From: Rhynchopus sp. YZ270_cl-10
Taxonomy: Eukaryota
NCBI GenBank assembly: GCA_964035575.1
Contig: OZ037847.1
Location: forward strand, 806,001-870,000
DNA length: 64,000 nucleotides
Direction: 5' to 3'
A program made the translations under genes and the position numbers. Shown here piece by piece: positions 1-64,000 of the stretch. The notes beneath the pieces are model-generated. The model had not been told where the DNA came from. It made no database searches and saw only the letters and a program-made list of their open reading frames with translations. Position 1 is the first letter of the stretch, and the number at the start of each line of letters is the position of its first letter.

Positions 1-2445
1 AAAAATGAAATAATCTGCCTGATTCGCGAAGTTACAGGCGAAGTCGAAAAAGAGAAGGATTTTCAACGCGTTTGTTTGATACAGTTGGAGACGAAAACGC
101 ACTTTAACCCCACGAGAAGCTGTGTGTACGTCATTTGGCAGGGACGAGACGGTGATGTTACCTCTCTTCCCGTATGATGGCTGTGCTTTTTTTGTGTTGT
201 GCGTAGCATCAGAGTACAGTACCCCAAAATATGTGTGCCGTCCAAAAGTTACTTTATTGTCTCTTTATTGTTGTTCGTTTTTGTTACGTTGAAGCATCTA
301 CACAAAAAAGTCTTCAAATTACCTCCCCAAATCTGCCAAACTTATTTGGGCGACAATATATTTAGAGCTGTATGCAAAAAAATGCCTCCATTCTGACTAA
401 AAAAAAAAACAAACACAATACAAAATACACATTACCCTCCCCCGTCCCTTCTGTTCAAATCGTGTTGAGGCTGGAGTGACGAGAACTAAGGTGTCGCACT
501 GAACGCTGCAAACAATATGAAACTGTTTTGGGATACGCCAGGCAGGGAGAGATAAGCATTTGTTGGGGGTTTTCCTTTTAAAAGAATGCTTCTTTTTTTT
601 GTTGATAATCCGCGTGGTGTCGGTTTGGTAGTGTGACTGCGGCAGTCTTTCACTATTCAATTCCTTGAGAAAAACCACTGTAGCTTATCCGTATGATATC
701 GCACAGGTTCTGTGACTACTCTCTCTTGAGGTTAGCAAGGCCGGTATCTTGTGGTTGTAAATGCAATTTTAAAAAAAGTAGAGTTGAAATACAAAGCCCC
801 TCTCATGACAATGTACCTTGGTACATGAGGCTGTAGGTGGGGACACCCAACCATGCAGTCCTACATCCATTTCAAATTAAATTTAATTAAAATTACATTC
901 ACATTTCCTGATGCATAACCTGCAGTCCATAAAATATTTAGTAATTTTTTTGTACCTTACTATTACGTTCGCAGTTCGATAAACTAAACAAAAAAAATAA
1001 ATAAACAAACAAAAAAAATAAAACGTATAAGATGAATTGGCCTCGCAAAATGGGAAGGAGAGGGACACATTCGTCTAAAAACAAGAACCTTTTTGCGTAA
1101 CATAAAATATCAAACAAAAACATAAACAAAAAATAAAATAAAATTTCTTACAAAAAAAAGGGGGAGGAAATGGGGGAAGTAATCTCTGATGATGGCGTGA
1201 TATTTTTTTTTTCTCCCTTACTCTTTAAAAAAAAGCAAGGGTAGTGCATTGCTTTGTTTTTTTTTTGATGATGTTTGTCGATTATTACTATATTTTTTTT
1301 TGGTTTTGAACACAGGAAAAAACCACAATGGCTGGATTTGCAAATTTTAGCTGTTACACTACAACATACAAACATTAACCGAAGGTTTTTCTGGAAAAAC
1401 GCAGACCAAAAAAAAAGGAAAAGAAAAAAAGTGGAATTGATGCAACAACAGAACCATCTTCATCTCTCTCTCTCTCTCTTCAAGCACCAACTCCATGGTT
1501 ATCGAATCGGGTAAAAACTTTGCACTTATTGGGTGTACAAAAGAAAATGAGGGTGTGTGTGTGCGGCCTACAGCAGCTAGGGCTGAAGGCAAATAAAAGA
1601 GTAGTTGAAAGGGTGCAAACGCCTCACCGTACACCGGCGGGCGCAAAGCACTAAAAATAAAACATGTCATTTACCATCATCCAGTGTGCAGTTGAAACGA
1701 ATCAGAGTACAGCCGATACATAGATGGTCATGAAGGCGGGGAAGGGGGGGATGGGGAGGAATGCAGGTAGTGAGAAGGGAGGTGGTGGGAGATATCAACA
1801 CGTGATTTGACTGAATTGTTAACGACTGTCAAAAAAAATATTAATGTTTTTTTTGAATAAGATTTTTTCCGTTGAAGAAGAACGTAACAATGAACAAAAA
1901 AAAAAAGTAAAACCAGAAAATGAAAAATCAGAAAATAGAAACATATACAAAACTGATTCTTTCTTGTGTTTTTTTTTTTGACATTGATTATTATTATTAT
2001 TGCTGTTGTATCGACAAACCTAATTAGGCTCTGTAGTAAATGCCGTGTGGGAGGTTGTACTTTAACTACATGGATACATATTAACATAAATCGTCTTCAA
2101 CGAAAAAATAAAGCTTTTTTTTTTGATGATTTTGTTTTTTTTTGATAAAATTGTTGGAATAGTGGATGTTCTTGCCACATTGTGCAAGTCCCCACTCTAT
2201 ATTTTAGTATCGGCAATCACCACGTCAAATGACAGGGTCTAGATAAATAATGTTACCGTTAAAGGGGCACTTCTCATCTATGAACGGCGTGTCAGAGAGA
2301 GATGAGACAAACAGAGAACTCTGGCCCGATTATGAAAAAAAAATTTTTTTTTGAAAACTTGGTTGCATTAGTGTAGACATCCCCTGGGGATGACCTCCAC
2401 TTTTATAATTTTTTTTTTGTTTTTTTTTTTTTTTTGCCTTTTTTT

Positions 2446-3264
2446 CAGGGGAGTTTAAAAGTTTGGATTTTTTTCAAAAAAATCGGTTTGAGGTAAAAAA
2501 TCGGTTTGGGCAAAAAAAAGCGAATTCCGAGCTTTCTCGCCCCCCCACGGGCCTCACCCCCCACCCTTCATCCCTTAACAACTTTTTTCGATTTCTGTTC
2601 CTTTTTAAAAATTTTTCTCAAAGATCTGAACAGAAACGAACAGGCACCCACGAACAGAACGCAACGAACGCATCCAACACAACGCAACCGATCTGAATGC
2701 ATCGAACGGAACCCAAGCAACGCAACGAGTGGTTACAAACCGCAGCCCACCTTCGGTACCCCGCAAGTGCGTTTCCGGCGCCACATACACGGGTCTGGGC
2801 CCAAAAAACCGGGTTTTGGGCTGAAACTCGTGGTTTTCGGTGAAAAACGCCCGTTTTGCCTTAAGGAACGCACGTTTCTAAACACTTTGGTGCCTCTGCG
2901 TGAAATGTCTATTTTTGGTGGACCCCGTATGGGGGGGTGTAGGTACAGGGTGCGTAGCAAAAGCAACCTTAAAAACCTCAACACAGATTGTTAAGGAATT
3001 TTTGAGGGATGGGGTTATCCCTCAGGGCCTCACTTCCCCCTTCCTCTCTCACTCATGTTTGGCTTCTCCGAACTCCGTCCGTCAAATGGTGGGGTCACAT
3101 TATCTGCAAAAACAGGATTTTTCTGGACAGAAACCCTGTTACGAGGAATTTTTTTTTTTCAAAAATCCAGATTTTCCATAGCTTTTTTTTTTTTTTTTTT
3201 CAAAATCCTCAAACCGAATTTTTCGGTTTTTGAAACCGGTAAACCGATATTTTAAACTCCCCTG
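2446..3264. mobile_element. hAT-like non-autonomous DNA transposon (MITE), 819 bp
   Basis: Perfect 15-bp TIRs CAGGGGAGTTTAAAA (2446-2460) / TTTTAAACTCCCCTG (3250-3264); 8-bp direct repeat CTTTTTTT on both sides (2438-2445, 3265-3272; low complexity). CAGGG termini plus an 8-bp TSD are typical of hAT. No transposase ORF. Confidence 0.8.
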
Positions 3265-4892
3265 CTTTTTTTGTTTTTTTGTTGACAATCCCCTGCCGAG
3301 GCAGGTTCTGTACATTTTTTTTTGTTTTTTTTTGGTTGATTTTTTATTATTTTTTTTGAAGTTTTTCGACACATAATCACCACCGTGATGTCTGCGTCTA
3401 TTTTTTGTTTTTTGTGGGACAATCTTTGTTTTTTTGTAGGATGATGTAAGTTTTGGCGGGAAAAAAGGGTGAAAGAAAGAAGTAATGTAGTGACACGGCC
3501 CGCCGTATTCCCCCAGCATATCGTTTGAGTTGTACTTACTGTTCAGGAGTACACGAATCATCAAAATTATTTTTGCACGCTGCTGGATACTAACCATCAA
3601 ATACAATGGCAAATCCTTTGTGAAGAAACGGTTTAAAAAATACACACCTTCAAAAAAAATAAAGGGTTTATAAAGCTTTGGTAAAACGCCTTTATAGATG
3701 AACTTAAGCCTCTCCTGCTTTGTCATCAGAGAAGAATCATTTCATATACTTTATATTCTACTGAATAAAAGGTATAATAGGGACGGTACCCAAAACTTCA
3801 AAGAAAAAACGAGGTGTATATTCACGTTTTCGGTGCAACACATTTTTTTTTGCAGCTGTAAAACAAAATTTATGTCGTGCATACTCGCAGAACACTAAAT
3901 ACGATAAGCAATAACATTACATTATCCGCATCCGTAAATTAACCCTAAAAGAGAGTCAAAATAGAATGAAGACAATCGATAACGTTGCTTGTTTTGTTGT
4001 CATTGTTGATGATGAGCATTTACTTTTTTTTTTGATTATTTTTTTTAAAAATTTAATCCATTGGATTAGCACAACTGCCACAGCAGTTTTTTTACTTTTG
4101 AAGAGAAAAAAAAAAACCCCCCCGTTGGAATAAACACACAAATTACACCAAAAAAAAAAGGTTGGCACCTTTTTTTTTTTTTTTGCAACACCCCCTCCAT
4201 GAGCCTGAAAATCGTAAAATCAATGTCAGCCCAATTTTTTTTTTTTTTTGGAAAAATATTGCATCTCTGTTGCCACCAAAATCATGATGGCAAATCGCAA
4301 TGCAGCAATACCCTAACGGCAGTAGGTTATTGTAGGAGGGGGGTCCTCTGTCCTCCATCATTTGGACTCTCTTTTGAAGTACAATACCCTGTTGTGTTTT
4401 TTTTTTTTCGTTGTGTCGACAATCGCCGAGTCATCCCACCAGGTGGGAGAATTCGGGTCTTTTCAAAAAAACTTGGTTGTATTAGTGTAGCTCTACAAAC
4501 TAAACACTTTTACGGCACCGTATTTTTCTTTTCCTTCCCTCCCCTTAGAAAATTGCTTTGCAGACACACAGGGTGGGAATTGAGTACTTGCTCGTACGGG
4601 TCTGCATGACATTCGACACTGCCCCCGCTCTCACAAACCCCAACTACCTCCATTTTCGGGCAACATAAAATAGCTTTTATGAGGGTGCCTCCTGTTCTAT
4701 TCCTACGATACCTTTAGTGGTCAGGAGTGGGGTCATCAGTGGCAGTGTCCTAAGGGGCGTCATGTGTCAATACTTTTCCAAAAAATAAATTTTGGAAAAT
4801 ATGAGATACACAAAAGAAAAAATGACGTCTCCCCGCACTGCCACCCACCCCTTTGTTCAAACAATGGAGAATTATGGCATTTCAAAGAGCAA

Positions 4893-4958
4893 TGAGAGAG
4901 GGGAAAAGAGAGAGGGGAAAAGAGAGAGGGGAAAAGAGAGAGGGGAAAAGAGAGAGGG
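4893..4958. repeat. Purine minisatellite (AGAGAGGGGAAA-like unit), about 5 copies
   Basis: Tandem gagagaggggaaaa units visible directly. Confidence 0.85.
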
Positions 4959-7900
4959 GGGATGCTCGTGGAACAATAATTTGGAAAGCTTTCAAGAACA
5001 AGACTGGAGATGAAAAAACACGAGCAATATTACCTTCTTTTTTTGTTTTTGTTTTTTTTTTTTGGTCTCCTTTCGAATCCGCGAAAGATTGTCCTCCTCA
5101 GCTTCAAAACAAGGTTTGCTTTCCGCCTTTGTTGGCCTTCGCATAGAAGGTCTTTCACTGAAAAGCAAACACTTGCAAGAAGAACATGAAGGACACATTT
5201 GAACGGACCTGCAAGAGAGCACCACGGGAAGCGGGGTGCACGAATAGGGCATCTTATGTTTTCCTTTTTTTATACTATCCGTCATTCGAATGGAACCAAA
5301 AAACGCTGGGAGGGAGGGGAGCATTTCTGCGGAGGGGAGAGAGAGAGAGAGAGAGAGAGGAGGGGGCTGGGAATAGGGTAGTGGGGTCTCTTTGAAAAAC
5401 TGGTTGGAATGAGTTACACCTTTTCATTGTGCGATTTCCATTCTCCATTTAGTCACCCGCCTTACAGGATTGTGGGGGGGAAAAAACCCAACCTTGTCTA
5501 CAAAATTTGGGCTATGAGATACAACTTTTGTTCTCTTTAGTTCAGTGGCAGCGGGACGATACAGTACATCCCCTACCATACGCTACTAACCCGCAATACT
5601 GTTTATATTGCTATAAGCGATGTAGCTGGAATATTCAAACAAGGAGAGGGGAAAAGGGGAGCTGTTCCTAAATACTTTGAAATAAAGGGGGGGGGGTAAA
5701 AAGGGGTGTGTAGGGCGGAATACCTACACAAAATTTGGGCAATGTTCTTTAGGACTACCCCATAACTGCTTTTTTAACACACACACACAAAAAAACACTT
5801 CGTAAAACGAGAGACTGTTCTGGACCTGTTCTTAGATGAGTATGGAAATATTAAAAATAAAAAAAATCTTCGTCAAGATGAGCGCCCGGGGGCACATCTT
5901 TGATGGGGAGGGGGGAATGAAATCAGCTCATCCAGTACAAACACATGACTATTTGAAGTTCAGAAATACAAACTTGCCAAGTCGGTGAAACAATATGTCT
6001 GTAAAGGGTGAACAAAAATGAAAACAAATGTGAGGTCTGCGCTCAGATGCCATCAGACAGAAATATAGGGTGATTAAAACACAGGTATTTGAGAAAAGAA
6101 AATGACACAATATGGTAAATGCGTTTCAGAGTTCAGAGAAACGTCTGTTGAGAGGTGTTGGATGGGAACGCCAAGAGCATACAGACGTAGGCACTGACAA
6201 CAAAATGTAATAAGTGAATGGGCAAGCAAGGGAGCGGATATTCTTGAAGAAGGTGGGGTAAGACGATGGCACAGCTGCTGTGGATAACATATCATTACAG
6301 TTGCAAGGTGCAACTGCAACTCAGCTGTCACATGCATTGTTATCTACAAACAGATATAAAATGAGTGATTTTTTTTACTACTATCAACTTTGAGACCTGC
6401 ATCAGGGCCTTCCCACTTCCTTTTTCTGCTTGTTTTCTTTTGTCATTTGCATAGTGTGTTTTGTGTGACACGCTATGCAGTTTCTTTTCTTGCTTCAGCG
6501 TTTAAATGGGCAAGGATACATGGACAGTTTCGTTATATAAGACAATCAGTAGCCCAATTGCTACAGAGCAGTCATCTTTGATGAGAAGCGTATTTTTTGT
6601 TTCCCCCCCTTATTTTGCCTGCTGAAGACTTTTTTTTTGGGTTTGTCACGTTTTTTTTTTTTTTTTGTACAATCTCCACGTTTCGCTCAACTGGGGCTGC
6701 AAAAACAAAAAGCAAATTGCTGATGCAGAACACCACATTAATAAGCGTCCCCGGAGGCACCAAAAAAGGCAACGCATCCACACGCGTTTTCGTTGTTCTG
6801 TTTTTTTTCTCCCACAAAAATAATTCATCCGTTTTTATACGAAAAACATTAAAGTGATAAAAGGTCTTTAAACACGGTGCGGCGTGAGTTGCTTCGTGGA
6901 CAAGAATAGCAAATGCTTCTCTCACTGGGGGGAAACCTTCAATGACAATGCCATTGACAACGCAGCCTGAACACATTGACTGCTTGGGGGAGGAGGGGGT
7001 GAATTGAACTATGCAAGAAGGCAAGAAGCTAAGGAAAGACCACTTACCATGGAGTTAGGATTCCGTGATGTTTGTGTTGTGAGCAACAAACGTGGTGACA
7101 ATAAAGTCAGAGTTGGGAGAAAATGTTTTGTCATATTGAAAAGTTGTGTAGACACCTACACATTTTAATTTATTTTTCGAGAAAAATAAAGGGGAAGTTC
7201 GCAGTGCAACCGCCTCTAAGGACGCTGACACCAAAAAAAGAAAGTTTAGAGAGACAGAAACGCACCTTGCCGTGGCTAGGTACGCCTGGTCTTTCAAAAA
7301 AAAAAAAAAATGCACGCAAATTAAATTTCTTCAGTGTTTCTTAAATGATGAATTGTTTGGCCGCAATCTCCACGGTATTTAGCATAATACCAATATTGGG
7401 ATCAAGCTGACTTCACTGCTCTCTTTCTGTATAAAAGGATTCAAATCGATGTGCAGATCGTTTTTATTGTTCTGTTGGCAAACCCTCCCTTTGCTGACTG
7501 TTGCGGTCGGCGTTAGGAGAAGAAATACCCCCGCTTATTTCGTATCCAAAGTGATAAAAAAAATATATACAAAATATTGTCAAAATTATCTGCACGCAAA
7601 AAGCTAAAAGAAAGTAAGGAATAATACACCTTTCTGACGAAGGCCACCTCCGCCTCCCCTTACTCCAATTGGAGCAAAATATATGAAAGAGTTCTGTGAT
7701 TTTTTTTTTTTTTTTTGCAGTGTGGTGTTGTTGCAGTGATGTCACCGTGTCGAATTGTAGTCAACGTGCGGGTAAAACGTGGTTCATCGTTTCTTTTTCT
7801 CAGGGTGGTGCTAGCCTGTCTTATTGAAGTAACTATAGACTGGGGCAAAGGGTCTCATTTGAAGATGGGACCCAACGACCTAGATGTAGCTTTGTTTTAG

Positions 7901-10651
7901 GACTGGGCATGCAAAAAAAAAAATATTCAAAATAAAAACAAAACAAGATATAATTCAATAAAAATCAACCGCAGCTATTCACAAAAGGTGAGAGACACGT
8001 TGTTAATTTTTCAAAAAAAAAAAAAAAAAAATCAAAAAAAATTTGGGAAAAGGGCGAAAGGCACACAGGTTTGAACTACAAGCACAGTTCATAACAACCC
8101 CTCTTCATTTCTAAGATTTCCTCTGGGAATACCTTATTGTATAGAGCAGGCAGAAATAGCGTTACCTCTGTCAACTGTGTTGCACCCTCCAACCTTTAAA
8201 AGTAAATAACTTGAAAGAATGGGCCTCACGACCCAGACAAAAAAATATATATACCACATACAAACAATTGGTGCCTCCTCGTGCTGTCTTTGCGTTCACC
8301 GTACTGGTTCCTTAAGGAGGAACACAGATAGGTTAATTGAGAGAGAAAAAGACCCCACATATGTGGGCATAGTGCAGGCATTCTATCGAATGCACGGCAC
8401 TGTCTCTTTGGAGTCCTCCTGCTAGCTGAATCTGTAGTGCAAGTGTCTCCCAAGACACAGCTTGACTAAGATAAAGATAGCAACAAAACCAAATAAAAGA
8501 ACAACAAAAAGAAGCACACTTTGCTCATATTAGAAATGCAAAAATTGGAAATCGGAAAAAAAAAGGAAGAGAAAAAATCAGGCACTCCGCTAGGTACTAA
8601 AGTTCTGTTGATTGTCAACAGAACTTTTTGAAAATGGGGAAAAAAAGAAAAAAAAAAAAGTTCTGCTGAGTGGTTCAGACCCGTTCTACCTGTCAAAAAA
8701 GCTCAGGAGAAGAAGATATGGAGAGGTGAGTGCTCAAACGTCCCAAAAAAGTCAAAATCGGGCGTTGGTAAAAAAAAAGTTGCGTACCGTGCGCCTGCGG
8801 CGCAAGCATGTACCCCACCAACGTGGACCATCAACAGAATATTTTCAAAATCGGAAATCCTAGCGGAGAGCCTGAAAAAAATACCCACAAAAAAAAAAAA
8901 AAGATGAACTGTTGGTATCGCTACTGCAGACATCAGTTTGTAGGCAGAATGCAAAAAATGGGGGGTGTGAATGCAAACCTCGTCAATGAGCGTAGCTAAC
9001 GGGTGCAAACACAATACATATAAAGGCGTTAATAGGGAAACAAAAGGAGGGGAGCAAACACAAACGCTTTCACGCATTGAGCTATTGAACAAAACACACG
9101 AAAAGCAATTAACGTTTCTACATAGAGGGGTACCATGCAGCATTGCGCTGAAGGCTAAGTACCACTCTAGGTACAGGCTGAAGGAGACTTCGGATTGGCT
9201 CACGAAGTCGAATTTGAACGGGTTTAGTGTGTTCAGCAAAGGCAAAAAAAAAAAAAAAAAGTATTTAAAAAAAAAAACAACCATACACAAAGAAACTTGG
9301 CATAAATGAGCGTTGCGTACGCATCCTAAAAAATACGCTACCAGAAAAAGAGATGGAGAAATAGGGGGAAACAAAAAAATAAAAAAAATGGCTACCGTAT
9401 CCCGAGAGAACGACGCTCGCACCGCCGTTTCAGGCAACTGACGTATTTCGGGTGCAATTCTGGCATTTGTGCTACTTCAATCTGCTTCGGCAGGTGGATG
9501 TTGCAACTTTGCCGTGCTCTCATTTCACCTGATCGCGGCTAAAGAACATACTGTACTGTAGCTTAGAAAAGTTCACTCACGACGAAGAGTCGAGATACAA
9601 AAAAGTAACGAATAAAAATGGGGATTGATGTGGGCAAGGCAGTCACGCGTCAAGTGCACAAGAAAGCTCATTTACAACGTTGCTGTCTTGTGCACTGGAA
9701 ATGTAGCTGGCCCTTGAACATTCCATGATTCGTGTTCGGGAGAAAAAAAAAATGGGCATCGGACAGAAAACATATATTACGACAAACAAACTCTGGTTCA
9801 AATAGATATTGGCTCATGTCGTTTGCTTCTGTACGCACAAAAAAATTTTCATACACTTTCTAGGAGAACAGAAAGTCTGAGGGAACACATATCCCCTCTA
9901 AAAAAGCGAAGTTGAGAGTGCAAACGCCTCTGTACGCAGGCACTGACAAAGGAAAAAAAAAACCCCGAAATGGGTTGAAGGGCAATTGAAAAGGGGTTGG
10001 TAGGTGTACCAGAAAATATACAAAAAAGGGGGTTTCGAATGTAAATAGGAACAGCGTAGGGGGTTTCGGAAAATGGGGTGGAAAGGGGTGGGGTGGGGTG
10101 GGGTTGTCCTGTTGAGTGACGAAAAAAAAGAGTTCGGGAAATAAAGTTTAAAAAAAAAAAAAAACAGAAATGGTGATGTTGAAAGTAGAAAAACAATTAT
10201 CTGCGTTAAAAGTTAAAGACAAAAAAAGGGTGAAGTTGAAAAAAAAAAATATGAGGGAAAAAAAAGAGAAGCTGAAAGTGCAAAAAGGGGGAGAAAGACC
10301 ATCTCGTGTGTTCCCCATTACTGAGCGTGCCGCATGACACATACTGTAAGCTTGCATCAAACTGAGCAAAACCTGTCTCTGAACAGCCACACATAACAGT
10401 AATGGTACACCAAAAAAAAGATGCCAAAAAAAAAAGAGAGAAAATCTGAATGTACCTTACAAAAAGTACAGACAAGGGGAGAGGGAAACTTGAAAGATCA
10501 ATGGGCACCATACATCTTTTTTAAATGAGATTACTACCAAAACAAAACAAAATGAAATTTTTAGTTTTCCACCTCAGCAGGAGGCGGACATGAATGGGAC
10601 AAAAAAAAAAAAAATATGCAAAAAAGACCCCCCTTTAGATTTTTAAGTTAT

Positions 10652-11266
10652 CTAGTTGCAACGGACGGTGCCAGACGGGGAGTAGGGGTCGTGGCGGAAG
10701 GTGAAGCGGGATTCGTCCTGGGAGTCACCGGTGCTTCCGGTTTCGGCACCACTGCGCTTGTCGGATTCATCCGATTCACACGAGGACCTGGTTGTGTGAG
10801 ACCCTTCAGCGTCCTTCGCCTCAAGGGCGCTCTTCTTGAGAGGGCTTCCGCCAGACCTGCGCTTCTGTGTGGTGCGCTCGCGGAGCTCCTTCAGCAGAAC
10901 ACTGCCGAAGGCTTCGACGTGGTCGGCAGTCTCATCCGAAGGGTCAGTCGGGTAGGTACCACGAGCGTAGATGTGGGGGTGTGGGCATTCGTTCCCGACA
11001 GTGCACTTACCACGGTAGAAATCGGGGCATTTGTGGTGCATGGTGATCTCGGTTGCCCACTTAGCACCACATTCGAAGCAACGAAGGAGGACACCTCCGC
11101 TCTTGCGGAGCTTCCTGACACGCTGCCAAGCGTTGTGCACGCAGGGACCCTCCGCGGTGACAGCAAGACGCGACTCATTGGCGTCGGCAGCAACAGGACT
11201 GGGCGGGGTGCTGCTGTTGGCGCTTCCGACGCTGGTGCCAGTCTTCTTCAATGAAGGCATGTGCAT
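10652..11266 (-). CDS. CCCH zinc-finger protein (probable RNA-binding)
   Basis: 204-aa ORF in a GC-rich coding island. C-x7-C-x5-C-x3-H motif (CPDFYRGKCTVGNECPHPH), preceded by a second putative Zn site CVHN.W....LRCFECGAKW. A polypyrimidine tract lies upstream on the minus strand. Confidence 0.85.
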   Translation of the reverse strand: MHMPSLKKTGTSVGSANSSTPPSPVAADANESRLAVTAEGPCVHNAWQRVRKLRKSGGVLLRCFECGAKWATEITMHHKCPDFYRGKCTVGNECPHPHIYARGTYPTDPSDETADHVEAFGSVLLKELRERTTQKRRSGGSPLKKSALEAKDAEGSHTTRSSCESDESDKRSGAETGSTGDSQDESRFTFRHDPYSPSGTVRCN

Positions 11267-13985
11267 TGTGAAGAGAAAAAGGTAAAGGAGAAAAAAGAGA
11301 AGAAGGAACGAAGACGAGGTTCGAGCGGCTTCCGGTTCGCGAGAAGAAGAAGAAGGGGGGCAAACTAAAAGGCAGGAAGCACAAAAAGAATGTGGTATAA
11401 TAATAACCTGCGTGACATTGCACCACCCCCCAGCCCCGTTCCCCTCCCCTCATCCCTACCCATCCCCACACCCTCCTCAGGACCCATACGGTGAACTGAT
11501 TGCAGATCAGGGTTCGCGAATCCATGGTCTGCTCAGATTCATGACTCACAACAAAGTTGAAAGTGCAAACACATCACCATATTCTCCGCCGATTATCGAA
11601 CCCCAGAAAGCACTTCATTGTCCACAACACCTTCAAAAAGGTGGTGTTTGAGTCATCATCAATCTTAAGAAAACCCTAAGAAATGATAGTTGACACACAC
11701 CAATGAACGATGCAGGCACAAAAGAAAATGTTTACTACGACCAACACCAGAAGAGTCTAAAACAACCCCTCTTCGACCGGTCAGTGGTGACCCCATCCCA
11801 TGCAAACCCCTCCCCTCCCCTCTTCCACATATCGCTCGCCTCTCCTGCCTCACTACCGATGCCGTACTCACTTCAAAGCGTTTTCTGAAAAACAGGATTA
11901 TGCTCACTCACCCCAAATAGACTGAGGGAATGCAACCACGGGAGAGCCGAACGCCGTGCACAACATGATGTCATTGCAGTTCGGTTTAAACCCCCCTTTT
12001 TTTCACCCCTCCCAAAAGAAGCTGTTTCGGGTTCAAACGAACTCTCATCTCAGACTCACTCCTCACACCCCCCCTTCGTGCAATCCAGATATCCAGCAGA
12101 ATTTATTCAAAAAAAAGAATTCTTTGATAAAATTCGCGAGGATTTCTCGGCACGAAACCGCTCCCTAAACATTTTTATCCCTCTACGTACATAGCCCGAC
12201 ATATACAATACAGCGTTGAACTCACAGAAGCAGATCCGATTCACATCCCTACAGCGTGAACTGCAGCTTTTGGACGAGAACGGCTCTTTCAAAGAAACCG
12301 AGAGATGGGAATGGGGCATGGTGCACACACAATTCTCATCTTCTTGCGTTTCAAGAACCATCTGTAAAGACACACTGCACCCACCTCCTTCTGCGACACC
12401 CAAAACGCAAAGACCAACTCACCCTATCCCTCCCCCCTCCCCCTCCCACACCTCTCCCTCTCTGTCTACATGATCGATTCTCAGATATTCACACCACCTC
12501 ATGAACAAACGCCAACGTCACCATAACTGAGGGGTGTCTTTCATATTATCAACAAGGTCTATCAGCATGGACCCCATAACCACCTCCCAACCACATCCCC
12601 TTTACTTCTCATGCAGGGCAAAAAAGGTACACCGAGAAAAGACCCCAAAAAAAAACGGAACTCAAACACACCCCCTTTTTGCAGTCTCGATCCATCTGAA
12701 CACCCTAAGCCCAACCCCCTCCATCTCCCCTATCACCTCACAAAGAGAGCTGTCTCTTAGGCAGCCTAGATAGAAGGTCCCATCCTGACGAATGCAACAA
12801 GTCTATGAAGGGGTGCAGACAGCCTTTTGCGATAACAGCTTTGGTATGAGAGCAATAACCATAACACAATCCGCCACTGCACACGGTTTTCGAGGCATCC
12901 AAACCATGATACATTCCACTATCATTCAAAATACCCATTCCCCGCACAGCACTCCGCTCCGCTTCCACGAATCATACCTCATTAACGTACAACGGTCAGT
13001 ATTAGTGCTTTCTCTCTCTCTTTCTAACCGCCTTTCAAAAACCCAACTCAATCCGCTTTTGTTGTCAAAGAAAACAGCATCCCAGAACCCTCCCTTCCCA
13101 ACCCAATAAAACTCCGATGAAAAGAGAACGAAACCGCTTTTGGAAGACAAAAGCCAACGCCATCCTTTGAGCACAAATCGGCATCGTACAAAACAGCATT
13201 GTGCACCATACAGACAAAGCAACCATGCAAACAGCCATGAGAGAGGTTCGCTACCCTCTTGACCAATGGTGAGCACCACACACCACTAGCAGAGAGTGGG
13301 AAGCTCTCTTACTACAACCCTTTCCCCCCCCATTTCCCCCCTCCTCCTCCTCCTCCTCTCCAGATTGTAGCGGCAACCTCTGCATAGTATAACTGCTGGA
13401 TGGACAAAATCATTGCCCCAGATTGAATCCTGAAAACCCTAGGATTTTGTGTCCGAGGAATGACAATGAAATGCCAGTGGGTGTGTGCGAATAGTGTGTC
13501 TCAGTGGTACAGGACGATCTCAGAAAGAACATCTACCATGAAGCAACACAGATTTCAGAAGACACGCCGTTTCTCTATGCAACACCCATCAAAGTTTAGT
13601 ACACACAAAACCCGTTGCAACCCCCTCCCCTACCCTCAGGTGAAAACACCGCCACATTTCTGCCATATTGACAAGAAATCTGCTAGGGAGGAGAGAAAAA
13701 AAAGACAAGGATCTATCATAGAACTATGTCATTATTTTTCTTCCAGGGAATCCCCCCCCCACCCCGACAAGGCAATCAACACCAGAACGTCGCACAGAAG
13801 GAATTAGAACCACATCCCCCTTTTTTCTTTAAAAAAAGATTTTTAAAAAAAACGTTATAACTACTCATGGGGGGCATAACAGATACAATACAAATTGCCC
13901 CCCTTTGTTCTTTCTTTCGTCTTTCGTCCTCCTTCTCCTCCTCCACCGCCGCCGCCGCCACACCCAAATTTGGCCGAAAAGACCG

Positions 13986-14837
13986 CTATTTTCGGTAGGA
14001 CATTGCAGAGGGGTGGGTGAACATCAACTCCTCATATTGGTTTGCGTGGTGGACTGGGAAGCGGGTGACGGAGGAGACAAACGAGGCGGAGGGGGTTTTG
14101 TCCTTTTTCGCACTGTCATGGTAGTCTACTACTGGCTCTTTGTTCTTCTTCTTCTTCTTTTTGCGTTTTGCTGATGGTGGTGTGGATGTCCCTGGCACCT
14201 GCACACGAGGCACCGACACACGCGACGATAGCCCTCTTGGAGACTCCGCACCCCCAGCACCCCCCACACTCCCCCGCCCCTTCCTCGGTGGTGTCCCCAG
14301 CTCCTGGCAGACAGTCGCATCGAACCCTTGTTCCTGCTCCTCCTCCCCCCCTGCCCCTTCCAGCACCAAATGAAATGGCAGAGCATCCGCCAAAGGATCG
14401 TTCTTGCTTTTCAGTACACCTTCGATTCTGCCATAGTCAGGGTCCAGACGGCCTTCGAGAAGGGCACCGTCATCTTCGATTTGCACCCTGCAGTCGTGGT
14501 TGAGAATACGCACATCGCTGCAGGTTCCTCCGGTAGCATGGACGCCGGAGTACTCTGAGGCAGAGGTAGTGTCGGTTACGGTGAGACGGTAGTCTGCTGC
14601 GCCTGTTGCAGTGTGGATGCTCCCCAGCCAGTTCCCAAACAACGGAAACTGTGCGGCAAGAATGCGAAGTCCAGTAATATGCAGTCTCCGTGGACTCTGT
14701 GACCGTCGTACGCTGCCGGCCTCTACGACCTGGCGGTACGCATGGTCCGCCTCCTGTGCAAGCTGCTGCCGTGGAGAAGGGGAAAGAAATGCACCATAAT
14801 TCACAAGGTGCATCCTCTCTCCTTTTGGTGTCCCCAT
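13986..14837 (-). CDS. Hypothetical protein, 283 aa, with a basic NLS-like stretch (KRKKKKKK)
   Basis: Long ORF with coding-like GC composition on the cluster strand; no family recognised. Confidence 0.65.
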   Translation of the reverse strand: MGTPKGERMHLVNYGAFLSPSPRQQLAQEADHAYRQVVEAGSVRRSQSPRRLHITGLRILAAQFPLFGNWLGSIHTATGAADYRLTVTDTTSASEYSGVHATGGTCSDVRILNHDCRVQIEDDGALLEGRLDPDYGRIEGVLKSKNDPLADALPFHLVLEGAGGEEEQEQGFDATVCQELGTPPRKGRGSVGGAGGAESPRGLSSRVSVPRVQVPGTSTPPSAKRKKKKKKNKEPVVDYHDSAKKDKTPSASFVSSVTRFPVHHANQYEELMFTHPSAMSYRK

Positions 14838-15376
14838 TTATGGGTGATATACCCTTTGTGTAGCTGGATGAAATATGTGGAGAATAGTTGAAATATAATA
14901 GCGTGACAGTATACCTTGGTAGGTGTAGCAGGAGAGAATACTAAGATGAAGCTGTGCTTGGAAAGGGTTGGGAGATGAGGCTATTTTTTTTGGTAAACGT
15001 TTCATTTTGTATTGTTTTTGCTTGTTTTGTTACTTCCTCTCGTGGTCGGGTCACCAGGTGAACGACGTATTTCCAAATAAAAATAAAAGTTAAAAAAAAA
15101 GGTGCTTGTTGCATCTTTGGGGGAGGGAGGGCGAGCTGTGTTAATCATAACGCAGCGAACAAAAGGGAAGGAAATAAGGGGGTGTGAGGATAGCTGGTCA
15201 CAGCGCAGAGAGAGGCTCATAAAGACTTTTTTTTTTTTGTTTTGTGCAGAGCAGCAACTCTTTATTGCACAAAGGGAATAAAAAACTCCAGTTTCGTTTG
15301 CGTCACAAAGGCGGTGTTGCAAAGAAGGGTTGTACCTCACCTTTCTGCCAAGAAAGTGAAAACCCGGATCGGGGTT

Positions 15377-16579
15377 TTACTTGCCCTCAGCCTTCATCTG
15401 CTGGATCATCGAGGTGAGCTCGGCAATCTTCGCCTCCAGGGCAGCAACGGACGCAGCGCTCTTGGTCTGGTGGTTCTGCGAGAGGGTTGGTGGTTGGTGG
15501 GTGGTGAGTAGTGGGAACAGCCGAACACATTAAAAAGTTTTTGTTTGATTATAGACTACTATCACTAGATAATAGCCACGGTTTTTCTTCACAGGATCCT
15601 TAAAAGAGCAAATAGAAGGACAAGGCCGAACACATTAAAAAGAGAAATATAAAAGTTTATAAGATGACCCTAAGCCTCTCGGTGTTTAGTCACCTTGTGT
15701 GGAATTTAAAGGCGTAGCAACCGAAAGGGGAAGGGGAAGGGGAGAAGTGAAGAGATGTTGAAAGTGCAAACGCCTCGCCGTTCATAGGCGGAGGCAGGCA
15801 TTGGTTCCGTGGGTTAGAATGATGGTTTGTAAAAAAGGGTCATTAATAACACCACCTCAATGGAGGTAGCTGACATAAAAATAAATTCGTTTGTAAGAGA
15901 AAGCATAGATTGGAAGACAAATGCAGTTCTACGCAGAGGTGGACCGCGGCAGAAAAGAAAAGGAAGGGAAAAGTATTCCTAAAAGGGGAGTAGCAAACCT
16001 CCATCTGGTTCCTGGTCTTGGCGTGCTCCTCCTCGTACTTCGCGTTCAGTGCGTCAGCGTGCTTCTGGAGGAGTGCCTGCTGCTTTGCGTATGCGTACTT
16101 CTCCTCTCTGGTCATCTTGTTGTCAGCCTCCATCCAGGACAGGTCGTCAGAGTGGTTGTCCTATGACATAGTGATATAATGTTGTGGGTGTTTAAAAAAA
16201 AAAAATACAATCCGCCTTCCGAGATATGGTCCATCCCCCTTTATTGGTAATACAGAAAATATTTGGATGAAGCAGTCTGATTAGATTACTTAATATTTTG
16301 AGCATTGGTTATTCATCAATCCTTTTTGTTGTATTTTTGGATCCTTTTTGTTTTGTTTTTGTTTTTGTAAATATGGATGAAACAGTCACCTTTAAAATGG
16401 GCGTAAGGCAATCTTAAAGATGAGCTGTTTTGGTGCGAAAAAAGGGAGGTAAACATCTGTCTGGTTGCGCCCCCATATTCTCTTCCTATCTGCGTGGTAT
16501 TGCATACCTGGTGGGTTCCCATGCGCTTACCAGCCTGAAGGGTGCTTCTGCTGACGAAGGTGGCGGCTCTCCTCATCAT
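15377..16579 (-). CDS. IF1: Mitochondrial F1Fo-ATPase inhibitor IF1-like protein, 3 exons (16508-16579, 15999-16160, 15377-15475), 110 aa
   Basis: Two phase-0 GT-AG introns join MMRRAATFVSRS... (presequence-like) + DNHSDDLSWMEADNKMTREEKYAYAKQQALLQK... + coiled-coil NHQTKSAASVAALEAKIAELTSMIQQMKAEGK*. The LxWxxADxxMTxEExYAxxKQ segment resembles euglenozoan IF1 (recalled, not searched). Confidence 0.8.
15543..15580 (-). other. Stem-loop family E (representative copy)
   Basis: Plus-strand consensus GTTTGATT(n)GACTACTAT-loop-ATAGC; copies at 15543, 17014, 19825 and a partial copy at about 6365. On the minus strand GCUAUU pairs with GAUAGU, using G:U. Confidence 0.6.
15661..15696 (-). other. Stem-loop family B (representative copy, IF1 intron 2)
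   Basis: Minus-strand consensus AAGGUGA-CUAAGC-loop-GCUUAG-(2-nt bulge)-UCAUCUU. Copies at about 3696, 15661, 17136, 17739, 20691, 23873, 24084, 25140, 26993, 27239 and 27638, plus remnants. Confidence 0.8.
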
Positions 16580-17340
16580 TTTAAAGGTAGTTTAAAGAGT
16601 TGTGTGGGGAAAATTCTGTAAAAAAGAATGGTTGTGGAGGAATGACAGTGTAGAAGAGGGGAGTGGGGAAAGCTGGGAGAATCCCATTACACATGGAAAA
16701 CACATTAATATTATATCAATGCGTGACTCACAGCAAAATCGAGAGCGGAAGAGGGATCGATAAATCATCATGTCAAAAATAAAATTTAAAAAAATATGGG
16801 GAGAGAGGAGAGACGCAAACTTTATCCGATAGGGCAAAAAAAAAACTCATGCCACTACACCCATACCTAATACACGAGATTTTTCTTTTAAAAAAAAATC
16901 GTTCCTTTTTTTTTCTTTATTTCCCTTTCCTTCTTCCCTCTTTTCTCAGGGGTTGACACATCTTGAACTCCGTGGTGGAATGGTTGGTTGAAAGGGAAAA
17001 AAATAAGCGATTCGTTTGATTTTCGACTACTATCACAGAATAGCAGGCACGATTTAAGCGACCACAAAAAAAAAAAAAAAAAACAAACAAAGGGGGGAGA
17101 GGAGGAGGAGGAGGAGGGGTTTTTTTTGTAAGTTTATGATAAGCTACGCAGTGTTTAGTCACCTAAATCCCCCTCGTGGTGCCTATCCTAGCTTTTTTCC
17201 TTTTAACTCGGTTCATGTTTTGATTTCCTTTTCTTTGACGAAATACTGCGCAAGGGCAGGGTGGAAAGCAAAAAAGCGATGAAAGAGAGGGAAGAAAAAA
17301 AGTGGAGCATTCTCGATAAGGGTGTCACTGATTTCACTAC

Positions 17341-17487
17341 TGGTGCTCCTGAAAACCCCATTTTGCGTACTTGTTGCGCACTTTGTGCACGAAAAAAAAA
17401 AATACAGGAATACCCTATATTGCGTACTTGTTGCGAACTTAGTGCGTAGTTGTTGCGTACTTGGTATTTTTTATTTCAGGAGCACCA
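17341..17487. mobile_element. 147-bp TIR element with TG...CA ends and a 5-bp TSD
   Basis: 14-bp TIRs TGGTGCTCCTGAAA / TTTCAGGAGCACCA; ACTAC at 17336-17340 and 17488-17492; internal direct repeats TTGCGTACTTG x3. Confidence 0.7.
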
Positions 17488-18111
17488 ACTACGTTTTTTT
17501 ATCTTGCTGTCACAAGACATTACTTTTCCATATCAAAACAACCAAAGAGAGAAAAAAAGAGCATTGAAATCGGCAAAAACACGCACTGTAACACCTTCTG
17601 ATAACGCAGAAAAAGGAAAGAGAAAAACTTAATGATAACCAGAAAAGCCTCTCTGTGGTTTGTTACCTAAAATATATGAAATAGAAAAGGCACAAAAAAG
17701 AGCAGGGCCCAAGGAAAAACGTAAAAAAAAAGTTTTGTAAGATAAACCTAAGCCTTTCGCACTTAGCCACCAAAACAAAAGGAGAGGAAGAGAGAAAAGG
17801 AGAGGATAGCTGGGCTGCACCATTGTGCGGATAACCGAGCGTATATTTGCTTTCCCGTTGATATCGTCAAGTCGCCCCCCGCCCTGCCCCGTCCCCCCCA
17901 CCAGGTATGTTATATACTTAAAGGTACATGGTGATACTAATTTTTGCTTTTTTTGTAATTTTAAAATGATATTGTGGAAATAAGACCCCTTTTTTTGAAT
18001 CGTTGAATCCCGAGAGAGGAAGACTAATTCAAAATACTAGGGAGAAAGGAAGAAACGGAGAGAAACGGAAGAAGAGGAAGAAGAGGAGGAGGAAGGAAAA
18101 AACAAAGAGAA

Positions 18112-18158
18112 GTTAAAAGTCCAAACGCCTCACCGTTCATCGGCGGACGCAGGGCACT
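18112..18158 (-). other. Stem-loop family A (representative copy)
   Basis: Minus-strand consensus GUGC-CUG-CGUC-CGCCG-loop-CGGUG-A-GGCG-UUU-GCAC-UUUCAAC. Copies at about 1604, 9911, 11556, 15757, 18112, 18734, 20825, 22661, 24810, 27565, 34252 and 46704, plus partials at 10271 and 25026. Confidence 0.85.
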
Positions 18159-18629
18159 GAACGAATGATATGCTGGTTTGTTTTTTTTTCTTTTTCAAGG
18201 TGCATTAAGACCTCAGGGCCTTCGCCGTTATTGTGATAAATTTTTGTAGTAGTGTAGTTGCCTCGGTTGTGATGCCACAGTTGTGCAATTCTCTACATTT
18301 CAATTTTGTTTTATTTTCAAAGTCAGACATATCAGAGAACATTACACAAAGCCGCTTGGTTATAGATGCATTGATAGCAATTTTCTTTTAAGAAAATCAC
18401 ATCCAAAGCGAGCTGTCAGATATATAACAAAAATGGAAAGAATTTTTTTTTTTGAAACAAAGAAAATCTATTTGAAATCAGTCTTGAAAAAACGATTGGT
18501 TGTGTTGGCACCCATACCATCTTATCATTTTTCATACAAAAAAAAATGGAAACCACATTGTCACAAAGGAGAAACAATGATGGTGTGTGGAATTACTAGT
18601 AAGGTTGTTTTTTTTCTTTTCTTTTCTTC

Positions 18630-19098
18630 CAGGGGCTTATATAGGTTTTGGAGGTTCGTAGAATCCTGGTCAAATCCTGGTCGGGCCCAGCTCAAGTTGG
18701 GGTCCTCTGGCGGAATGTGGATCGATGAGTGAAGCTGAAGGTGCAAACGCCGGCAGGAAAACGCCTCTACAGACGCAGGCACCATAATTCCTCGGTTATC
18801 CAACTGCGGAGTTCGCCACTTCATTGATATTTGCACGAGTCACGCGAATTATCAGTAACTTCAGTAACCTAAGGAATTATCAGTAACCTCATTTACATGA
18901 CAAGAAACGGCGGTCATAGCACCCAAAGATTCCTGGCGAAGCCACGGTACGCAACATTTCAAAATTTTGCGCTTAAAATTGCACATTTTTTGCTGCCAAA
19001 CTATCTCATGTGAAGGGTGTATTGCAAGCTTGCGCCGCAGTTAAGGCTTGGCTAACCTGGTCAGGCTGAGCAGGATTTACCCCCTATATAAGCCCCTG
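18630..19098. mobile_element. hAT-like MITE, 469 bp
   Basis: 16-bp TIRs CAGGGGCTTATATAGG / CCTATATAAGCCCCTG; flanks TTTTCTTC and TTTTCATC (7/8 match, consistent with an 8-bp TSD). Segment 18932-18980 recurs inverted at 53760-53808. Confidence 0.8.
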
Positions 19099-20230
19099 TT
19101 TTCATCTATTTACTATAATATAAAACATACATCCTTGAAAGATGTACGAACCAATCTCTTAACACACACACCGTATGATAACCATTACCATTTTTTAAAT
19201 ACATGCGATATCATGCCGTAGGTTACAGTGGAGGAAAAAAATATGCACCTGATTAATTCTAATCTCCGCTGCCTTCTTCTTTATTGACAACAATTGCGCC
19301 AAGAACCCGAAACGGGAACCTTGGGTCAGTGAGTTTCGTGGAAAACGTTAAAAACAAAAGCTCAAGAAAGGAGGGGCATTTTTTCCTTTTAAAAAATTAT
19401 CACGTACAGAGCCTCAAGAGAATGGCCTCTGACACTGCCTTTTATCTGTTTTGATAATCCATAGGAGTGTAGCTGAGACAGTCTTCACTGTCTGATCTTT
19501 TTTTTTTTTTGATAAATTATTGGAGTGTAGTTGCCTCGGTTGTGTTGCCACAGTTGTGCAATCTCCACTGTCTTCTCACCTTCCCATTCTCCACCATGCC
19601 ACCAAAAAAGCATGGCTAGGGAGAGTGTTTCTTTTTTATCAGTCGAATATTCGCTAATACACCCTATCAATGATAAGGTTTTTCCCAACAGGTTCCACGT
19701 CTACGTTATCCTCATTTACACGAGAAGAAACATGTGGAAAGGAATATCGACATTTTAACTCCCACACAATCAACCTAATTAAAGAAATTGCAAGGGAACA
19801 GACCGCAATATGAAAAAAAAAAATGTTTGATTTTTTCGACTACTATTATGGGATAGCGGTCATGATGGTTTTTTCTTTCATAGGGTCCAAGAGTGGAAAC
19901 AAAAAAAACACAACTAAAAGAAGAGAAAAAAATGTGGACAAAAAAAATGCAAGGACGCTGCCTTGTGAAAAAGGCACAGACAGGCCTTTTAAAAAGGGGA
20001 TATGGTTGTTGTATTGAACAGTCAAAGAGATCTTCTCCGACACACACCCTGTACTTATAGCGTATTAATATTTCTGGATGATTGTGCCGAGGCACAAGTG
20101 TCACATGAAAAGTAGAGAAAAAAAAATAGAAATAAAACCTCCCTCCGAAGGTAGCACTACAAAGTTATTGTTGCAATTATTGTTGTGTCAAAACAATGAC
20201 CCACCAATGGTGGGTTGTGTTATCATTTTT

Positions 20231-20277
20231 TGATAAATTGTTTGGATTAGTGTAGTTGCCACGGTGCAATCTCCACT
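20231..20277 (-). other. Stem-loop family C (representative copy)
   Basis: Plus-strand consensus TGATAAATTGTTTGGATT-AGTGTAG-TTGC-loop-GCAAT-CTCCACT. Copies at about 629, 2160, 2353, 4470, 18234, 19452, 19510, 20231, 21586 and 52335, and a diverged copy at 5394. Confidence 0.8.
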
Positions 20278-21690
20278 TTTTTTTGTGTCGACAATCGCCG
20301 AACTCACCCACCTTTGGTGAAGAGTTTGGCGACAACTTTGCAAAAAATAAAAAAAAAAAAAAAAAAAACAAGATAACCCCATTGCATTCTGTATTTCATT
20401 CACAAGAACATCCCTAACTCCTCTGGACCAAGCCAGACAGAAGACGGTAGCACTGGGGAAAACACAGAACATTATTTTCCGTACACCTGGACATAGCCAC
20501 CTGGTCAGTCCCTGATAGATCGCTTGTCTCCTAACCTCCTAACCTGGAAGACATCCGTATATGATCGGTGTCTACCCTCCGTTTTTGTATATTTTTGTTA
20601 GGAAAAAATAAGGGTTTATGGTTTGGCTGAAAGGGGGTGATTCGCACTTCTTGCGTACTTTGTGCACCCCCATATTCACACCAGGTTATAATGATGAACT
20701 TAAGCTTCACTGTCACCTTGAATAGAAAAAGTAAAAAATACATCTTTTAAAAAGATCAACACAAGGCGGAATATGCGCATGTGGACGTTGACGGAGAGAA
20801 TGCGTTGAAAAAAAAAAAAAAATAGAAAGTAGTGCAAAACGCTTCACCGTTCCTCGGCGGACCGCAGGCACTTAAAAAATATCATCAAATGTCACTAAGA
20901 ACGCACGTATCTAAATATAAAAAAAACACCCCAAAAAAACCCAAAAAAAAACCCCCCAAAGAAGGGTGAAAAACACGATTCTAGTTGTAGGAAGTTATGC
21001 CAACTCTGATCCACCCGCTGGATGAACAGAATGAACAAACCTAGTAGGAGAGCAAAATCACAAAAAAAAAAAAAAAACAAAAGACAAATTTAAAAATAAG
21101 AATAAAAACAAAGAAAAAACGACAGAGAGAAAAAGAAAAAAGATTCGATTAAAAAAAAACGGGATCAATGCGCGGGAGAAATATAATGTGAAATGAACAC
21201 AAAAAAAAATGAAATATTTGAACAAAACAAAGGGAAAAAAGGGAGGAGGAAACTCTTTAAAGATGAATATGCCCTACGTGCAGCACATACAAATGCATAT
21301 TTCCCCTTCAGAATTAGTTGCTCTGAGACATGCCTTCCCCTTCGTTGTATCCTCAAGAGCACCTAGATTCTTGGTGAATTTAAACAAAACAAAACAAAAA
21401 AAGCATTCTCCAAAAAAAAAAAAAAACGCTTTGCTCGCGTTGTACCTTTGGTTTCCCTTTTGTCGCACCCATTTTGCACTTAGGTGTGCAGAAACATGCT
21501 GAGGCTGTGTTCATCTTGAGAACCACTCTCTCACTAAGATATAGTCCCAATAATAGCGTCCCCACACGTATTTTCCGCGGTATTTTGATGATCTGTTAGT
21601 TGCAGTGTAGCTGCTCCTACAGTCTTACTTTACTATCCAGAAAACACATTATTTTTTTTGCCCCTTTTTTACTTCATTCGGAAACTACTT

Positions 21691-21725
<35 letters not shown>

Positions 21726-22889
21726 CGGGAGAGGTGATTTGTGTTGGCGTTTTGAGGGAGAGTGGGAGGAGAGGAGGGAAGATAAGAGGGGGTAGAGAAA
21801 CTAGACAGGGACTAACCTGCAAGGATGATGACATACTATTAGAGTTCATGTTGTTTCGTTCAAAACAGAAGAAAAAAAAAATTTGTTTGCTGCTTTCCAT
21901 TTTTTTTCTTTTTCATTTAAACGAACCAGCAAGTCCTCGCATGTGTTTGGTTTTCTTTTATTTTCCTTCGTCCTATTGTTTAAAAATAGGCCGATGTACC
22001 GGAAGAAGGGATACATTTCACTTGGTCACTTTTATGTGACCACTTTCGTTCTCTTCTGTTTCGTTTTTTGTTTTTGTTTTGTTTGATTTTTATGTTTTTT
22101 TCCCGATTGATGACAGCAACCAAACGATCCATCAACAGAAGAATGAGCATTTACTTACCCCCCCATATTTTTCTTTCAAATACACAAAAAAAGAAGACGA
22201 CTGAATCTCACAGACACATTCATCTAATGGAAAAAGGTTTGTGTTTTTGCAGGTTTCGTGAAGGTGACAAAAATATTTACCCCTTTAGACCCCAAGCCGT
22301 TTTTTTGGACCCACTTTTGAGTTCTGGTTTTTGGGGCGACCTAGTGGTATTAGGAGGGGATTCTTGTTTTACGAAAATGAGCAGAACCTTTCCCATTGCT
22401 CGTCCGGATAGGCTGGACAAATATGTCCAGCTGGGGTCTGAAGGGTAAAAAAAAACGTGAAAAAGTGCTGAAACGCTTTTGGATAATCAATACATGCCAT
22501 CACACACCCTTAGTGAAAATGAGACCGTGATGAAGGGATGTTCTCCAATCGTGGCCAAGGAATGTAGCACACTGCCCGGAAAAGTAGCGGGATACATACA
22601 TAGGCTTGAACCGATCTCCAGATCAGCCAACACTTTTTTGAAAAAAGTGAGTTTAATAAAACGTGCAGACGCCTCGAAGAGGGCGCAGGTACGTCGTCAT
22701 ACCTCTATCAGGCTGGTTGTGACAGAGGTTTGACAAGGATCGCTGTGAATTGTTGTGAAGGGGAGGAAGGTAAAGGTGACATTGTGACGTACAAACACCT
22801 CTGTGAACGCACCAATTTTTTTTTATTTGATGGATGCGATCAACAAACAACGCATAAAGAAGGGGTGGGGTATTTCATTCTATTTTTTG

Positions 22890-22938
22890 TTGTGTCGACA
22901 ATCACTGTACACCAACTGGTATAAAGATCGGTACTCAA
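22890..22938 (-). other. Stem-loop family D (representative copy)
   Basis: Plus-strand consensus TTGTGTCGACAATC-[variable stem-loop]-TCTGTACTCAA. Copies at about 2005, 2206, 3280, 4411, 20283, 22890 and 35797. Confidence 0.7.
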
Positions 22939-25900
22939 TATCGACCATTTTGTTTCTCTTTACGATTACCAAAGGTTTAAGTGGGTTTCGGGTATCCTGG
23001 CAACTGCCTCACAACACGGTTTTACGTCGCGAAGTTCCACACCACTCGAGGCAGTGGGAGGACCGTTTATCTGTTCTGTGTTTCGAGGGGACTACACAGA
23101 CAGGAAATTTAAAATAAGCAAATTCGTATAAAGAACTGATATAAATTTGCTCTGCACGCGATTCAGGAAATTGTGTACAGGCATTATCAATATAAAATAT
23201 CAATTAAAATCAAGAAGAAAAAAAGTAGTCCGGGTATTGTACTTTCGCACTGCCGAAAAAAAAAAAAAAACAACGCAAAACACAGAAACACTCAGAGTGA
23301 ATCTTGTGCATTCTAAACTACCTTTCTCTTCTCTCGCACAAGGTGGAGAAACACAGCTCGCGCAACGTGTGGGTTGGGGTCATTGTTTTGCAGTGTTGAT
23401 AAAAAATAAAGGGGGTAAATAGGAAGTCAAGAATGCTGTGCACTACGATCTGCTAACGGCAAAGAAAAATGCTTGCAAATGACAGCAGTCCAACCAAGCA
23501 GCAAGGAACACAAAAATTCTTCCACCCTTGGAAACACCGGAAGAACGCGGAAACACTGCTTCAATGCAGCAAAAAGAGGGGGGGGAAGCACCCTGACCAG
23601 TGGGCAGAGATGCCAGCAATTGCTTTGACCCCGATTTATTTATTTATTTATTTATTTTGGTTTTATCAACCTGCATACGTGTAGAAGATTTGTAGGGTAT
23701 TCTATTTGTGGAAAAATGCATCAGAGGGGGTTTGAAGCGAGAGGGTTGGGGAATGGGGAATGGAGATAGGGAATAGGGGACGGAAGGAAGAGCAGGGGTT
23801 GCAACTTTCCTATTGAATTTCTGTTTCAACGAAGGGGTTTAAAAAAAAAGAGAGAAAAGAGAGAATTTGGTCAAGATGAACCAAAGCCAATCACTTAGTC
23901 ACATGAAAGAAGAGAGAGAGAGAATTCTGGGGGAATTTTTTCGTGTGTCGATCCGAAGATCAAACAGAATGTCAAGAAAGTAGGATTTTGTCGGCCAGTA
24001 AAAATCTGGATAAATGAGCGGTTTGAAGGTTTGTTTGTTTATTGTTTTTTTTGAAAGAAAAAAGAAAAAGAAAAAAAAATTGTAAGGTGATCGTAAGCTC
24101 TCGCTTAGTCACCTTTAAAAATATTTTTTTGAGGTTTCTACCAGGGATTTTCCTTTGTTTCTTCGCGGAAAAATAAGAAGATCGACTGACTTAACAATTT
24201 TAAAAATACGGGGTTAAGGAGGGTCGTTTGACTACAAAACAACTCTCACAAATTGCTTTGTTATTTAGTTTTTTTTTTTTTTTTTTCTTCTTTTTTTTGC
24301 GTACTTCAAATTGTCCTTTTTTTAAAAACGCGAATGTCTTTCGACGTAATGACGCGTTTCCCACAAAAGAAGAAACATAAGCACCTATAACAAAGGCCAG
24401 GATGAATACAGACACGGCACACTTCATCCAGGAGTGTGTCAGAGTTTTGAGACAATTTGGGAACTCTGGTCTGACCACTTTTATTTTTCGTTCGTTTTTT
24501 TTTTTTTTTTCTCCTTTTTTTTTTTTTTTTGAAAAGGAGGTGGATACCACTGCGTCCTACTCCCGCCTCTACTCAGGTAATGAACGGGGATCATTGGATG
24601 CCCAGGGTCATGACTTCCCGGGTGAGATAGGTTGGATCAGTTTTGATTTTTTTTTTTGGCGGAGAACCTCTGCCTTTTCCCCAGATTCCTTCTTTGTGTT
24701 TGAGAAATAATACCCCATACCTCCTCAAAATTGTTATTTTGCGAGCTATTTAGTGGGATACACGTTTTTTTTTTGGGGGGGGGAGGGGAGCAGTGTAGAT
24801 TAAAGAGAAGTTGAAAGTACAAACACCTCACCGGACAAATGGTGGATGAAGGTACTTGAAGACTCATTAAACATGCAGTGGCTGGTTGAAACAAAGTTTG
24901 TCAGATGAAAAAGCCTCTGCTTATTCATCCACAACAGGAAGCTTGAAGAGAGGCGGATGACCGCTAAGGACGCAACACTTATGGGGGGTGTGAGTGATCT
25001 TGTCCCTGGTGTGATATCCTTGGATTGAAAGTGCAAAAAAAAAGAAAATCTGCTTCTCGATCTGTCATCGCTAGGACCAGAGCAGAGCGGTGCACCTGGC
25101 ATGATGGAACCGTGGAGATGTCGATCGGAAGGGGGGAATGATGGATACCTAAGCCTCACAGTGCTTGGTCCCTTGAAAAAGAAGGGGGGAAAAAGTCTTA
25201 AATTTGAATTTGAATAAAGTGCAAAAACACCATTTTTTTCAGTGAAACGCACACAAAAAACAGCGAAATAACCAAAAATCACAACTTACGGTTTTACATA
25301 TCACCAAAAGCGACATGCCACAAATTATGACGTTTACTTCACCGATATCGAAACTCCTTGGGGTGGGGTGGGGAGAAAGAGGGGACATGAGCCCAACAGC
25401 AGATTGTAGTAACTGAGGGAACTCCTTTTTCCTTGTAGCAATCTACAAGGGAAAACGTTATCTTTTTTGTTGTTTTTTTGTGCTTCTCTCTTGAAGCATA
25501 TCTTTTTTTGGGTGGAAAGAGGTCAATATTGTGCCAATGAATCATTTAAAACTGGAGTTGGAAAAGGAAAAAAACAGCGTCACAGCAGGCATCTACCTGA
25601 AAAAGGCTATTTTTTTTCAGAAAATAAATTTTCAAGTCGATGCGTATTTTTGGCATTCTTTTGGACGTCTTCTGCTAAAAACGGGTGCGAAAACTAAACG
25701 AACAGCTTCTAGAACGCAGATCACGTTGACTACCCTTTTTTACCAGGAGCGTGTGGTGTATGGCTTCCTCTTCTGTGGGAAGACAAAATGCCTTTCTCTC
25801 TATTGCAGGAGAAGGGCTGCGTTCCTGCCAATTTGAAGAAAGGAAGTTCGTTCCCTTGCCAGGCGAACAAAAAGTTGGTAGGGCTTAAAGGTCCATACAA

Positions 25901-25942
25901 ATATCACTGAAAGAAAAACAAAAAGAGAGACAGGCTTTAAGG

Positions 25943-26283
25943 TAAAGGGGGGGGGTCGACGTATTATGTAGGTGCGGGTATTATGCTAGCATAATACCCG
26001 CACGCTTTTTGAGGCAATTTTAACTTTTCATTTTGAATTTTTTTAAATTTAACCTCCAATTTACCCTTATGTAGGGGGGCGGAAGGGGAAGGGGCACCAA
26101 AATTAGGAATAATCGAAAGAAAAAATACAATTTAACCTACATAGTGCTTACATAGTGCTTACATAAGCCCCGACATAGTGCTTACACAATACTTACATAA
26201 TAACAGGTTCAGATTAAAAATTTTAACGAAAATTCTCAAAAATTTTAAAATTTAGCTATCATAATACGTCGACCCCCCCTTTA
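25943..26283. mobile_element. MITE-like element of about 340 bp with G-run TIRs
   Basis: Inverted ends TAAAG(9)TCGACGTATTATG / CATAATACGTCGAC(7)TTTA; internal perfect 32-bp palindrome at 25972-26003; tandem TACATAGTGCT repeats at about 26138-26185. The terminal TA may be the TSD. Confidence 0.75.
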
Positions 26284-27750
26284 GCCCTAAGCCTCTCATG
26301 GTTGGTAACTAAAAACCAAAATTTTGCTGCTGATCTTGATAACACGACGAAAGGGAAGATTATTTTCGTTGAAACGCAGCCAAAAACAGTGTGATATCTG
26401 AATTTGGCGGAAGTGATTTAACGGGAGGGAGGGAAGAGAGAATTGTCGGTATCGGGCGATCAAAACGGCTATATTCTTCCGGTTTTTAATAACACTGTGT
26501 GTAAGGGGAAAAGCAAAACAAAAAACAAACAGCACGATACCTCTCTAGGTGTGCAAGCCCAAATAAAAAACACCAATTGTCTGGGTTTTGATTCTGCTCA
26601 TTGCAGCCCAACAAAAAGATGAACCAAGCGGGGTGCGTATGACCGAAAAGAAAAGGCCCGAACGAAATAATTATTTCAAACAAAAATGAAATAATGAAAA
26701 CTTGGAGGGAATAGGACTGGATTAAGAGGCACGCCTTTGCGTATGGGTGAGTACTGGGAGAAGCACGGTAGAAAAATAAATAAATATGTCTTGTAATACA
26801 AAGCCTTCTTGTGACAGTGTATCAAACGGTGGTTGGTGGTGGGGGTCGGGGGGTTGGACCCCACCCACGCAGACTTCTCAAAATTTAAAAAAAAGCAAAG
26901 TAAACATAGACACCTCTTGAAGGTACATGAAGAGAAAAGACAACTTAAAAATATGAACGTGCCTCCCGGAAAGAGGGAGAAACAGAGATTGTAATATGAC
27001 CAAAGCCTCACTGTGCTTGATCTTCAAAAAAAAAAGAGGGGAAAAAGGGAAAAAAAGTAAAAACACACCCTTGCTAACAATGAACGGCGACTTACCCATT
27101 TCTAGAGTGCAAGGATCTAGGGTGGAAGGTAGGGGGGAGTGGATATAAAGGGAAAAGGGAAAGGGAAACGCCAACACAACACATTGCAAAAAGAAAAAAA
27201 GAAAAAAAATGAAGAAAGAAAAAAAGGTTTTTTTTGATAAGATGAACCTAAACCTCACTGTGCGAAAGTCATCTTAGAAGATTTCCTTGTTAAAAAAGGG
27301 GGGGTGAAGTAAAAATCGCAGAACAAAAACAAAAACACAACAAAAAAAAAGGTCAGAAAAAAAGGTTCAGCTAAAAAAAAAATAAAGGAGGCTGAACTGA
27401 AATAGATCCCCACCACCACCATCTCCCCCCCCTCCCAGAACAGAAACTAAAACCCGATACAGATAACGTATTGAAGTGAATGCGGTATAAAAAAAGATAA
27501 AAAAAAACAAACGAGGTGAAAATGTTCCACGAACGATACGATCAAAAAAAAAAAAAACAGAGAAATTGAAAGTGCAAAATGCTTCACCGTTCTTCGGCGA
27601 ACCTCATCGACACTTTCAAAAAAGAGAAAAGTTTGTAAAATGATCCCAAACCTCACAATGCTTAGTCACCTAAACCTCCCCCATCCTCCCCCAAGACAGT
27701 TTTGAACCCCTTTCCCCTCAAACCCCCTCCTTTTTTCTCTCCACCGCTCC

Positions 27751-29367
27751 TCACGCAGAGAAACGCTGTAATGAGTTGACCGATCCGTCTAATGAAGAGT
27801 TGCGGACTCTAGCGGGTTTTAGGAGGGTTGGTGGTGGTGTGAGTTTTGGGGCCCCTCGTTTGACGTCTCGCAGAGGAGAGCGAAAGTTTTGGGATCCGTT
27901 CAGGGATGCGGTTAATGAGTTTTTCGCTGCCTGGGCTAGCGGGGGTGCTCCGTAGTGGCGGGGGCTGATGTTGATGGAGACGGTCTTTTTGAGTCTCCCG
28001 TTGACGGATCCTTTGCTCTTGAGGGAGGAGCAGAGATGGTCAGAAGGTGTTTCCCGTCCCCCGAGAGCCACGCCAAGCTGTTCGAGGCTTCCGTCGGAAC
28101 CGTTGCTTAGGAGTGTAGAGCCGAGGCCTTCTTCGGAAAAGGCGTCGCGTGGTTCGTGCATAGGTGAGTCGAGTCTCTCTGCCACCTGCTCGCTGCTGAC
28201 AACAGAGGACTCAGCAAACCGCTGCATGCTCTGGTAGGAGCTCTGCTGTGGGTCCGCCTTCGCAACAACAAACTTCGACGCAACAAAGACAATCCCCGCA
28301 GAGCAGCACAGCATCAACAGCCCCATCGCAATCAGCGGCGGTACAAAGTCAAAGCTCGCAGAGCTCCCCTTCGCAGTCCCAAGCGGTGTGGAGGAAGGCT
28401 TCGGTGGTGCAGGCGGCGCAACCGCAAAGAGGTAGCAAGGTGCCGCCTCAAAGGCATGCTTGTCTGCGCCAGAGACGTTGAAGCAAACGGATTTTGTGCC
28501 AGGAGTGGGGCAAGTGAGAGAGAACGTCATCGCTGCCGTCTCGCCCTGTGCAGGGCGTAAGGTCGGCTGTCTCTTCACAGCGCAGTCCTGTGTGTCGTGC
28601 TCCAGAATGGTGACCTCCTTGTTAGAGTAGTTCAGCTGCAGGTCAAACGTCGCGTTTGCGAAGAGGTGCGCATCGTCGACACTGAACGAGATTGTTTCGT
28701 TCGGTGGCAGGACAGTAAGCGCTACGCACTCCGGCTGCACGAAGTCTTTGTTCGCAACCACATTAAAGCAGAGCTCCTTGGAGCCGTTCGAGACACACTG
28801 CACGGAGAGGTCTCGCTTGTCGCCTACACCTGCCCACTGCAGGTCACCACCGAGGACGTGGCAGTCCTGCGCAACACCGTTCTGGAGGGAGAGGTTTGCG
28901 TTAACGTAGTTGTCGACCGAGAAGGTGAGTGTTGTGGTTGCGTTCATGTACAGGGTCGCGTGGCTCACGTGCGAGAGCAGGGCACGCTTCTTGTACTCGC
29001 TGTTGTCGACGATGGTTGTACGCGCTGTGCACGACGCATCACGCGTGATCTGCGCATACCATGGATGGGTATGGGTGTCATCCTCCTTGCACTTCACAGT
29101 CTCATTCAACGGCAGCGTAAAGGCAGTGAAGGACACTTCTGTGTGTCTACAGATGAGACGCACGTCAACAGAACACCCCTCTGACTGGATATCAACCTCC
29201 TCCGTGTCGAGACGTGCAAACGCATTCGCGTTGCGCAGCGCACACAGCAAAGACGTCTCGTTCAAATCAACGTCGCTTGAGGGACATTCCCCTGCCGCAG
29301 TGAAGTCAAGGTCATTCGAATGCAACGACGACACCAGCAACGCAGCACAGCACACAACTGCGAGCAT
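27751..29367 (-). CDS. Type I membrane protein (signal peptide, Cys-containing beta-rich ectodomain, one TM, Ser-rich tail)
   Basis: 538-aa ORF; hydrophobic N-terminus MLAVVCCAALLVSSL; TM LIAMGLLMLCCSAGIVFVA; several N-x-S/T sequons. Confidence 0.85.
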   Translation of the reverse strand: MLAVVCCAALLVSSLHSNDLDFTAAGECPSSDVDLNETSLLCALRNANAFARLDTEEVDIQSEGCSVDVRLICRHTEVSFTAFTLPLNETVKCKEDDTHTHPWYAQITRDASCTARTTIVDNSEYKKRALLSHVSHATLYMNATTTLTFSVDNYVNANLSLQNGVAQDCHVLGGDLQWAGVGDKRDLSVQCVSNGSKELCFNVVANKDFVQPECVALTVLPPNETISFSVDDAHLFANATFDLQLNYSNKEVTILEHDTQDCAVKRQPTLRPAQGETAAMTFSLTCPTPGTKSVCFNVSGADKHAFEAAPCYLFAVAPPAPPKPSSTPLGTAKGSSASFDFVPPLIAMGLLMLCCSAGIVFVASKFVVAKADPQQSSYQSMQRFAESSVVSSEQVAERLDSPMHEPRDAFSEEGLGSTLLSNGSDGSLEQLGVALGGRETPSDHLCSSLKSKGSVNGRLKKTVSINISPRHYGAPPLAQAAKNSLTASLNGSQNFRSPLRDVKRGAPKLTPPPTLLKPARVRNSSLDGSVNSLQRFSA

Positions 29368-29379
29368 TCAGTCTCCTTA

Positions 29380-31821
29380 TTATTGCAGACGTTCTTGCAT
29401 CCGCTGTGTAAAGCCTTTTTTATATAAAAAGCTTTGTAGATGCTGTAGGGTGGTACTGGTGGAGGGAGTCAGGGAACGTAAGAGCGGTGGTGGTGGGGGT
29501 AAAGTGAGCAACAATACATTAAAAACAGCGTTTATTTTAACTTTTTGAAAGAAAACTGTAAACATGGCATAAATATGTGATGCTGCTTGGAAAAGCATTG
29601 CGATCAGTGTTTTTTGACACGTTTCTTGGCCTGTTCTTGCAATCGGTGGTCGATATATGCTCTGTGCGGGGGGTATCATTTTTGTGGACCTACATGAATA
29701 ATCATTTTTAACTGCATAAACAACGATGCTCCTCAAATTCACCCAAAACAAACAGCAAAAATGATATCTAATACTAATGCGGAACTTGCCCAGCTTCTTT
29801 GTCATTCTCAACATATTTGGTAATGCAAACTGTTCATACCTATGTGACAAATTGTCCATGAATTTGACCACGTCGATCTCTTGATCGAGGTCTCTCAATG
29901 TGTCATCTGGGCCGATGCCGGCACCTTGGGAAAGTTGGTGATGGAGACGGGTGTTGTATGGGTCGCGTTGGTACATGACCTCTTTGATCTCTGAAAGGGA
30001 AAGTGTGTCTGAACGATGCGTCGCAGCAAGGGTGCGGAGGCTCTGTGCAAGGTCGAGACAGGCAGATGTGGAAAGGGTCAGGATCGTGCGCTTGATGGCA
30101 TCGCAGAGCTTCGGGTACGTCGTGATATCTGTGTCAACATCGTCAGCATTCGGCTTGTCCAGCTGCACTGCAAACATCAGCCGCGCCAGCGCACCCAAGC
30201 CTACCTGGAGGACAGCACGAAGCGCCTTTGCTGCGATATCAAATGAAACCCGCCTTGCCCCTTTCCCCAGACGTTCCATTTCAGCACGGACCTGCTGGAT
30301 GGCACGCTCCCCTGCGAAGTAGGTTTCCTCAGGGAGGCGGTGTTCGAGGACTGCCATAAGGAAGAACGACTCGATGGATGTGGTGCTTGTACGGTTGCAT
30401 GCGTCGATGAAGCTGTAGGAGTACTCTATGCCGGACGCCTGCCGTGTCATGACCTCCACGAAGATGTCCTCGAGGGTGGTTCGCTCCCGCATGCCGTCGT
30501 CGCGGTCGAGGCGGCGTGCGCGCTCTGTCCAGATCTCTTTGATGATCTGCAGGACGAGGGGCTTGCCTACCATGCGGTTCTTGATCTTCTGCGATTTGCT
30601 GCGCAGGTACCGTGGGATGTCAGGAGTAAGCCCACGCCCGACGAAGTTGGGGGGCGGCTTCTCATCTTTATGCAGGCGCACATCTCTTCGTTCAAGGTGG
30701 CCTTGGAACAACTCCCGTGCATGGGACAGCTCCTTCTCGGCACAGTCGAGACGCTGTGTCAGGATGTCGTGCTCTACACCCACGACACGCAGACCCTCAA
30801 CAACAGTCTCAAGCTCCTCCTTGTCGATGTCTAGCTCGTTGATGTGCACCTCAGCGTCGGAGAGCTGCTCCCTCACGTCCTCCAGCACAGCCTCGAGCTC
30901 TGCCTGCGCTGCGTTTGCCTCCTGCAGACCACGGCTTTGTGCGTTGCAGTCGGCAGTCACAGCGGCGAGACGTTCGTACATATCCTGCCGCTCACGGCGC
31001 AGGTATTCAATCTCAAGGCATAAGCGCTGTAGGGCCTGCAGGAAGTAGGGTGAGCTCTTCTCCGCATGCAGACGCAGCTGGGCCTTCCGGTCCCCCTCCT
31101 GTAGCGTAGGAGGCGCAGGTGTGTCTAAAAAGACACGACTGCATACAGTCTGAATCTGCTTATGCAGCTCCTCCACATGGTGCTGCAGAATCCCGCTCTC
31201 CTCATTGAACTCTTCATTCGCACTGCGCAGACGCTCATTGGCGATGCGCATCTCATTGTTGTCCGCCTCCTTCTGCTCCACGACATACGCCAGAGACAGC
31301 ACCTCTGCCTGGAGCGAGTCAAGCGTTGTGCCCAACGTCTTTGTTTCTGCCACATCTGTTGCCCTCACAATCTTTTTGACCGCTGTGTCGTACGTATCCA
31401 TCACCCTCCGCATGAGGCCTGCCATCTGCGGTGTTGCACCGGTAAGCGACTCAATGGTTTGTCGGAAGAGACCTAGCTTCGAGACTTCATCCTCCACCGC
31501 TGTCTGGCAGTTGGGCCGTGTTGCGTCTCGTGCCGCTTCCTCGACAAGGCAGAGGAAGGGTGTCTTGCTTGCGAGGCTGTCGTCCATCGACTTTATCAGT
31601 GCGGTAGGTGTGCGTGCCGTCAACGTGTCCACCTTCCTGCTCAAATGCGCCGAGCTCGGCCGCTTGCGTGCACTAATGGGCATCCCCTGCCACATCCCCT
31701 CCACCTTCCCATCTGCACCAAAGAAGCGCTCATGAAATGAATCCCGCCAGACCTTGAACCGCACCCCAGAAGCTGCAACATTCGCCTTCGTTGCGCGTTG
31801 GTCTAAATATGTGGAAGCCAT
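29380..31821 (-). CDS. Translin-associated factor X-interacting protein 1 (TSNAXIP1)-like coiled-coil protein; 3' end uncertain (likely about 29676 after splicing)
   Basis: Long coiled coil followed by FVGRGLTPDIPRYLRSKSQKIKNRMVGKPLVLQIIKEIWTER, resembling the TSNAXIP1 FxGxGxxxDVPxYLR...NR...IKxIW block (recalled). The last ~135 codons look non-coding. Confidence 0.7.
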   Translation of the reverse strand: MASTYLDQRATKANVAASGVRFKVWRDSFHERFFGADGKVEGMWQGMPISARKRPSSAHLSRKVDTLTARTPTALIKSMDDSLASKTPFLCLVEEAARDATRPNCQTAVEDEVSKLGLFRQTIESLTGATPQMAGLMRRVMDTYDTAVKKIVRATDVAETKTLGTTLDSLQAEVLSLAYVVEQKEADNNEMRIANERLRSANEEFNEESGILQHHVEELHKQIQTVCSRVFLDTPAPPTLQEGDRKAQLRLHAEKSSPYFLQALQRLCLEIEYLRRERQDMYERLAAVTADCNAQSRGLQEANAAQAELEAVLEDVREQLSDAEVHINELDIDKEELETVVEGLRVVGVEHDILTQRLDCAEKELSHARELFQGHLERRDVRLHKDEKPPPNFVGRGLTPDIPRYLRSKSQKIKNRMVGKPLVLQIIKEIWTERARRLDRDDGMRERTTLEDIFVEVMTRQASGIEYSYSFIDACNRTSTTSIESFFLMAVLEHRLPEETYFAGERAIQQVRAEMERLGKGARRVSFDIAAKALRAVLQVGLGALARLMFAVQLDKPNADDVDTDITTYPKLCDAIKRTILTLSTSACLDLAQSLRTLAATHRSDTLSLSEIKEVMYQRDPYNTRLHHQLSQGAGIGPDDTLRDLDQEIDVVKFMDNLSHRYEQFALPNMLRMTKKLGKFRISIRYHFCCLFWVNLRSIVVYAVKNDYSCRSTKMIPPAQSIYRPPIARTGQETCQKTLIAMLFQAASHIYAMFTVFFQKVKINAVFNVLLLTLPPPPPLLRSLTPSTSTTLQHLQSFLYKKGFTQRMQERLQ

Positions 31822-32090
31822 CTATGTCACCACATTGGGCTGGGGTGGATGAAAGGGGTGTGTGAAACAGGTACTAGGTGCGGTGAGGTCAGAAGGTCGT
31901 GGCTTTATAAAGAGACAAGTCAAAGGGGGGAAGGCAATCGTTGGCTTGAGCAAAATATGAAGTTAGTTTGTAAAAAAAAAGTATTTCAACATATGCAATC
32001 AATAAATTGATAAAAAGGGGAGCTAGAAAAACTCCTGGGAGCAACGATAATGGGGGGGGAAAAGGTTGGAAAGATGCCCAAGAAAAACGT

Positions 32091-33071
32091 TCAAAGGGCT
32101 ATTTTTTTCTCGAGAAGGGAGTGGACCATGTCTGCTATGAACTTGGCTGAGATGTCCCCCTTGCCTCCTTTGTTTACTGTACCCTTCCCTATGATGTCGA
32201 CGTGCGCCGAGAAGTGGCTGTCTGCGTAATCCACGGCAACCATCTTCCAGGGGAGGGTTCTTAGGGCAGCCATTTCGGACACGATGGACTGCAGCTTGCC
32301 TTCCTCCACCTGGGGAAAGGCTTCACGCACCTGTTGCTCTGTTGGTGCGTTCTGCGCAGTCAGCACCACAGGCTTGCTGATCCGAGACGAATACTCTTCA
32401 CTTTCATGCGGCACACCCGGAGCACCCCCTGCCGTGAGACTGCAGGTATGAAACCCACACATATGGTCGTTCTTGACGTTCGCACAGTTCACACGGTGGC
32501 TGAACCGACTCAACGCATTGATATGCTCCTCATCACACAACGTATCGAGCACTTCATTGTCATGCAACATATCAACACAGGTTGTGCTTGCGAGCATACC
32601 CCATAGGGACATCAATGCCTTCAATGGGTATACGGTTTGGTGTACACCTATGTGCGGTGTAGCGATGGACATGTAGAGGAGGGGTTGGATCTTAGGGGAT
32701 TCACGGATGAGGCTGCTTTGCGTGATGAGAGAACGGAGGATGAGACCTCCCATGGAGTGCCCGATGAGGACGAGGTGGAGGGTGTCGGTGAGTGCGAGAA
32801 GAGATGTGACGAAGGTCTCCAACTCTGCTGTGACCGTTGCGGCGCAAGACTCCACACCCTTCTCTGTGCCGAACATCTTGCATGCATCCGTCTCCCACAT
32901 CACCACATCCAAGTGCTCCCCTAACCCCTCCCCCTCCACCAAAGGAGACACCCGGTGCACCACCCTCCCACCCACCTCCAACTGTCGCCTCAGATGCACC
33001 TTTATCGCCTCCATGTCCACACAACTTCCATGACTACCATGTTGGGTCACCACTAATGTCAATGCCTGCAT
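32091..33071 (-). CDS. DUF676-like alpha/beta hydrolase (putative lipase/esterase)
   Basis: QHGSHG near the N-terminus, nucleophile elbow GHSMGG, SIATPHIG, and a late D and H. Start set at ATG 33071, just downstream of a pyrimidine tract + CAG. Confidence 0.9.
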   Translation of the reverse strand: MQALTLVVTQHGSHGSCVDMEAIKVHLRRQLEVGGRVVHRVSPLVEGEGLGEHLDVVMWETDACKMFGTEKGVESCAATVTAELETFVTSLLALTDTLHLVLIGHSMGGLILRSLITQSSLIRESPKIQPLLYMSIATPHIGVHQTVYPLKALMSLWGMLASTTCVDMLHDNEVLDTLCDEEHINALSRFSHRVNCANVKNDHMCGFHTCSLTAGGAPGVPHESEEYSSRISKPVVLTAQNAPTEQQVREAFPQVEEGKLQSIVSEMAALRTLPWKMVAVDYADSHFSAHVDIIGKGTVNKGGKGDISAKFIADMVHSLLEKKIAL

Positions 33072-33162
33072 AGTTCTTTTTTGCTGTAAAAAAGAGTGAA
33101 AAGAGAGAGGAGGGACAATGAGATGACAACGTGAAATCATTTTTTTTTGGAAGTATTAACAT

Positions 33163-34017
33163 CTATTTTAGTCGCATCAATGTTGAATCTCGCGCTTTAA
33201 TCTGGCGTTGGATCTGCACTAAGTCGTCGTACGTTGTTTTTGGCTTTCCCCGTAATGGCCCTGAGAGGCGGAGGAAGTATTGGAGGACAAGAATACTGCT
33301 TCGGTAGTCTTCGTCCGAGGTGGCTTCGATTCTGACTGGGAGACCCCTTCGTGTCCTCGACCCCTTAGGCTCTGCCCACACCAACCCAAAGACACGCCAA
33401 GGCACTGCACTCCTCTTCCCTGCCCCTGCTGCAAGCTGTGTGTCCGGCGTGACACCCTGCAACAGATCCCACTCCGCCACACCACCCACCTCCTTCCCAG
33501 CCTCATCACGCCACTCTATTCTATTGCTCGGGTGGAATGCGACTGTCCAACGCCCTTTCCGCCTCCCCCCATCCTGCTCTACAAGATGATAATGCCGACC
33601 GGCCATTACATCCTCAAAGTCTGCCGTCACACCGACACCTGCAGAGAACGCGGCACGTTTGTGCTGGGGAGGGACGACACTAGAAATGGGGGCTCTCTGG
33701 CTGCGTTTAGGTGGGGGTGGTGACGACTTTTGCACAGCGTTCTGTACAGGCTTTGGCCGAGGGGGTGAGCGTGAGTGAGTAGGGGAGGACTGTCGTGGTC
33801 GCCGCTCTGTGCCCAGACGCTGTGCAGCGATGCTCCTGAGCACATCGTGCTGTACATGAAGACGCTGCAGCTCGTCCTCCAGACCAGGCATGCGTGACAC
33901 CTCTGCAGTGCTCAAACGGTCCAAGTCCGCATTGCTAATACTCACACAGTTCAAATCATTACTCCTCGTCACAAAGTCATTCACATCAAACCTTCTTAAT
34001 TCTGTGTCCTTCGACAT
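33163..34017 (-). CDS. Hypothetical protein, 284 aa
   Basis: Long ORF with coding-like composition; Pro/Ser-rich linker and a globular (possibly PH-like) C-terminal half; not recognised with confidence. Confidence 0.75.
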   Translation of the reverse strand: MSKDTELRRFDVNDFVTRSNDLNCVSISNADLDRLSTAEVSRMPGLEDELQRLHVQHDVLRSIAAQRLGTERRPRQSSPTHSRSPPRPKPVQNAVQKSSPPPPKRSQRAPISSVVPPQHKRAAFSAGVGVTADFEDVMAGRHYHLVEQDGGRRKGRWTVAFHPSNRIEWRDEAGKEVGGVAEWDLLQGVTPDTQLAAGAGKRSAVPWRVFGLVWAEPKGSRTRRGLPVRIEATSDEDYRSSILVLQYFLRLSGPLRGKPKTTYDDLVQIQRQIKARDSTLMRLK

Positions 34018-34305
34018 CCCCTACGAAGATGATGGATGAAGAGGGGGTGTTCAGAGGAGTTGTTAAACGCAAATATCTCAATAAATGCCCGGATGCAACC
34101 AAAAAAAGACAGGGTAAAAAGGGTAGTTAGATGTGGGGAGTAAGAAGCAAAAAATGCGCAGAACTTTTCCTCCGATGGTATTCCACAAAGACCCAAAAGC
34201 GACAGACCACTGAAAGGTTTTGTAGAACACCATTGAAGGAAAAAAAGAGACGTTGAAAGTGCAAACACCGCCGTACCTTGGCAAACACTGCGGTAAAAAA
34301 AATGC

Positions 34306-35328
34306 TTATATGTTGTAGACATCAGCTGCTCCCTCTGGGGTTTTCCAGTCGGGTTTCATGATGCATCTGCTGCGATCGAACATTGTGCAGCACGGGCAAT
34401 GTGTACTTCTGTGGTTGGTACTGCGCGCCCATATGACCATCACCATTCGATCCCCTGTTGAGGTGACGGGGAGCACCTCGTGCAGATGTCTCCCTGAGTG
34501 CAGAAGCGCGACACCTGTTGTGTTGTGCGCAACGGACGCCTCTATTGAACCTTCCTGCGGTGCAGAACGCTCATGCCGGAAGAGCACCTCACCACCCTGC
34601 GTCCACGAGCCCCCAAGCTGCAAGGTTAACGTTACCTCTGAGTCGTCTGAATGTGCAGGCAGCTTTACATGAGACGTCGCAGTGCCTTCGTTGTTGTAGT
34701 ACGCAACAAAGGCGTACCGCATATCCAAACCTTGTTTGGCTTTCCCCGAAACCTGGTCATAAAGCGGACAAAGAATCGCTTTGAATATGGTGTCCACAAA
34801 GCGAACCGCATCGCTACCCAGCTCATCCACAGAAGCAACCTTGCCACTTCGCTGCACTGCAGAGAACGCAGTGCGCAGTTCATTGCAAACCCCCTCGGGG
34901 AGAAGCGGGAAGCACACTGGGGCGTAGCCTTGTGGGTTGGGTGGCGCAACTGGGGTGAGCGCGTCGTGTACATCGGAAGGGTCGCCTGCGGTCAGAAGGT
35001 CGGCAATGTCTGAGGAGAGAACGGCTGAGGTGGCCTTACGGAGTGTGGTGTTGAGGTGGGGCTGGTGCGTGGTGAGGCTGAGGTTGAGACGTTGTTTGCG
35101 GAGTGCGCGTGCCTCGCGTGCTTCGTGTACCCGTGCAAGCTCGCGCTGGAGCAATGCTTCGTATTCATCCAAACGTCGTCCCGCCTCGCCTGTGGAGCAG
35201 AACCGCTCTGCCAGATAGTTCGGATAAACATTCGCCCCATAGATCGTGTGCAGCAGAAACGACACCCCCTGCATGGCACGTCCGTTGTACCCCGCAGCAT
35301 TGTACGCGTTGTGTGCTGCTTTGTGCAT
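34306..35328 (-). CDS. 2OG-Fe(II) oxygenase superfamily protein
   Basis: LPAHSDDSEVTLTLQLG (HxD), GGEVLF, HSGRHLHEVLPVTSTGDRMVMVIW (distal H and R). Confidence 0.9.
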   Translation of the reverse strand: MHKAAHNAYNAAGYNGRAMQGVSFLLHTIYGANVYPNYLAERFCSTGEAGRRLDEYEALLQRELARVHEAREARALRKQRLNLSLTTHQPHLNTTLRKATSAVLSSDIADLLTAGDPSDVHDALTPVAPPNPQGYAPVCFPLLPEGVCNELRTAFSAVQRSGKVASVDELGSDAVRFVDTIFKAILCPLYDQVSGKAKQGLDMRYAFVAYYNNEGTATSHVKLPAHSDDSEVTLTLQLGGSWTQGGEVLFRHERSAPQEGSIEASVAHNTTGVALLHSGRHLHEVLPVTSTGDRMVMVIWARSTNHRSTHCPCCTMFDRSRCIMKPDWKTPEGAADVYNI

Positions 35329-35558
35329 TGGTGTAAAAGCTGGAGGGTGGTGTGACAGAGGGGCTGTAGGGGGGGAGGAAAGGGGAAAGGAATGTTAGGG
35401 TGTCTTGGTTTTTTTTTCATAGGCTACAAAAGGGGTCCAAAGATTGGATGGGTCACACGCTGCGCACCATTAAAAAGAGATGGTGGCGAGAGTTGCACAC
35501 TGATGGCACAGAGGGTTGATACGTTTACTGGGGAGGGGTGAATAAGAGACACACGACC

Positions 35559-35750
35559 GTGGTCCAGAGGCACCTGACAAGTGAAATGACATGTAAATCA
35601 CTTGTCATGACAAATAATTGCTTAGGGGGAGTAGGGGGGAAATCATGAGCTTACAGACATTCCTTAAGTAAATCACTTGTCATGACAAGTGACCACTTTC
35701 ACTTGTCATTTCACTTATCACCATGACAAGTGAAATTGGTCCTGGACCAC
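35559..35750. repeat. Short TIR element packed with CACTTGTCATGACAAGTG palindrome repeats
   Basis: 9-bp inverted ends GTGGTCCAG / CTGGACCAC and multiple full or half copies of the palindrome inside; no TSD seen. Confidence 0.55.
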
Positions 35751-36857
35751 TATCTCCACATAGGCAAACAGATGAACCAAAAAAGTAGGTTTTTTTGTTG
35801 TGTGGACAATCGCCTAAGAACCCGTTTGGGAACCTAGGGTCTGTACTCAACGTTGGCTGAAACCTTTGTACTACGGAACGTATAGACGTCAGTTGTCCTG
35901 AACCCTTGAAAGCAACTTTTATGGAAAGCCCTTTTACTAGGCTACATTTCTCTTTCTTTTTGGGGAGGGGGGGAAACAAAGTTGGCTTGAAATACAACAG
36001 CCCTCTCGCGACAGTGCCTAACAAAAAAGCGAATAGGGGATATGGTATCTCTAATTCACTTTTTGACCTGCCTTTTCTTTTTTTTCAGGTTTTGTTTTTT
36101 GCATACTGTGAAATAGGAGATATGGTACCTCTTATTCCAGGCTAAAAGCCCAAATATCACCCTAATTTCCTATTCGCCCCTTATCTCTTAGCACCCCCGC
36201 CCTCTCCCCCAGTAAAAATAGAAACAGACGGGATATGACAATTGAATAAAAAGAGAGCAAAGAAAAATAATTTTTTCCGTTTATCGCGGTTTGAAAGAGG
36301 GGCTGTAGGGAGGAAAGGGGAAAGGAATGCGTTAGGGTCTTGGTTTTTGTATAGGTCACAAAGGGGTCTGTCAGCCCACAGCTATAGGAGAGGCTCTTCG
36401 GCACGTACACACCTTCCGCACATTGGGAGGTGTGCGGGCTGTAACCCCACGAAGAAACGGGAAACTGTCCCCCCACTGCCTTGTGCAGTGTGGAACCCCA
36501 CTACATAGAACAACCCGAACACATAGCAAAGAGGCAGTGCCAGCGGTGCAGCTGCCTAACAGTTAGCGTTACAGTAAAAAAAGGAGGGGTCAAAAGATTG
36601 AATGGGTGACAGCTGCACACCGCAAGAGGGGGTGGCGAGAGTTGCACACTGATGGCACAGAGGGTTGAAAGGTTTAAAAATAGAATCTGACAAAAAGAGA
36701 GCAAAGAGAAACAACTGTTTCCGTCGCTAATGTGTCGTGATTTTCGCTGTATGGTGCGGTGAAACAAATACTGAACGAAAGATAATTTGCAGGCACCTTC
36801 CGTCAATTCTAATTCTTCTTGCCAATGATTGGTACATTAAAAAAAAATGTTGGGGAT

Positions 36858-38318
36858 TTAGTCCCGAAGCCATTTCTCGATATTCGCGATTTCCAGGGCG
36901 CGTGCGGCGAGGACGCTTGGAGGGTCTTCTGGGTTGGAGAAGAAGAGGTCGAGGTGGTGTGCACCACCCTCGATGACGACGGCCAGCACAGAGGAGGACA
37001 CGTTCGAGGTCACACCTGCGGCGGACCATGGGTCGTAGTCTCCGTTGCTGAAGACAATGTTGGAGTACTGGTCAAGCTTGCTTAGCGGTCCGTACTGCGT
37101 CACAATCCAGTCCGGCCGTGGCTCCACACCATACTCAATCTCGCACCTCTGGTTAATGAATTCCAGGTCAAAGGGATACTTCCAAAACATATCCGACACA
37201 CCATCCCGCGCATAGTACGTCTCCTGGCAAAGCATCTGCGTACAAAACTGGAAGTCCCAAATTCCGTCATGCTCCAAATCCTTGTCGTCAAGCTGGTAGC
37301 ACGGAATGTCCTTGGTCGCGTTGTTGAAGATATCGGTCGCGGCCTTGAGTCTGGGCAGCAGCTCTGCTACGGGGGGTTGCACGCCGTCTGTGCCGATCAT
37401 GGCTGCGCAGGCCTCGCGCACAGGGTAGGCGGAGAGGACGGCAGTGCCGCCAGTGATGTAGTCTGTGGGGTAGGGATAGTTACCCATGGCCATCATGTCC
37501 CAGGCGTACATCAGGAGGTAGGCGAGGGCGACAACACTGTCCTCTGTAGGGAGCACGCAGAGGTTGAAGGTGGACTGCAGTTGTGCACGGCCTTGGGCGG
37601 TCTTCGCCTGTTCGAAGACCTGTGCGAAGGCAGCACGCACAGTACTGTCGCACCCCGCCCGTGCACCTGCCTCAGGAGTTGCATCGCGTGTGACGACCTC
37701 CCAGTAGGTCTTCCCAAAGGACGTCGAGATGTCCGTAAACGAATCCTTCCCGCCCAACGCAAACCCAAAGATCGGTGCCGACGCAGAGATCGCCCCATCG
37801 ATCGTGGTCGGGTACTTCATGCGCATCCACGCAGACAGCATCCCACCGTAGGACCCGCCAAACGCAATGACCTTGCTCTCAGGCGACTGCTTATCCTGCT
37901 TGTAGGTGAGCAAAACGTTCGCATAGTCCGCTAGGGCCTGCTCGTGGCTCAGGTACGAGATGTTCCCCTTCACAAAGCTGGAGTTCCCAAACGGCAGCGA
38001 CTCTCCGTAGTAGCGGTGCTCTGCGAAGATGAGCAGCGCACCAAAGCGGTCTTTGTTCTCCCACATCAGCCCAGTGTGGCGTACGTACAGCGTCACATCT
38101 GCCTCGTTTCCGCAGTAAAAGAAAATGGGCTCACCCTTCTTCCAATTCTCCTCCCCACAAACGTAAACACGCTGCTTAAACGTCCTCCAATCCGTGTCTG
38201 GGGAGTAGCTGAAGTGGTCGAGCTTCTGGTTGTACCACTTCAGTGTGCAGTTCTTTGCTGGGTCAATTGGACTGGCACTCACTGCGGCAAGCACGGCGAA
38301 CACATTTAAGAAAAGCAT
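36858..38318 (-). CDS. Lysosomal Pro-X carboxypeptidase (peptidase family S28, PRCP/DPP7-like)
   Basis: Signal peptide; QKLDHF, PIFFYCGNE, AEHRYYGES, QALADYA, GGSYGGML, SNIVFSNGDYDPW, GAHHLDL motifs. Confidence 0.95.
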   Translation of the reverse strand: MLFLNVFAVLAAVSASPIDPAKNCTLKWYNQKLDHFSYSPDTDWRTFKQRVYVCGEENWKKGEPIFFYCGNEADVTLYVRHTGLMWENKDRFGALLIFAEHRYYGESLPFGNSSFVKGNISYLSHEQALADYANVLLTYKQDKQSPESKVIAFGGSYGGMLSAWMRMKYPTTIDGAISASAPIFGFALGGKDSFTDISTSFGKTYWEVVTRDATPEAGARAGCDSTVRAAFAQVFEQAKTAQGRAQLQSTFNLCVLPTEDSVVALAYLLMYAWDMMAMGNYPYPTDYITGGTAVLSAYPVREACAAMIGTDGVQPPVAELLPRLKAATDIFNNATKDIPCYQLDDKDLEHDGIWDFQFCTQMLCQETYYARDGVSDMFWKYPFDLEFINQRCEIEYGVEPRPDWIVTQYGPLSKLDQYSNIVFSNGDYDPWSAAGVTSNVSSSVLAVVIEGGAHHLDLFFSNPEDPPSVLAARALEIANIEKWLRD

Positions 38319-38876
38319 TGTCAAGTGGTCTCTGGTGGTTCATGGTGGTGTGAGGGGAGGGGATACGCCTGCCTCTAGACCTGAGCACAGCCACAACACA
38401 CACCCCACCATTCGCGGAAATATGAAAGCGCCCTGGTGCAACACCCATTACCCTACCCTACCCTACCCCACCCCGCCCCGCCCCATGGCCTCTCTTCTCG
38501 ACCCGATGACAAAATCATTGGGGTTGAAGATGCACATCTGAACAGGTTCTGATCTCGGAGAGAATTATTGAAATATAGTGGGAGGAAACACCATTTTTTT
38601 GTCAGTGTCAGCAACAACTGACACGACTCTATCTACACCCTGGTGCTCCGTCTACGGGTATATCCAGCAGAGTGACATAGTTTGCAGCACTCTCAAAAAA
38701 AAAAAAAAAAAAAAAAAAAAGATATCTTACTGTCCCGTTATTCTTCTTAGGTTGTGACAATACCACCTCCCCAACCCAGGCCCAACAACGAAGAACCGAC
38801 TAGCTAGTCTTCTGTTACACCCCACCCCAAGCGGTAATGCTCCGTGCAGGAGTACGTCCCTGATTACAACACAACC

Positions 38877-39986
38877 TCACATCCCAAACAGAGACTTCAC
38901 CCTTCCCAGCACCGAGGACCGTCCCTCCCTCTCTCGGATGTATTTGATCCGCCAATCGTCATCATTACTGAACGACGCAGGCACAGTGGATTGACCAAAG
39001 GCTGTTATACCCACGGGGTTTTTTCGGGGGTTAATCGCGTCTGCAAAGGAAATCGGATTCTTGCCTTGGTAGAAATCGCCCGTTGGGTTCAGTACGCCGC
39101 CCGCCGGAGCACCGATCGCTTTTTCAACTCTAACCTTTCTGGAGAGATGCGGATCGTTAAGCGTCACCGCCATCAAATCAAGCGTCGCCTGCATCGGGTT
39201 CCTTGAGGAGTCCCTTCCAAGACGGGTCCCCATTGCCCCGGGGCAGAACCCGTTGACACGTATGTCGGATCTTTCCAGCTTCTCTGCGCTCTTGAGGGCG
39301 TACATATAGTGGAGGCATTTGCTGTAGGAGTATGCCGCCCACTCTGCGCGCGCTGGGGAGGACATGTACTCGTCCGGGAAGAACTCAGGGAAGATTATTG
39401 CGCGTTTCATGAATTTGTCAAAGTCAAGCCGCATGAGGTCGTGCATGGCGTTGATGATCTGTGGGGAGAGCACACCTGGCAGGCGTGGACGGCACTCCGC
39501 ACAGAGAATATGCACAACCTGCGAACCTGGCTGCAGGATAGGGAGGAGCGACTCGGTCAGTTCAATTGTGCCGAAGACGTTGTTGCGTACACTCTTCTGC
39601 AACGCGTCTGGGGTCCACCCTGCATGCTTTTCGGCAGCGTTGTTCACAAGGATGCATGGCTTGTTGGCAAATGACCTTTGTATTGAGTGTGTAAAGTCTG
39701 CAACCTGCTTTGGCTCGCTAATGTCCAGATGGCGCATCTCATACGACAGCCTCTCTGGCACACCCAATACAGAATACTCAAACCCTGTTTGCTTCATCGC
39801 ATTCTCCTTGCGATACTCCAGCTCCCTCTCGCAATCATCTATCACAACCTGCATTCTGTCATAAGCGTCGTCACCCCTCCCTGTCAACACTACATGCACT
39901 CCCTGCAAGAGCAGCTCTTGACTGAAAATCGCCCCCAACCCTTGAGTACACCCAGTAACCACCACATTACGAACGAGCTGTCCCAT
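38877..39986 (-). CDS. Short-chain dehydrogenase/reductase (carbonyl reductase-like)
   Basis: VVVTGCTQGLG (TGxxxGxG), LVNNAA, NVFG, YSYSK (YxxxK), VNGFCPGAMGT. Start set at the first ATG, 39986. Confidence 0.9.
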   Translation of the reverse strand: MGQLVRNVVVTGCTQGLGAIFSQELLLQGVHVVLTGRGDDAYDRMQVVIDDCERELEYRKENAMKQTGFEYSVLGVPERLSYEMRHLDISEPKQVADFTHSIQRSFANKPCILVNNAAEKHAGWTPDALQKSVRNNVFGTIELTESLLPILQPGSQVVHILCAECRPRLPGVLSPQIINAMHDLMRLDFDKFMKRAIIFPEFFPDEYMSSPARAEWAAYSYSKCLHYMYALKSAEKLERSDIRVNGFCPGAMGTRLGRDSSRNPMQATLDLMAVTLNDPHLSRKVRVEKAIGAPAGGVLNPTGDFYQGKNPISFADAINPRKNPVGITAFGQSTVPASFSNDDDWRIKYIREREGRSSVLGRVKSLFGM

Positions 39987-40819
39987 ATTCTGAATGGACC
40001 TTGCGGAGCGGTGTCCAAAAAAATAAGAAAATTGAAGCAAAAATAGTGCGAGTGTGAGAGGAGATGGGGAAAAAAGGGGGGTAGGTAGTCATTCGTATTT
40101 CATTCAAGTTGAGCAAAGTAAAGATTCTTGGACCTCAAAAGGAGAGAGGGGGTGCAAGACATCTTTAAGATTGGAGAGGGAGAGAGTACGCAAAGAGAGA
40201 GAAAAAAGAGAGAGAGAGAAAGTTGGGGAAATGATGGGAGTTCGTTTCTGAACCCTTTTTGTTTCACTCCATTTTAACTAAAATCAATGTTTTCGCAGCG
40301 TTTTTTTTTCTTTGCCGTTTGGCATTTTTTTTTCCCTCCCCGTCTTGTTCTTGTTTTTGGGGAGAACGCTGTCCTCTCATTTTTAAGAAAGCCATTGACA
40401 CGGACGGTTGCACAGTGATACACCATACACCGGTAACTGTTTGGAGACTCTTTCTCTCTCACACAGCACACGTGAGGCACGAAGTTCGGTTTGGTTCTTT
40501 GTTCTTTTTTTTCAGTTTGTGAAACAGTTCTGGAATAGTGTAGGTGCCAGTTTTGCTTCCGTTGTTTTATCTGTTTTTTACATTTAACTTTGAATAATCG
40601 ACAACATGAAGACCAAGTCCACGCAGTGTCCTAGACAAAATAGCATCGTTTAAAAAAAAAAATGTGGAATACAGAAATGCTTCTGCATATGTTCATTATT
40701 TCGTCCATGGATCTTCTCTTTCGCCTGCTGTATACTCTGCTTGCCTTCGTTCCCGTTTTGAAGCTTGCAGGCGTGCAGGCGTACAGGTCCTGCACGTACG
40801 AAGTTCTCATTTATGGCTA

Positions 40820-42100
40820 TCAGTCGGATGTACCTTTCGATCGCACCCATTTTACTGTGCTATTGTGAATGCTTGCTGCCTCGTGGGCAGTCATGCCGAT
40901 TCCTTCTAAGACCTCAACAGTGTGGTCACCGCACACGGGGGCCTCTCCCTGTGGCCCGTGCACACCTTTCCCTGCAGACAGACTAACAGGGCTGGTGACC
41001 AACGGGTGTTGCACCCCAGGAATGTTCACAAAGGATCCAACAGCGTGTGCCTGTGGTGCTTGCAGCACCTCATCCAGGCGCAGAGCACGCTGGTACCACA
41101 CCTTGTTCTCGTCCAACTTCGCCTCCCAGTGCTTGCTGTCCTCAGTAATGAATACGTTTTCAAAAACATGGATCTTCGCAGGGTTGCTCTGAGGATGCAC
41201 AATGTCATAGTTAAGGCCAAGGGCCTTGCAGATCGCTGCGTCAAACCGTCCAAGGTCAAGCCCAAGCAGCTGGATCCAGGCCCCATCCTTGCATTTGTAA
41301 ACATTGAACGTCGGGCGGTAATGGTTGGTGCGTGGTTCGCGGATGAAGGCACCCCCTGGGTTGAGTGCTGTGTTCAGCAATGGGTACGACATGCCCCAAA
41401 TGCCAGACTTCAGGAGAGACGCTTCCACAAACTGGCCCTCGCCTGTTCTGTCGCGGTGCCAGAGCGCCAGCGAGACGCCAGACAAAAGCTGCAATGCGGT
41501 CATCTGGTCGCCAATCCCTGGTGGGAACTGGCCGACGTGTCCGTCATCTGTTGGCTTTGAGAAGTCTTGAAGACCCGATGCTGCCCAGAAGGCACCCACG
41601 TCGTAGCCAGGGTCGTTCTTCTTGTCACCCTCCATACCCCAGGCGGTGAGGATCGCGTACACGAGACGTGAGTTGAGCTTCTTCAAGGCTTCGTAACCGA
41701 GGCCCGACTTCTCTAAGGATTGGTAACGCACGTTTGTGATGAAGACGTCGGCGGACTGGAGCAGCTTCAGCATGGCTGTGTGGTGTTGCTTATTTTTCAG
41801 GTCCAGCACGATGCTCTTCTTCCCGCGGTTGTTTTGGGTGAAGTGAGGACCACCTGTCTCGCTGTCGGGAAGTTTGTTCGCACGGTCACCTCTCCACGGG
41901 TCACCACCAGGCCGTTCAACCTTGATCACTTCTGCACCCATGTCTGCCATCAACGCCCCACACGCTGGGCCCGCAATGATCGTCGCAAGTTCCACTACAC
42001 GAATACCCTTCAGGATGCCACTCTTCACCTCAACATCGCACTTCGCGCTCTGAGCTGCCGCCTTACCAAGATGGCTCTCAAGAACGTCAACCCGATGCAT
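40820..42100 (-). CDS. CoA-transferase family III (CaiB/BaiF)
   Basis: LKGIRVVEL, IAGPACG, ADMGAEVIKVE, NRGKKSIVLDLK, ADVFITN, GYD and the catalytic-region GD motif. Confidence 0.95.
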   Translation of the reverse strand: MHRVDVLESHLGKAAAQSAKCDVEVKSGILKGIRVVELATIIAGPACGALMADMGAEVIKVERPGGDPWRGDRANKLPDSETGGPHFTQNNRGKKSIVLDLKNKQHHTAMLKLLQSADVFITNVRYQSLEKSGLGYEALKKLNSRLVYAILTAWGMEGDKKNDPGYDVGAFWAASGLQDFSKPTDDGHVGQFPPGIGDQMTALQLLSGVSLALWHRDRTGEGQFVEASLLKSGIWGMSYPLLNTALNPGGAFIREPRTNHYRPTFNVYKCKDGAWIQLLGLDLGRFDAAICKALGLNYDIVHPQSNPAKIHVFENVFITEDSKHWEAKLDENKVWYQRALRLDEVLQAPQAHAVGSFVNIPGVQHPLVTSPVSLSAGKGVHGPQGEAPVCGDHTVEVLEGIGMTAHEAASIHNSTVKWVRSKGTSD

Positions 42101-42243
42101 AGTGTGGTGTGTTTGCTGTGGTGCATGGAGGAGGGTGGAAGGGGGAAGGAGAAGGGAGAAGGAGAGGCAACATAAAGTGTTGGGGAGCTATCATGTGCTT
42201 AGAAAGATTCCTGTCTTCTGCTGATCCCTGTAAAGGGGGATAG

Positions 42244-44610
42244 TCACGCTGGGAACTTAACTACATAGTTCTCCGGTCGTGTCTTATTTTGCAGCATATT
42301 TAAGAATCGCGTGAGAAAAGCCGAATTTTTGTGTTTGAGAGGAACCACCCTCGGGGGGTGTGCATCCTGCTCAGGAAAGTCGTCCAAAGACTGCTCCTGT
42401 CGGAGTGGTCGTAAGGATCGATGGGAGCTATTTTTTCTATTGGGGCGACCGTTGCGTTTGCTGTGATTCAACTTCGTAACAGGCTGTGACACAGCAGAGT
42501 CTTGGCTGGGTTTAAACAAAGCATCCTTGCTCTTCCACTTGAATTGTCCCCTTATCCCGAGAACCGCAGTCTCGTGTTCCGACACGAGGAACGCCAACTT
42601 CTCGCTGAGAGACTCTGTCGAAACCTTTGCGGAGCAAAGTTTCACAGCTGCGAGGGTACGCTTTTGGACGTACGAGGGTATCCCTGGCGCGCCTGTCCGT
42701 TCCTTTGGCTCGGGGCGAGCTTGGATCCTTTGTGGCGAATCTTGTGCATCCTTGCGCGCGTTCAATAAGAAACTGGGCTGCGGGGTGCACAGGGGCTTTG
42801 CTGTGGAGGCACGTTCGGGACAGGGCACGGAGAGCGGGAAGTAGAGGGCGTCCTCCTGCACGTTGCGCAGCAGCCCCCTCTCCTCATCCGTGCACTGCAG
42901 ACACAGTGCACGGAAGCGCTGTGGGTGGATGTGTGGGAGGCCGTTTCCGACGAACATTTGCAACTTTTCGCGGGACAGCTGCCAACACTCGCAGTTGGTC
43001 TTAGCGACAATGTAGCACACCCATCTCGATGATATCAGCAGCGCAGGGCACATACACTCACCAAAACCAACGCGTCGTGTTAACCCTGTCTGCGGATGTG
43101 TTGCCATTGCCACACCCTGCATCAACAGAAATGCTGTCACGCAATGCTGCGACGGCGTCGCAAGGAACTCCCCAGGGTTCACCACCCGCTTCGTGAACAT
43201 CCCCGCAAGGACGAGGGCGGCATGCTCCGACATGCACCCCGACCTCATGGCAGCCTGGAAGAGAGGCACAGAACGTATGATGCAGGGCTGCAGCTGCGGT
43301 GCCATGTAGCCCCTGCGAAGCTTGTTCATGTTCACATTGAGCTTCTCGCGTGTGCTCTCCGACGCCTTCTCAAAAAATTGCACAAAATCGTGGTATTCCA
43401 ACCCCCACAGGTCACATCGGGTGTGCGCCTGGATTTCCTTCACAAGCTTTGGGTTGAACAGACTCTCTTGGCTTAGGGTTTGCGGTGCACGCAGCCAGCT
43501 TAGCACCATGACCTCTCCTGCCTCACGCATGACGGACTTGCACGTGCCTCTTCGGAGGAAGTACATGACACCTTGACCTTGCTCCGCTTGCTCTGGGCAG
43601 ACGAGGACCTTGCCTGGCTGCGAGGCGATAGGCTTGAGCAGGTCGATGACCTTGCGCAACGACTCCACGGGGAGGCCTTGGAAGAGGCTTGACCTTGCCA
43701 CGAGAGCTGGCGTCATGGGAAGCGAGACGGACAGCGTTGTTGCACGGTACTGTGTACACCGCGCCTCGACCTCCCTGTACACAGCTTCGGGCAGTGCCTC
43801 CATGACACGCTCGACGACCCTGCCCGGGAGGAAGACTACCTCGATGTGTCCGGAGTGCACTGTTAGGGAGTGTGCGAAGTGCTCCTTCACGAAGAACGAC
43901 GCGTCGCCCAGGATGCGCGGTGCCTTGATCTGCTCCGACAGGTGGCGGCTGCCTGAGGCTTCATAGCGGTCGAAGTGGCTCACCGACCCTTGCACCAGGA
44001 TGTAGACACCAGGCAGATGCGACTCACCTTGGTACAGCAGCAGCTCCGGGGGTTCGTAGACAAGAGGGATGCCTTCCTGGAGGAGCTCGTTGATGGACTC
44101 GTCTGGCCAGTCGCGGAAGAAGAAACTTTGCTTCCAAATTGAACGCGGCACGGAACGGGGCGAGGTGAAGCGCTGTCCTTTTTGTACGCGGCGTTTCCAG
44201 CTGAGCTTTATCCTTACCCAGATTGCGAAGCGTTCGTCAAGCCGCCTCATGGCCTCTTGGCGGACGAGGTCTGTGGCAAGCTCGGAGAGCGTACTGAGCA
44301 TCCAGCCTGGGATGAGCGACACTTTTGCCTTGCTTTCATCTTTGGCGGCGGGTTTTGTGAGGAGAGATTCGGGTGCCCGGCATTCTTGTCGTTCGCGACG
44401 TTTCTTGACACCTATGAACAACTTCCCTAGACACAGCACTGCTAGCGCACCACGCTTCAGAAGCGAAGTACGATGCACCCTGCTCTTCGAGACACGCCTC
44501 AACGCAGGCTTTTCCCACTGCCCCCCACCATAGCCCATCGGACTTGAGACACATCCTCCTAGTTTGATCGGCAGTTTGATGATCCGTTCCGTTGGCGGTC
44601 GACCCTCCAT
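42244..44610 (-). CDS. Cyclic nucleotide-binding domain protein (about three degenerate cNMP domains)
   Basis: Repeated F..[WL]....L / LLYQGE...VYILVQGSV / MYFLRRG / AFLLMQG and CDLWGL / CECWQLSR patterns. Confidence 0.85.
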   Translation of the reverse strand: MEGRPPTERIIKLPIKLGGCVSSPMGYGGGQWEKPALRRVSKSRVHRTSLLKRGALAVLCLGKLFIGVKKRRERQECRAPESLLTKPAAKDESKAKVSLIPGWMLSTLSELATDLVRQEAMRRLDERFAIWVRIKLSWKRRVQKGQRFTSPRSVPRSIWKQSFFFRDWPDESINELLQEGIPLVYEPPELLLYQGESHLPGVYILVQGSVSHFDRYEASGSRHLSEQIKAPRILGDASFFVKEHFAHSLTVHSGHIEVVFLPGRVVERVMEALPEAVYREVEARCTQYRATTLSVSLPMTPALVARSSLFQGLPVESLRKVIDLLKPIASQPGKVLVCPEQAEQGQGVMYFLRRGTCKSVMREAGEVMVLSWLRAPQTLSQESLFNPKLVKEIQAHTRCDLWGLEYHDFVQFFEKASESTREKLNVNMNKLRRGYMAPQLQPCIIRSVPLFQAAMRSGCMSEHAALVLAGMFTKRVVNPGEFLATPSQHCVTAFLLMQGVAMATHPQTGLTRRVGFGECMCPALLISSRWVCYIVAKTNCECWQLSREKLQMFVGNGLPHIHPQRFRALCLQCTDEERGLLRNVQEDALYFPLSVPCPERASTAKPLCTPQPSFLLNARKDAQDSPQRIQARPEPKERTGAPGIPSYVQKRTLAAVKLCSAKVSTESLSEKLAFLVSEHETAVLGIRGQFKWKSKDALFKPSQDSAVSQPVTKLNHSKRNGRPNRKNSSHRSLRPLRQEQSLDDFPEQDAHPPRVVPLKHKNSAFLTRFLNMLQNKTRPENYVVKFPA

Positions 44611-45314
44611 AGCATACAAAATCGCATGGGGTTGTGGAAAGGGGATGCAAAACGTGGATACTATTTGGTGAAAAGAGTGTAGGGAGGAGGGGAAGGGGAA
44701 GAGGAAGAGGGAGGAATGGCAAAAGTATTAGTTAGTATTGTGTCGGGAGAAGTGGGTTGCTTGAGTTGTTTGGGTTGTGTATTGCCCGTTGGAAAAGGGG
44801 CGCAAAAAGAAAACTTGAAAGATGAATGTGCCTCTCATGCACATACCAAAAAAAGATAAAAAAATTAGACAAAAAAATAAAGAAAGAAAGACAGGGTCGA
44901 ACACATCAGATGAACGTATATCCCCACATACACACTTTTGTCCACAAATGCGGTGAACAGCCTTAACATAAAAGGAAAGAGGAGTTGTGCCGTGCAGGTT
45001 ACTTTCTTTTTTTTCCAAAAATAAAATAACAAGATTACGAACACATTTCGTCTCGGAAAGACGTTGTAAGGTTTCTGTGGGTCCCAATGGCCCCAGAGAG
45101 ATGAGGCCTTTTTCCTGAGAGTAAACCCTGGTGGAGACTTGCTTGCGTGGCAGCGCGCACTACGCCAAGAAATAACAGATTATCAATAAAGAGAGAAAAA
45201 AACACAGAAAATAAGGAAAATCCTTCAGTCCACAGAAAAAAGCTTGACTTAAAATACAAAGCCCTATTGTGACAGATGCCAGTGAAAATATAAAAATGCT
45301 GAAGTATTAGCACA

Positions 45315-47186
45315 CTACTTGCTAGGCCGAAGGGGCTCTATGTTCTTCTTCTTCAGAAGCTCTTTGCTGTACTTCTCTGGCACAGCCGATGCCTTCAGTT
45401 CATGAATCTTGCGCTGTATTATTATTTTCTTTTTTTTCTTTTGCGTTTTGATAAAAAAAGAACATACGTTGCGGATGGACTCGATCTTCATTTCTTGGTC
45501 TTTGCGCTGCGATTTGAGGGAGTTGCCCTCTTCCAGGAAGCCACGACGGTCCTTCTTCCTGGCCTCCTCCATGAGCTCGATCTGGTCCCGCAGGTCCTCA
45601 GCGTTCTTGAGGCGGCGGCTCGCTTCGAGTTGCTTCTTCGACTTCTCCTGCTGGTCCCATTGTCTCTGCACAGCGATGATCCTCTCAAAGTCTTCGTTCT
45701 CCTGCCTCGCCTGCTCTGCAAGGGTGACTTCCTTCTCAAGCTTCTGGCTTTGCCTGGCCAAAGCAAGGTCAGAGTTGATCGCAGTGACACGCGCAGCTGC
45801 CTCCTTCTCCTTCGCACGGTGTTCTCTCTCAGCTGCCTCTTGAGCACGGCGTGCGCGCAGGGCATCGAGCTCTGCCTGCTTGTCTTGGGCCTTCTCCTGC
45901 AGCGAACGGAGACGGGCAATTTCACGTTCCTTCTCAGCCTTGACACGTTCATTCTCTTCGGCGATAGCTTGCTCGCGTGTGTCTTTCTCCTTGAGGTATT
46001 CCGAGATCCTCCGGTCTTCGGACTGTATGTGGGTAGAGTGGTAGTAAGGAGTGTGCTGTGCTCTATACCTGTTCGACCTCTCGCTGTCTGTTCTTGAGGC
46101 GGATCTGCTCAGCATTGGCCAAGGCCACGTCCTCCATGAGACGTTTTGCTGCCTCCTTCTTCTTGAGTGCCTCCTGCTTGTCGTCGTCACGCATGCGTTC
46201 GATGTGACGCAGCATCGCTTCCTGTGGATGGGTTGAGAACGTCGAGTGAGGTAATGTTGATCCATTCGTAGTAAGGTTCATTGATGATAAAGTGCGAAAT
46301 TATTGTGAAAAGTTGTGAAAAGTTGTGAAACCGCCCCAAGTGTAGCACCAAAATAGGAACATAAGGGAAATGGGAAAACACACACCTGTTCCTGTTGCTT
46401 GAGCTCAAGGCGCCGCAGGCTTTCCTGAACACGTTCCTCAATCTGAGCCCGGATGACAGCAGCACCCTTCCGTCTGTTCTCAATGCGCTTCTGCTCCCTT
46501 TCGTCGTACATCTTGAGTGCCTTGAGCCGCTCCATCTCCATTGCCATGTCCAGGCGCGCTTCCTCCTCTGCACGCTCAGAGGAGATAGACTGCTTCTCCT
46601 TTATTTGCGCATCACGGATAGTCACACACTTTGTGTACAACATAATCTGTTTTAGTTTAGAAAAGATAAGGCGCGACGCGTGTTTGGCAGACAAGAAAGA
46701 GAAATTGAAAGTACAAACGTCTCACCGTGCATCGGTGGGCGGGCAATAAAGAGAAGTTGGAAATAAGAAAACAAAACTGTGGGTCCAGAATGGGGTGGGA
46801 AGCAAGGTTACCTTATTCATGTACTTCACCTCGTCAAGCTCCTCGTCCATCTGCAGCTGCGCTTTCGAGAGACTCTCGTGTTTGGTGACTTCCTCCTCTG
46901 CGTCTTCAGGGGACTTAGTGCTGCCCTTGGCACGTCGCTCCTCGTCGTGTGCAATGATCTTGGCCTTCCTTTCGTTGGCAATGCTCATGAGACGTGCCTT
47001 CTCGTCTGCAGAGGTTGTTGTGCGGAGTTTGTCTCGGTCGTTCTGCTCCATGATGTTCTTCCACTGCATGAGCTCGCTTGCAGTCACGACCACTGTGCTG
47101 TCTGCAGGTGCTCCATACACATCTATCACTTTCTTCTTCAACTGCCCTTCACTCACCACCGGGCGTGACCGCCTGTTCGCACTCAT
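45315..47186 (-). CDS. CFAP45: Cilia- and flagella-associated protein 45 (CCDC19/FAP45), 5 exons (46812-47186, 46386-46646, 46069-46221, 45468-46022, 45315-45413), 480 aa
   Basis: Four phase-0 GT-AG introns (165, 164, 46 and 54 nt) give a continuous protein with EELDEVKYMNKIMLYTKCVTIRDAQIKEK, RLDMAMEMER, EKEREIARLRSLQEKAQDKQAELDALRARRAQE and VPEKY, typical of CFAP45. Confidence 0.93.
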
Positions 47187-47429
47187 GGTTTGGCCTTTCG
47201 GCTGTGTAGTGGCGGATCGCTGACTAAGATGAGTGTGGTGATACCTTTCAGCGGTAGATAAATAGGTGAATAAGAATTCTCTGTACAAAACAGATCCAAA
47301 AGACCGTAGCAGTCTGGAAGGGGTGAGCGGGGTGGAAAAAATTAGAAAGGTATAGGCCTATTGGAGGGGGTAGTCTCATTTAGCCGTTCTGTGATTCACA
47401 GTATGGAAATACCGTTTGCACAGAAGAGA

Positions 47430-48485
47430 TTACCAGGTCAGGACGTCGGTCTCGCCCAAGACTTTGATCGCTTGCGCTTGTCCATCTGTACGCTGCAGTT
47501 GGTCTCGACGCATTTGTTCCCGTAACCGTTTCTTGTCCTTCTCCAGCTGATACTGTCTACGCCGTTCTGCCTTGTATTCCATGCGTTTCGTGTTTTCTTC
47601 CTCTTTTCGTTGGTAAAGAATGACGTCAGCTTCGATTTTCTCTTGCAACCTTCTGCCCAACAGAGATAGGTGTGTCCGCTTCCAGAGGTTAGAGTTGTGT
47701 TCTTTTGCAGCCACCTTCAGGGCAGTGTACTCTGATTCAAAGCGTTCGTGCTCCTCCGCACTGATGGCACGACGCAAGCGCTCTTCATCAAGCACGAGAG
47801 AGACCTTCAACTCAACCTGCTTCCTCATCTCTGCTTGGGTCCACTCGTCACGAGCCTTAGCTGCATCTGCACGGGACGCATCTTCACGTTCCCTTCGCTC
47901 GCGACGGTTTCGAAGGAACAACTCTTGTCTCTGAGCTTTTTGACGCTTCTCATCCCGAGCGCTTTCGCGTGTGCGGATACACGTGGCCTCCGAAGCTTCG
48001 ATGTATCGCTGCTGAGCCTCCCGTTGGGCTTGCTCCCTGCGCTTGATAATCTTCTTCTCGTTTTCTTCGCGCCTTGCTTTAATTGTATCTGATGCAGCAC
48101 GATGTTCCTCCTGTTTCTGTTGGTACAAAGCACGTTTCCGTTGCACCAGGTACTCTGGGTCGAGCGTGAGGGCCACCATGTAAGGAAAGGTGCTGTTATC
48201 CTTGAACTTTTCTATCTTTGGCAGAATGCGTGACTCGGGGGTGCAGTGACCAAGCCCGTTGCACTGCCGGAGAGTGTAGGCATCGGGAGTGTCATATTCT
48301 TTTCGGCATTGTGGTGCGATCTGTAAATACGCTTGTGCAACGATGTGCTCGGAGGGGGTGCTTTCCACTGCCCGCACAAGAATGAGCTGAGGTTTGATAC
48401 CCAAGACACGGACATGCACCTGCACCACAAAAGACGTGTCAGCCTCCTGCCGCTTCACCTTGCGCCGCTCTGAAGAGCTCTCCAT
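47430..48485 (-). CDS. Hypothetical coiled-coil protein, 351 aa
   Basis: Long ORF; small globular N-terminal part followed by an R/E/K/Q-rich helix. Confidence 0.8.
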   Translation of the reverse strand: MESSSERRKVKRQEADTSFVVQVHVRVLGIKPQLILVRAVESTPSEHIVAQAYLQIAPQCRKEYDTPDAYTLRQCNGLGHCTPESRILPKIEKFKDNSTFPYMVALTLDPEYLVQRKRALYQQKQEEHRAASDTIKARREENEKKIIKRREQAQREAQQRYIEASEATCIRTRESARDEKRQKAQRQELFLRNRRERREREDASRADAAKARDEWTQAEMRKQVELKVSLVLDEERLRRAISAEEHERFESEYTALKVAAKEHNSNLWKRTHLSLLGRRLQEKIEADVILYQRKEEENTKRMEYKAERRRQYQLEKDKKRLREQMRRDQLQRTDGQAQAIKVLGETDVLTW

Positions 48486-48641
48486 AACATATCGTATGTG
48501 CTCTGTTGAGGTGTCATTTGATGTGTAACAGTTGCAAGGGTGGGGGACGTGGGGTTCTTTATGCGTTCTGGTTATATCTTAATGAGTCCTCCCGCCTCCC
48601 ACAGAGTTTGGGGGGAGAGGGGTTTGTTAGCGTGTAATGCT

Positions 48642-49652
48642 TCATTCTGCACTGTCTTCGTCTTGCGCAGGCTTCGTTTTCCTCTTCTTCTTCTTCCCGT
48701 GTTTGCCATGATGGGGGTTGTCGATTTGGAGCCATTTCGTCATGGCCCACTTCACACCATCAACAGGGGGACATCCTGCGTGTGCAGAGGACGGGTCAAC
48801 AGAGCCATCTGGGTTCATGTCGTAAAACAGCACAGCCGCCCCCCTCACTGGACGTGCGCGCAGACCTGTGACACATTCAAATCCCCGCTTCCTCCCGTTC
48901 GCCATTGGCCAAGACGTCCATGCTCCTTTCGCAGGTGGGTCCAGGTCTTCCAACCACGTAAAGAACGTGGCAGCCCGAGGGATCTCCTCGTTGGTATCAA
49001 GGTGCTTGTGGTAGTACTGCCCTTCCTGGTAACGCAGGACATACAGCCGTTCTGCAATGTCACCTCTGAACCCAGTCACCTGCGTTATTCTCTTTTCCAG
49101 CATCTTCACAAATGGTATTTTGCGGGGTAGCCTGTACCCGTCGCTGGTCCGTCCCTGCTTGCCTCCTGGGATCCGTTTCTTGCCGACACCGGAAGGTGCC
49201 ATATGCTTCTCGGACATTTCGATGACAGTTTTCGCTTCCTCATCAGAAAGGAATGTGGGGAAGTACTCTATGCGTGGGGAGTGCGAGATTGTGATGGATT
49301 TTATCCCCATTTCGTGCGAGATCTTGGGCACAGAAAAGTTCACCACCACCGGCGCTGTCTTGTCATAAGACGGATGCACCTCACGCTTGAGGTCGTAGTC
49401 TGCTTGGAGGGGTGGCCATAGTCCCTTCTTTTTTAACTCTGCTAACCTTTCTTCGGAATAGCTGCTCTCGAGTGCTCGAAGCAAACGCCCTGGAAGTGCA
49501 ATAGGATGGAACTGGAGGTGCGGTTTGTGGCTCTGATCGGGATGCACTGTCCTGGACTGGGAATCGTTGTAGATGAGCAGCAGAGTAGTGCAGAGTGTCG
49601 CCCATGCAATCAACTGCGTCACCACTGAACGAGTTCTTTCCTTCATACCCAT
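48642..49652 (-). CDS. Prolyl 4-hydroxylase (type II membrane, plant/algal P4H-like)
   Basis: N-terminal TM; SHSPRIEYFPTFLSDEE, RTS, VLRYQEGQYYHKHLD, RAATFFTWL, GAAVLFY, HAGCPPVDGVKWAMTKW. Confidence 0.92.
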   Translation of the reverse strand: MGMKERTRSVVTQLIAWATLCTTLLLIYNDSQSRTVHPDQSHKPHLQFHPIALPGRLLRALESSYSEERLAELKKKGLWPPLQADYDLKREVHPSYDKTAPVVVNFSVPKISHEMGIKSITISHSPRIEYFPTFLSDEEAKTVIEMSEKHMAPSGVGKKRIPGGKQGRTSDGYRLPRKIPFVKMLEKRITQVTGFRGDIAERLYVLRYQEGQYYHKHLDTNEEIPRAATFFTWLEDLDPPAKGAWTSWPMANGRKRGFECVTGLRARPVRGAAVLFYDMNPDGSVDPSSAHAGCPPVDGVKWAMTKWLQIDNPHHGKHGKKKKRKTKPAQDEDSAE

Positions 49653-49886
49653 TATGCCATGACCAACCAGGCCCGCCCCACCTGTCCTGGTAGATGAATA
49701 TGAAAAGACAAATTACTGTTAAATCATCTGTTAACAGTCAACAATCTGGGAACCAATAAAAACACACACACAAATACTGCACTTCTTTGCAAGCCATTGT
49801 TGGCGTTGCATGGTTAGAACGATGAAAAGAGAAGAGAGGGGGCGGGGGAGGTGCCATAGGTAGGTGCCATAGGTAGGGCGGCTGCT

Positions 49887-51992
49887 TCACGGATCAGAGA
49901 TGTCAAATATGGAGTTCATCGCCAGGAAAAAGAACAACAGACCTGTGGGTTTTTTTTTGTAATTGATAAGACACAGACCTACGTCAAGTAGGTTGCATTA
50001 CTGTACTAACCCGGAACTGTGGTATTGTTGAAATGTGTACATTGTTTCAGACACCACGTCCAAGGTGCGGTCTTTTAGCCGGATAACAGCGGGATAGCAG
50101 CGGGATAATAGCAATTTTTGAGCGACTTAAATTTTGGCCGGAAGCCGAAACTTTGAAATTTAGGAGTGGATAATAGGTCCACCCCCCTTTATAGGGGGGT
50201 TTTTACCTGTGCTTGAACTACAGTGGTACCAGGATTGGTTTATACATGTCCAACCTAAACATACCTGCAACGAAGTGCTGTTTCAATGCAGTTCTGTTAC
50301 GAAGCAGTAATGTGCTATGCGATATCACACAAGCGATAGAAGTGCAGTACAACTGAGGAAAATGATTAAGATAGTATTTTCAATCGAAAGATGGAGTTTT
50401 GACCACCAGCGTCTGAGGATAATGAAAAATAAAGGTCGGTAAGATGATATCAAGCCTCGTCAGGATTGTCACCATTAAATAATGAATGAGAAGCCACGCT
50501 GCCACGGCAGCCCAAAGTCATGAGGAAAAAACATAACTTTTCCTCTATCTCCGGTTGTATACCTGGGCAATCAGAGCACCGTGCATGACTGCATGGAACT
50601 CTACAGTGCATGTCAATGCAATGATACCAATCTGGGACGACCCACCCCATTCCGCAACCAGCACTGTCATAAACGACTGGTACACACTCAAAGGACCATC
50701 AGCAGCTCCTGCATCCTCTTCCTGTGCATTTATCAATGTTGTGGTGATTGCTATTGTCAGAGATATTTCCGTATGTGGTAATGTATTTTGGGAACTGTGG
50801 GACACCTGGTGTTTTCCCCCCCTGGTACCCGTGTTAAGTGCAGTGACAGCAAAATTTGCCTCCTGTTCACACATCCCCAATATCGCCATACCGTCTGCTT
50901 TTCTTCGCAGTCAATGTAAGCCATGAGATATTCCTCTCGCCGGTCCTCCTGCTCCCTTCCAGCCACACTGTAACTCTTGTGCACCTGCACCAACCCAGCA
51001 AGAGTGCAAGCGATGGCAGCAAACACTTTGTAGATGACTGGAACAAACAGGTTTGAGTCGGGAAGTATATGACCCAACAGCGCAGAGACCCCTGCAATAA
51101 AAAACTGTGCTGCTAATGCTCCAATAAAGATGGAAGTGGTAGCCCTGGGGTGGATCGAGCACAGAACGCTTGCTGTGCAGAACGCATAGTTCCCCATTCC
51201 AGTCGCAATCACAACAACTGTCGCAACAATGACAGATTCGGGAACCCCACATTTGATCACTGGTTGTGCTGGAGCGACAGCGCCCGCCTCAACAACGACA
51301 GATGTGGCGGCCGCCTTCTCAGTAAGCTTAAAGACTTGATTCGCAAAGGGCCCCCCGCACATTGCAGCCTCGTCTCCTGCACATGGCTTCGTACATTTAG
51401 TGCTCTCGCCATAAGTTTTCCCGACATCGCTACCACAAAAACACTGGTTACTATCTTGAAGAGCCATGTACGGTTTGGCTTGCTTCTGACAATGCTCTGC
51501 ACACATCATGTAGGTCATAGAGCTGTCCTCGAAGAGTGAATCCTTGTCAAACGCTCGCCCGGGGCTTTTGTCTTTGAAGCAGCCGATGGCGGTCCATGAT
51601 ACTTGGTCAGCCTTTACAACTCCTTCGCGGGTGTCTGTGGCACTCGCGGTGGTGGAGTAGACTGCGAGCTCTCGAGCACCCCCACATTTTCCCTTGTTGT
51701 CGGGGGTGGCCCCGTTGTGGCACGTCTTGTCGCAGTTGTTACTGTTTCCGTGTTTCCCGTACGAATCCCCGCACCAGCATTCCGTCCCCGCCTTCAACCC
51801 GAAGTACTTGTAAGGCCCGCTCGCCATCACACCGCAATGTGTCTCACAGAACTTCAAACTCATCCCATCGGGTAGGACCTTGGTTTCTGCGATAAACTCT
51901 GGGTCCGCCGAATCATCGAAATAGCATCCCACAAAAACACTCTCAGCATACGCATACGAAACAACGGCAGCAAGAACAGCCACACATTTCAT
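49887..51992 (-). CDS. WSC-WSC-GDT1/UPF0016-like membrane protein, 4 exons (50892-51992, 50563-50721, 50265-50352, 49887-49942), 467 aa
   Basis: Signal peptide; two WSC domains (VGCYFD...C...C...YFGL..G.ECWCG; IGCFKD...QCFCG...CAGD...CGG). Three GT-AG introns extend the frame through FMTVLVAEWGGSSQIGIIAL, QLYCTSIACV and AGLLFFFLAMNSIF*, collinear with the GDT1/TMEM165 fold. Confidence 0.8.
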
Positions 51993-52556
51993 ATCTGTCT
52001 TCTGCTGTGCAAAGCGTGGGGGTAAAAGGGTGGTTGAGTGAACAAAAATGAACAGGGCTGTTTACATATGGTGCACCTCAAGCCCCAACAAGGTGTAAAA
52101 ATCTGTACGTTCTGATTGAATAGAGATTGCTCATCCGCAGTCGCAACAAGCGACACACAAGAGGGTTGGGATCATGGACGAGATGGGTGGGTCAGCAGAA
52201 TTGGAATACTGGAGTAGATCTGAGTAAAAAGTGGAGTAGGGGGCAGGAGGGTGTTTTGTCGTGTCGTTGGGTGGGGTGGGGAAGCGATCCGGCAAGAGGA
52301 AGAATTCCGGTACGCTGTTGTATTGTTTTGTTTTGAAAACTTGGTAGTATTAGTGTAGACACCCGAGAATGAACTCCACTATACAAAACGCTTTGTTTTG
52401 TCTTGTTTTTTTTGTTGTCGCAACTTTGTTCGTTCTCTAGTACATTATGGTGTTGCTTTTGTTGTCCTCGTGTGAACCTCCAGGGTGGTTCATTTATAAG
52501 AACACTTTTGTGACTGGGAATACACCGGACCACGAAACACCCGACAAGCGAGGTGT

Positions 52557-53529
52557 TCATTCATCGTCGTCGTCGTCGTCGTCGTCCTCTTCCTCTTCTT
52601 CACCATACTTCAACATTTCAGATTCGTACACAGTATGGAATCTGTGGGGAGAAAGGGGACATCACATAAATTTAACTAAGAAATGATTGTGGCGTACATA
52701 CGTTCATGTACACACAGGTAAGAGAGAGCGGGGAAAGGAGAAACTATACAATATCATCCGCCAACTGATCTTGATAACAATAAAAATAACATTGATTTTC
52801 GCTGAGCGCAGCCAAATAGGGGTAAAAATCTGTTTGGCGCAAGGTGAAGGGATTCAAGTGGAAATACTGTTATACAAGCTCTGGCCGTTGGCCTTATTTT
52901 TGTGTAGTTTCTTAATACACTACGCGTTAGGGGAAAAAAAAGGTAGGTGTGAACGACCGGCCAGGTGATCTGCTCAAAAATGTAACCACGTTTGTTTTGT
53001 TTGCCCCTTTTTATTTTCAAGAGAAAAGGCTGAAAAGCAACAGAAGTTGGCGACATACATCATAAGCCATGCAGTGGCGAACAGAGTTATCGATATTGTA
53101 ACAAAAACGCGATCTGTTGTTGGTTTAAAAAAATTGGGAAGAGTGAGTGACACAAGTTGGTAAACACCTCAGTGTAGTAATGGTTTGCGACTTGTGGCGC
53201 GCACGAATAAGCTTACTTCATATCGCCAAGAACTAATAAACAAATGCAAAAGAAAAAGAAAAGAAGGACAAAAAAAAAAAAGGGAGAGGAGCAAAAAATG
53301 ATCTAGGACAGTTTGGATTAGCAATCAATAACATACTGGATCCGATGTTCACACTGTTTGCTGCTTGAATTACATGCTGCACTTGCTCAGCTGGCTGTAG
53401 CACCTCCTCAATGTTTGCTTCACTATATGTGGCCCGTTTCTTTGGAATGAATTGGGCACTACTCCGCACTCGTCGGGCCTGCATTCCAACAGCCGGATAC
53501 TTCACGTTTGCTACATGTCTTAACAACAT
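52557..53529 (-). CDS. Probable micro-exon gene; mitochondrial-presequence-like start and acidic C-terminal tail (internal exons unresolved)
   Basis: Exon 53337-53529 (MLLRHVANVKYP...) ends at GTATGT; candidate 16-nt exon 53217-53232 (TAG...GTAAGC); last exon 52557-52641 after CAG encodes FHTVYESEMLKYGEEEEEDDDDDDDE*. Confidence 0.45.
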
Positions 53530-54876
53530 TACAAGGGGTGGAGAGTTGGGCGGCCGTGTACTGTGTGTTGAGCACACCCAATGCGAGGCGGAAATTGTGT
53601 ACTGTGAGTGTTGTGGATGATTCACCTTCTTGGGAGGAAAAAGGGGGCAAAGGGGGAGAATGGTGGCACCTGAAGATGCGCTTTTTAGGTCATGACATTG
53701 CTTAACACTATGTGTTAAGGTTGCTTCGTCACCACACACCTTCTCGCGAATAAGTTCGTAATTTTAAGCGAAAAATTTTGACATGTTGCGTACCGTGGCT
53801 TCGCCAGGGACCTTTGTTGTTATAAATGTACTGAGCTTACTGATAAGACAGGTGTGATATCCACTACGGCTTGTGAGTCACCAGTGGCTACAAAGCTACC
53901 AATGCTGCTTGTGTGTGGGACAGGCGGAGTTTCTTGGCTGACCGAGTTTTCAAAAATGACCAAAACCTGTATAAACCCCTGAGATCTTCTCCCTGTGATG
54001 TGCTACACCCGCGCTCGCGAAGCGCCCGCCGGCTCGGGGAGATCAGTTTTGATATTATTTTTTTTTACTTCGACAAAACTGTGGACAGACTTCGTCGATG
54101 GTTGAAGGCCCTGGTTGGCAAGAGAAACAGCTGCAAACCCTTTCAAAACCTCAATACAGTCTTTCACCATTTCCGTGTAAAACATCTCACCACAACAGTT
54201 CTTCTAGGTTCTATGGGGAGAGCACCAGATAACACAATATTTCCGAATCGCTAACGGTTGTGGGGAGGTAAACACGCTTGTGGGGTATCACAACCCGACG
54301 CGGGCCACGAACAGCGGTTCACACGTGCACATTTTAGTGCCACTAAACCCACTTTTTCGAATACAAAATGGTTATTTCCCGCCCTCCCGCCAAAGCCCGA
54401 GGGACCCCGGAGGAAGGTCAGGGGAGGCCGAGGGCCCGAAGGGCCCGAGGGCCCCCTGACCTTCCGACGGAGGTCGCGAGGGCGGCGGGAGGGCGGGATG
54501 TAGCTTTGTGACCCGACCAGGTGGCTTTCCGTGCCCGACCAACTTTGTGGTTTTTTGTGTATAAAACGTGTACATGGCCTAGCACGTATATGGCCACCAA
54601 ACATGGCAGACCCCCACACAAACGACTCTTGTGCACCAAATACGCGCGATTTGCCCCGGAAGGTCGCACATGGGACCAGTTCGGGCGTATTTCGACCTCT
54701 ACAACCGGTTTTCGCAGAGGAAAAAAATCCGGTTTTCAAGGGATCCCTTGAAAAATGGCGGGGTCCCTTGAAAAATTCCTTAACACTCAGTGTTAAGGTC
54801 TTTAAGGTTGCTGATCACCCCACCCTCCCCGCGCGGGGTGGGTTTCGGCCATTTTTTTTCAGGTCCCTAAACCGTC

Positions 54877-56782
54877 AAAGAGGTCAAAAAAGTGGATTCT
54901 TGGGAAGATAGGAGGTTTTTTTTAGGGTTTGCAAATGAGAAAGACCTCCAAACCCTGACAGACCCTGAAACCAGGGTGTCGCGAGTACCCCTTTTTTACA
55001 CGTGTTTCTTAAGGGTTCTTAAGGGTTCTACAGGCAAAACAGGCCTTTTGGCCAAAAACCCGGTTTTTCAGGCAGGTAACCGGGTTTCCGGCTTGGGAAA
55101 CGTGCCAGCGAGCTGTGAGAACCATGCGTGGGGGTTTGTAACCACTCGTTGCGTTGGTTGCGTTGCCTTCGTTGCGTACACATCGCTACGTACACACCGG
55201 TTACGTTGTGTTGCATGCGTTGCGTTCGTTACGTACAGAGCGCAACGAACAGAACGGTTGCGTTGCGTCGGTTGCATTCGTTCACATCGTTCCGATCTGA
55301 ACAGAACGATGTGAACGAAAGAAACGTATCGCATCGGTTGTGTTGGTTGGTTTGTGTGCGTTGCAAATCTTTCATACATCAACCACACCAGCCAGTGAGT
55401 GTTAAGCAAGGCTCTGATGAGGCCCAGGCCTCCCGGCCGGGAGGCCCGGCCTCCCAGGCCTCCCGGCCTCCCAAAAAAAAAATTTTTTTTCCGGTGACAT
55501 CTGCGGAACTTTTTTTTTTTTTTTCCTTAGGAAAAATTTTCGGGTACTTAGCAAAATTCGGCAAAAAAATATGGATTTTGCTTACGTCGCTACTGGACCG
55601 TCTGTGGTGGTTTTTTTTGGATTTTTTTTTTTGGATTTTTTTTTCCGAAATCGCCCGCTCCCAAAAAAAAATTTTTTTTTTTTTTTTGGTGAAAAATTTT
55701 GTGATGTCGAAAAAAAAAAATTTTTTTTGGGAGGCCGGGAGGCCTGGGAGGCCGGGCCTCCCGGCCGGGAGGCCTGGGCCTCATCAGAGCCTTGTGTTAA
55801 GGATTGCCAAAAAAAACTAAATTGGCGGGAGGGTACGGAAAGCCACCGGGAGCGTTACAATTCCTTAACACTCGGTGTTAAGGTCTTTAAGGTTGCTGAT
55901 CACCCCACCCACCCCTTAATACCCCCTCTAAGGCACCCCCCCGGTCCCCCCCCCGGGGTGGGTTTCGGCCATTTAGTTTTTTTTTGGCAATCCTTAACAC
56001 TCACTGGCTGGTGTGGTTGATGTATGAAAGGTTTGCAACGCACACAAACCAACACAAACGATGCGATACGTTTCTTGCGTTCACATCGTTCTGTTCAGAT
56101 CGGAACGATGTGAACGGAACGAATGAAACCGACGCAACGCAACGCATCGAACGTAACCAACCGAACACAACCAACGCAACGCAACCGTTCTGTACGTTGC
56201 GCTCTGGATATAACGATCTCTACATAACCAACGCAACGCATGCAACGCACCGTTACCGCTGTGTACGTTACGATCTGTATGCAACGAACGCAACGTAACG
56301 GATGCAACGTATGCAACGCAACGAAACCGATGTGTACGTAACGATCGGAACGCAACGAACGTTACGAACCAAACACAACCAACGCAACCGCTCTGTACGT
56401 TGCGCTCTGTACGTAACGATCTCTACACAACGAACGCAACGCATGCAACACAACGTAACCGGTGTGTACGTAGCGATGTGTACGCAACGAAGGCAACGCA
56501 ACCAACGCAACGAGTGGTTACAAACCCCCACGCATGGTTCTCACAGCTCGCTGGCACGTTTCCCAAGCCGCAAACCCGGTTACCTGCCTGAAAACCCGCG
56601 TTTTTGGCCAAAACGCCTGTTTTGCCTGTAGAACCCTGTAGAAGCCTTAAGAAACACGTGTAAAAAAGGGGTACTCGCGACACCCTGGTTTCAGGGTCTG
56701 TCAGGGTTTGGAGGTCTTTGCTTCAGAGAAAGTCTCCTAAAAACCTCCTATCTTCCCAAGAATCCACTTTTTTGACCTCTTT
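54877..56782. repeat. Long inverted repeat (foldback) with a CAACG-type minisatellite in the arms
   Basis: Left arm about 54877-55822 (interrupted by the MITE at 55407-55794) is the reverse complement of the right arm at about 55970-56782. The right arm has an expanded (G)CAAC(G) repeat tract. Confidence 0.9.
55407..55794. mobile_element. MITE, 388 bp, 66-bp TIRs, 7-bp TSD
   Basis: Perfect TIRs at 55407-55472 / 55729-55794 starting CAAGGCTCTGATGAGG; TGTTAAG duplicated (55400-55406, 55795-55801). The opposite palindrome arm (about 55985-56005) shows the empty site. Confidence 0.92.
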
Positions 56783-57257
56783 GGACGTTTGTTTCCCTAG
56801 GGAGGGTCAAAAAGACCCTCCCGCCAGCTACTTTACACGCCCGCCGGGAGGGTCAAACCCACCCGGCGGGAGGGTAAACCTGGCGGGAGGGTCCGGACCC
56901 TCCCGCCAGCTTTGTAACCCTCCAGAGGTCTCAAGGGATTCCCTTGAGAGCTAAGAGGATTCCCTTGAGAGCACCAAAAATTCCCGCGAGAGAATGTGCG
57001 TTTTGGTTACTGAAACCGGCCAAAAACTTTTTAAAACGGCCCACAACCTGGTTTCTGCGACTCGAAAAGCGTATTCGCATGCTTGTGGGCGTCCGTGGGC
57101 CACAAACGATGGTACCCATATGGGCCGAAAAACCTACGTGTTTGTACACAAAACACCACAAAAGCGCTTGTTTGCAGGCAGTTCGGGTAGAAAACGACCT
57201 CGTCGGGTCACAAAGCTACATCCCTCCCTCCCTGGCCCTCGGGCTGCCCTTTCGGGA

Positions 57258-59112
57258 CAAGGCTACCAATCCGACTTGAACCGACCCGGCCGGTTGGGTA
57301 TGGTTTTGGGTAGGGTGGCGGGTCGGTTTGGGTCGGTTTGGGTCGGTTTTTGGGTCGGTTTGGGTCGGTTTCAGACCCAAATTTTTTTTTTTCGACAACT
57401 ACTTTTTGGGCCAAAAAAAAAAAAAAATTTTTTTTTTTCCGGCCTGAGATTGGGTCCTGGGGCACCGAAAAATGCAAAAAAAGGCAAAATTTTGATGTTT
57501 TGACGATCTGGGGTTATACCATATGCACTGCTACAGGGGCCCACAATTTGGACTTTTCCTTAGCAAATTCCTTCACAAAAATTTTTTTTTTCGATTTTGG
57601 CAAAGGCAAATCTCAGGCAAAAAAAATTCACCCCTGATAGTGGGTCCTTGGGTGTCCAAAGATGCAAAAAACACCAAAATTTTGATGTTTTGACCATCTA
57701 GAATTTATTCCACGGCCATTTTGTGTGTATACTGTACGTTCAGTATGGCCAGCGCCTTAGCAAAAAATCAAAAAATCACAAAAAAAAAATTTTTTTTTTC
57801 GGGAAAATTTTGACCACTGAGGTGGGTCTTTGGGCACCAAAAAACGCAAAAAAATGCAAAAATCGGGTGTTTTGACCATCTGTGGTTACACAAAACACAC
57901 TTCTGTGTACAAGCCTACACCAATACAGTGGTTATACAAGGCGATTTTTGACCAAAAAAAAAATTTTTTTTTCGACCAAAATCGGGCGTGGTGCCCCATA
58001 AAATGACCCAAAAAATCCAATGAAAACCTTCGATTGGGCAAATCATGAAAAAAATTTTTAAGTCAAATTTTCAACCAAAATACGGTCATTTGTTCACACC
58101 CTGATTCTACGTCATGCTAGCTTCCTGTGCAGAACTCCAGCAATTCACCAATGCCGGCATCTATCTTTCCATCATCACCATTGGACTTCGTGTGTTACCA
58201 ACGTACTCCAGAAATGACGTGCTGTCACACTCCAACCAGAGTATCAAACCCGTACGAACATAACGAAGATGCACGAGCCAGTGCTACCAACGCGACAAGT
58301 CGCGCGCGACTCGCGACAAACCACCCGCGACAGCGCGACAAAATGAGTTGTCGCAAAAATCGAAAAATTTTTTTTTCCATTTTGAGACACTTTTTTTTTT
58401 TTTTTTGTTAGGAAAAATCGCGTTTTTTCCGGGTACTTAGCAAAATTTTGGTCAAAAAATGATGGCTTTTGCTTACGTCGCTACTGTACCGTCTGCGATG
58501 GTTTTTTCTGGATTTTTTTTTTTGGATTTTTTTTTCCAAAATCGCCCACACCCAAAAAAAAAAATTTGTTTTTTTTTTGGTGAAAATTTTTGTGATGTCG
58601 AAAAAAAAAATTTTTTTTGGGCGCGACAGCGCGACAAGTGGCACTTTGTCGCGCGACTAGAATCTCTTGTCGCGTTGGTAGCACTGCACGAGCCCACCCA
58701 AACGCAGAGGGTCTCGCCGAAGGCGGACCAGCTAGCCCAAGCCGGACGAGCGTGCCTCATAAAGCCCACCAGCTCCAGTCTGACGGGGAACTTCCAGCCT
58801 CTCAGCCCAGAGGAAGAACCTGGCCACCGGAGGGCCCTAACGGCCCGACGAGTAGGCGCCCCATAGGGCGCTGGGGCCAAGGGACTTAAGTCGCCCTAAC
58901 GGCGACTTAAACGTCCCGAGGCCACAGCGACCGTGAAAGGGGCTAGCTTTCGATGGCGAAAATTTCGCTAAGTACCCGAAAAATCCCTAAGGAAAAAGTT
59001 GGAAAAAAAGTGTCTCAAAATTGACATCTATTTTTTGACCTTTTTTGCTGGGTAGGTTTGGGTCGGCCGACCCGACCCTACTGAGTCGGTTTAAGTCGGA
59101 TTGGTAGCCTTG
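57258..59112. mobile_element. Non-autonomous TIR element (about 1.85 kb) whose right end is amplified in the satellite
   Basis: 28-bp TIRs with 1 mismatch, CAAGGCTACCAATCCGACTT[G/A]AACCGAC (57258-57285; 59085-59112); subterminal GGGTCGGTTT repeats; three diverged ~185-bp internal repeats (about 57452, 57642, 57824). No TSD matched. Confidence 0.7.
58279..58686. mobile_element. MITE, 408 bp, 21-bp TIRs, 7-bp TSD
   Basis: TIRs CAGTGCTACCAACGCGACAAG / CTTGTCGCGTTGGTAGCACTG; CACGAGC at 58272-58278 and 58687-58693; subterminal CGCGAC repeats. Confidence 0.92.
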
Positions 59113-62100
59113 GGAATTAGACCCATATTTGCTGGGTAAACGTCCCGAGGCCACAGCGACCGTGAAAGGGGCTAGCTTTCGATGGCGAAAATTTCGCTAA
59201 GTACCCGAAAAATCCCTAAGGAAAAAGTTGGAAAAAAAGTGTCTCAAAATTGACATCTATTTTTTGACCTTTTTTGCTGGGTAGGTTTGGGTCGGCCGAC
59301 CCGACCCTACTGAGTCGGTTTAAGTCGGATTGGTAGCCTTGGGAATTAGACCCATATTTGCTGGGTAAACGTCCCGAGGCCACAGCGACCGTGAAAGGGG
59401 CTAGCTTTCGATGGCGAAAATTTCGCTAAGTACCCGAAAAATCCCTAAGGAAAAAGTTGGAAAAAAAGTGTCTCAAAATTGACATCTATTTTTTGACCTT
59501 TTTTGCTGGGTAGGTTTGGGTCGGCCGACCCGACCCTACTGAGTCGGTTTAAGTCGGATTGGTAGCCTTGGGAATTAGACCCATATTTGCTGGGTAAACG
59601 TCCCGAGGCCACAGCGACCGTGAAAGGGGCTAGCTTTCGATGGCGAAAATTTCGCTAAGTACCCGAAAAATCCCTAAGGAAAAAGTTGGAAAAAAAGTGT
59701 CTCAAAATTGACATCTATTTTTTGACCTTTTTTGCTGGGTAGGTTTGGGTCGGCCGACCCGACCCTACTGAGTCGGTTTAAGTCGGATTGGTAGCCTTGG
59801 GAATTAGACCCATATTTGCTGGGTAAACGTCCCGAGGCCACAGCGACCGTGAAAGGGGCTAGCTTTCGATGGCGAAAATTTCGCTAAGTACCCGAAAAAT
59901 CCCTAAGGAAAAAGTTGGAAAAAAAGTGTCTCAAAATTGACATCTATTTTTTGACCTTTTTTGCTGGGTAGGTTTGGGTCGGCCGACCCGACCCTACTGA
60001 GTCGGTTTAAGTCGGATTGGTAGCCTTGGGAATTAGACCCATATTTGCTGGGTAAACGTCCCGAGGCCACAGCGACCGTGAAAGGGGCTAGCTTTCGATG
60101 GCGAAAATTTCGCTAAGTACCCGAAAAATCCCTAAGGAAAAAGTTGGAAAAAAAGTGTCTCAAAATTGACATCTATTTTTTGACCTTTTTTGCTGGGTAG
60201 GTTTGGGTCGGCCGACCCGACCCTACTGAGTCGGTTTAAGTCGGATTGGTAGCCTTGGGAATTAGACCCATATTTGCTGGGTAAACGTCCCGAGGCCACA
60301 GCGACCGTGAAAGGGGCTAGCTTTCGATGGCGAAAATTTCGCTAAGTACCCGAAAAATCCCTAAGGAAAAAGTTGGAAAAAAAGTGTCTCAAAATTGACA
60401 TCTATTTTTTGACCTTTTTTGCTGGGTAGGTTTGGGTCGGCCGACCCGACCCTACTGAGTCGGTTTAAGTCGGATTGGTAGCCTTGGGAATTAGACCCAT
60501 ATTTGCTGGGTAAACGTCCCGAGGCCACAGCGACCGTGAAAGGGGCTAGCTTTCGATGGCGAAAATTTCGCTAAGTACCCGAAAAATCCCTAAGGAAAAA
60601 GTTGGAAAAAAAGTGTCTCAAAATTGACATCTATTTTTTGACCTTTTTTGCTGGGTAGGTTTGGGTCGGCCGACCCGACCCTACTGAGTCGGTTTAAGTC
60701 GGATTGGTAGCCTTGGGAATTAGACCCATATTTGCTGGGTAAACGTCCCGAGGCCACAGCGACCGTGAAAGGGGCTAGCTTTCGATGGCGAAAATTTCGC
60801 TAAGTACCCGAAAAATCCCTAAGGAAAAAGTTGGAAAAAAAGTGTCTCAAAATTGACATCTATTTTTTGACCTTTTTTGCTGGGTAGGTTTGGGTCGGCC
60901 GACCCGACCCTACTGAGTCGGTTTAAGTCGGATTGGTAGCCTTGGGAATTAGACCCATATTTGCTGGGTAAACGTCCCGAGGCCACAGCGACCGTGAAAG
61001 GGGCTAGCTTTCGATGGCGAAAATTTCGCTAAGTACCCGAAAAATCCCTAAGGAAAAAGTTGGAAAAAAAGTGTCTCAAAATTGACATCTATTTTTTGAC
61101 CTTTTTTGCTGGGTAGGTTTGGGTCGGCCGACCCGACCCTACTGAGTCGGTTTAAGTCGGATTGGTAGCCTTGGGAATTAGACCCATATTTGCTGGGTAA
61201 ACGTCCCGAGGCCACAGCGACCGTGAAAGGGGCTAGCTTTCGATGGCGAAAATTTCGCTAAGTACCCGAAAAATCCCTAAGGAAAAAGTTGGAAAAAAAG
61301 TGTCTCAAAATTGACATCTATTTTTTGACCTTTTTTGCTGGGTAGGTTTGGGTCGGCCGACCCGACCCTACTGAGTCGGTTTAAGTCGGATTGGTAGCCT
61401 TGGGAATTAGACCCATATTTGCTGGGTAAACGTCCCGAGGCCACAGCGACCGTGAAAGGGGCTAGCTTTCGATGGCGAAAATTTCGCTAAGTACCCGAAA
61501 AATCCCTAAGGAAAAAGTTGGAAAAAAAGTGTCTCAAAATTGACATCTATTTTTTGACCTTTTTTGCTGGGTAGGTTTGGGTCGGCCGACCCGACCCTAC
61601 TGAGTCGGTTTAAGTCGGATTGGTAGCCTTGGGAATTAGACCCATATTTGCTGGGTAAACGTCCCGAGGCCACAGCGACCGTGAAAGGGGCTAGCTTTCG
61701 ATGGCGAAAATTTCGCTAAGTACCCGAAAAATCCCTAAGGAAAAAGTTGGAAAAAAAGTGTCTCAAAATTGACATCTATTTTTTGACCTTTTTTGCTGGG
61801 TAGGTTTGGGTCGGCCGACCCGACCCTACTGAGTCGGTTTAAGTCGGATTGGTAGCCTTGGGAATTAGACCCATATTTGCTGGGTAAACGTCCCGAGGCC
61901 ACAGCGACCGTGAAAGGGGCTAGCTTTCGATGGCGAAAATTTCGCTAAGTACCCGAAAAATCCCTAAGGAAAAAGTTGGAAAAAAAGTGTCTCAAAATTG
62001 ACATCTATTTTTTGACCTTTTTTGCTGGGTAGGTTTGGGTCGGCCGACCCGACCCTACTGAGTCGGTTTAAGTCGGATTGGTAGCCTTGGGAATTAGACC

Positions 62101-64000
62101 CATATTTGCTGGGTAAACGTCCCGAGGCCACAGCGACCGTGAAAGGGGCTAGCTTTCGATGGCGAAAATTTCGCTAAGTACCCGAAAAATCCCTAAGGAA
62201 AAAGTTGGAAAAAAAGTGTCTCAAAATTGACATCTATTTTTTGACCTTTTTTGCTGGGTAGGTTTGGGTCGGCCGACCCGACCCTACTGAGTCGGTTTAA
62301 GTCGGATTGGTAGCCTTGGGAATTAGACCCATATTTGCTGGGTAAACGTCCCGAGGCCACAGCGACCGTGAAAGGGGCTAGCTTTCGATGGCGAAAATTT
62401 CGCTAAGTACCCGAAAAATCCCTAAGGAAAAAGTTGGAAAAAAAGTGTCTCAAAATTGACATCTATTTTTTGACCTTTTTTGCTGGGTAGGTTTGGGTCG
62501 GCCGACCCGACCCTACTGAGTCGGTTTAAGTCGGATTGGTAGCCTTGGGAATTAGACCCATATTTGCTGGGTAAACGTCCCGAGGCCACAGCGACCGTGA
62601 AAGGGGCTAGCTTTCGATGGCGAAAATTTCGCTAAGTACCCGAAAAATCCCTAAGGAAAAAGTTGGAAAAAAAGTGTCTCAAAATTGACATCTATTTTTT
62701 GACCTTTTTTGCTGGGTAGGTTTGGGTCGGCCGACCCGACCCTACTGAGTCGGTTTAAGTCGGATTGGTAGCCTTGGGAATTAGACCCATATTTGCTGGG
62801 TAAACGTCCCGAGGCCACAGCGACCGTGAAAGGGGCTAGCTTTCGATGGCGAAAATTTCGCTAAGTACCCGAAAAATCCCTAAGGAAAAAGTTGGAAAAA
62901 AAGTGTCTCAAAATTGACATCTATTTTTTGACCTTTTTTGCTGGGTAGGTTTGGGTCGGCCGACCCGACCCTACTGAGTCGGTTTAAGTCGGATTGGTAG
63001 CCTTGGGAATTAGACCCATATTTGCTGGGTAAACGTCCCGAGGCCACAGCGACCGTGAAAGGGGCTAGCTTTCGATGGCGAAAATTTCGCTAAGTACCCG
63101 AAAAATCCCTAAGGAAAAAGTTGGAAAAAAAGTGTCTCAAAATTGACATCTATTTTTTGACCTTTTTTGCTGGGTAGGTTTGGGTCGGCCGACCCGACCC
63201 TACTGAGTCGGTTTAAGTCGGATTGGTAGCCTTGGGAATTAGACCCATATTTGCTGGGTAAACGTCCCGAGGCCACAGCGACCGTGAAAGGGGCTAGCTT
63301 TCGATGGCGAAAATTTCGCTAAGTACCCGAAAAATCCCTAAGGAAAAAGTTGGAAAAAAAGTGTCTCAAAATTGACATCTATTTTTTGACCTTTTTTGCT
63401 GGGTAGGTTTGGGTCGGCCGACCCGACCCTACTGAGTCGGTTTAAGTCGGATTGGTAGCCTTGGGAATTAGACCCATATTTGCTGGGTAAACGTCCCGAG
63501 GCCACAGCGACCGTGAAAGGGGCTAGCTTTCGATGGCGAAAATTTCGCTAAGTACCCGAAAAATCCCTAAGGAAAAAGTTGGAAAAAAAGTGTCTCAAAA
63601 TTGACATCTATTTTTTGACCTTTTTTGCTGGGTAGGTTTGGGTCGGCCGACCCGACCCTACTGAGTCGGTTTAAGTCGGATTGGTAGCCTTGGGAATTAG
63701 ACCCATATTTGCTGGGTAAACGTCCCGAGGCCACAGCGACCGTGAAAGGGGCTAGCTTTCGATGGCGAAAATTTCGCTAAGTACCCGAAAAATCCCTAAG
63801 GAAAAAGTTGGAAAAAAAGTGTCTCAAAATTGACATCTATTTTTTGACCTTTTTTGCTGGGTAGGTTTGGGTCGGCCGACCCGACCCTACTGAGTCGGTT
63901 TAAGTCGGATTGGTAGCCTTGGGAATTAGACCCATATTTGCTGGGTAAACGTCCCGAGGCCACAGCGACCGTGAAAGGGGCTAGCTTTCGATGGCGAAAA
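58908..64000. repeat. Tandem satellite, 229-bp unit, at least 22 apparently identical copies, runs off the window end
   Basis: Unit start TAAACGTCCCGAGG at 58908, 59137, 59366 and onward (period 229); no differences between copies seen by eye. Confidence 0.98.

Follow-up and report, generated by a model that had tools for sequence, protein, structure and literature searches.

Stringent LINE proteins are described as binding their cognate 3′ stem-loops (PMC4176376), and the tail hairpin of UnaL2 as needing a bulge and a U-U mismatch for retrotransposition (PMC1636434). In euglenozoans, the SIDERs of Leishmania are presented as domesticated post-transcriptional elements (PMC2689281), and L1Tc has approximately ten times more sense than antisense copies, about half of its copies being without a TSD (PMC5814959). 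D. papillatum encodes a complete set of RNAi components as well as approximately 2,500 ORFs that resemble retroelements (PMC10161547). Here, five unrelated families of hairpin repeats (A–E, 35–70 nt) are described from non-coding DNA of the marine diplonemid Rhynchopus sp., within a window of 64,000 nt (the whole stretch of DNA analysed). On balance, the families are probably tail-only, non-autonomous retroposons that lack a promoter and are likely moved by the reverse transcriptases of LINEs, and some copies may have been co-opted by the host.

Hairpin families and their position among genes

Searches with nhmmer profiles over positions 1–54,000 (threshold 8 bits or more) returned 42 matches (A 12, B 13, C 5, D 9, E 3), 30 of them seeds used and 12 non-seeds; the top score in 20 local dinucleotide shuffles, used as a control, was 8.9 bits. 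The curated list, eye-picked divergent copies included, comprised 59 copies (A 18, B 18, C 9, D 11, E 3; Table 1). The five unrelated families reported by a first-pass annotation, which gave about 45 copies, were thereby confirmed at the places named. Family C consists of a conserved 3′ arm carrying unrelated apical stems, then an A-rich tail, and family D of a basal stem with a G.A mismatch, a covarying apical base, and a long tail ending in an A-run. No Rfam match (E up to 5) and no tRNA were found at the elements, and no description of these hairpins was found in the literature.

All 42 nhmmer matches were on the minus strand (0 on plus), as were the covariance-model matches of A (14/14), D (12/12), and B (17/18); the lone plus-strand B match (E 1.4) was the same B hairpin read in reverse. 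The elements would sit in sense pre-mRNA, because all called genes in the window are on the minus strand. None of the 59 curated copies overlapped called CDS pieces, which occupy 37% of positions 1–52,400 (P 1.5e-12). The single orientation and the avoidance of CDS noted earlier were thus both recovered, as were the copies in the second intron of an IF1-like gene (A, B, and E), in an intron of CFAP45 (TPH domain; A), and just downstream of stop codons (27565, 27638, 34252). One 519-nt intron houses three families, and an 11-kb stretch without genes carries 30 copies. Since the order of families varies between sites, which is not the pattern of collinear fragments of one element, and random orientation was not seen in this window, a structured RNA unit, selected or mechanism-polarised, stands.

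No copy was present in 12 of the 21 gaps between called CDS pieces, compared with 10.1 expected under length-proportional accumulation; 4 of the 6 introns were empty, as were 8 intergenic gaps, where trans-splicing and polyadenylation have to take place. Copies lay anywhere from 54 nt to >8 kb from the next start or 3′ splice site, with no fixed spacing. Copy number tracks gap length rather than processing sites. The empty gaps and the varying distances do not support a processing signal that every transcript requires. The observation made by the first-pass annotation is largely real, and its interpretation as RNA elements of the pre-mRNA is partly supported, by the sense strand and by structure in four families.

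Table 1. Curated hairpin copies, all on the minus strand, and the MITE-like element (no strand assigned)
Family	Position	Evidence	Features
A	18109..18158	HMM 49.9 bits, CM	Long form: basal stem, pyrimidine internal loop, bulged A, tail UUUCAACUUCUCUUU
A	15754..15803	HMM, CM	Long form, IF1-like gene intron 2
A	1601..1651	HMM, CM	Long form, 8-nt flanking direct repeat
A	46701..46745	HMM, CM	Long form, CFAP45 intron, 54 nt before 3′ splice site
A	27562..27613	HMM, CM	Long form
A	24807..24857	HMM, CM	Long form
A	20826..20871	HMM, CM	Long form
A	9908..9941	HMM, CM	Short apex
A	18731..18782	HMM, CM	Inside MITE
A	11553..11614	HMM, CM	Extended apex, 7-nt direct repeat 11547-11553/11623-11629
A	34249..34294	HMM, CM	After stop codon
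A	7195..7231	fuzzy seed, CM E 1.6	Divergent, weak
A	22654..22692	fuzzy seed, fold; eye-picked	Divergent
A	25210..25251	fuzzy seed, fold; eye-picked	Divergent
A	782..816	eye-picked, fold	Short A-like variant
A	26786..26820	eye-picked, fold	Short A-like variant
A	35984..36016	eye-picked, fold	Short A-like variant
A	45246..45281	eye-picked, fold	Short A-like variant, after CFAP45 stop
B	15657..15693	HMM, CM	Stem with 3′ bulges, tail UUAYAAACUUUU; IF1-like intron 2
B	3692..3726	HMM, CM	
B	25138..25172	HMM, CM	11-nt direct repeat 25128-25138/25181-25191
B	27633..27669	HMM, CM	After stop codon
B	27235..27273	HMM, CM	
B	17126..17162	HMM, CM	
B	17632..17667	HMM, CM	
B	26990..27024	HMM, CM	
B	17735..17770	HMM, CM	
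B	23869..23903	HMM, CM	10-nt direct repeat 23858-23867/23917-23926
B	24080..24114	HMM, CM	
B	20688..20718	HMM	Apex deleted
B	26283..26311	HMM	Adjoins TA-flanked inverted-repeat element 25950-26283
B	24898..24930	CM seed, fold	
B	50438..50473	fuzzy seed, CM seed	
B	44816..44846	CM seed	Divergent
B	44904..44937	CM seed, E 0.057	Divergent
B	21256..21287	CM seed, E 0.11	Divergent
C	20282..20334	HMM	Directly upstream of D
C	35797..35846	HMM	
C	4411..4458	HMM	
C	22889..22934	HMM	
C	3279..3312	HMM	13-15-nt low-complexity flanking direct repeat
C	6538..6574	eye-picked, fold; seed missed by nhmmer	Divergent
C	3364..3398	eye-picked, fold	Divergent
C	2006..2037	eye-picked, fold	Divergent
C	2206..2238	fuzzy seed, fold	Divergent, directly upstream of D
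D	20231..20276	HMM, CM, covariation	
D	52336..52380	HMM, CM	
D	18235..18296	HMM, CM	Young high-copy form, internal duplication
D	19511..19569	HMM, CM	Young high-copy form, 86% to 18235 copy
D	2354..2400	HMM, CM	11-nt flanking direct repeat
D	4469..4506	HMM, CM	
D	21586..21633	HMM, CM	
D	19452..19489	HMM, CM	
D	40521..40564	HMM, CM	Degenerate stem
D	2143..2195	CM seed, fold	
D	603..654	eye-picked, fold; seed missed by nhmmer	Divergent
E	15544..15579	HMM	IF1-like intron 2, 65 nt before 3′ splice site
E	17015..17051	HMM	7-nt direct repeat 17004-17010/17055-17061
E	19825..19866	HMM	
MITE-like	18630..19098	16-nt terminal inverted repeat	Host of A 18731; 8-nt flanking repeat with one mismatch

RNA structure

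Co-orientation across families rests on the unpaired conserved tail, located 3′ of the hairpin on the minus strand in all five, and on a G:U bias in four. Most non-Watson-Crick pairs had been claimed to be G:U only on the minus strand; this held for A, B, C, and E together (G:U to A:C 71:15, background 238:156; Fisher P 6e-5) and was reversed in D (3:11, P 0.005), where 7 of the 11 A:C pairs came from two copies with internal duplication. Covariation, proposed earlier as a check, was modest for B (score 0.240 vs 0.169, reached in 2/500 shuffles) and D (7 double changes vs 2.2, 0/500 shuffles), with shuffles that ignore the relatedness of copies, and absent for A (not significant; 138/500 shuffles as high). 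The described contrast between conserved stems and free loops applied to B and D, with loops differing more (0.37, 0.41) than stems (0.19–0.29), but not to seven long A copies, which differed from the consensus by 0.25 in the 5′ stem arm and by 0.23 in the loop; the copies had been located by their 3′ motifs, a bias in favour of a conserved 3′ arm. The only variant of at least 3% in A (18127) changes G-C to G:U on the minus strand, and the mirror CpG change was absent from the list (one site). The apical stems of C and D are unrelated in sequence, yet paired, so either many source lineages or host selection is needed. Structure on the mRNA strand is supported for A, B, C, and E.

Copies at other loci, tails, and flanking repeats

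Other loci were read from the public contigs of four runs, X1 and X3 included. A and D were present at hundreds of other loci, mostly 90–99% alike and with sharp ends. In region 18090–18800, the summed contig depth in X1 was 762,000 for A and 1,375,000 for D (single-copy ~106), and the depth-based bounds on copy number (lower–upper) were 230–7,200 and 420–13,000, respectively; 2,749 of 3,589 contigs of the region were 90–99% alike, and 827 were junction contigs. The depth and edge pattern of A and D agreed across all four runs. For single copies, contig depth was 1.2–4.4 million (vs 64–191) at D 18235..18296, 1.4–2.4 million at D 19511..19569, and 68,000–79,000 at position 15572 in E 15544..15579. 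At least 183 distinct right-flank contigs were obtained at two places in X1 for A 18109..18158, 69 and 56 contigs had a common 3′ edge at 15651 for B 15657..15693, and at other loci C 22889..22934 formed joints with A, B, and D.

An empty site was found in the MITE-like element, the interior of which recurs reversed at 53760–53816. Segment 18721–18785, containing an A copy, is missing in most copies of the MITE; the depth of the empty-site joints (18717–18720 to 18786) was 2,434 in X1 and 456 + 818 in X3, and the MITE depth was ~118,000 at 18703 vs ~770 at 18720–18723. Approximately seven MITE copies carry A, which implies a single amplified event or a recurrent site. On the sense strand, D preceded A in 11/11 joints at other loci, and these joints may represent one composite subfamily; tract order does not account for the arrangement (30 vs 34). 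The inverted-repeat element 25950–26283 may have split the adjoining B copy, its in-silico removal adding a weak 1.3 bits only.

Poly-A tails had been reported as lacking, which does not agree with the 3′ flanks of C and D (61% and 65% A vs 27% background). The 3′ ends were A-rich in C, D, and E and U-rich in A and B; the tail type was the same in the loose-end consensus of other loci, and the same tract type was found on either side of a copy in both the window and this consensus. Flanking direct repeats exceeded the 95th percentile of cross-copy pairs at 8/59 copies (P 0.009) and random sites at 10/59 (P 6e-4). Exact repeats of at least 7 nt occurred at 12/59 copies, compared with 9.4% of cross-copy pairs and 1.6% of random sites (P 0.008 and 1.6e-10; offsets picked after the first direct-repeat test), and those of at least 8 nt at 7/59, where the excess over cross-copy pairs was not significant (P 0.096). 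Many of the repeats are low-complexity; in the clearest cases, the repeat begins 0–4 nt past the tail and stops 3–13 nt short of the hairpin. The earlier statement that there are no consistent TSDs is overstated: such repeats are enriched, even though the majority of copies lack them. The dispersed mobile behaviour (many A and D loci, empty site, flanking repeats) is new relative to the first-pass annotation and shifts the reading towards mobile DNA.

Origin of the units and comparison with known systems

As retroposons, the units would retain only the 3′ stem-loop with its tail, for recognition by a reverse transcriptase of LINE type. Constitutive polycistronic transcription would provide element RNA with no promoter needed. 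The bulged stem would be bound by the putative partner LINE protein, and target-primed reverse transcription would start from the tail within A- or T-tracts, so that the 3′ end is fixed, the 5′ end varies, and the duplications are short. Selection acting on source copies would maintain the structure. The single orientation could result from strand-biased insertion and/or loss of antisense copies, which would form double-stranded RNA in an RNAi-competent cell and be removed. Several observations count against this origin: the required release of a 40–70-nt RNA from pre-mRNA is unexplained, 47/59 copies have no exact flanking repeat of at least 7 nt, the A insertion in the MITE shows no clear duplication, the polarity of 42/42 exceeds the SIDER or L1Tc bias, D consistently precedes A, and the C and D stems are paired though unrelated.

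Alternatively, in line with the first-pass annotation, the hairpins would be host cis-elements, bound by proteins in pre-mRNA, introns, and 3′ UTRs and tuning stability, splicing, or polyadenylation, with per-copy selection keeping structure and sense orientation, possibly after domestication of mobile ancestors, as with SIDERs. This is a tentative and rather unlikely alternative: the absolute polarity in the window, the mRNA-strand G:U bias of four families, the B and D covariation (relatedness ignored), the single A variant, the ordered neighbours at other loci, and the long 3′ UTRs of D. papillatum, proposed as protein platforms, are set against empty gaps, counts that track length, unfixed processing-site distances, an A family with no significant covariation and a 5′ arm decaying as its loop does, and near-identical copies by hundreds, an empty site, and flanking repeats that indicate recent copying. 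Single-stranded-DNA mobile units (REP-like or Helitron-like), in which an HUH enzyme recognises the hairpin in the lagging or non-template strand, are improbable. Strand-specific recognition would likewise give one orientation, gene and replication direction are not separable within this window, G:T and G:A pairs are tolerated in DNA hairpins too, no clear duplication accompanies the insertion in the MITE, and Helitron-like ORFs are present in D. papillatum; however, HUH transposition is not known to make flanking direct repeats, which are enriched here, no consistent TC...CTRR ends or fixed tetranucleotide were seen in the hairpin flanks examined, and homopolymer tails are better suited to RNA priming. 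It is very improbable that the hairpins are precursors or retro-copies of small RNAs, stable and either snoRNA-like or intron-derived, that are trimmed out of pre-mRNA, since the defined ends and the snoRNA-host-like clustering (three families in one intron, 30 copies in the gene-free stretch) are countered by the lack of Rfam matches and of tRNAs at the elements, by alignments in which C/D boxes, AGA/ACA boxes, and guide pockets were not consistently seen, and by near-identical copies in hundreds to thousands, which are atypical for guide RNAs.

Hairpin units of this kind can be compared with several known systems. Bacterial REP/BIME are likewise short intergenic hairpins of mixed order, sometimes strand-polarised, but the units here are eukaryotic and have one-sided tails, homopolymer flanks, and duplications, and the tetranucleotide tag and RAYT were not seen. 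Like Drosophila R2 SIDEs (PMC3414825), they would be non-autonomous, be freed out of a co-transcript of the host, and need hardly anything beyond the 3′ end of a LINE; SIDEs, however, have a 5′ ribozyme and one rDNA site, whereas the present units have no recognisable ribozyme and lie in A- or T-tracts genome-wide. Neither the 79-nt ingi signature nor an HDV-like ribozyme was seen at the elements (Rfam). The units are approximately ten times shorter than SIDERs. They share with Leishmania SIDER1/SIDER2 (PMC2689281) and L1Tc/NARTc (PMC5814959) the euglenozoan setting, dispersal in non-coding parts of directional gene clusters, a sense-strand bias, and an often missing TSD, but are structured, form five unrelated families with young high-copy subfamilies, and occur in cis-introns too; their polarity is absolute in this window, compared with ~4:1 for SIDER and ~10:1 for L1Tc. 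With eel UnaL2/UnaSINE and zebrafish ZfL2 (PMC1636434, PMC4176376), they share a 3′ end in which a stem-loop with a bulge or mismatch precedes a short conserved tail. Unlike UnaSINE-type SINEs, they have no tRNA, 5S, or 7SL head or body, the hairpin and tail being the whole unit, and, compared with the UnaL2 and ZfL2 pairs, the partner is putative and the orientation strictly one-way; the several families would pair with several partner LINEs.

Occurrence, orientation and stem structure

The window was assigned to diplonemid nuclear DNA because the CoA-transferase encoded at 40823-42100 (minus strand) was 70% identical to a EukProt protein labelled Rhum and 63% identical to that of Diplonema papillatum. 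Every ORF called as a gene was on the minus strand (10.6-52 kb), with gene models and introns reconstructed from sequence alone. No convincing exons were found at 1-10.6 kb and 16.6-27.7 kb: the codon score gave no convincing exon of hidden micro-exon genes in these two long gene-free stretches, and Pfam searches of two candidate frames returned nothing supporting hidden exons. No reverse transcriptase was detected among the window ORFs scanned. In D. papillatum, gene clusters are unidirectional, trans-splicing occurs and 3' UTRs are long; its genome has ~2,500 gene models that resemble retroelements and encodes a full RNAi set (PMC10161547). Introns of the Diplonemidae examined are mostly GT-AG (PMC12621601).

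One-strand words were already visible in a de novo word count. Profiles made from hand-picked seeds of the five hairpin families (A-E) yielded 42 matches of at least 8 bits in 1-54,000 (A 12, B 13, C 5, D 9, E 3), comprising 30 seeds and 12 new copies; the top score in 20 local shuffles, used as the null, was 8.9 bits. All 42 were on the minus strand and none on the plus strand, a polarity measured against one gene direction, as the window genes lie on one strand only. Covariance models (E up to 5) placed 14/14 matches of A, 17/18 of B and 12/12 of D on the same strand. Divergent copies picked by eye brought the curated list to 59; none of these overlapped a called CDS (0/59, P 1.5e-12; CDS pieces cover 37% of the span). 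Both the shared orientation and the avoidance of CDS claimed in the first-pass annotation were thus borne out in the window. Two other repeats were present in both orientations (a small control, n=2), and therefore one-way polarity is not general to repeats here. Four of the five regions carried 1.4-3.4 copies per non-coding kb, and the remaining one 0.4. Neighbour order varied (B>A 3, A>B 3, D>C 3, C>D 2), and the five families were rejected as fragments of one long element on this ground.

Copies were absent from 12 of the 21 gaps between called CDS pieces, including eight intergenic gaps and four of the six introns; a length-proportional model predicted 10.1 empty gaps. The distance from a copy to the next start or acceptor ranged from 54 nt to >8 kb. 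With so many gaps empty and the distance unrestricted, an obligatory trans-splicing or polyadenylation signal was not supported.

Stems of A, B, C and E, read on the minus (sense) strand, contained 71 G:U against 15 A:C pairs, compared with 238:156 in background stems (P 6e-5; both pair types scored alike), and those of D contained 3 G:U against 11 A:C, 7 of the 11 contributed by two internally duplicated copies. The expectation of G:U pairs only on the minus strand therefore held as a bias in four families and failed in D. Covariation was modest in B (score 0.240 vs 0.169, reached in 2/500 shuffles) and D (7 double changes vs 2.2 in shuffles, reached in 0/500) and not significant in A (138/500), with structures set by hand and shuffles that ignore the relatedness of copies. 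Double compensation was not significant in an ungapped consensus-arm pairing test (A P 0.15, B P 0.22, D P 0.26), in which several copies were mis-anchored through indels. C and D retained pairing in apical stems unrelated in sequence. The statement that loops vary freely and stems do not was overstated, because the 5' arm of long A copies drifted (0.25) like the loop (0.23). Each of four families had its own stem irregularity, namely a pyrimidine internal loop and a bulged A (A), 3' bulges (B), GA steps (C) and a G.A mismatch (D).

Dispersal and signs of insertion

Contigs of public DNA runs that contain this stretch were placed on the window at 80% identity. Across 18090-18800, depth climbed to 0.76-2.9 million over A and to 1.2-4.4 million over D from a baseline of 64-191, and the edges of both were sharp in 4/4 runs. 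Summed depth divided by single-copy depth was 7,200 (A) and 13,000 (D), and further division by 31 gave lower bounds of 230 and 420, summed contig depth not being equal to copy number. In one run (X1), 2,749 of the 3,589 placed contigs were 90-99% alike and 827 led into other flanks, 183 of these at two places, at the 5' edge of A. A and D thus occur at hundreds of loci. In 14900-28400, the 3' edge of B was common to 69 and 56 contigs, and the depth of E was 68,000-79,000. The families are scattered through the genome as a whole, with raised depth measured for A, B, D and E. Consensus flanks from other loci agreed with those in the window, A lying within U-runs and D within A-runs (sense strand); in the window, A and B finish in U-runs, the 3' flanks of C and D are 61-65% A, and the tail of E is A-rich. 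Exact-pattern scans, whose blanks say little on relatives, gave five matches in viral contigs (the A seed alone without the hairpin, read as chance), no A and one D in metagenome contigs (a chance match inside a bacterial CDS), and 0 and 0 in prokaryote genome contigs.

The copy A 18731 lies inside a MITE-like element whose inverted ends are 16 nt long. Most copies of this host read directly over 18721-18785 (joint depth 2,434 in X1; 456 and 818 in X3, a second run). Since the host depth of ~118,000 drops to ~770 at A, roughly seven MITE copies carry A; the apices of these A-bearing copies differ. No clear duplication was found at this insertion site. Among the 59 curated copies, flanking direct repeats exceeded both nulls (8/59, P 0.009; 10/59, P 6e-4). 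In a stricter test, with offsets picked after the first, those of at least 7 nt occurred in 12/59, against 9.4% (cross-copy null, P 0.008) and 1.6%, and those of at least 8 nt in 7/59, against 6.7% (P 0.096). The clearest repeats start right after the tail and stop 3-13 nt short of the hairpin, the arrangement expected of target-primed reverse transcription that begins at a fixed 3' end. The first-pass annotation had stated that poly-A tails and consistent target site duplications are absent; most copies indeed have no flanking direct repeat, but given the A-rich 3' flanks of C and D and the enrichment of repeats that description was in part overstated. A split of B 26283 by a MITE was kept as weakly supported, removal of the MITE adding only 1.3 bits.

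Other features of the window were recorded alongside. Two of the MITE-like elements ended in CAGGGG and were flanked by 8-nt repeats (hAT-like), and one had TA flanks. Further high-depth repeats had listed depths of ~760 to 43,000, with a bin mean of 40,000 at 16253-16703, and the families may number more than five.

Positions of the clearest flanking direct repeats (by copy start) and of other features in the window
Feature	Position	Description
Flanking direct repeat, family E	17015	7 nt
Flanking direct repeat, family A	11553	7 nt
Flanking direct repeat, family B	23869	10 nt
Flanking direct repeat, family B	25138	11 nt
MITE-like element, terminal inverted repeats	2446-3264	Includes sequence related to 54780-56760
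MITE-like element, terminal inverted repeats	17341-17487	
MITE-like element, terminal inverted repeats	18630-19098	
MITE-like element, terminal inverted repeats	25950-26283	
MITE-like element, terminal inverted repeats	35559-35752	
High-depth repeat	16255-16345	E-like, within intron 1 of IF1-like gene
High-depth repeat	22255-22450	
High-depth repeat	23020-23085	Found again reversed at 36462-36496
High-depth repeat	24545-24640	
High-depth repeat	26335-26410	Tail hexamer common to A
ORF	27754-29367	538 aa; signal-peptide-like start, transmembrane-like segment; no Pfam match at E 0.01
Duplicated intergenic segment, first copy	35360-35520	
Duplicated intergenic segment, second copy	36290-36680	~215 nt extra
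Large inverted duplication	54780-56760	Degenerate pentamer-rich arrays; looks subtelomeric or DNA-transposon-derived
Tandem array	58908-64000	Perfect, 229 bp, 22.2 copies, 100% identity; satellite or assembly-collapsed repeat

Proposed origin and possible host function

On balance, we lean towards the families being tail-only, non-autonomous retroposons. They have defined units, high copy number (A, B, D, E), an empty site, tails and enriched duplications, and sense-strand structure in four families. RNA of the units would be supplied through polycistronic transcription, the bulged stem may be bound by the protein of a partner LINE, and priming would occur at the A- or U-tails. Binding of a 3' stem-loop by the LINE protein has precedent in stringent LINEs (PMC4176376, PMC1636434). 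The one-way orientation could reflect either biased insertion or the loss of antisense copies.

A host function acquired by domestication is possible, if rather unlikely, and is compatible with a retroposon origin. Polarity is absolute in the window, above the biases given for SIDERs (roughly 4:1, PMC2689281) and L1Tc (10:1, PMC5814959), and the sole variant listed in A creates a G:U pair on the minus strand. Of 455 joints at other loci, 15 were listed, and 8 of these couple different families or family-like segments, on the same strand throughout. On the sense strand, D was upstream of A in 11/11 A-D joints at other loci on 18090-18800; of the 18 joints there, 15 were given with their kind and none changed strand, and tract order was rejected as the cause of D preceding A (30 vs 34). 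The ordered joints may, however, stem from a few composite subfamilies, and orientation was tested over short range only. Doubtful, at a lower level of belief, is the joint claim that minimal promoter-less retroposons (a LINE-binding stem-loop plus tail), spread through polycistronic transcription and kept strictly sense, were domesticated as an ordered combinatorial hairpin code tuning pre-mRNA processing or stability in diplonemids.

If the retroposon reading is true, the families would rank with the smallest known retroposons and would show that, where the whole genome is transcribed, an element can dispense with a promoter altogether and need only a reverse-transcriptase handle. At the density observed in the window, nearly every long pre-mRNA of this abundant marine lineage would carry copies, which are therefore ready candidates for cis-elements in the long 3' UTRs of diplonemids, in parallel to SIDER domestication in Leishmania. 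The families also offer a direct test of insertion bias against purging of antisense copies in transcription-facing euglenozoan repeats.

Comparison with known systems

Two further explanations fit less well. Single-stranded-DNA transposition is improbable. Helitron/HUH elements insert at AT without a target site duplication and have a 5' TC and, following a hairpin, a 3' CTRR; no consistent ends of this kind were found in copy flanks by inspection, and the families differ in their enriched flanking duplications. That the hairpins are small-RNA genes is very unlikely, with no consistent C/D or H/ACA-like snoRNA boxes in the family alignments and no Rfam match.

MITEs have terminal inverted repeats at both ends, a fixed-length target site duplication and either orientation. 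The hairpin families differ in having a conserved tail past the hairpin on one side only and a fixed orientation, whereas the interior of a true MITE and another repeat run both ways in the window. SIDER/ingi-related retroposons are several hundred nt long and carry a 5' 79-nt ingi signature with an HDV-like ribozyme; the units here are 35-70 nt, with no match to a ribozyme family in Rfam. The same search separates them from R2 SIDEs, which are freed from host RNA by a ribozyme (PMC3414825).

The literature searched, including diplonemid genome papers, held no description of the families; the D. papillatum repeat supplement (PMC10161547) may hold one. Like SINEs, they are short, non-coding, dispersed and of high copy number. 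No Pol III promoter head (tRNA, 5S or 7SL) was found, ARAGORN reporting 0 genes and none of the 14 weak Rfam matches in the window falling at an element, and the units stop at the hairpin base (loose ends). Because the comparisons with Pol III-headed elements, SIDERs, MITEs and Helitrons failed, we class the families as a variant type of non-autonomous retroposon that belongs to no named family; they would work like SINE 3' tails but differ from SINEs in having no Pol III head.
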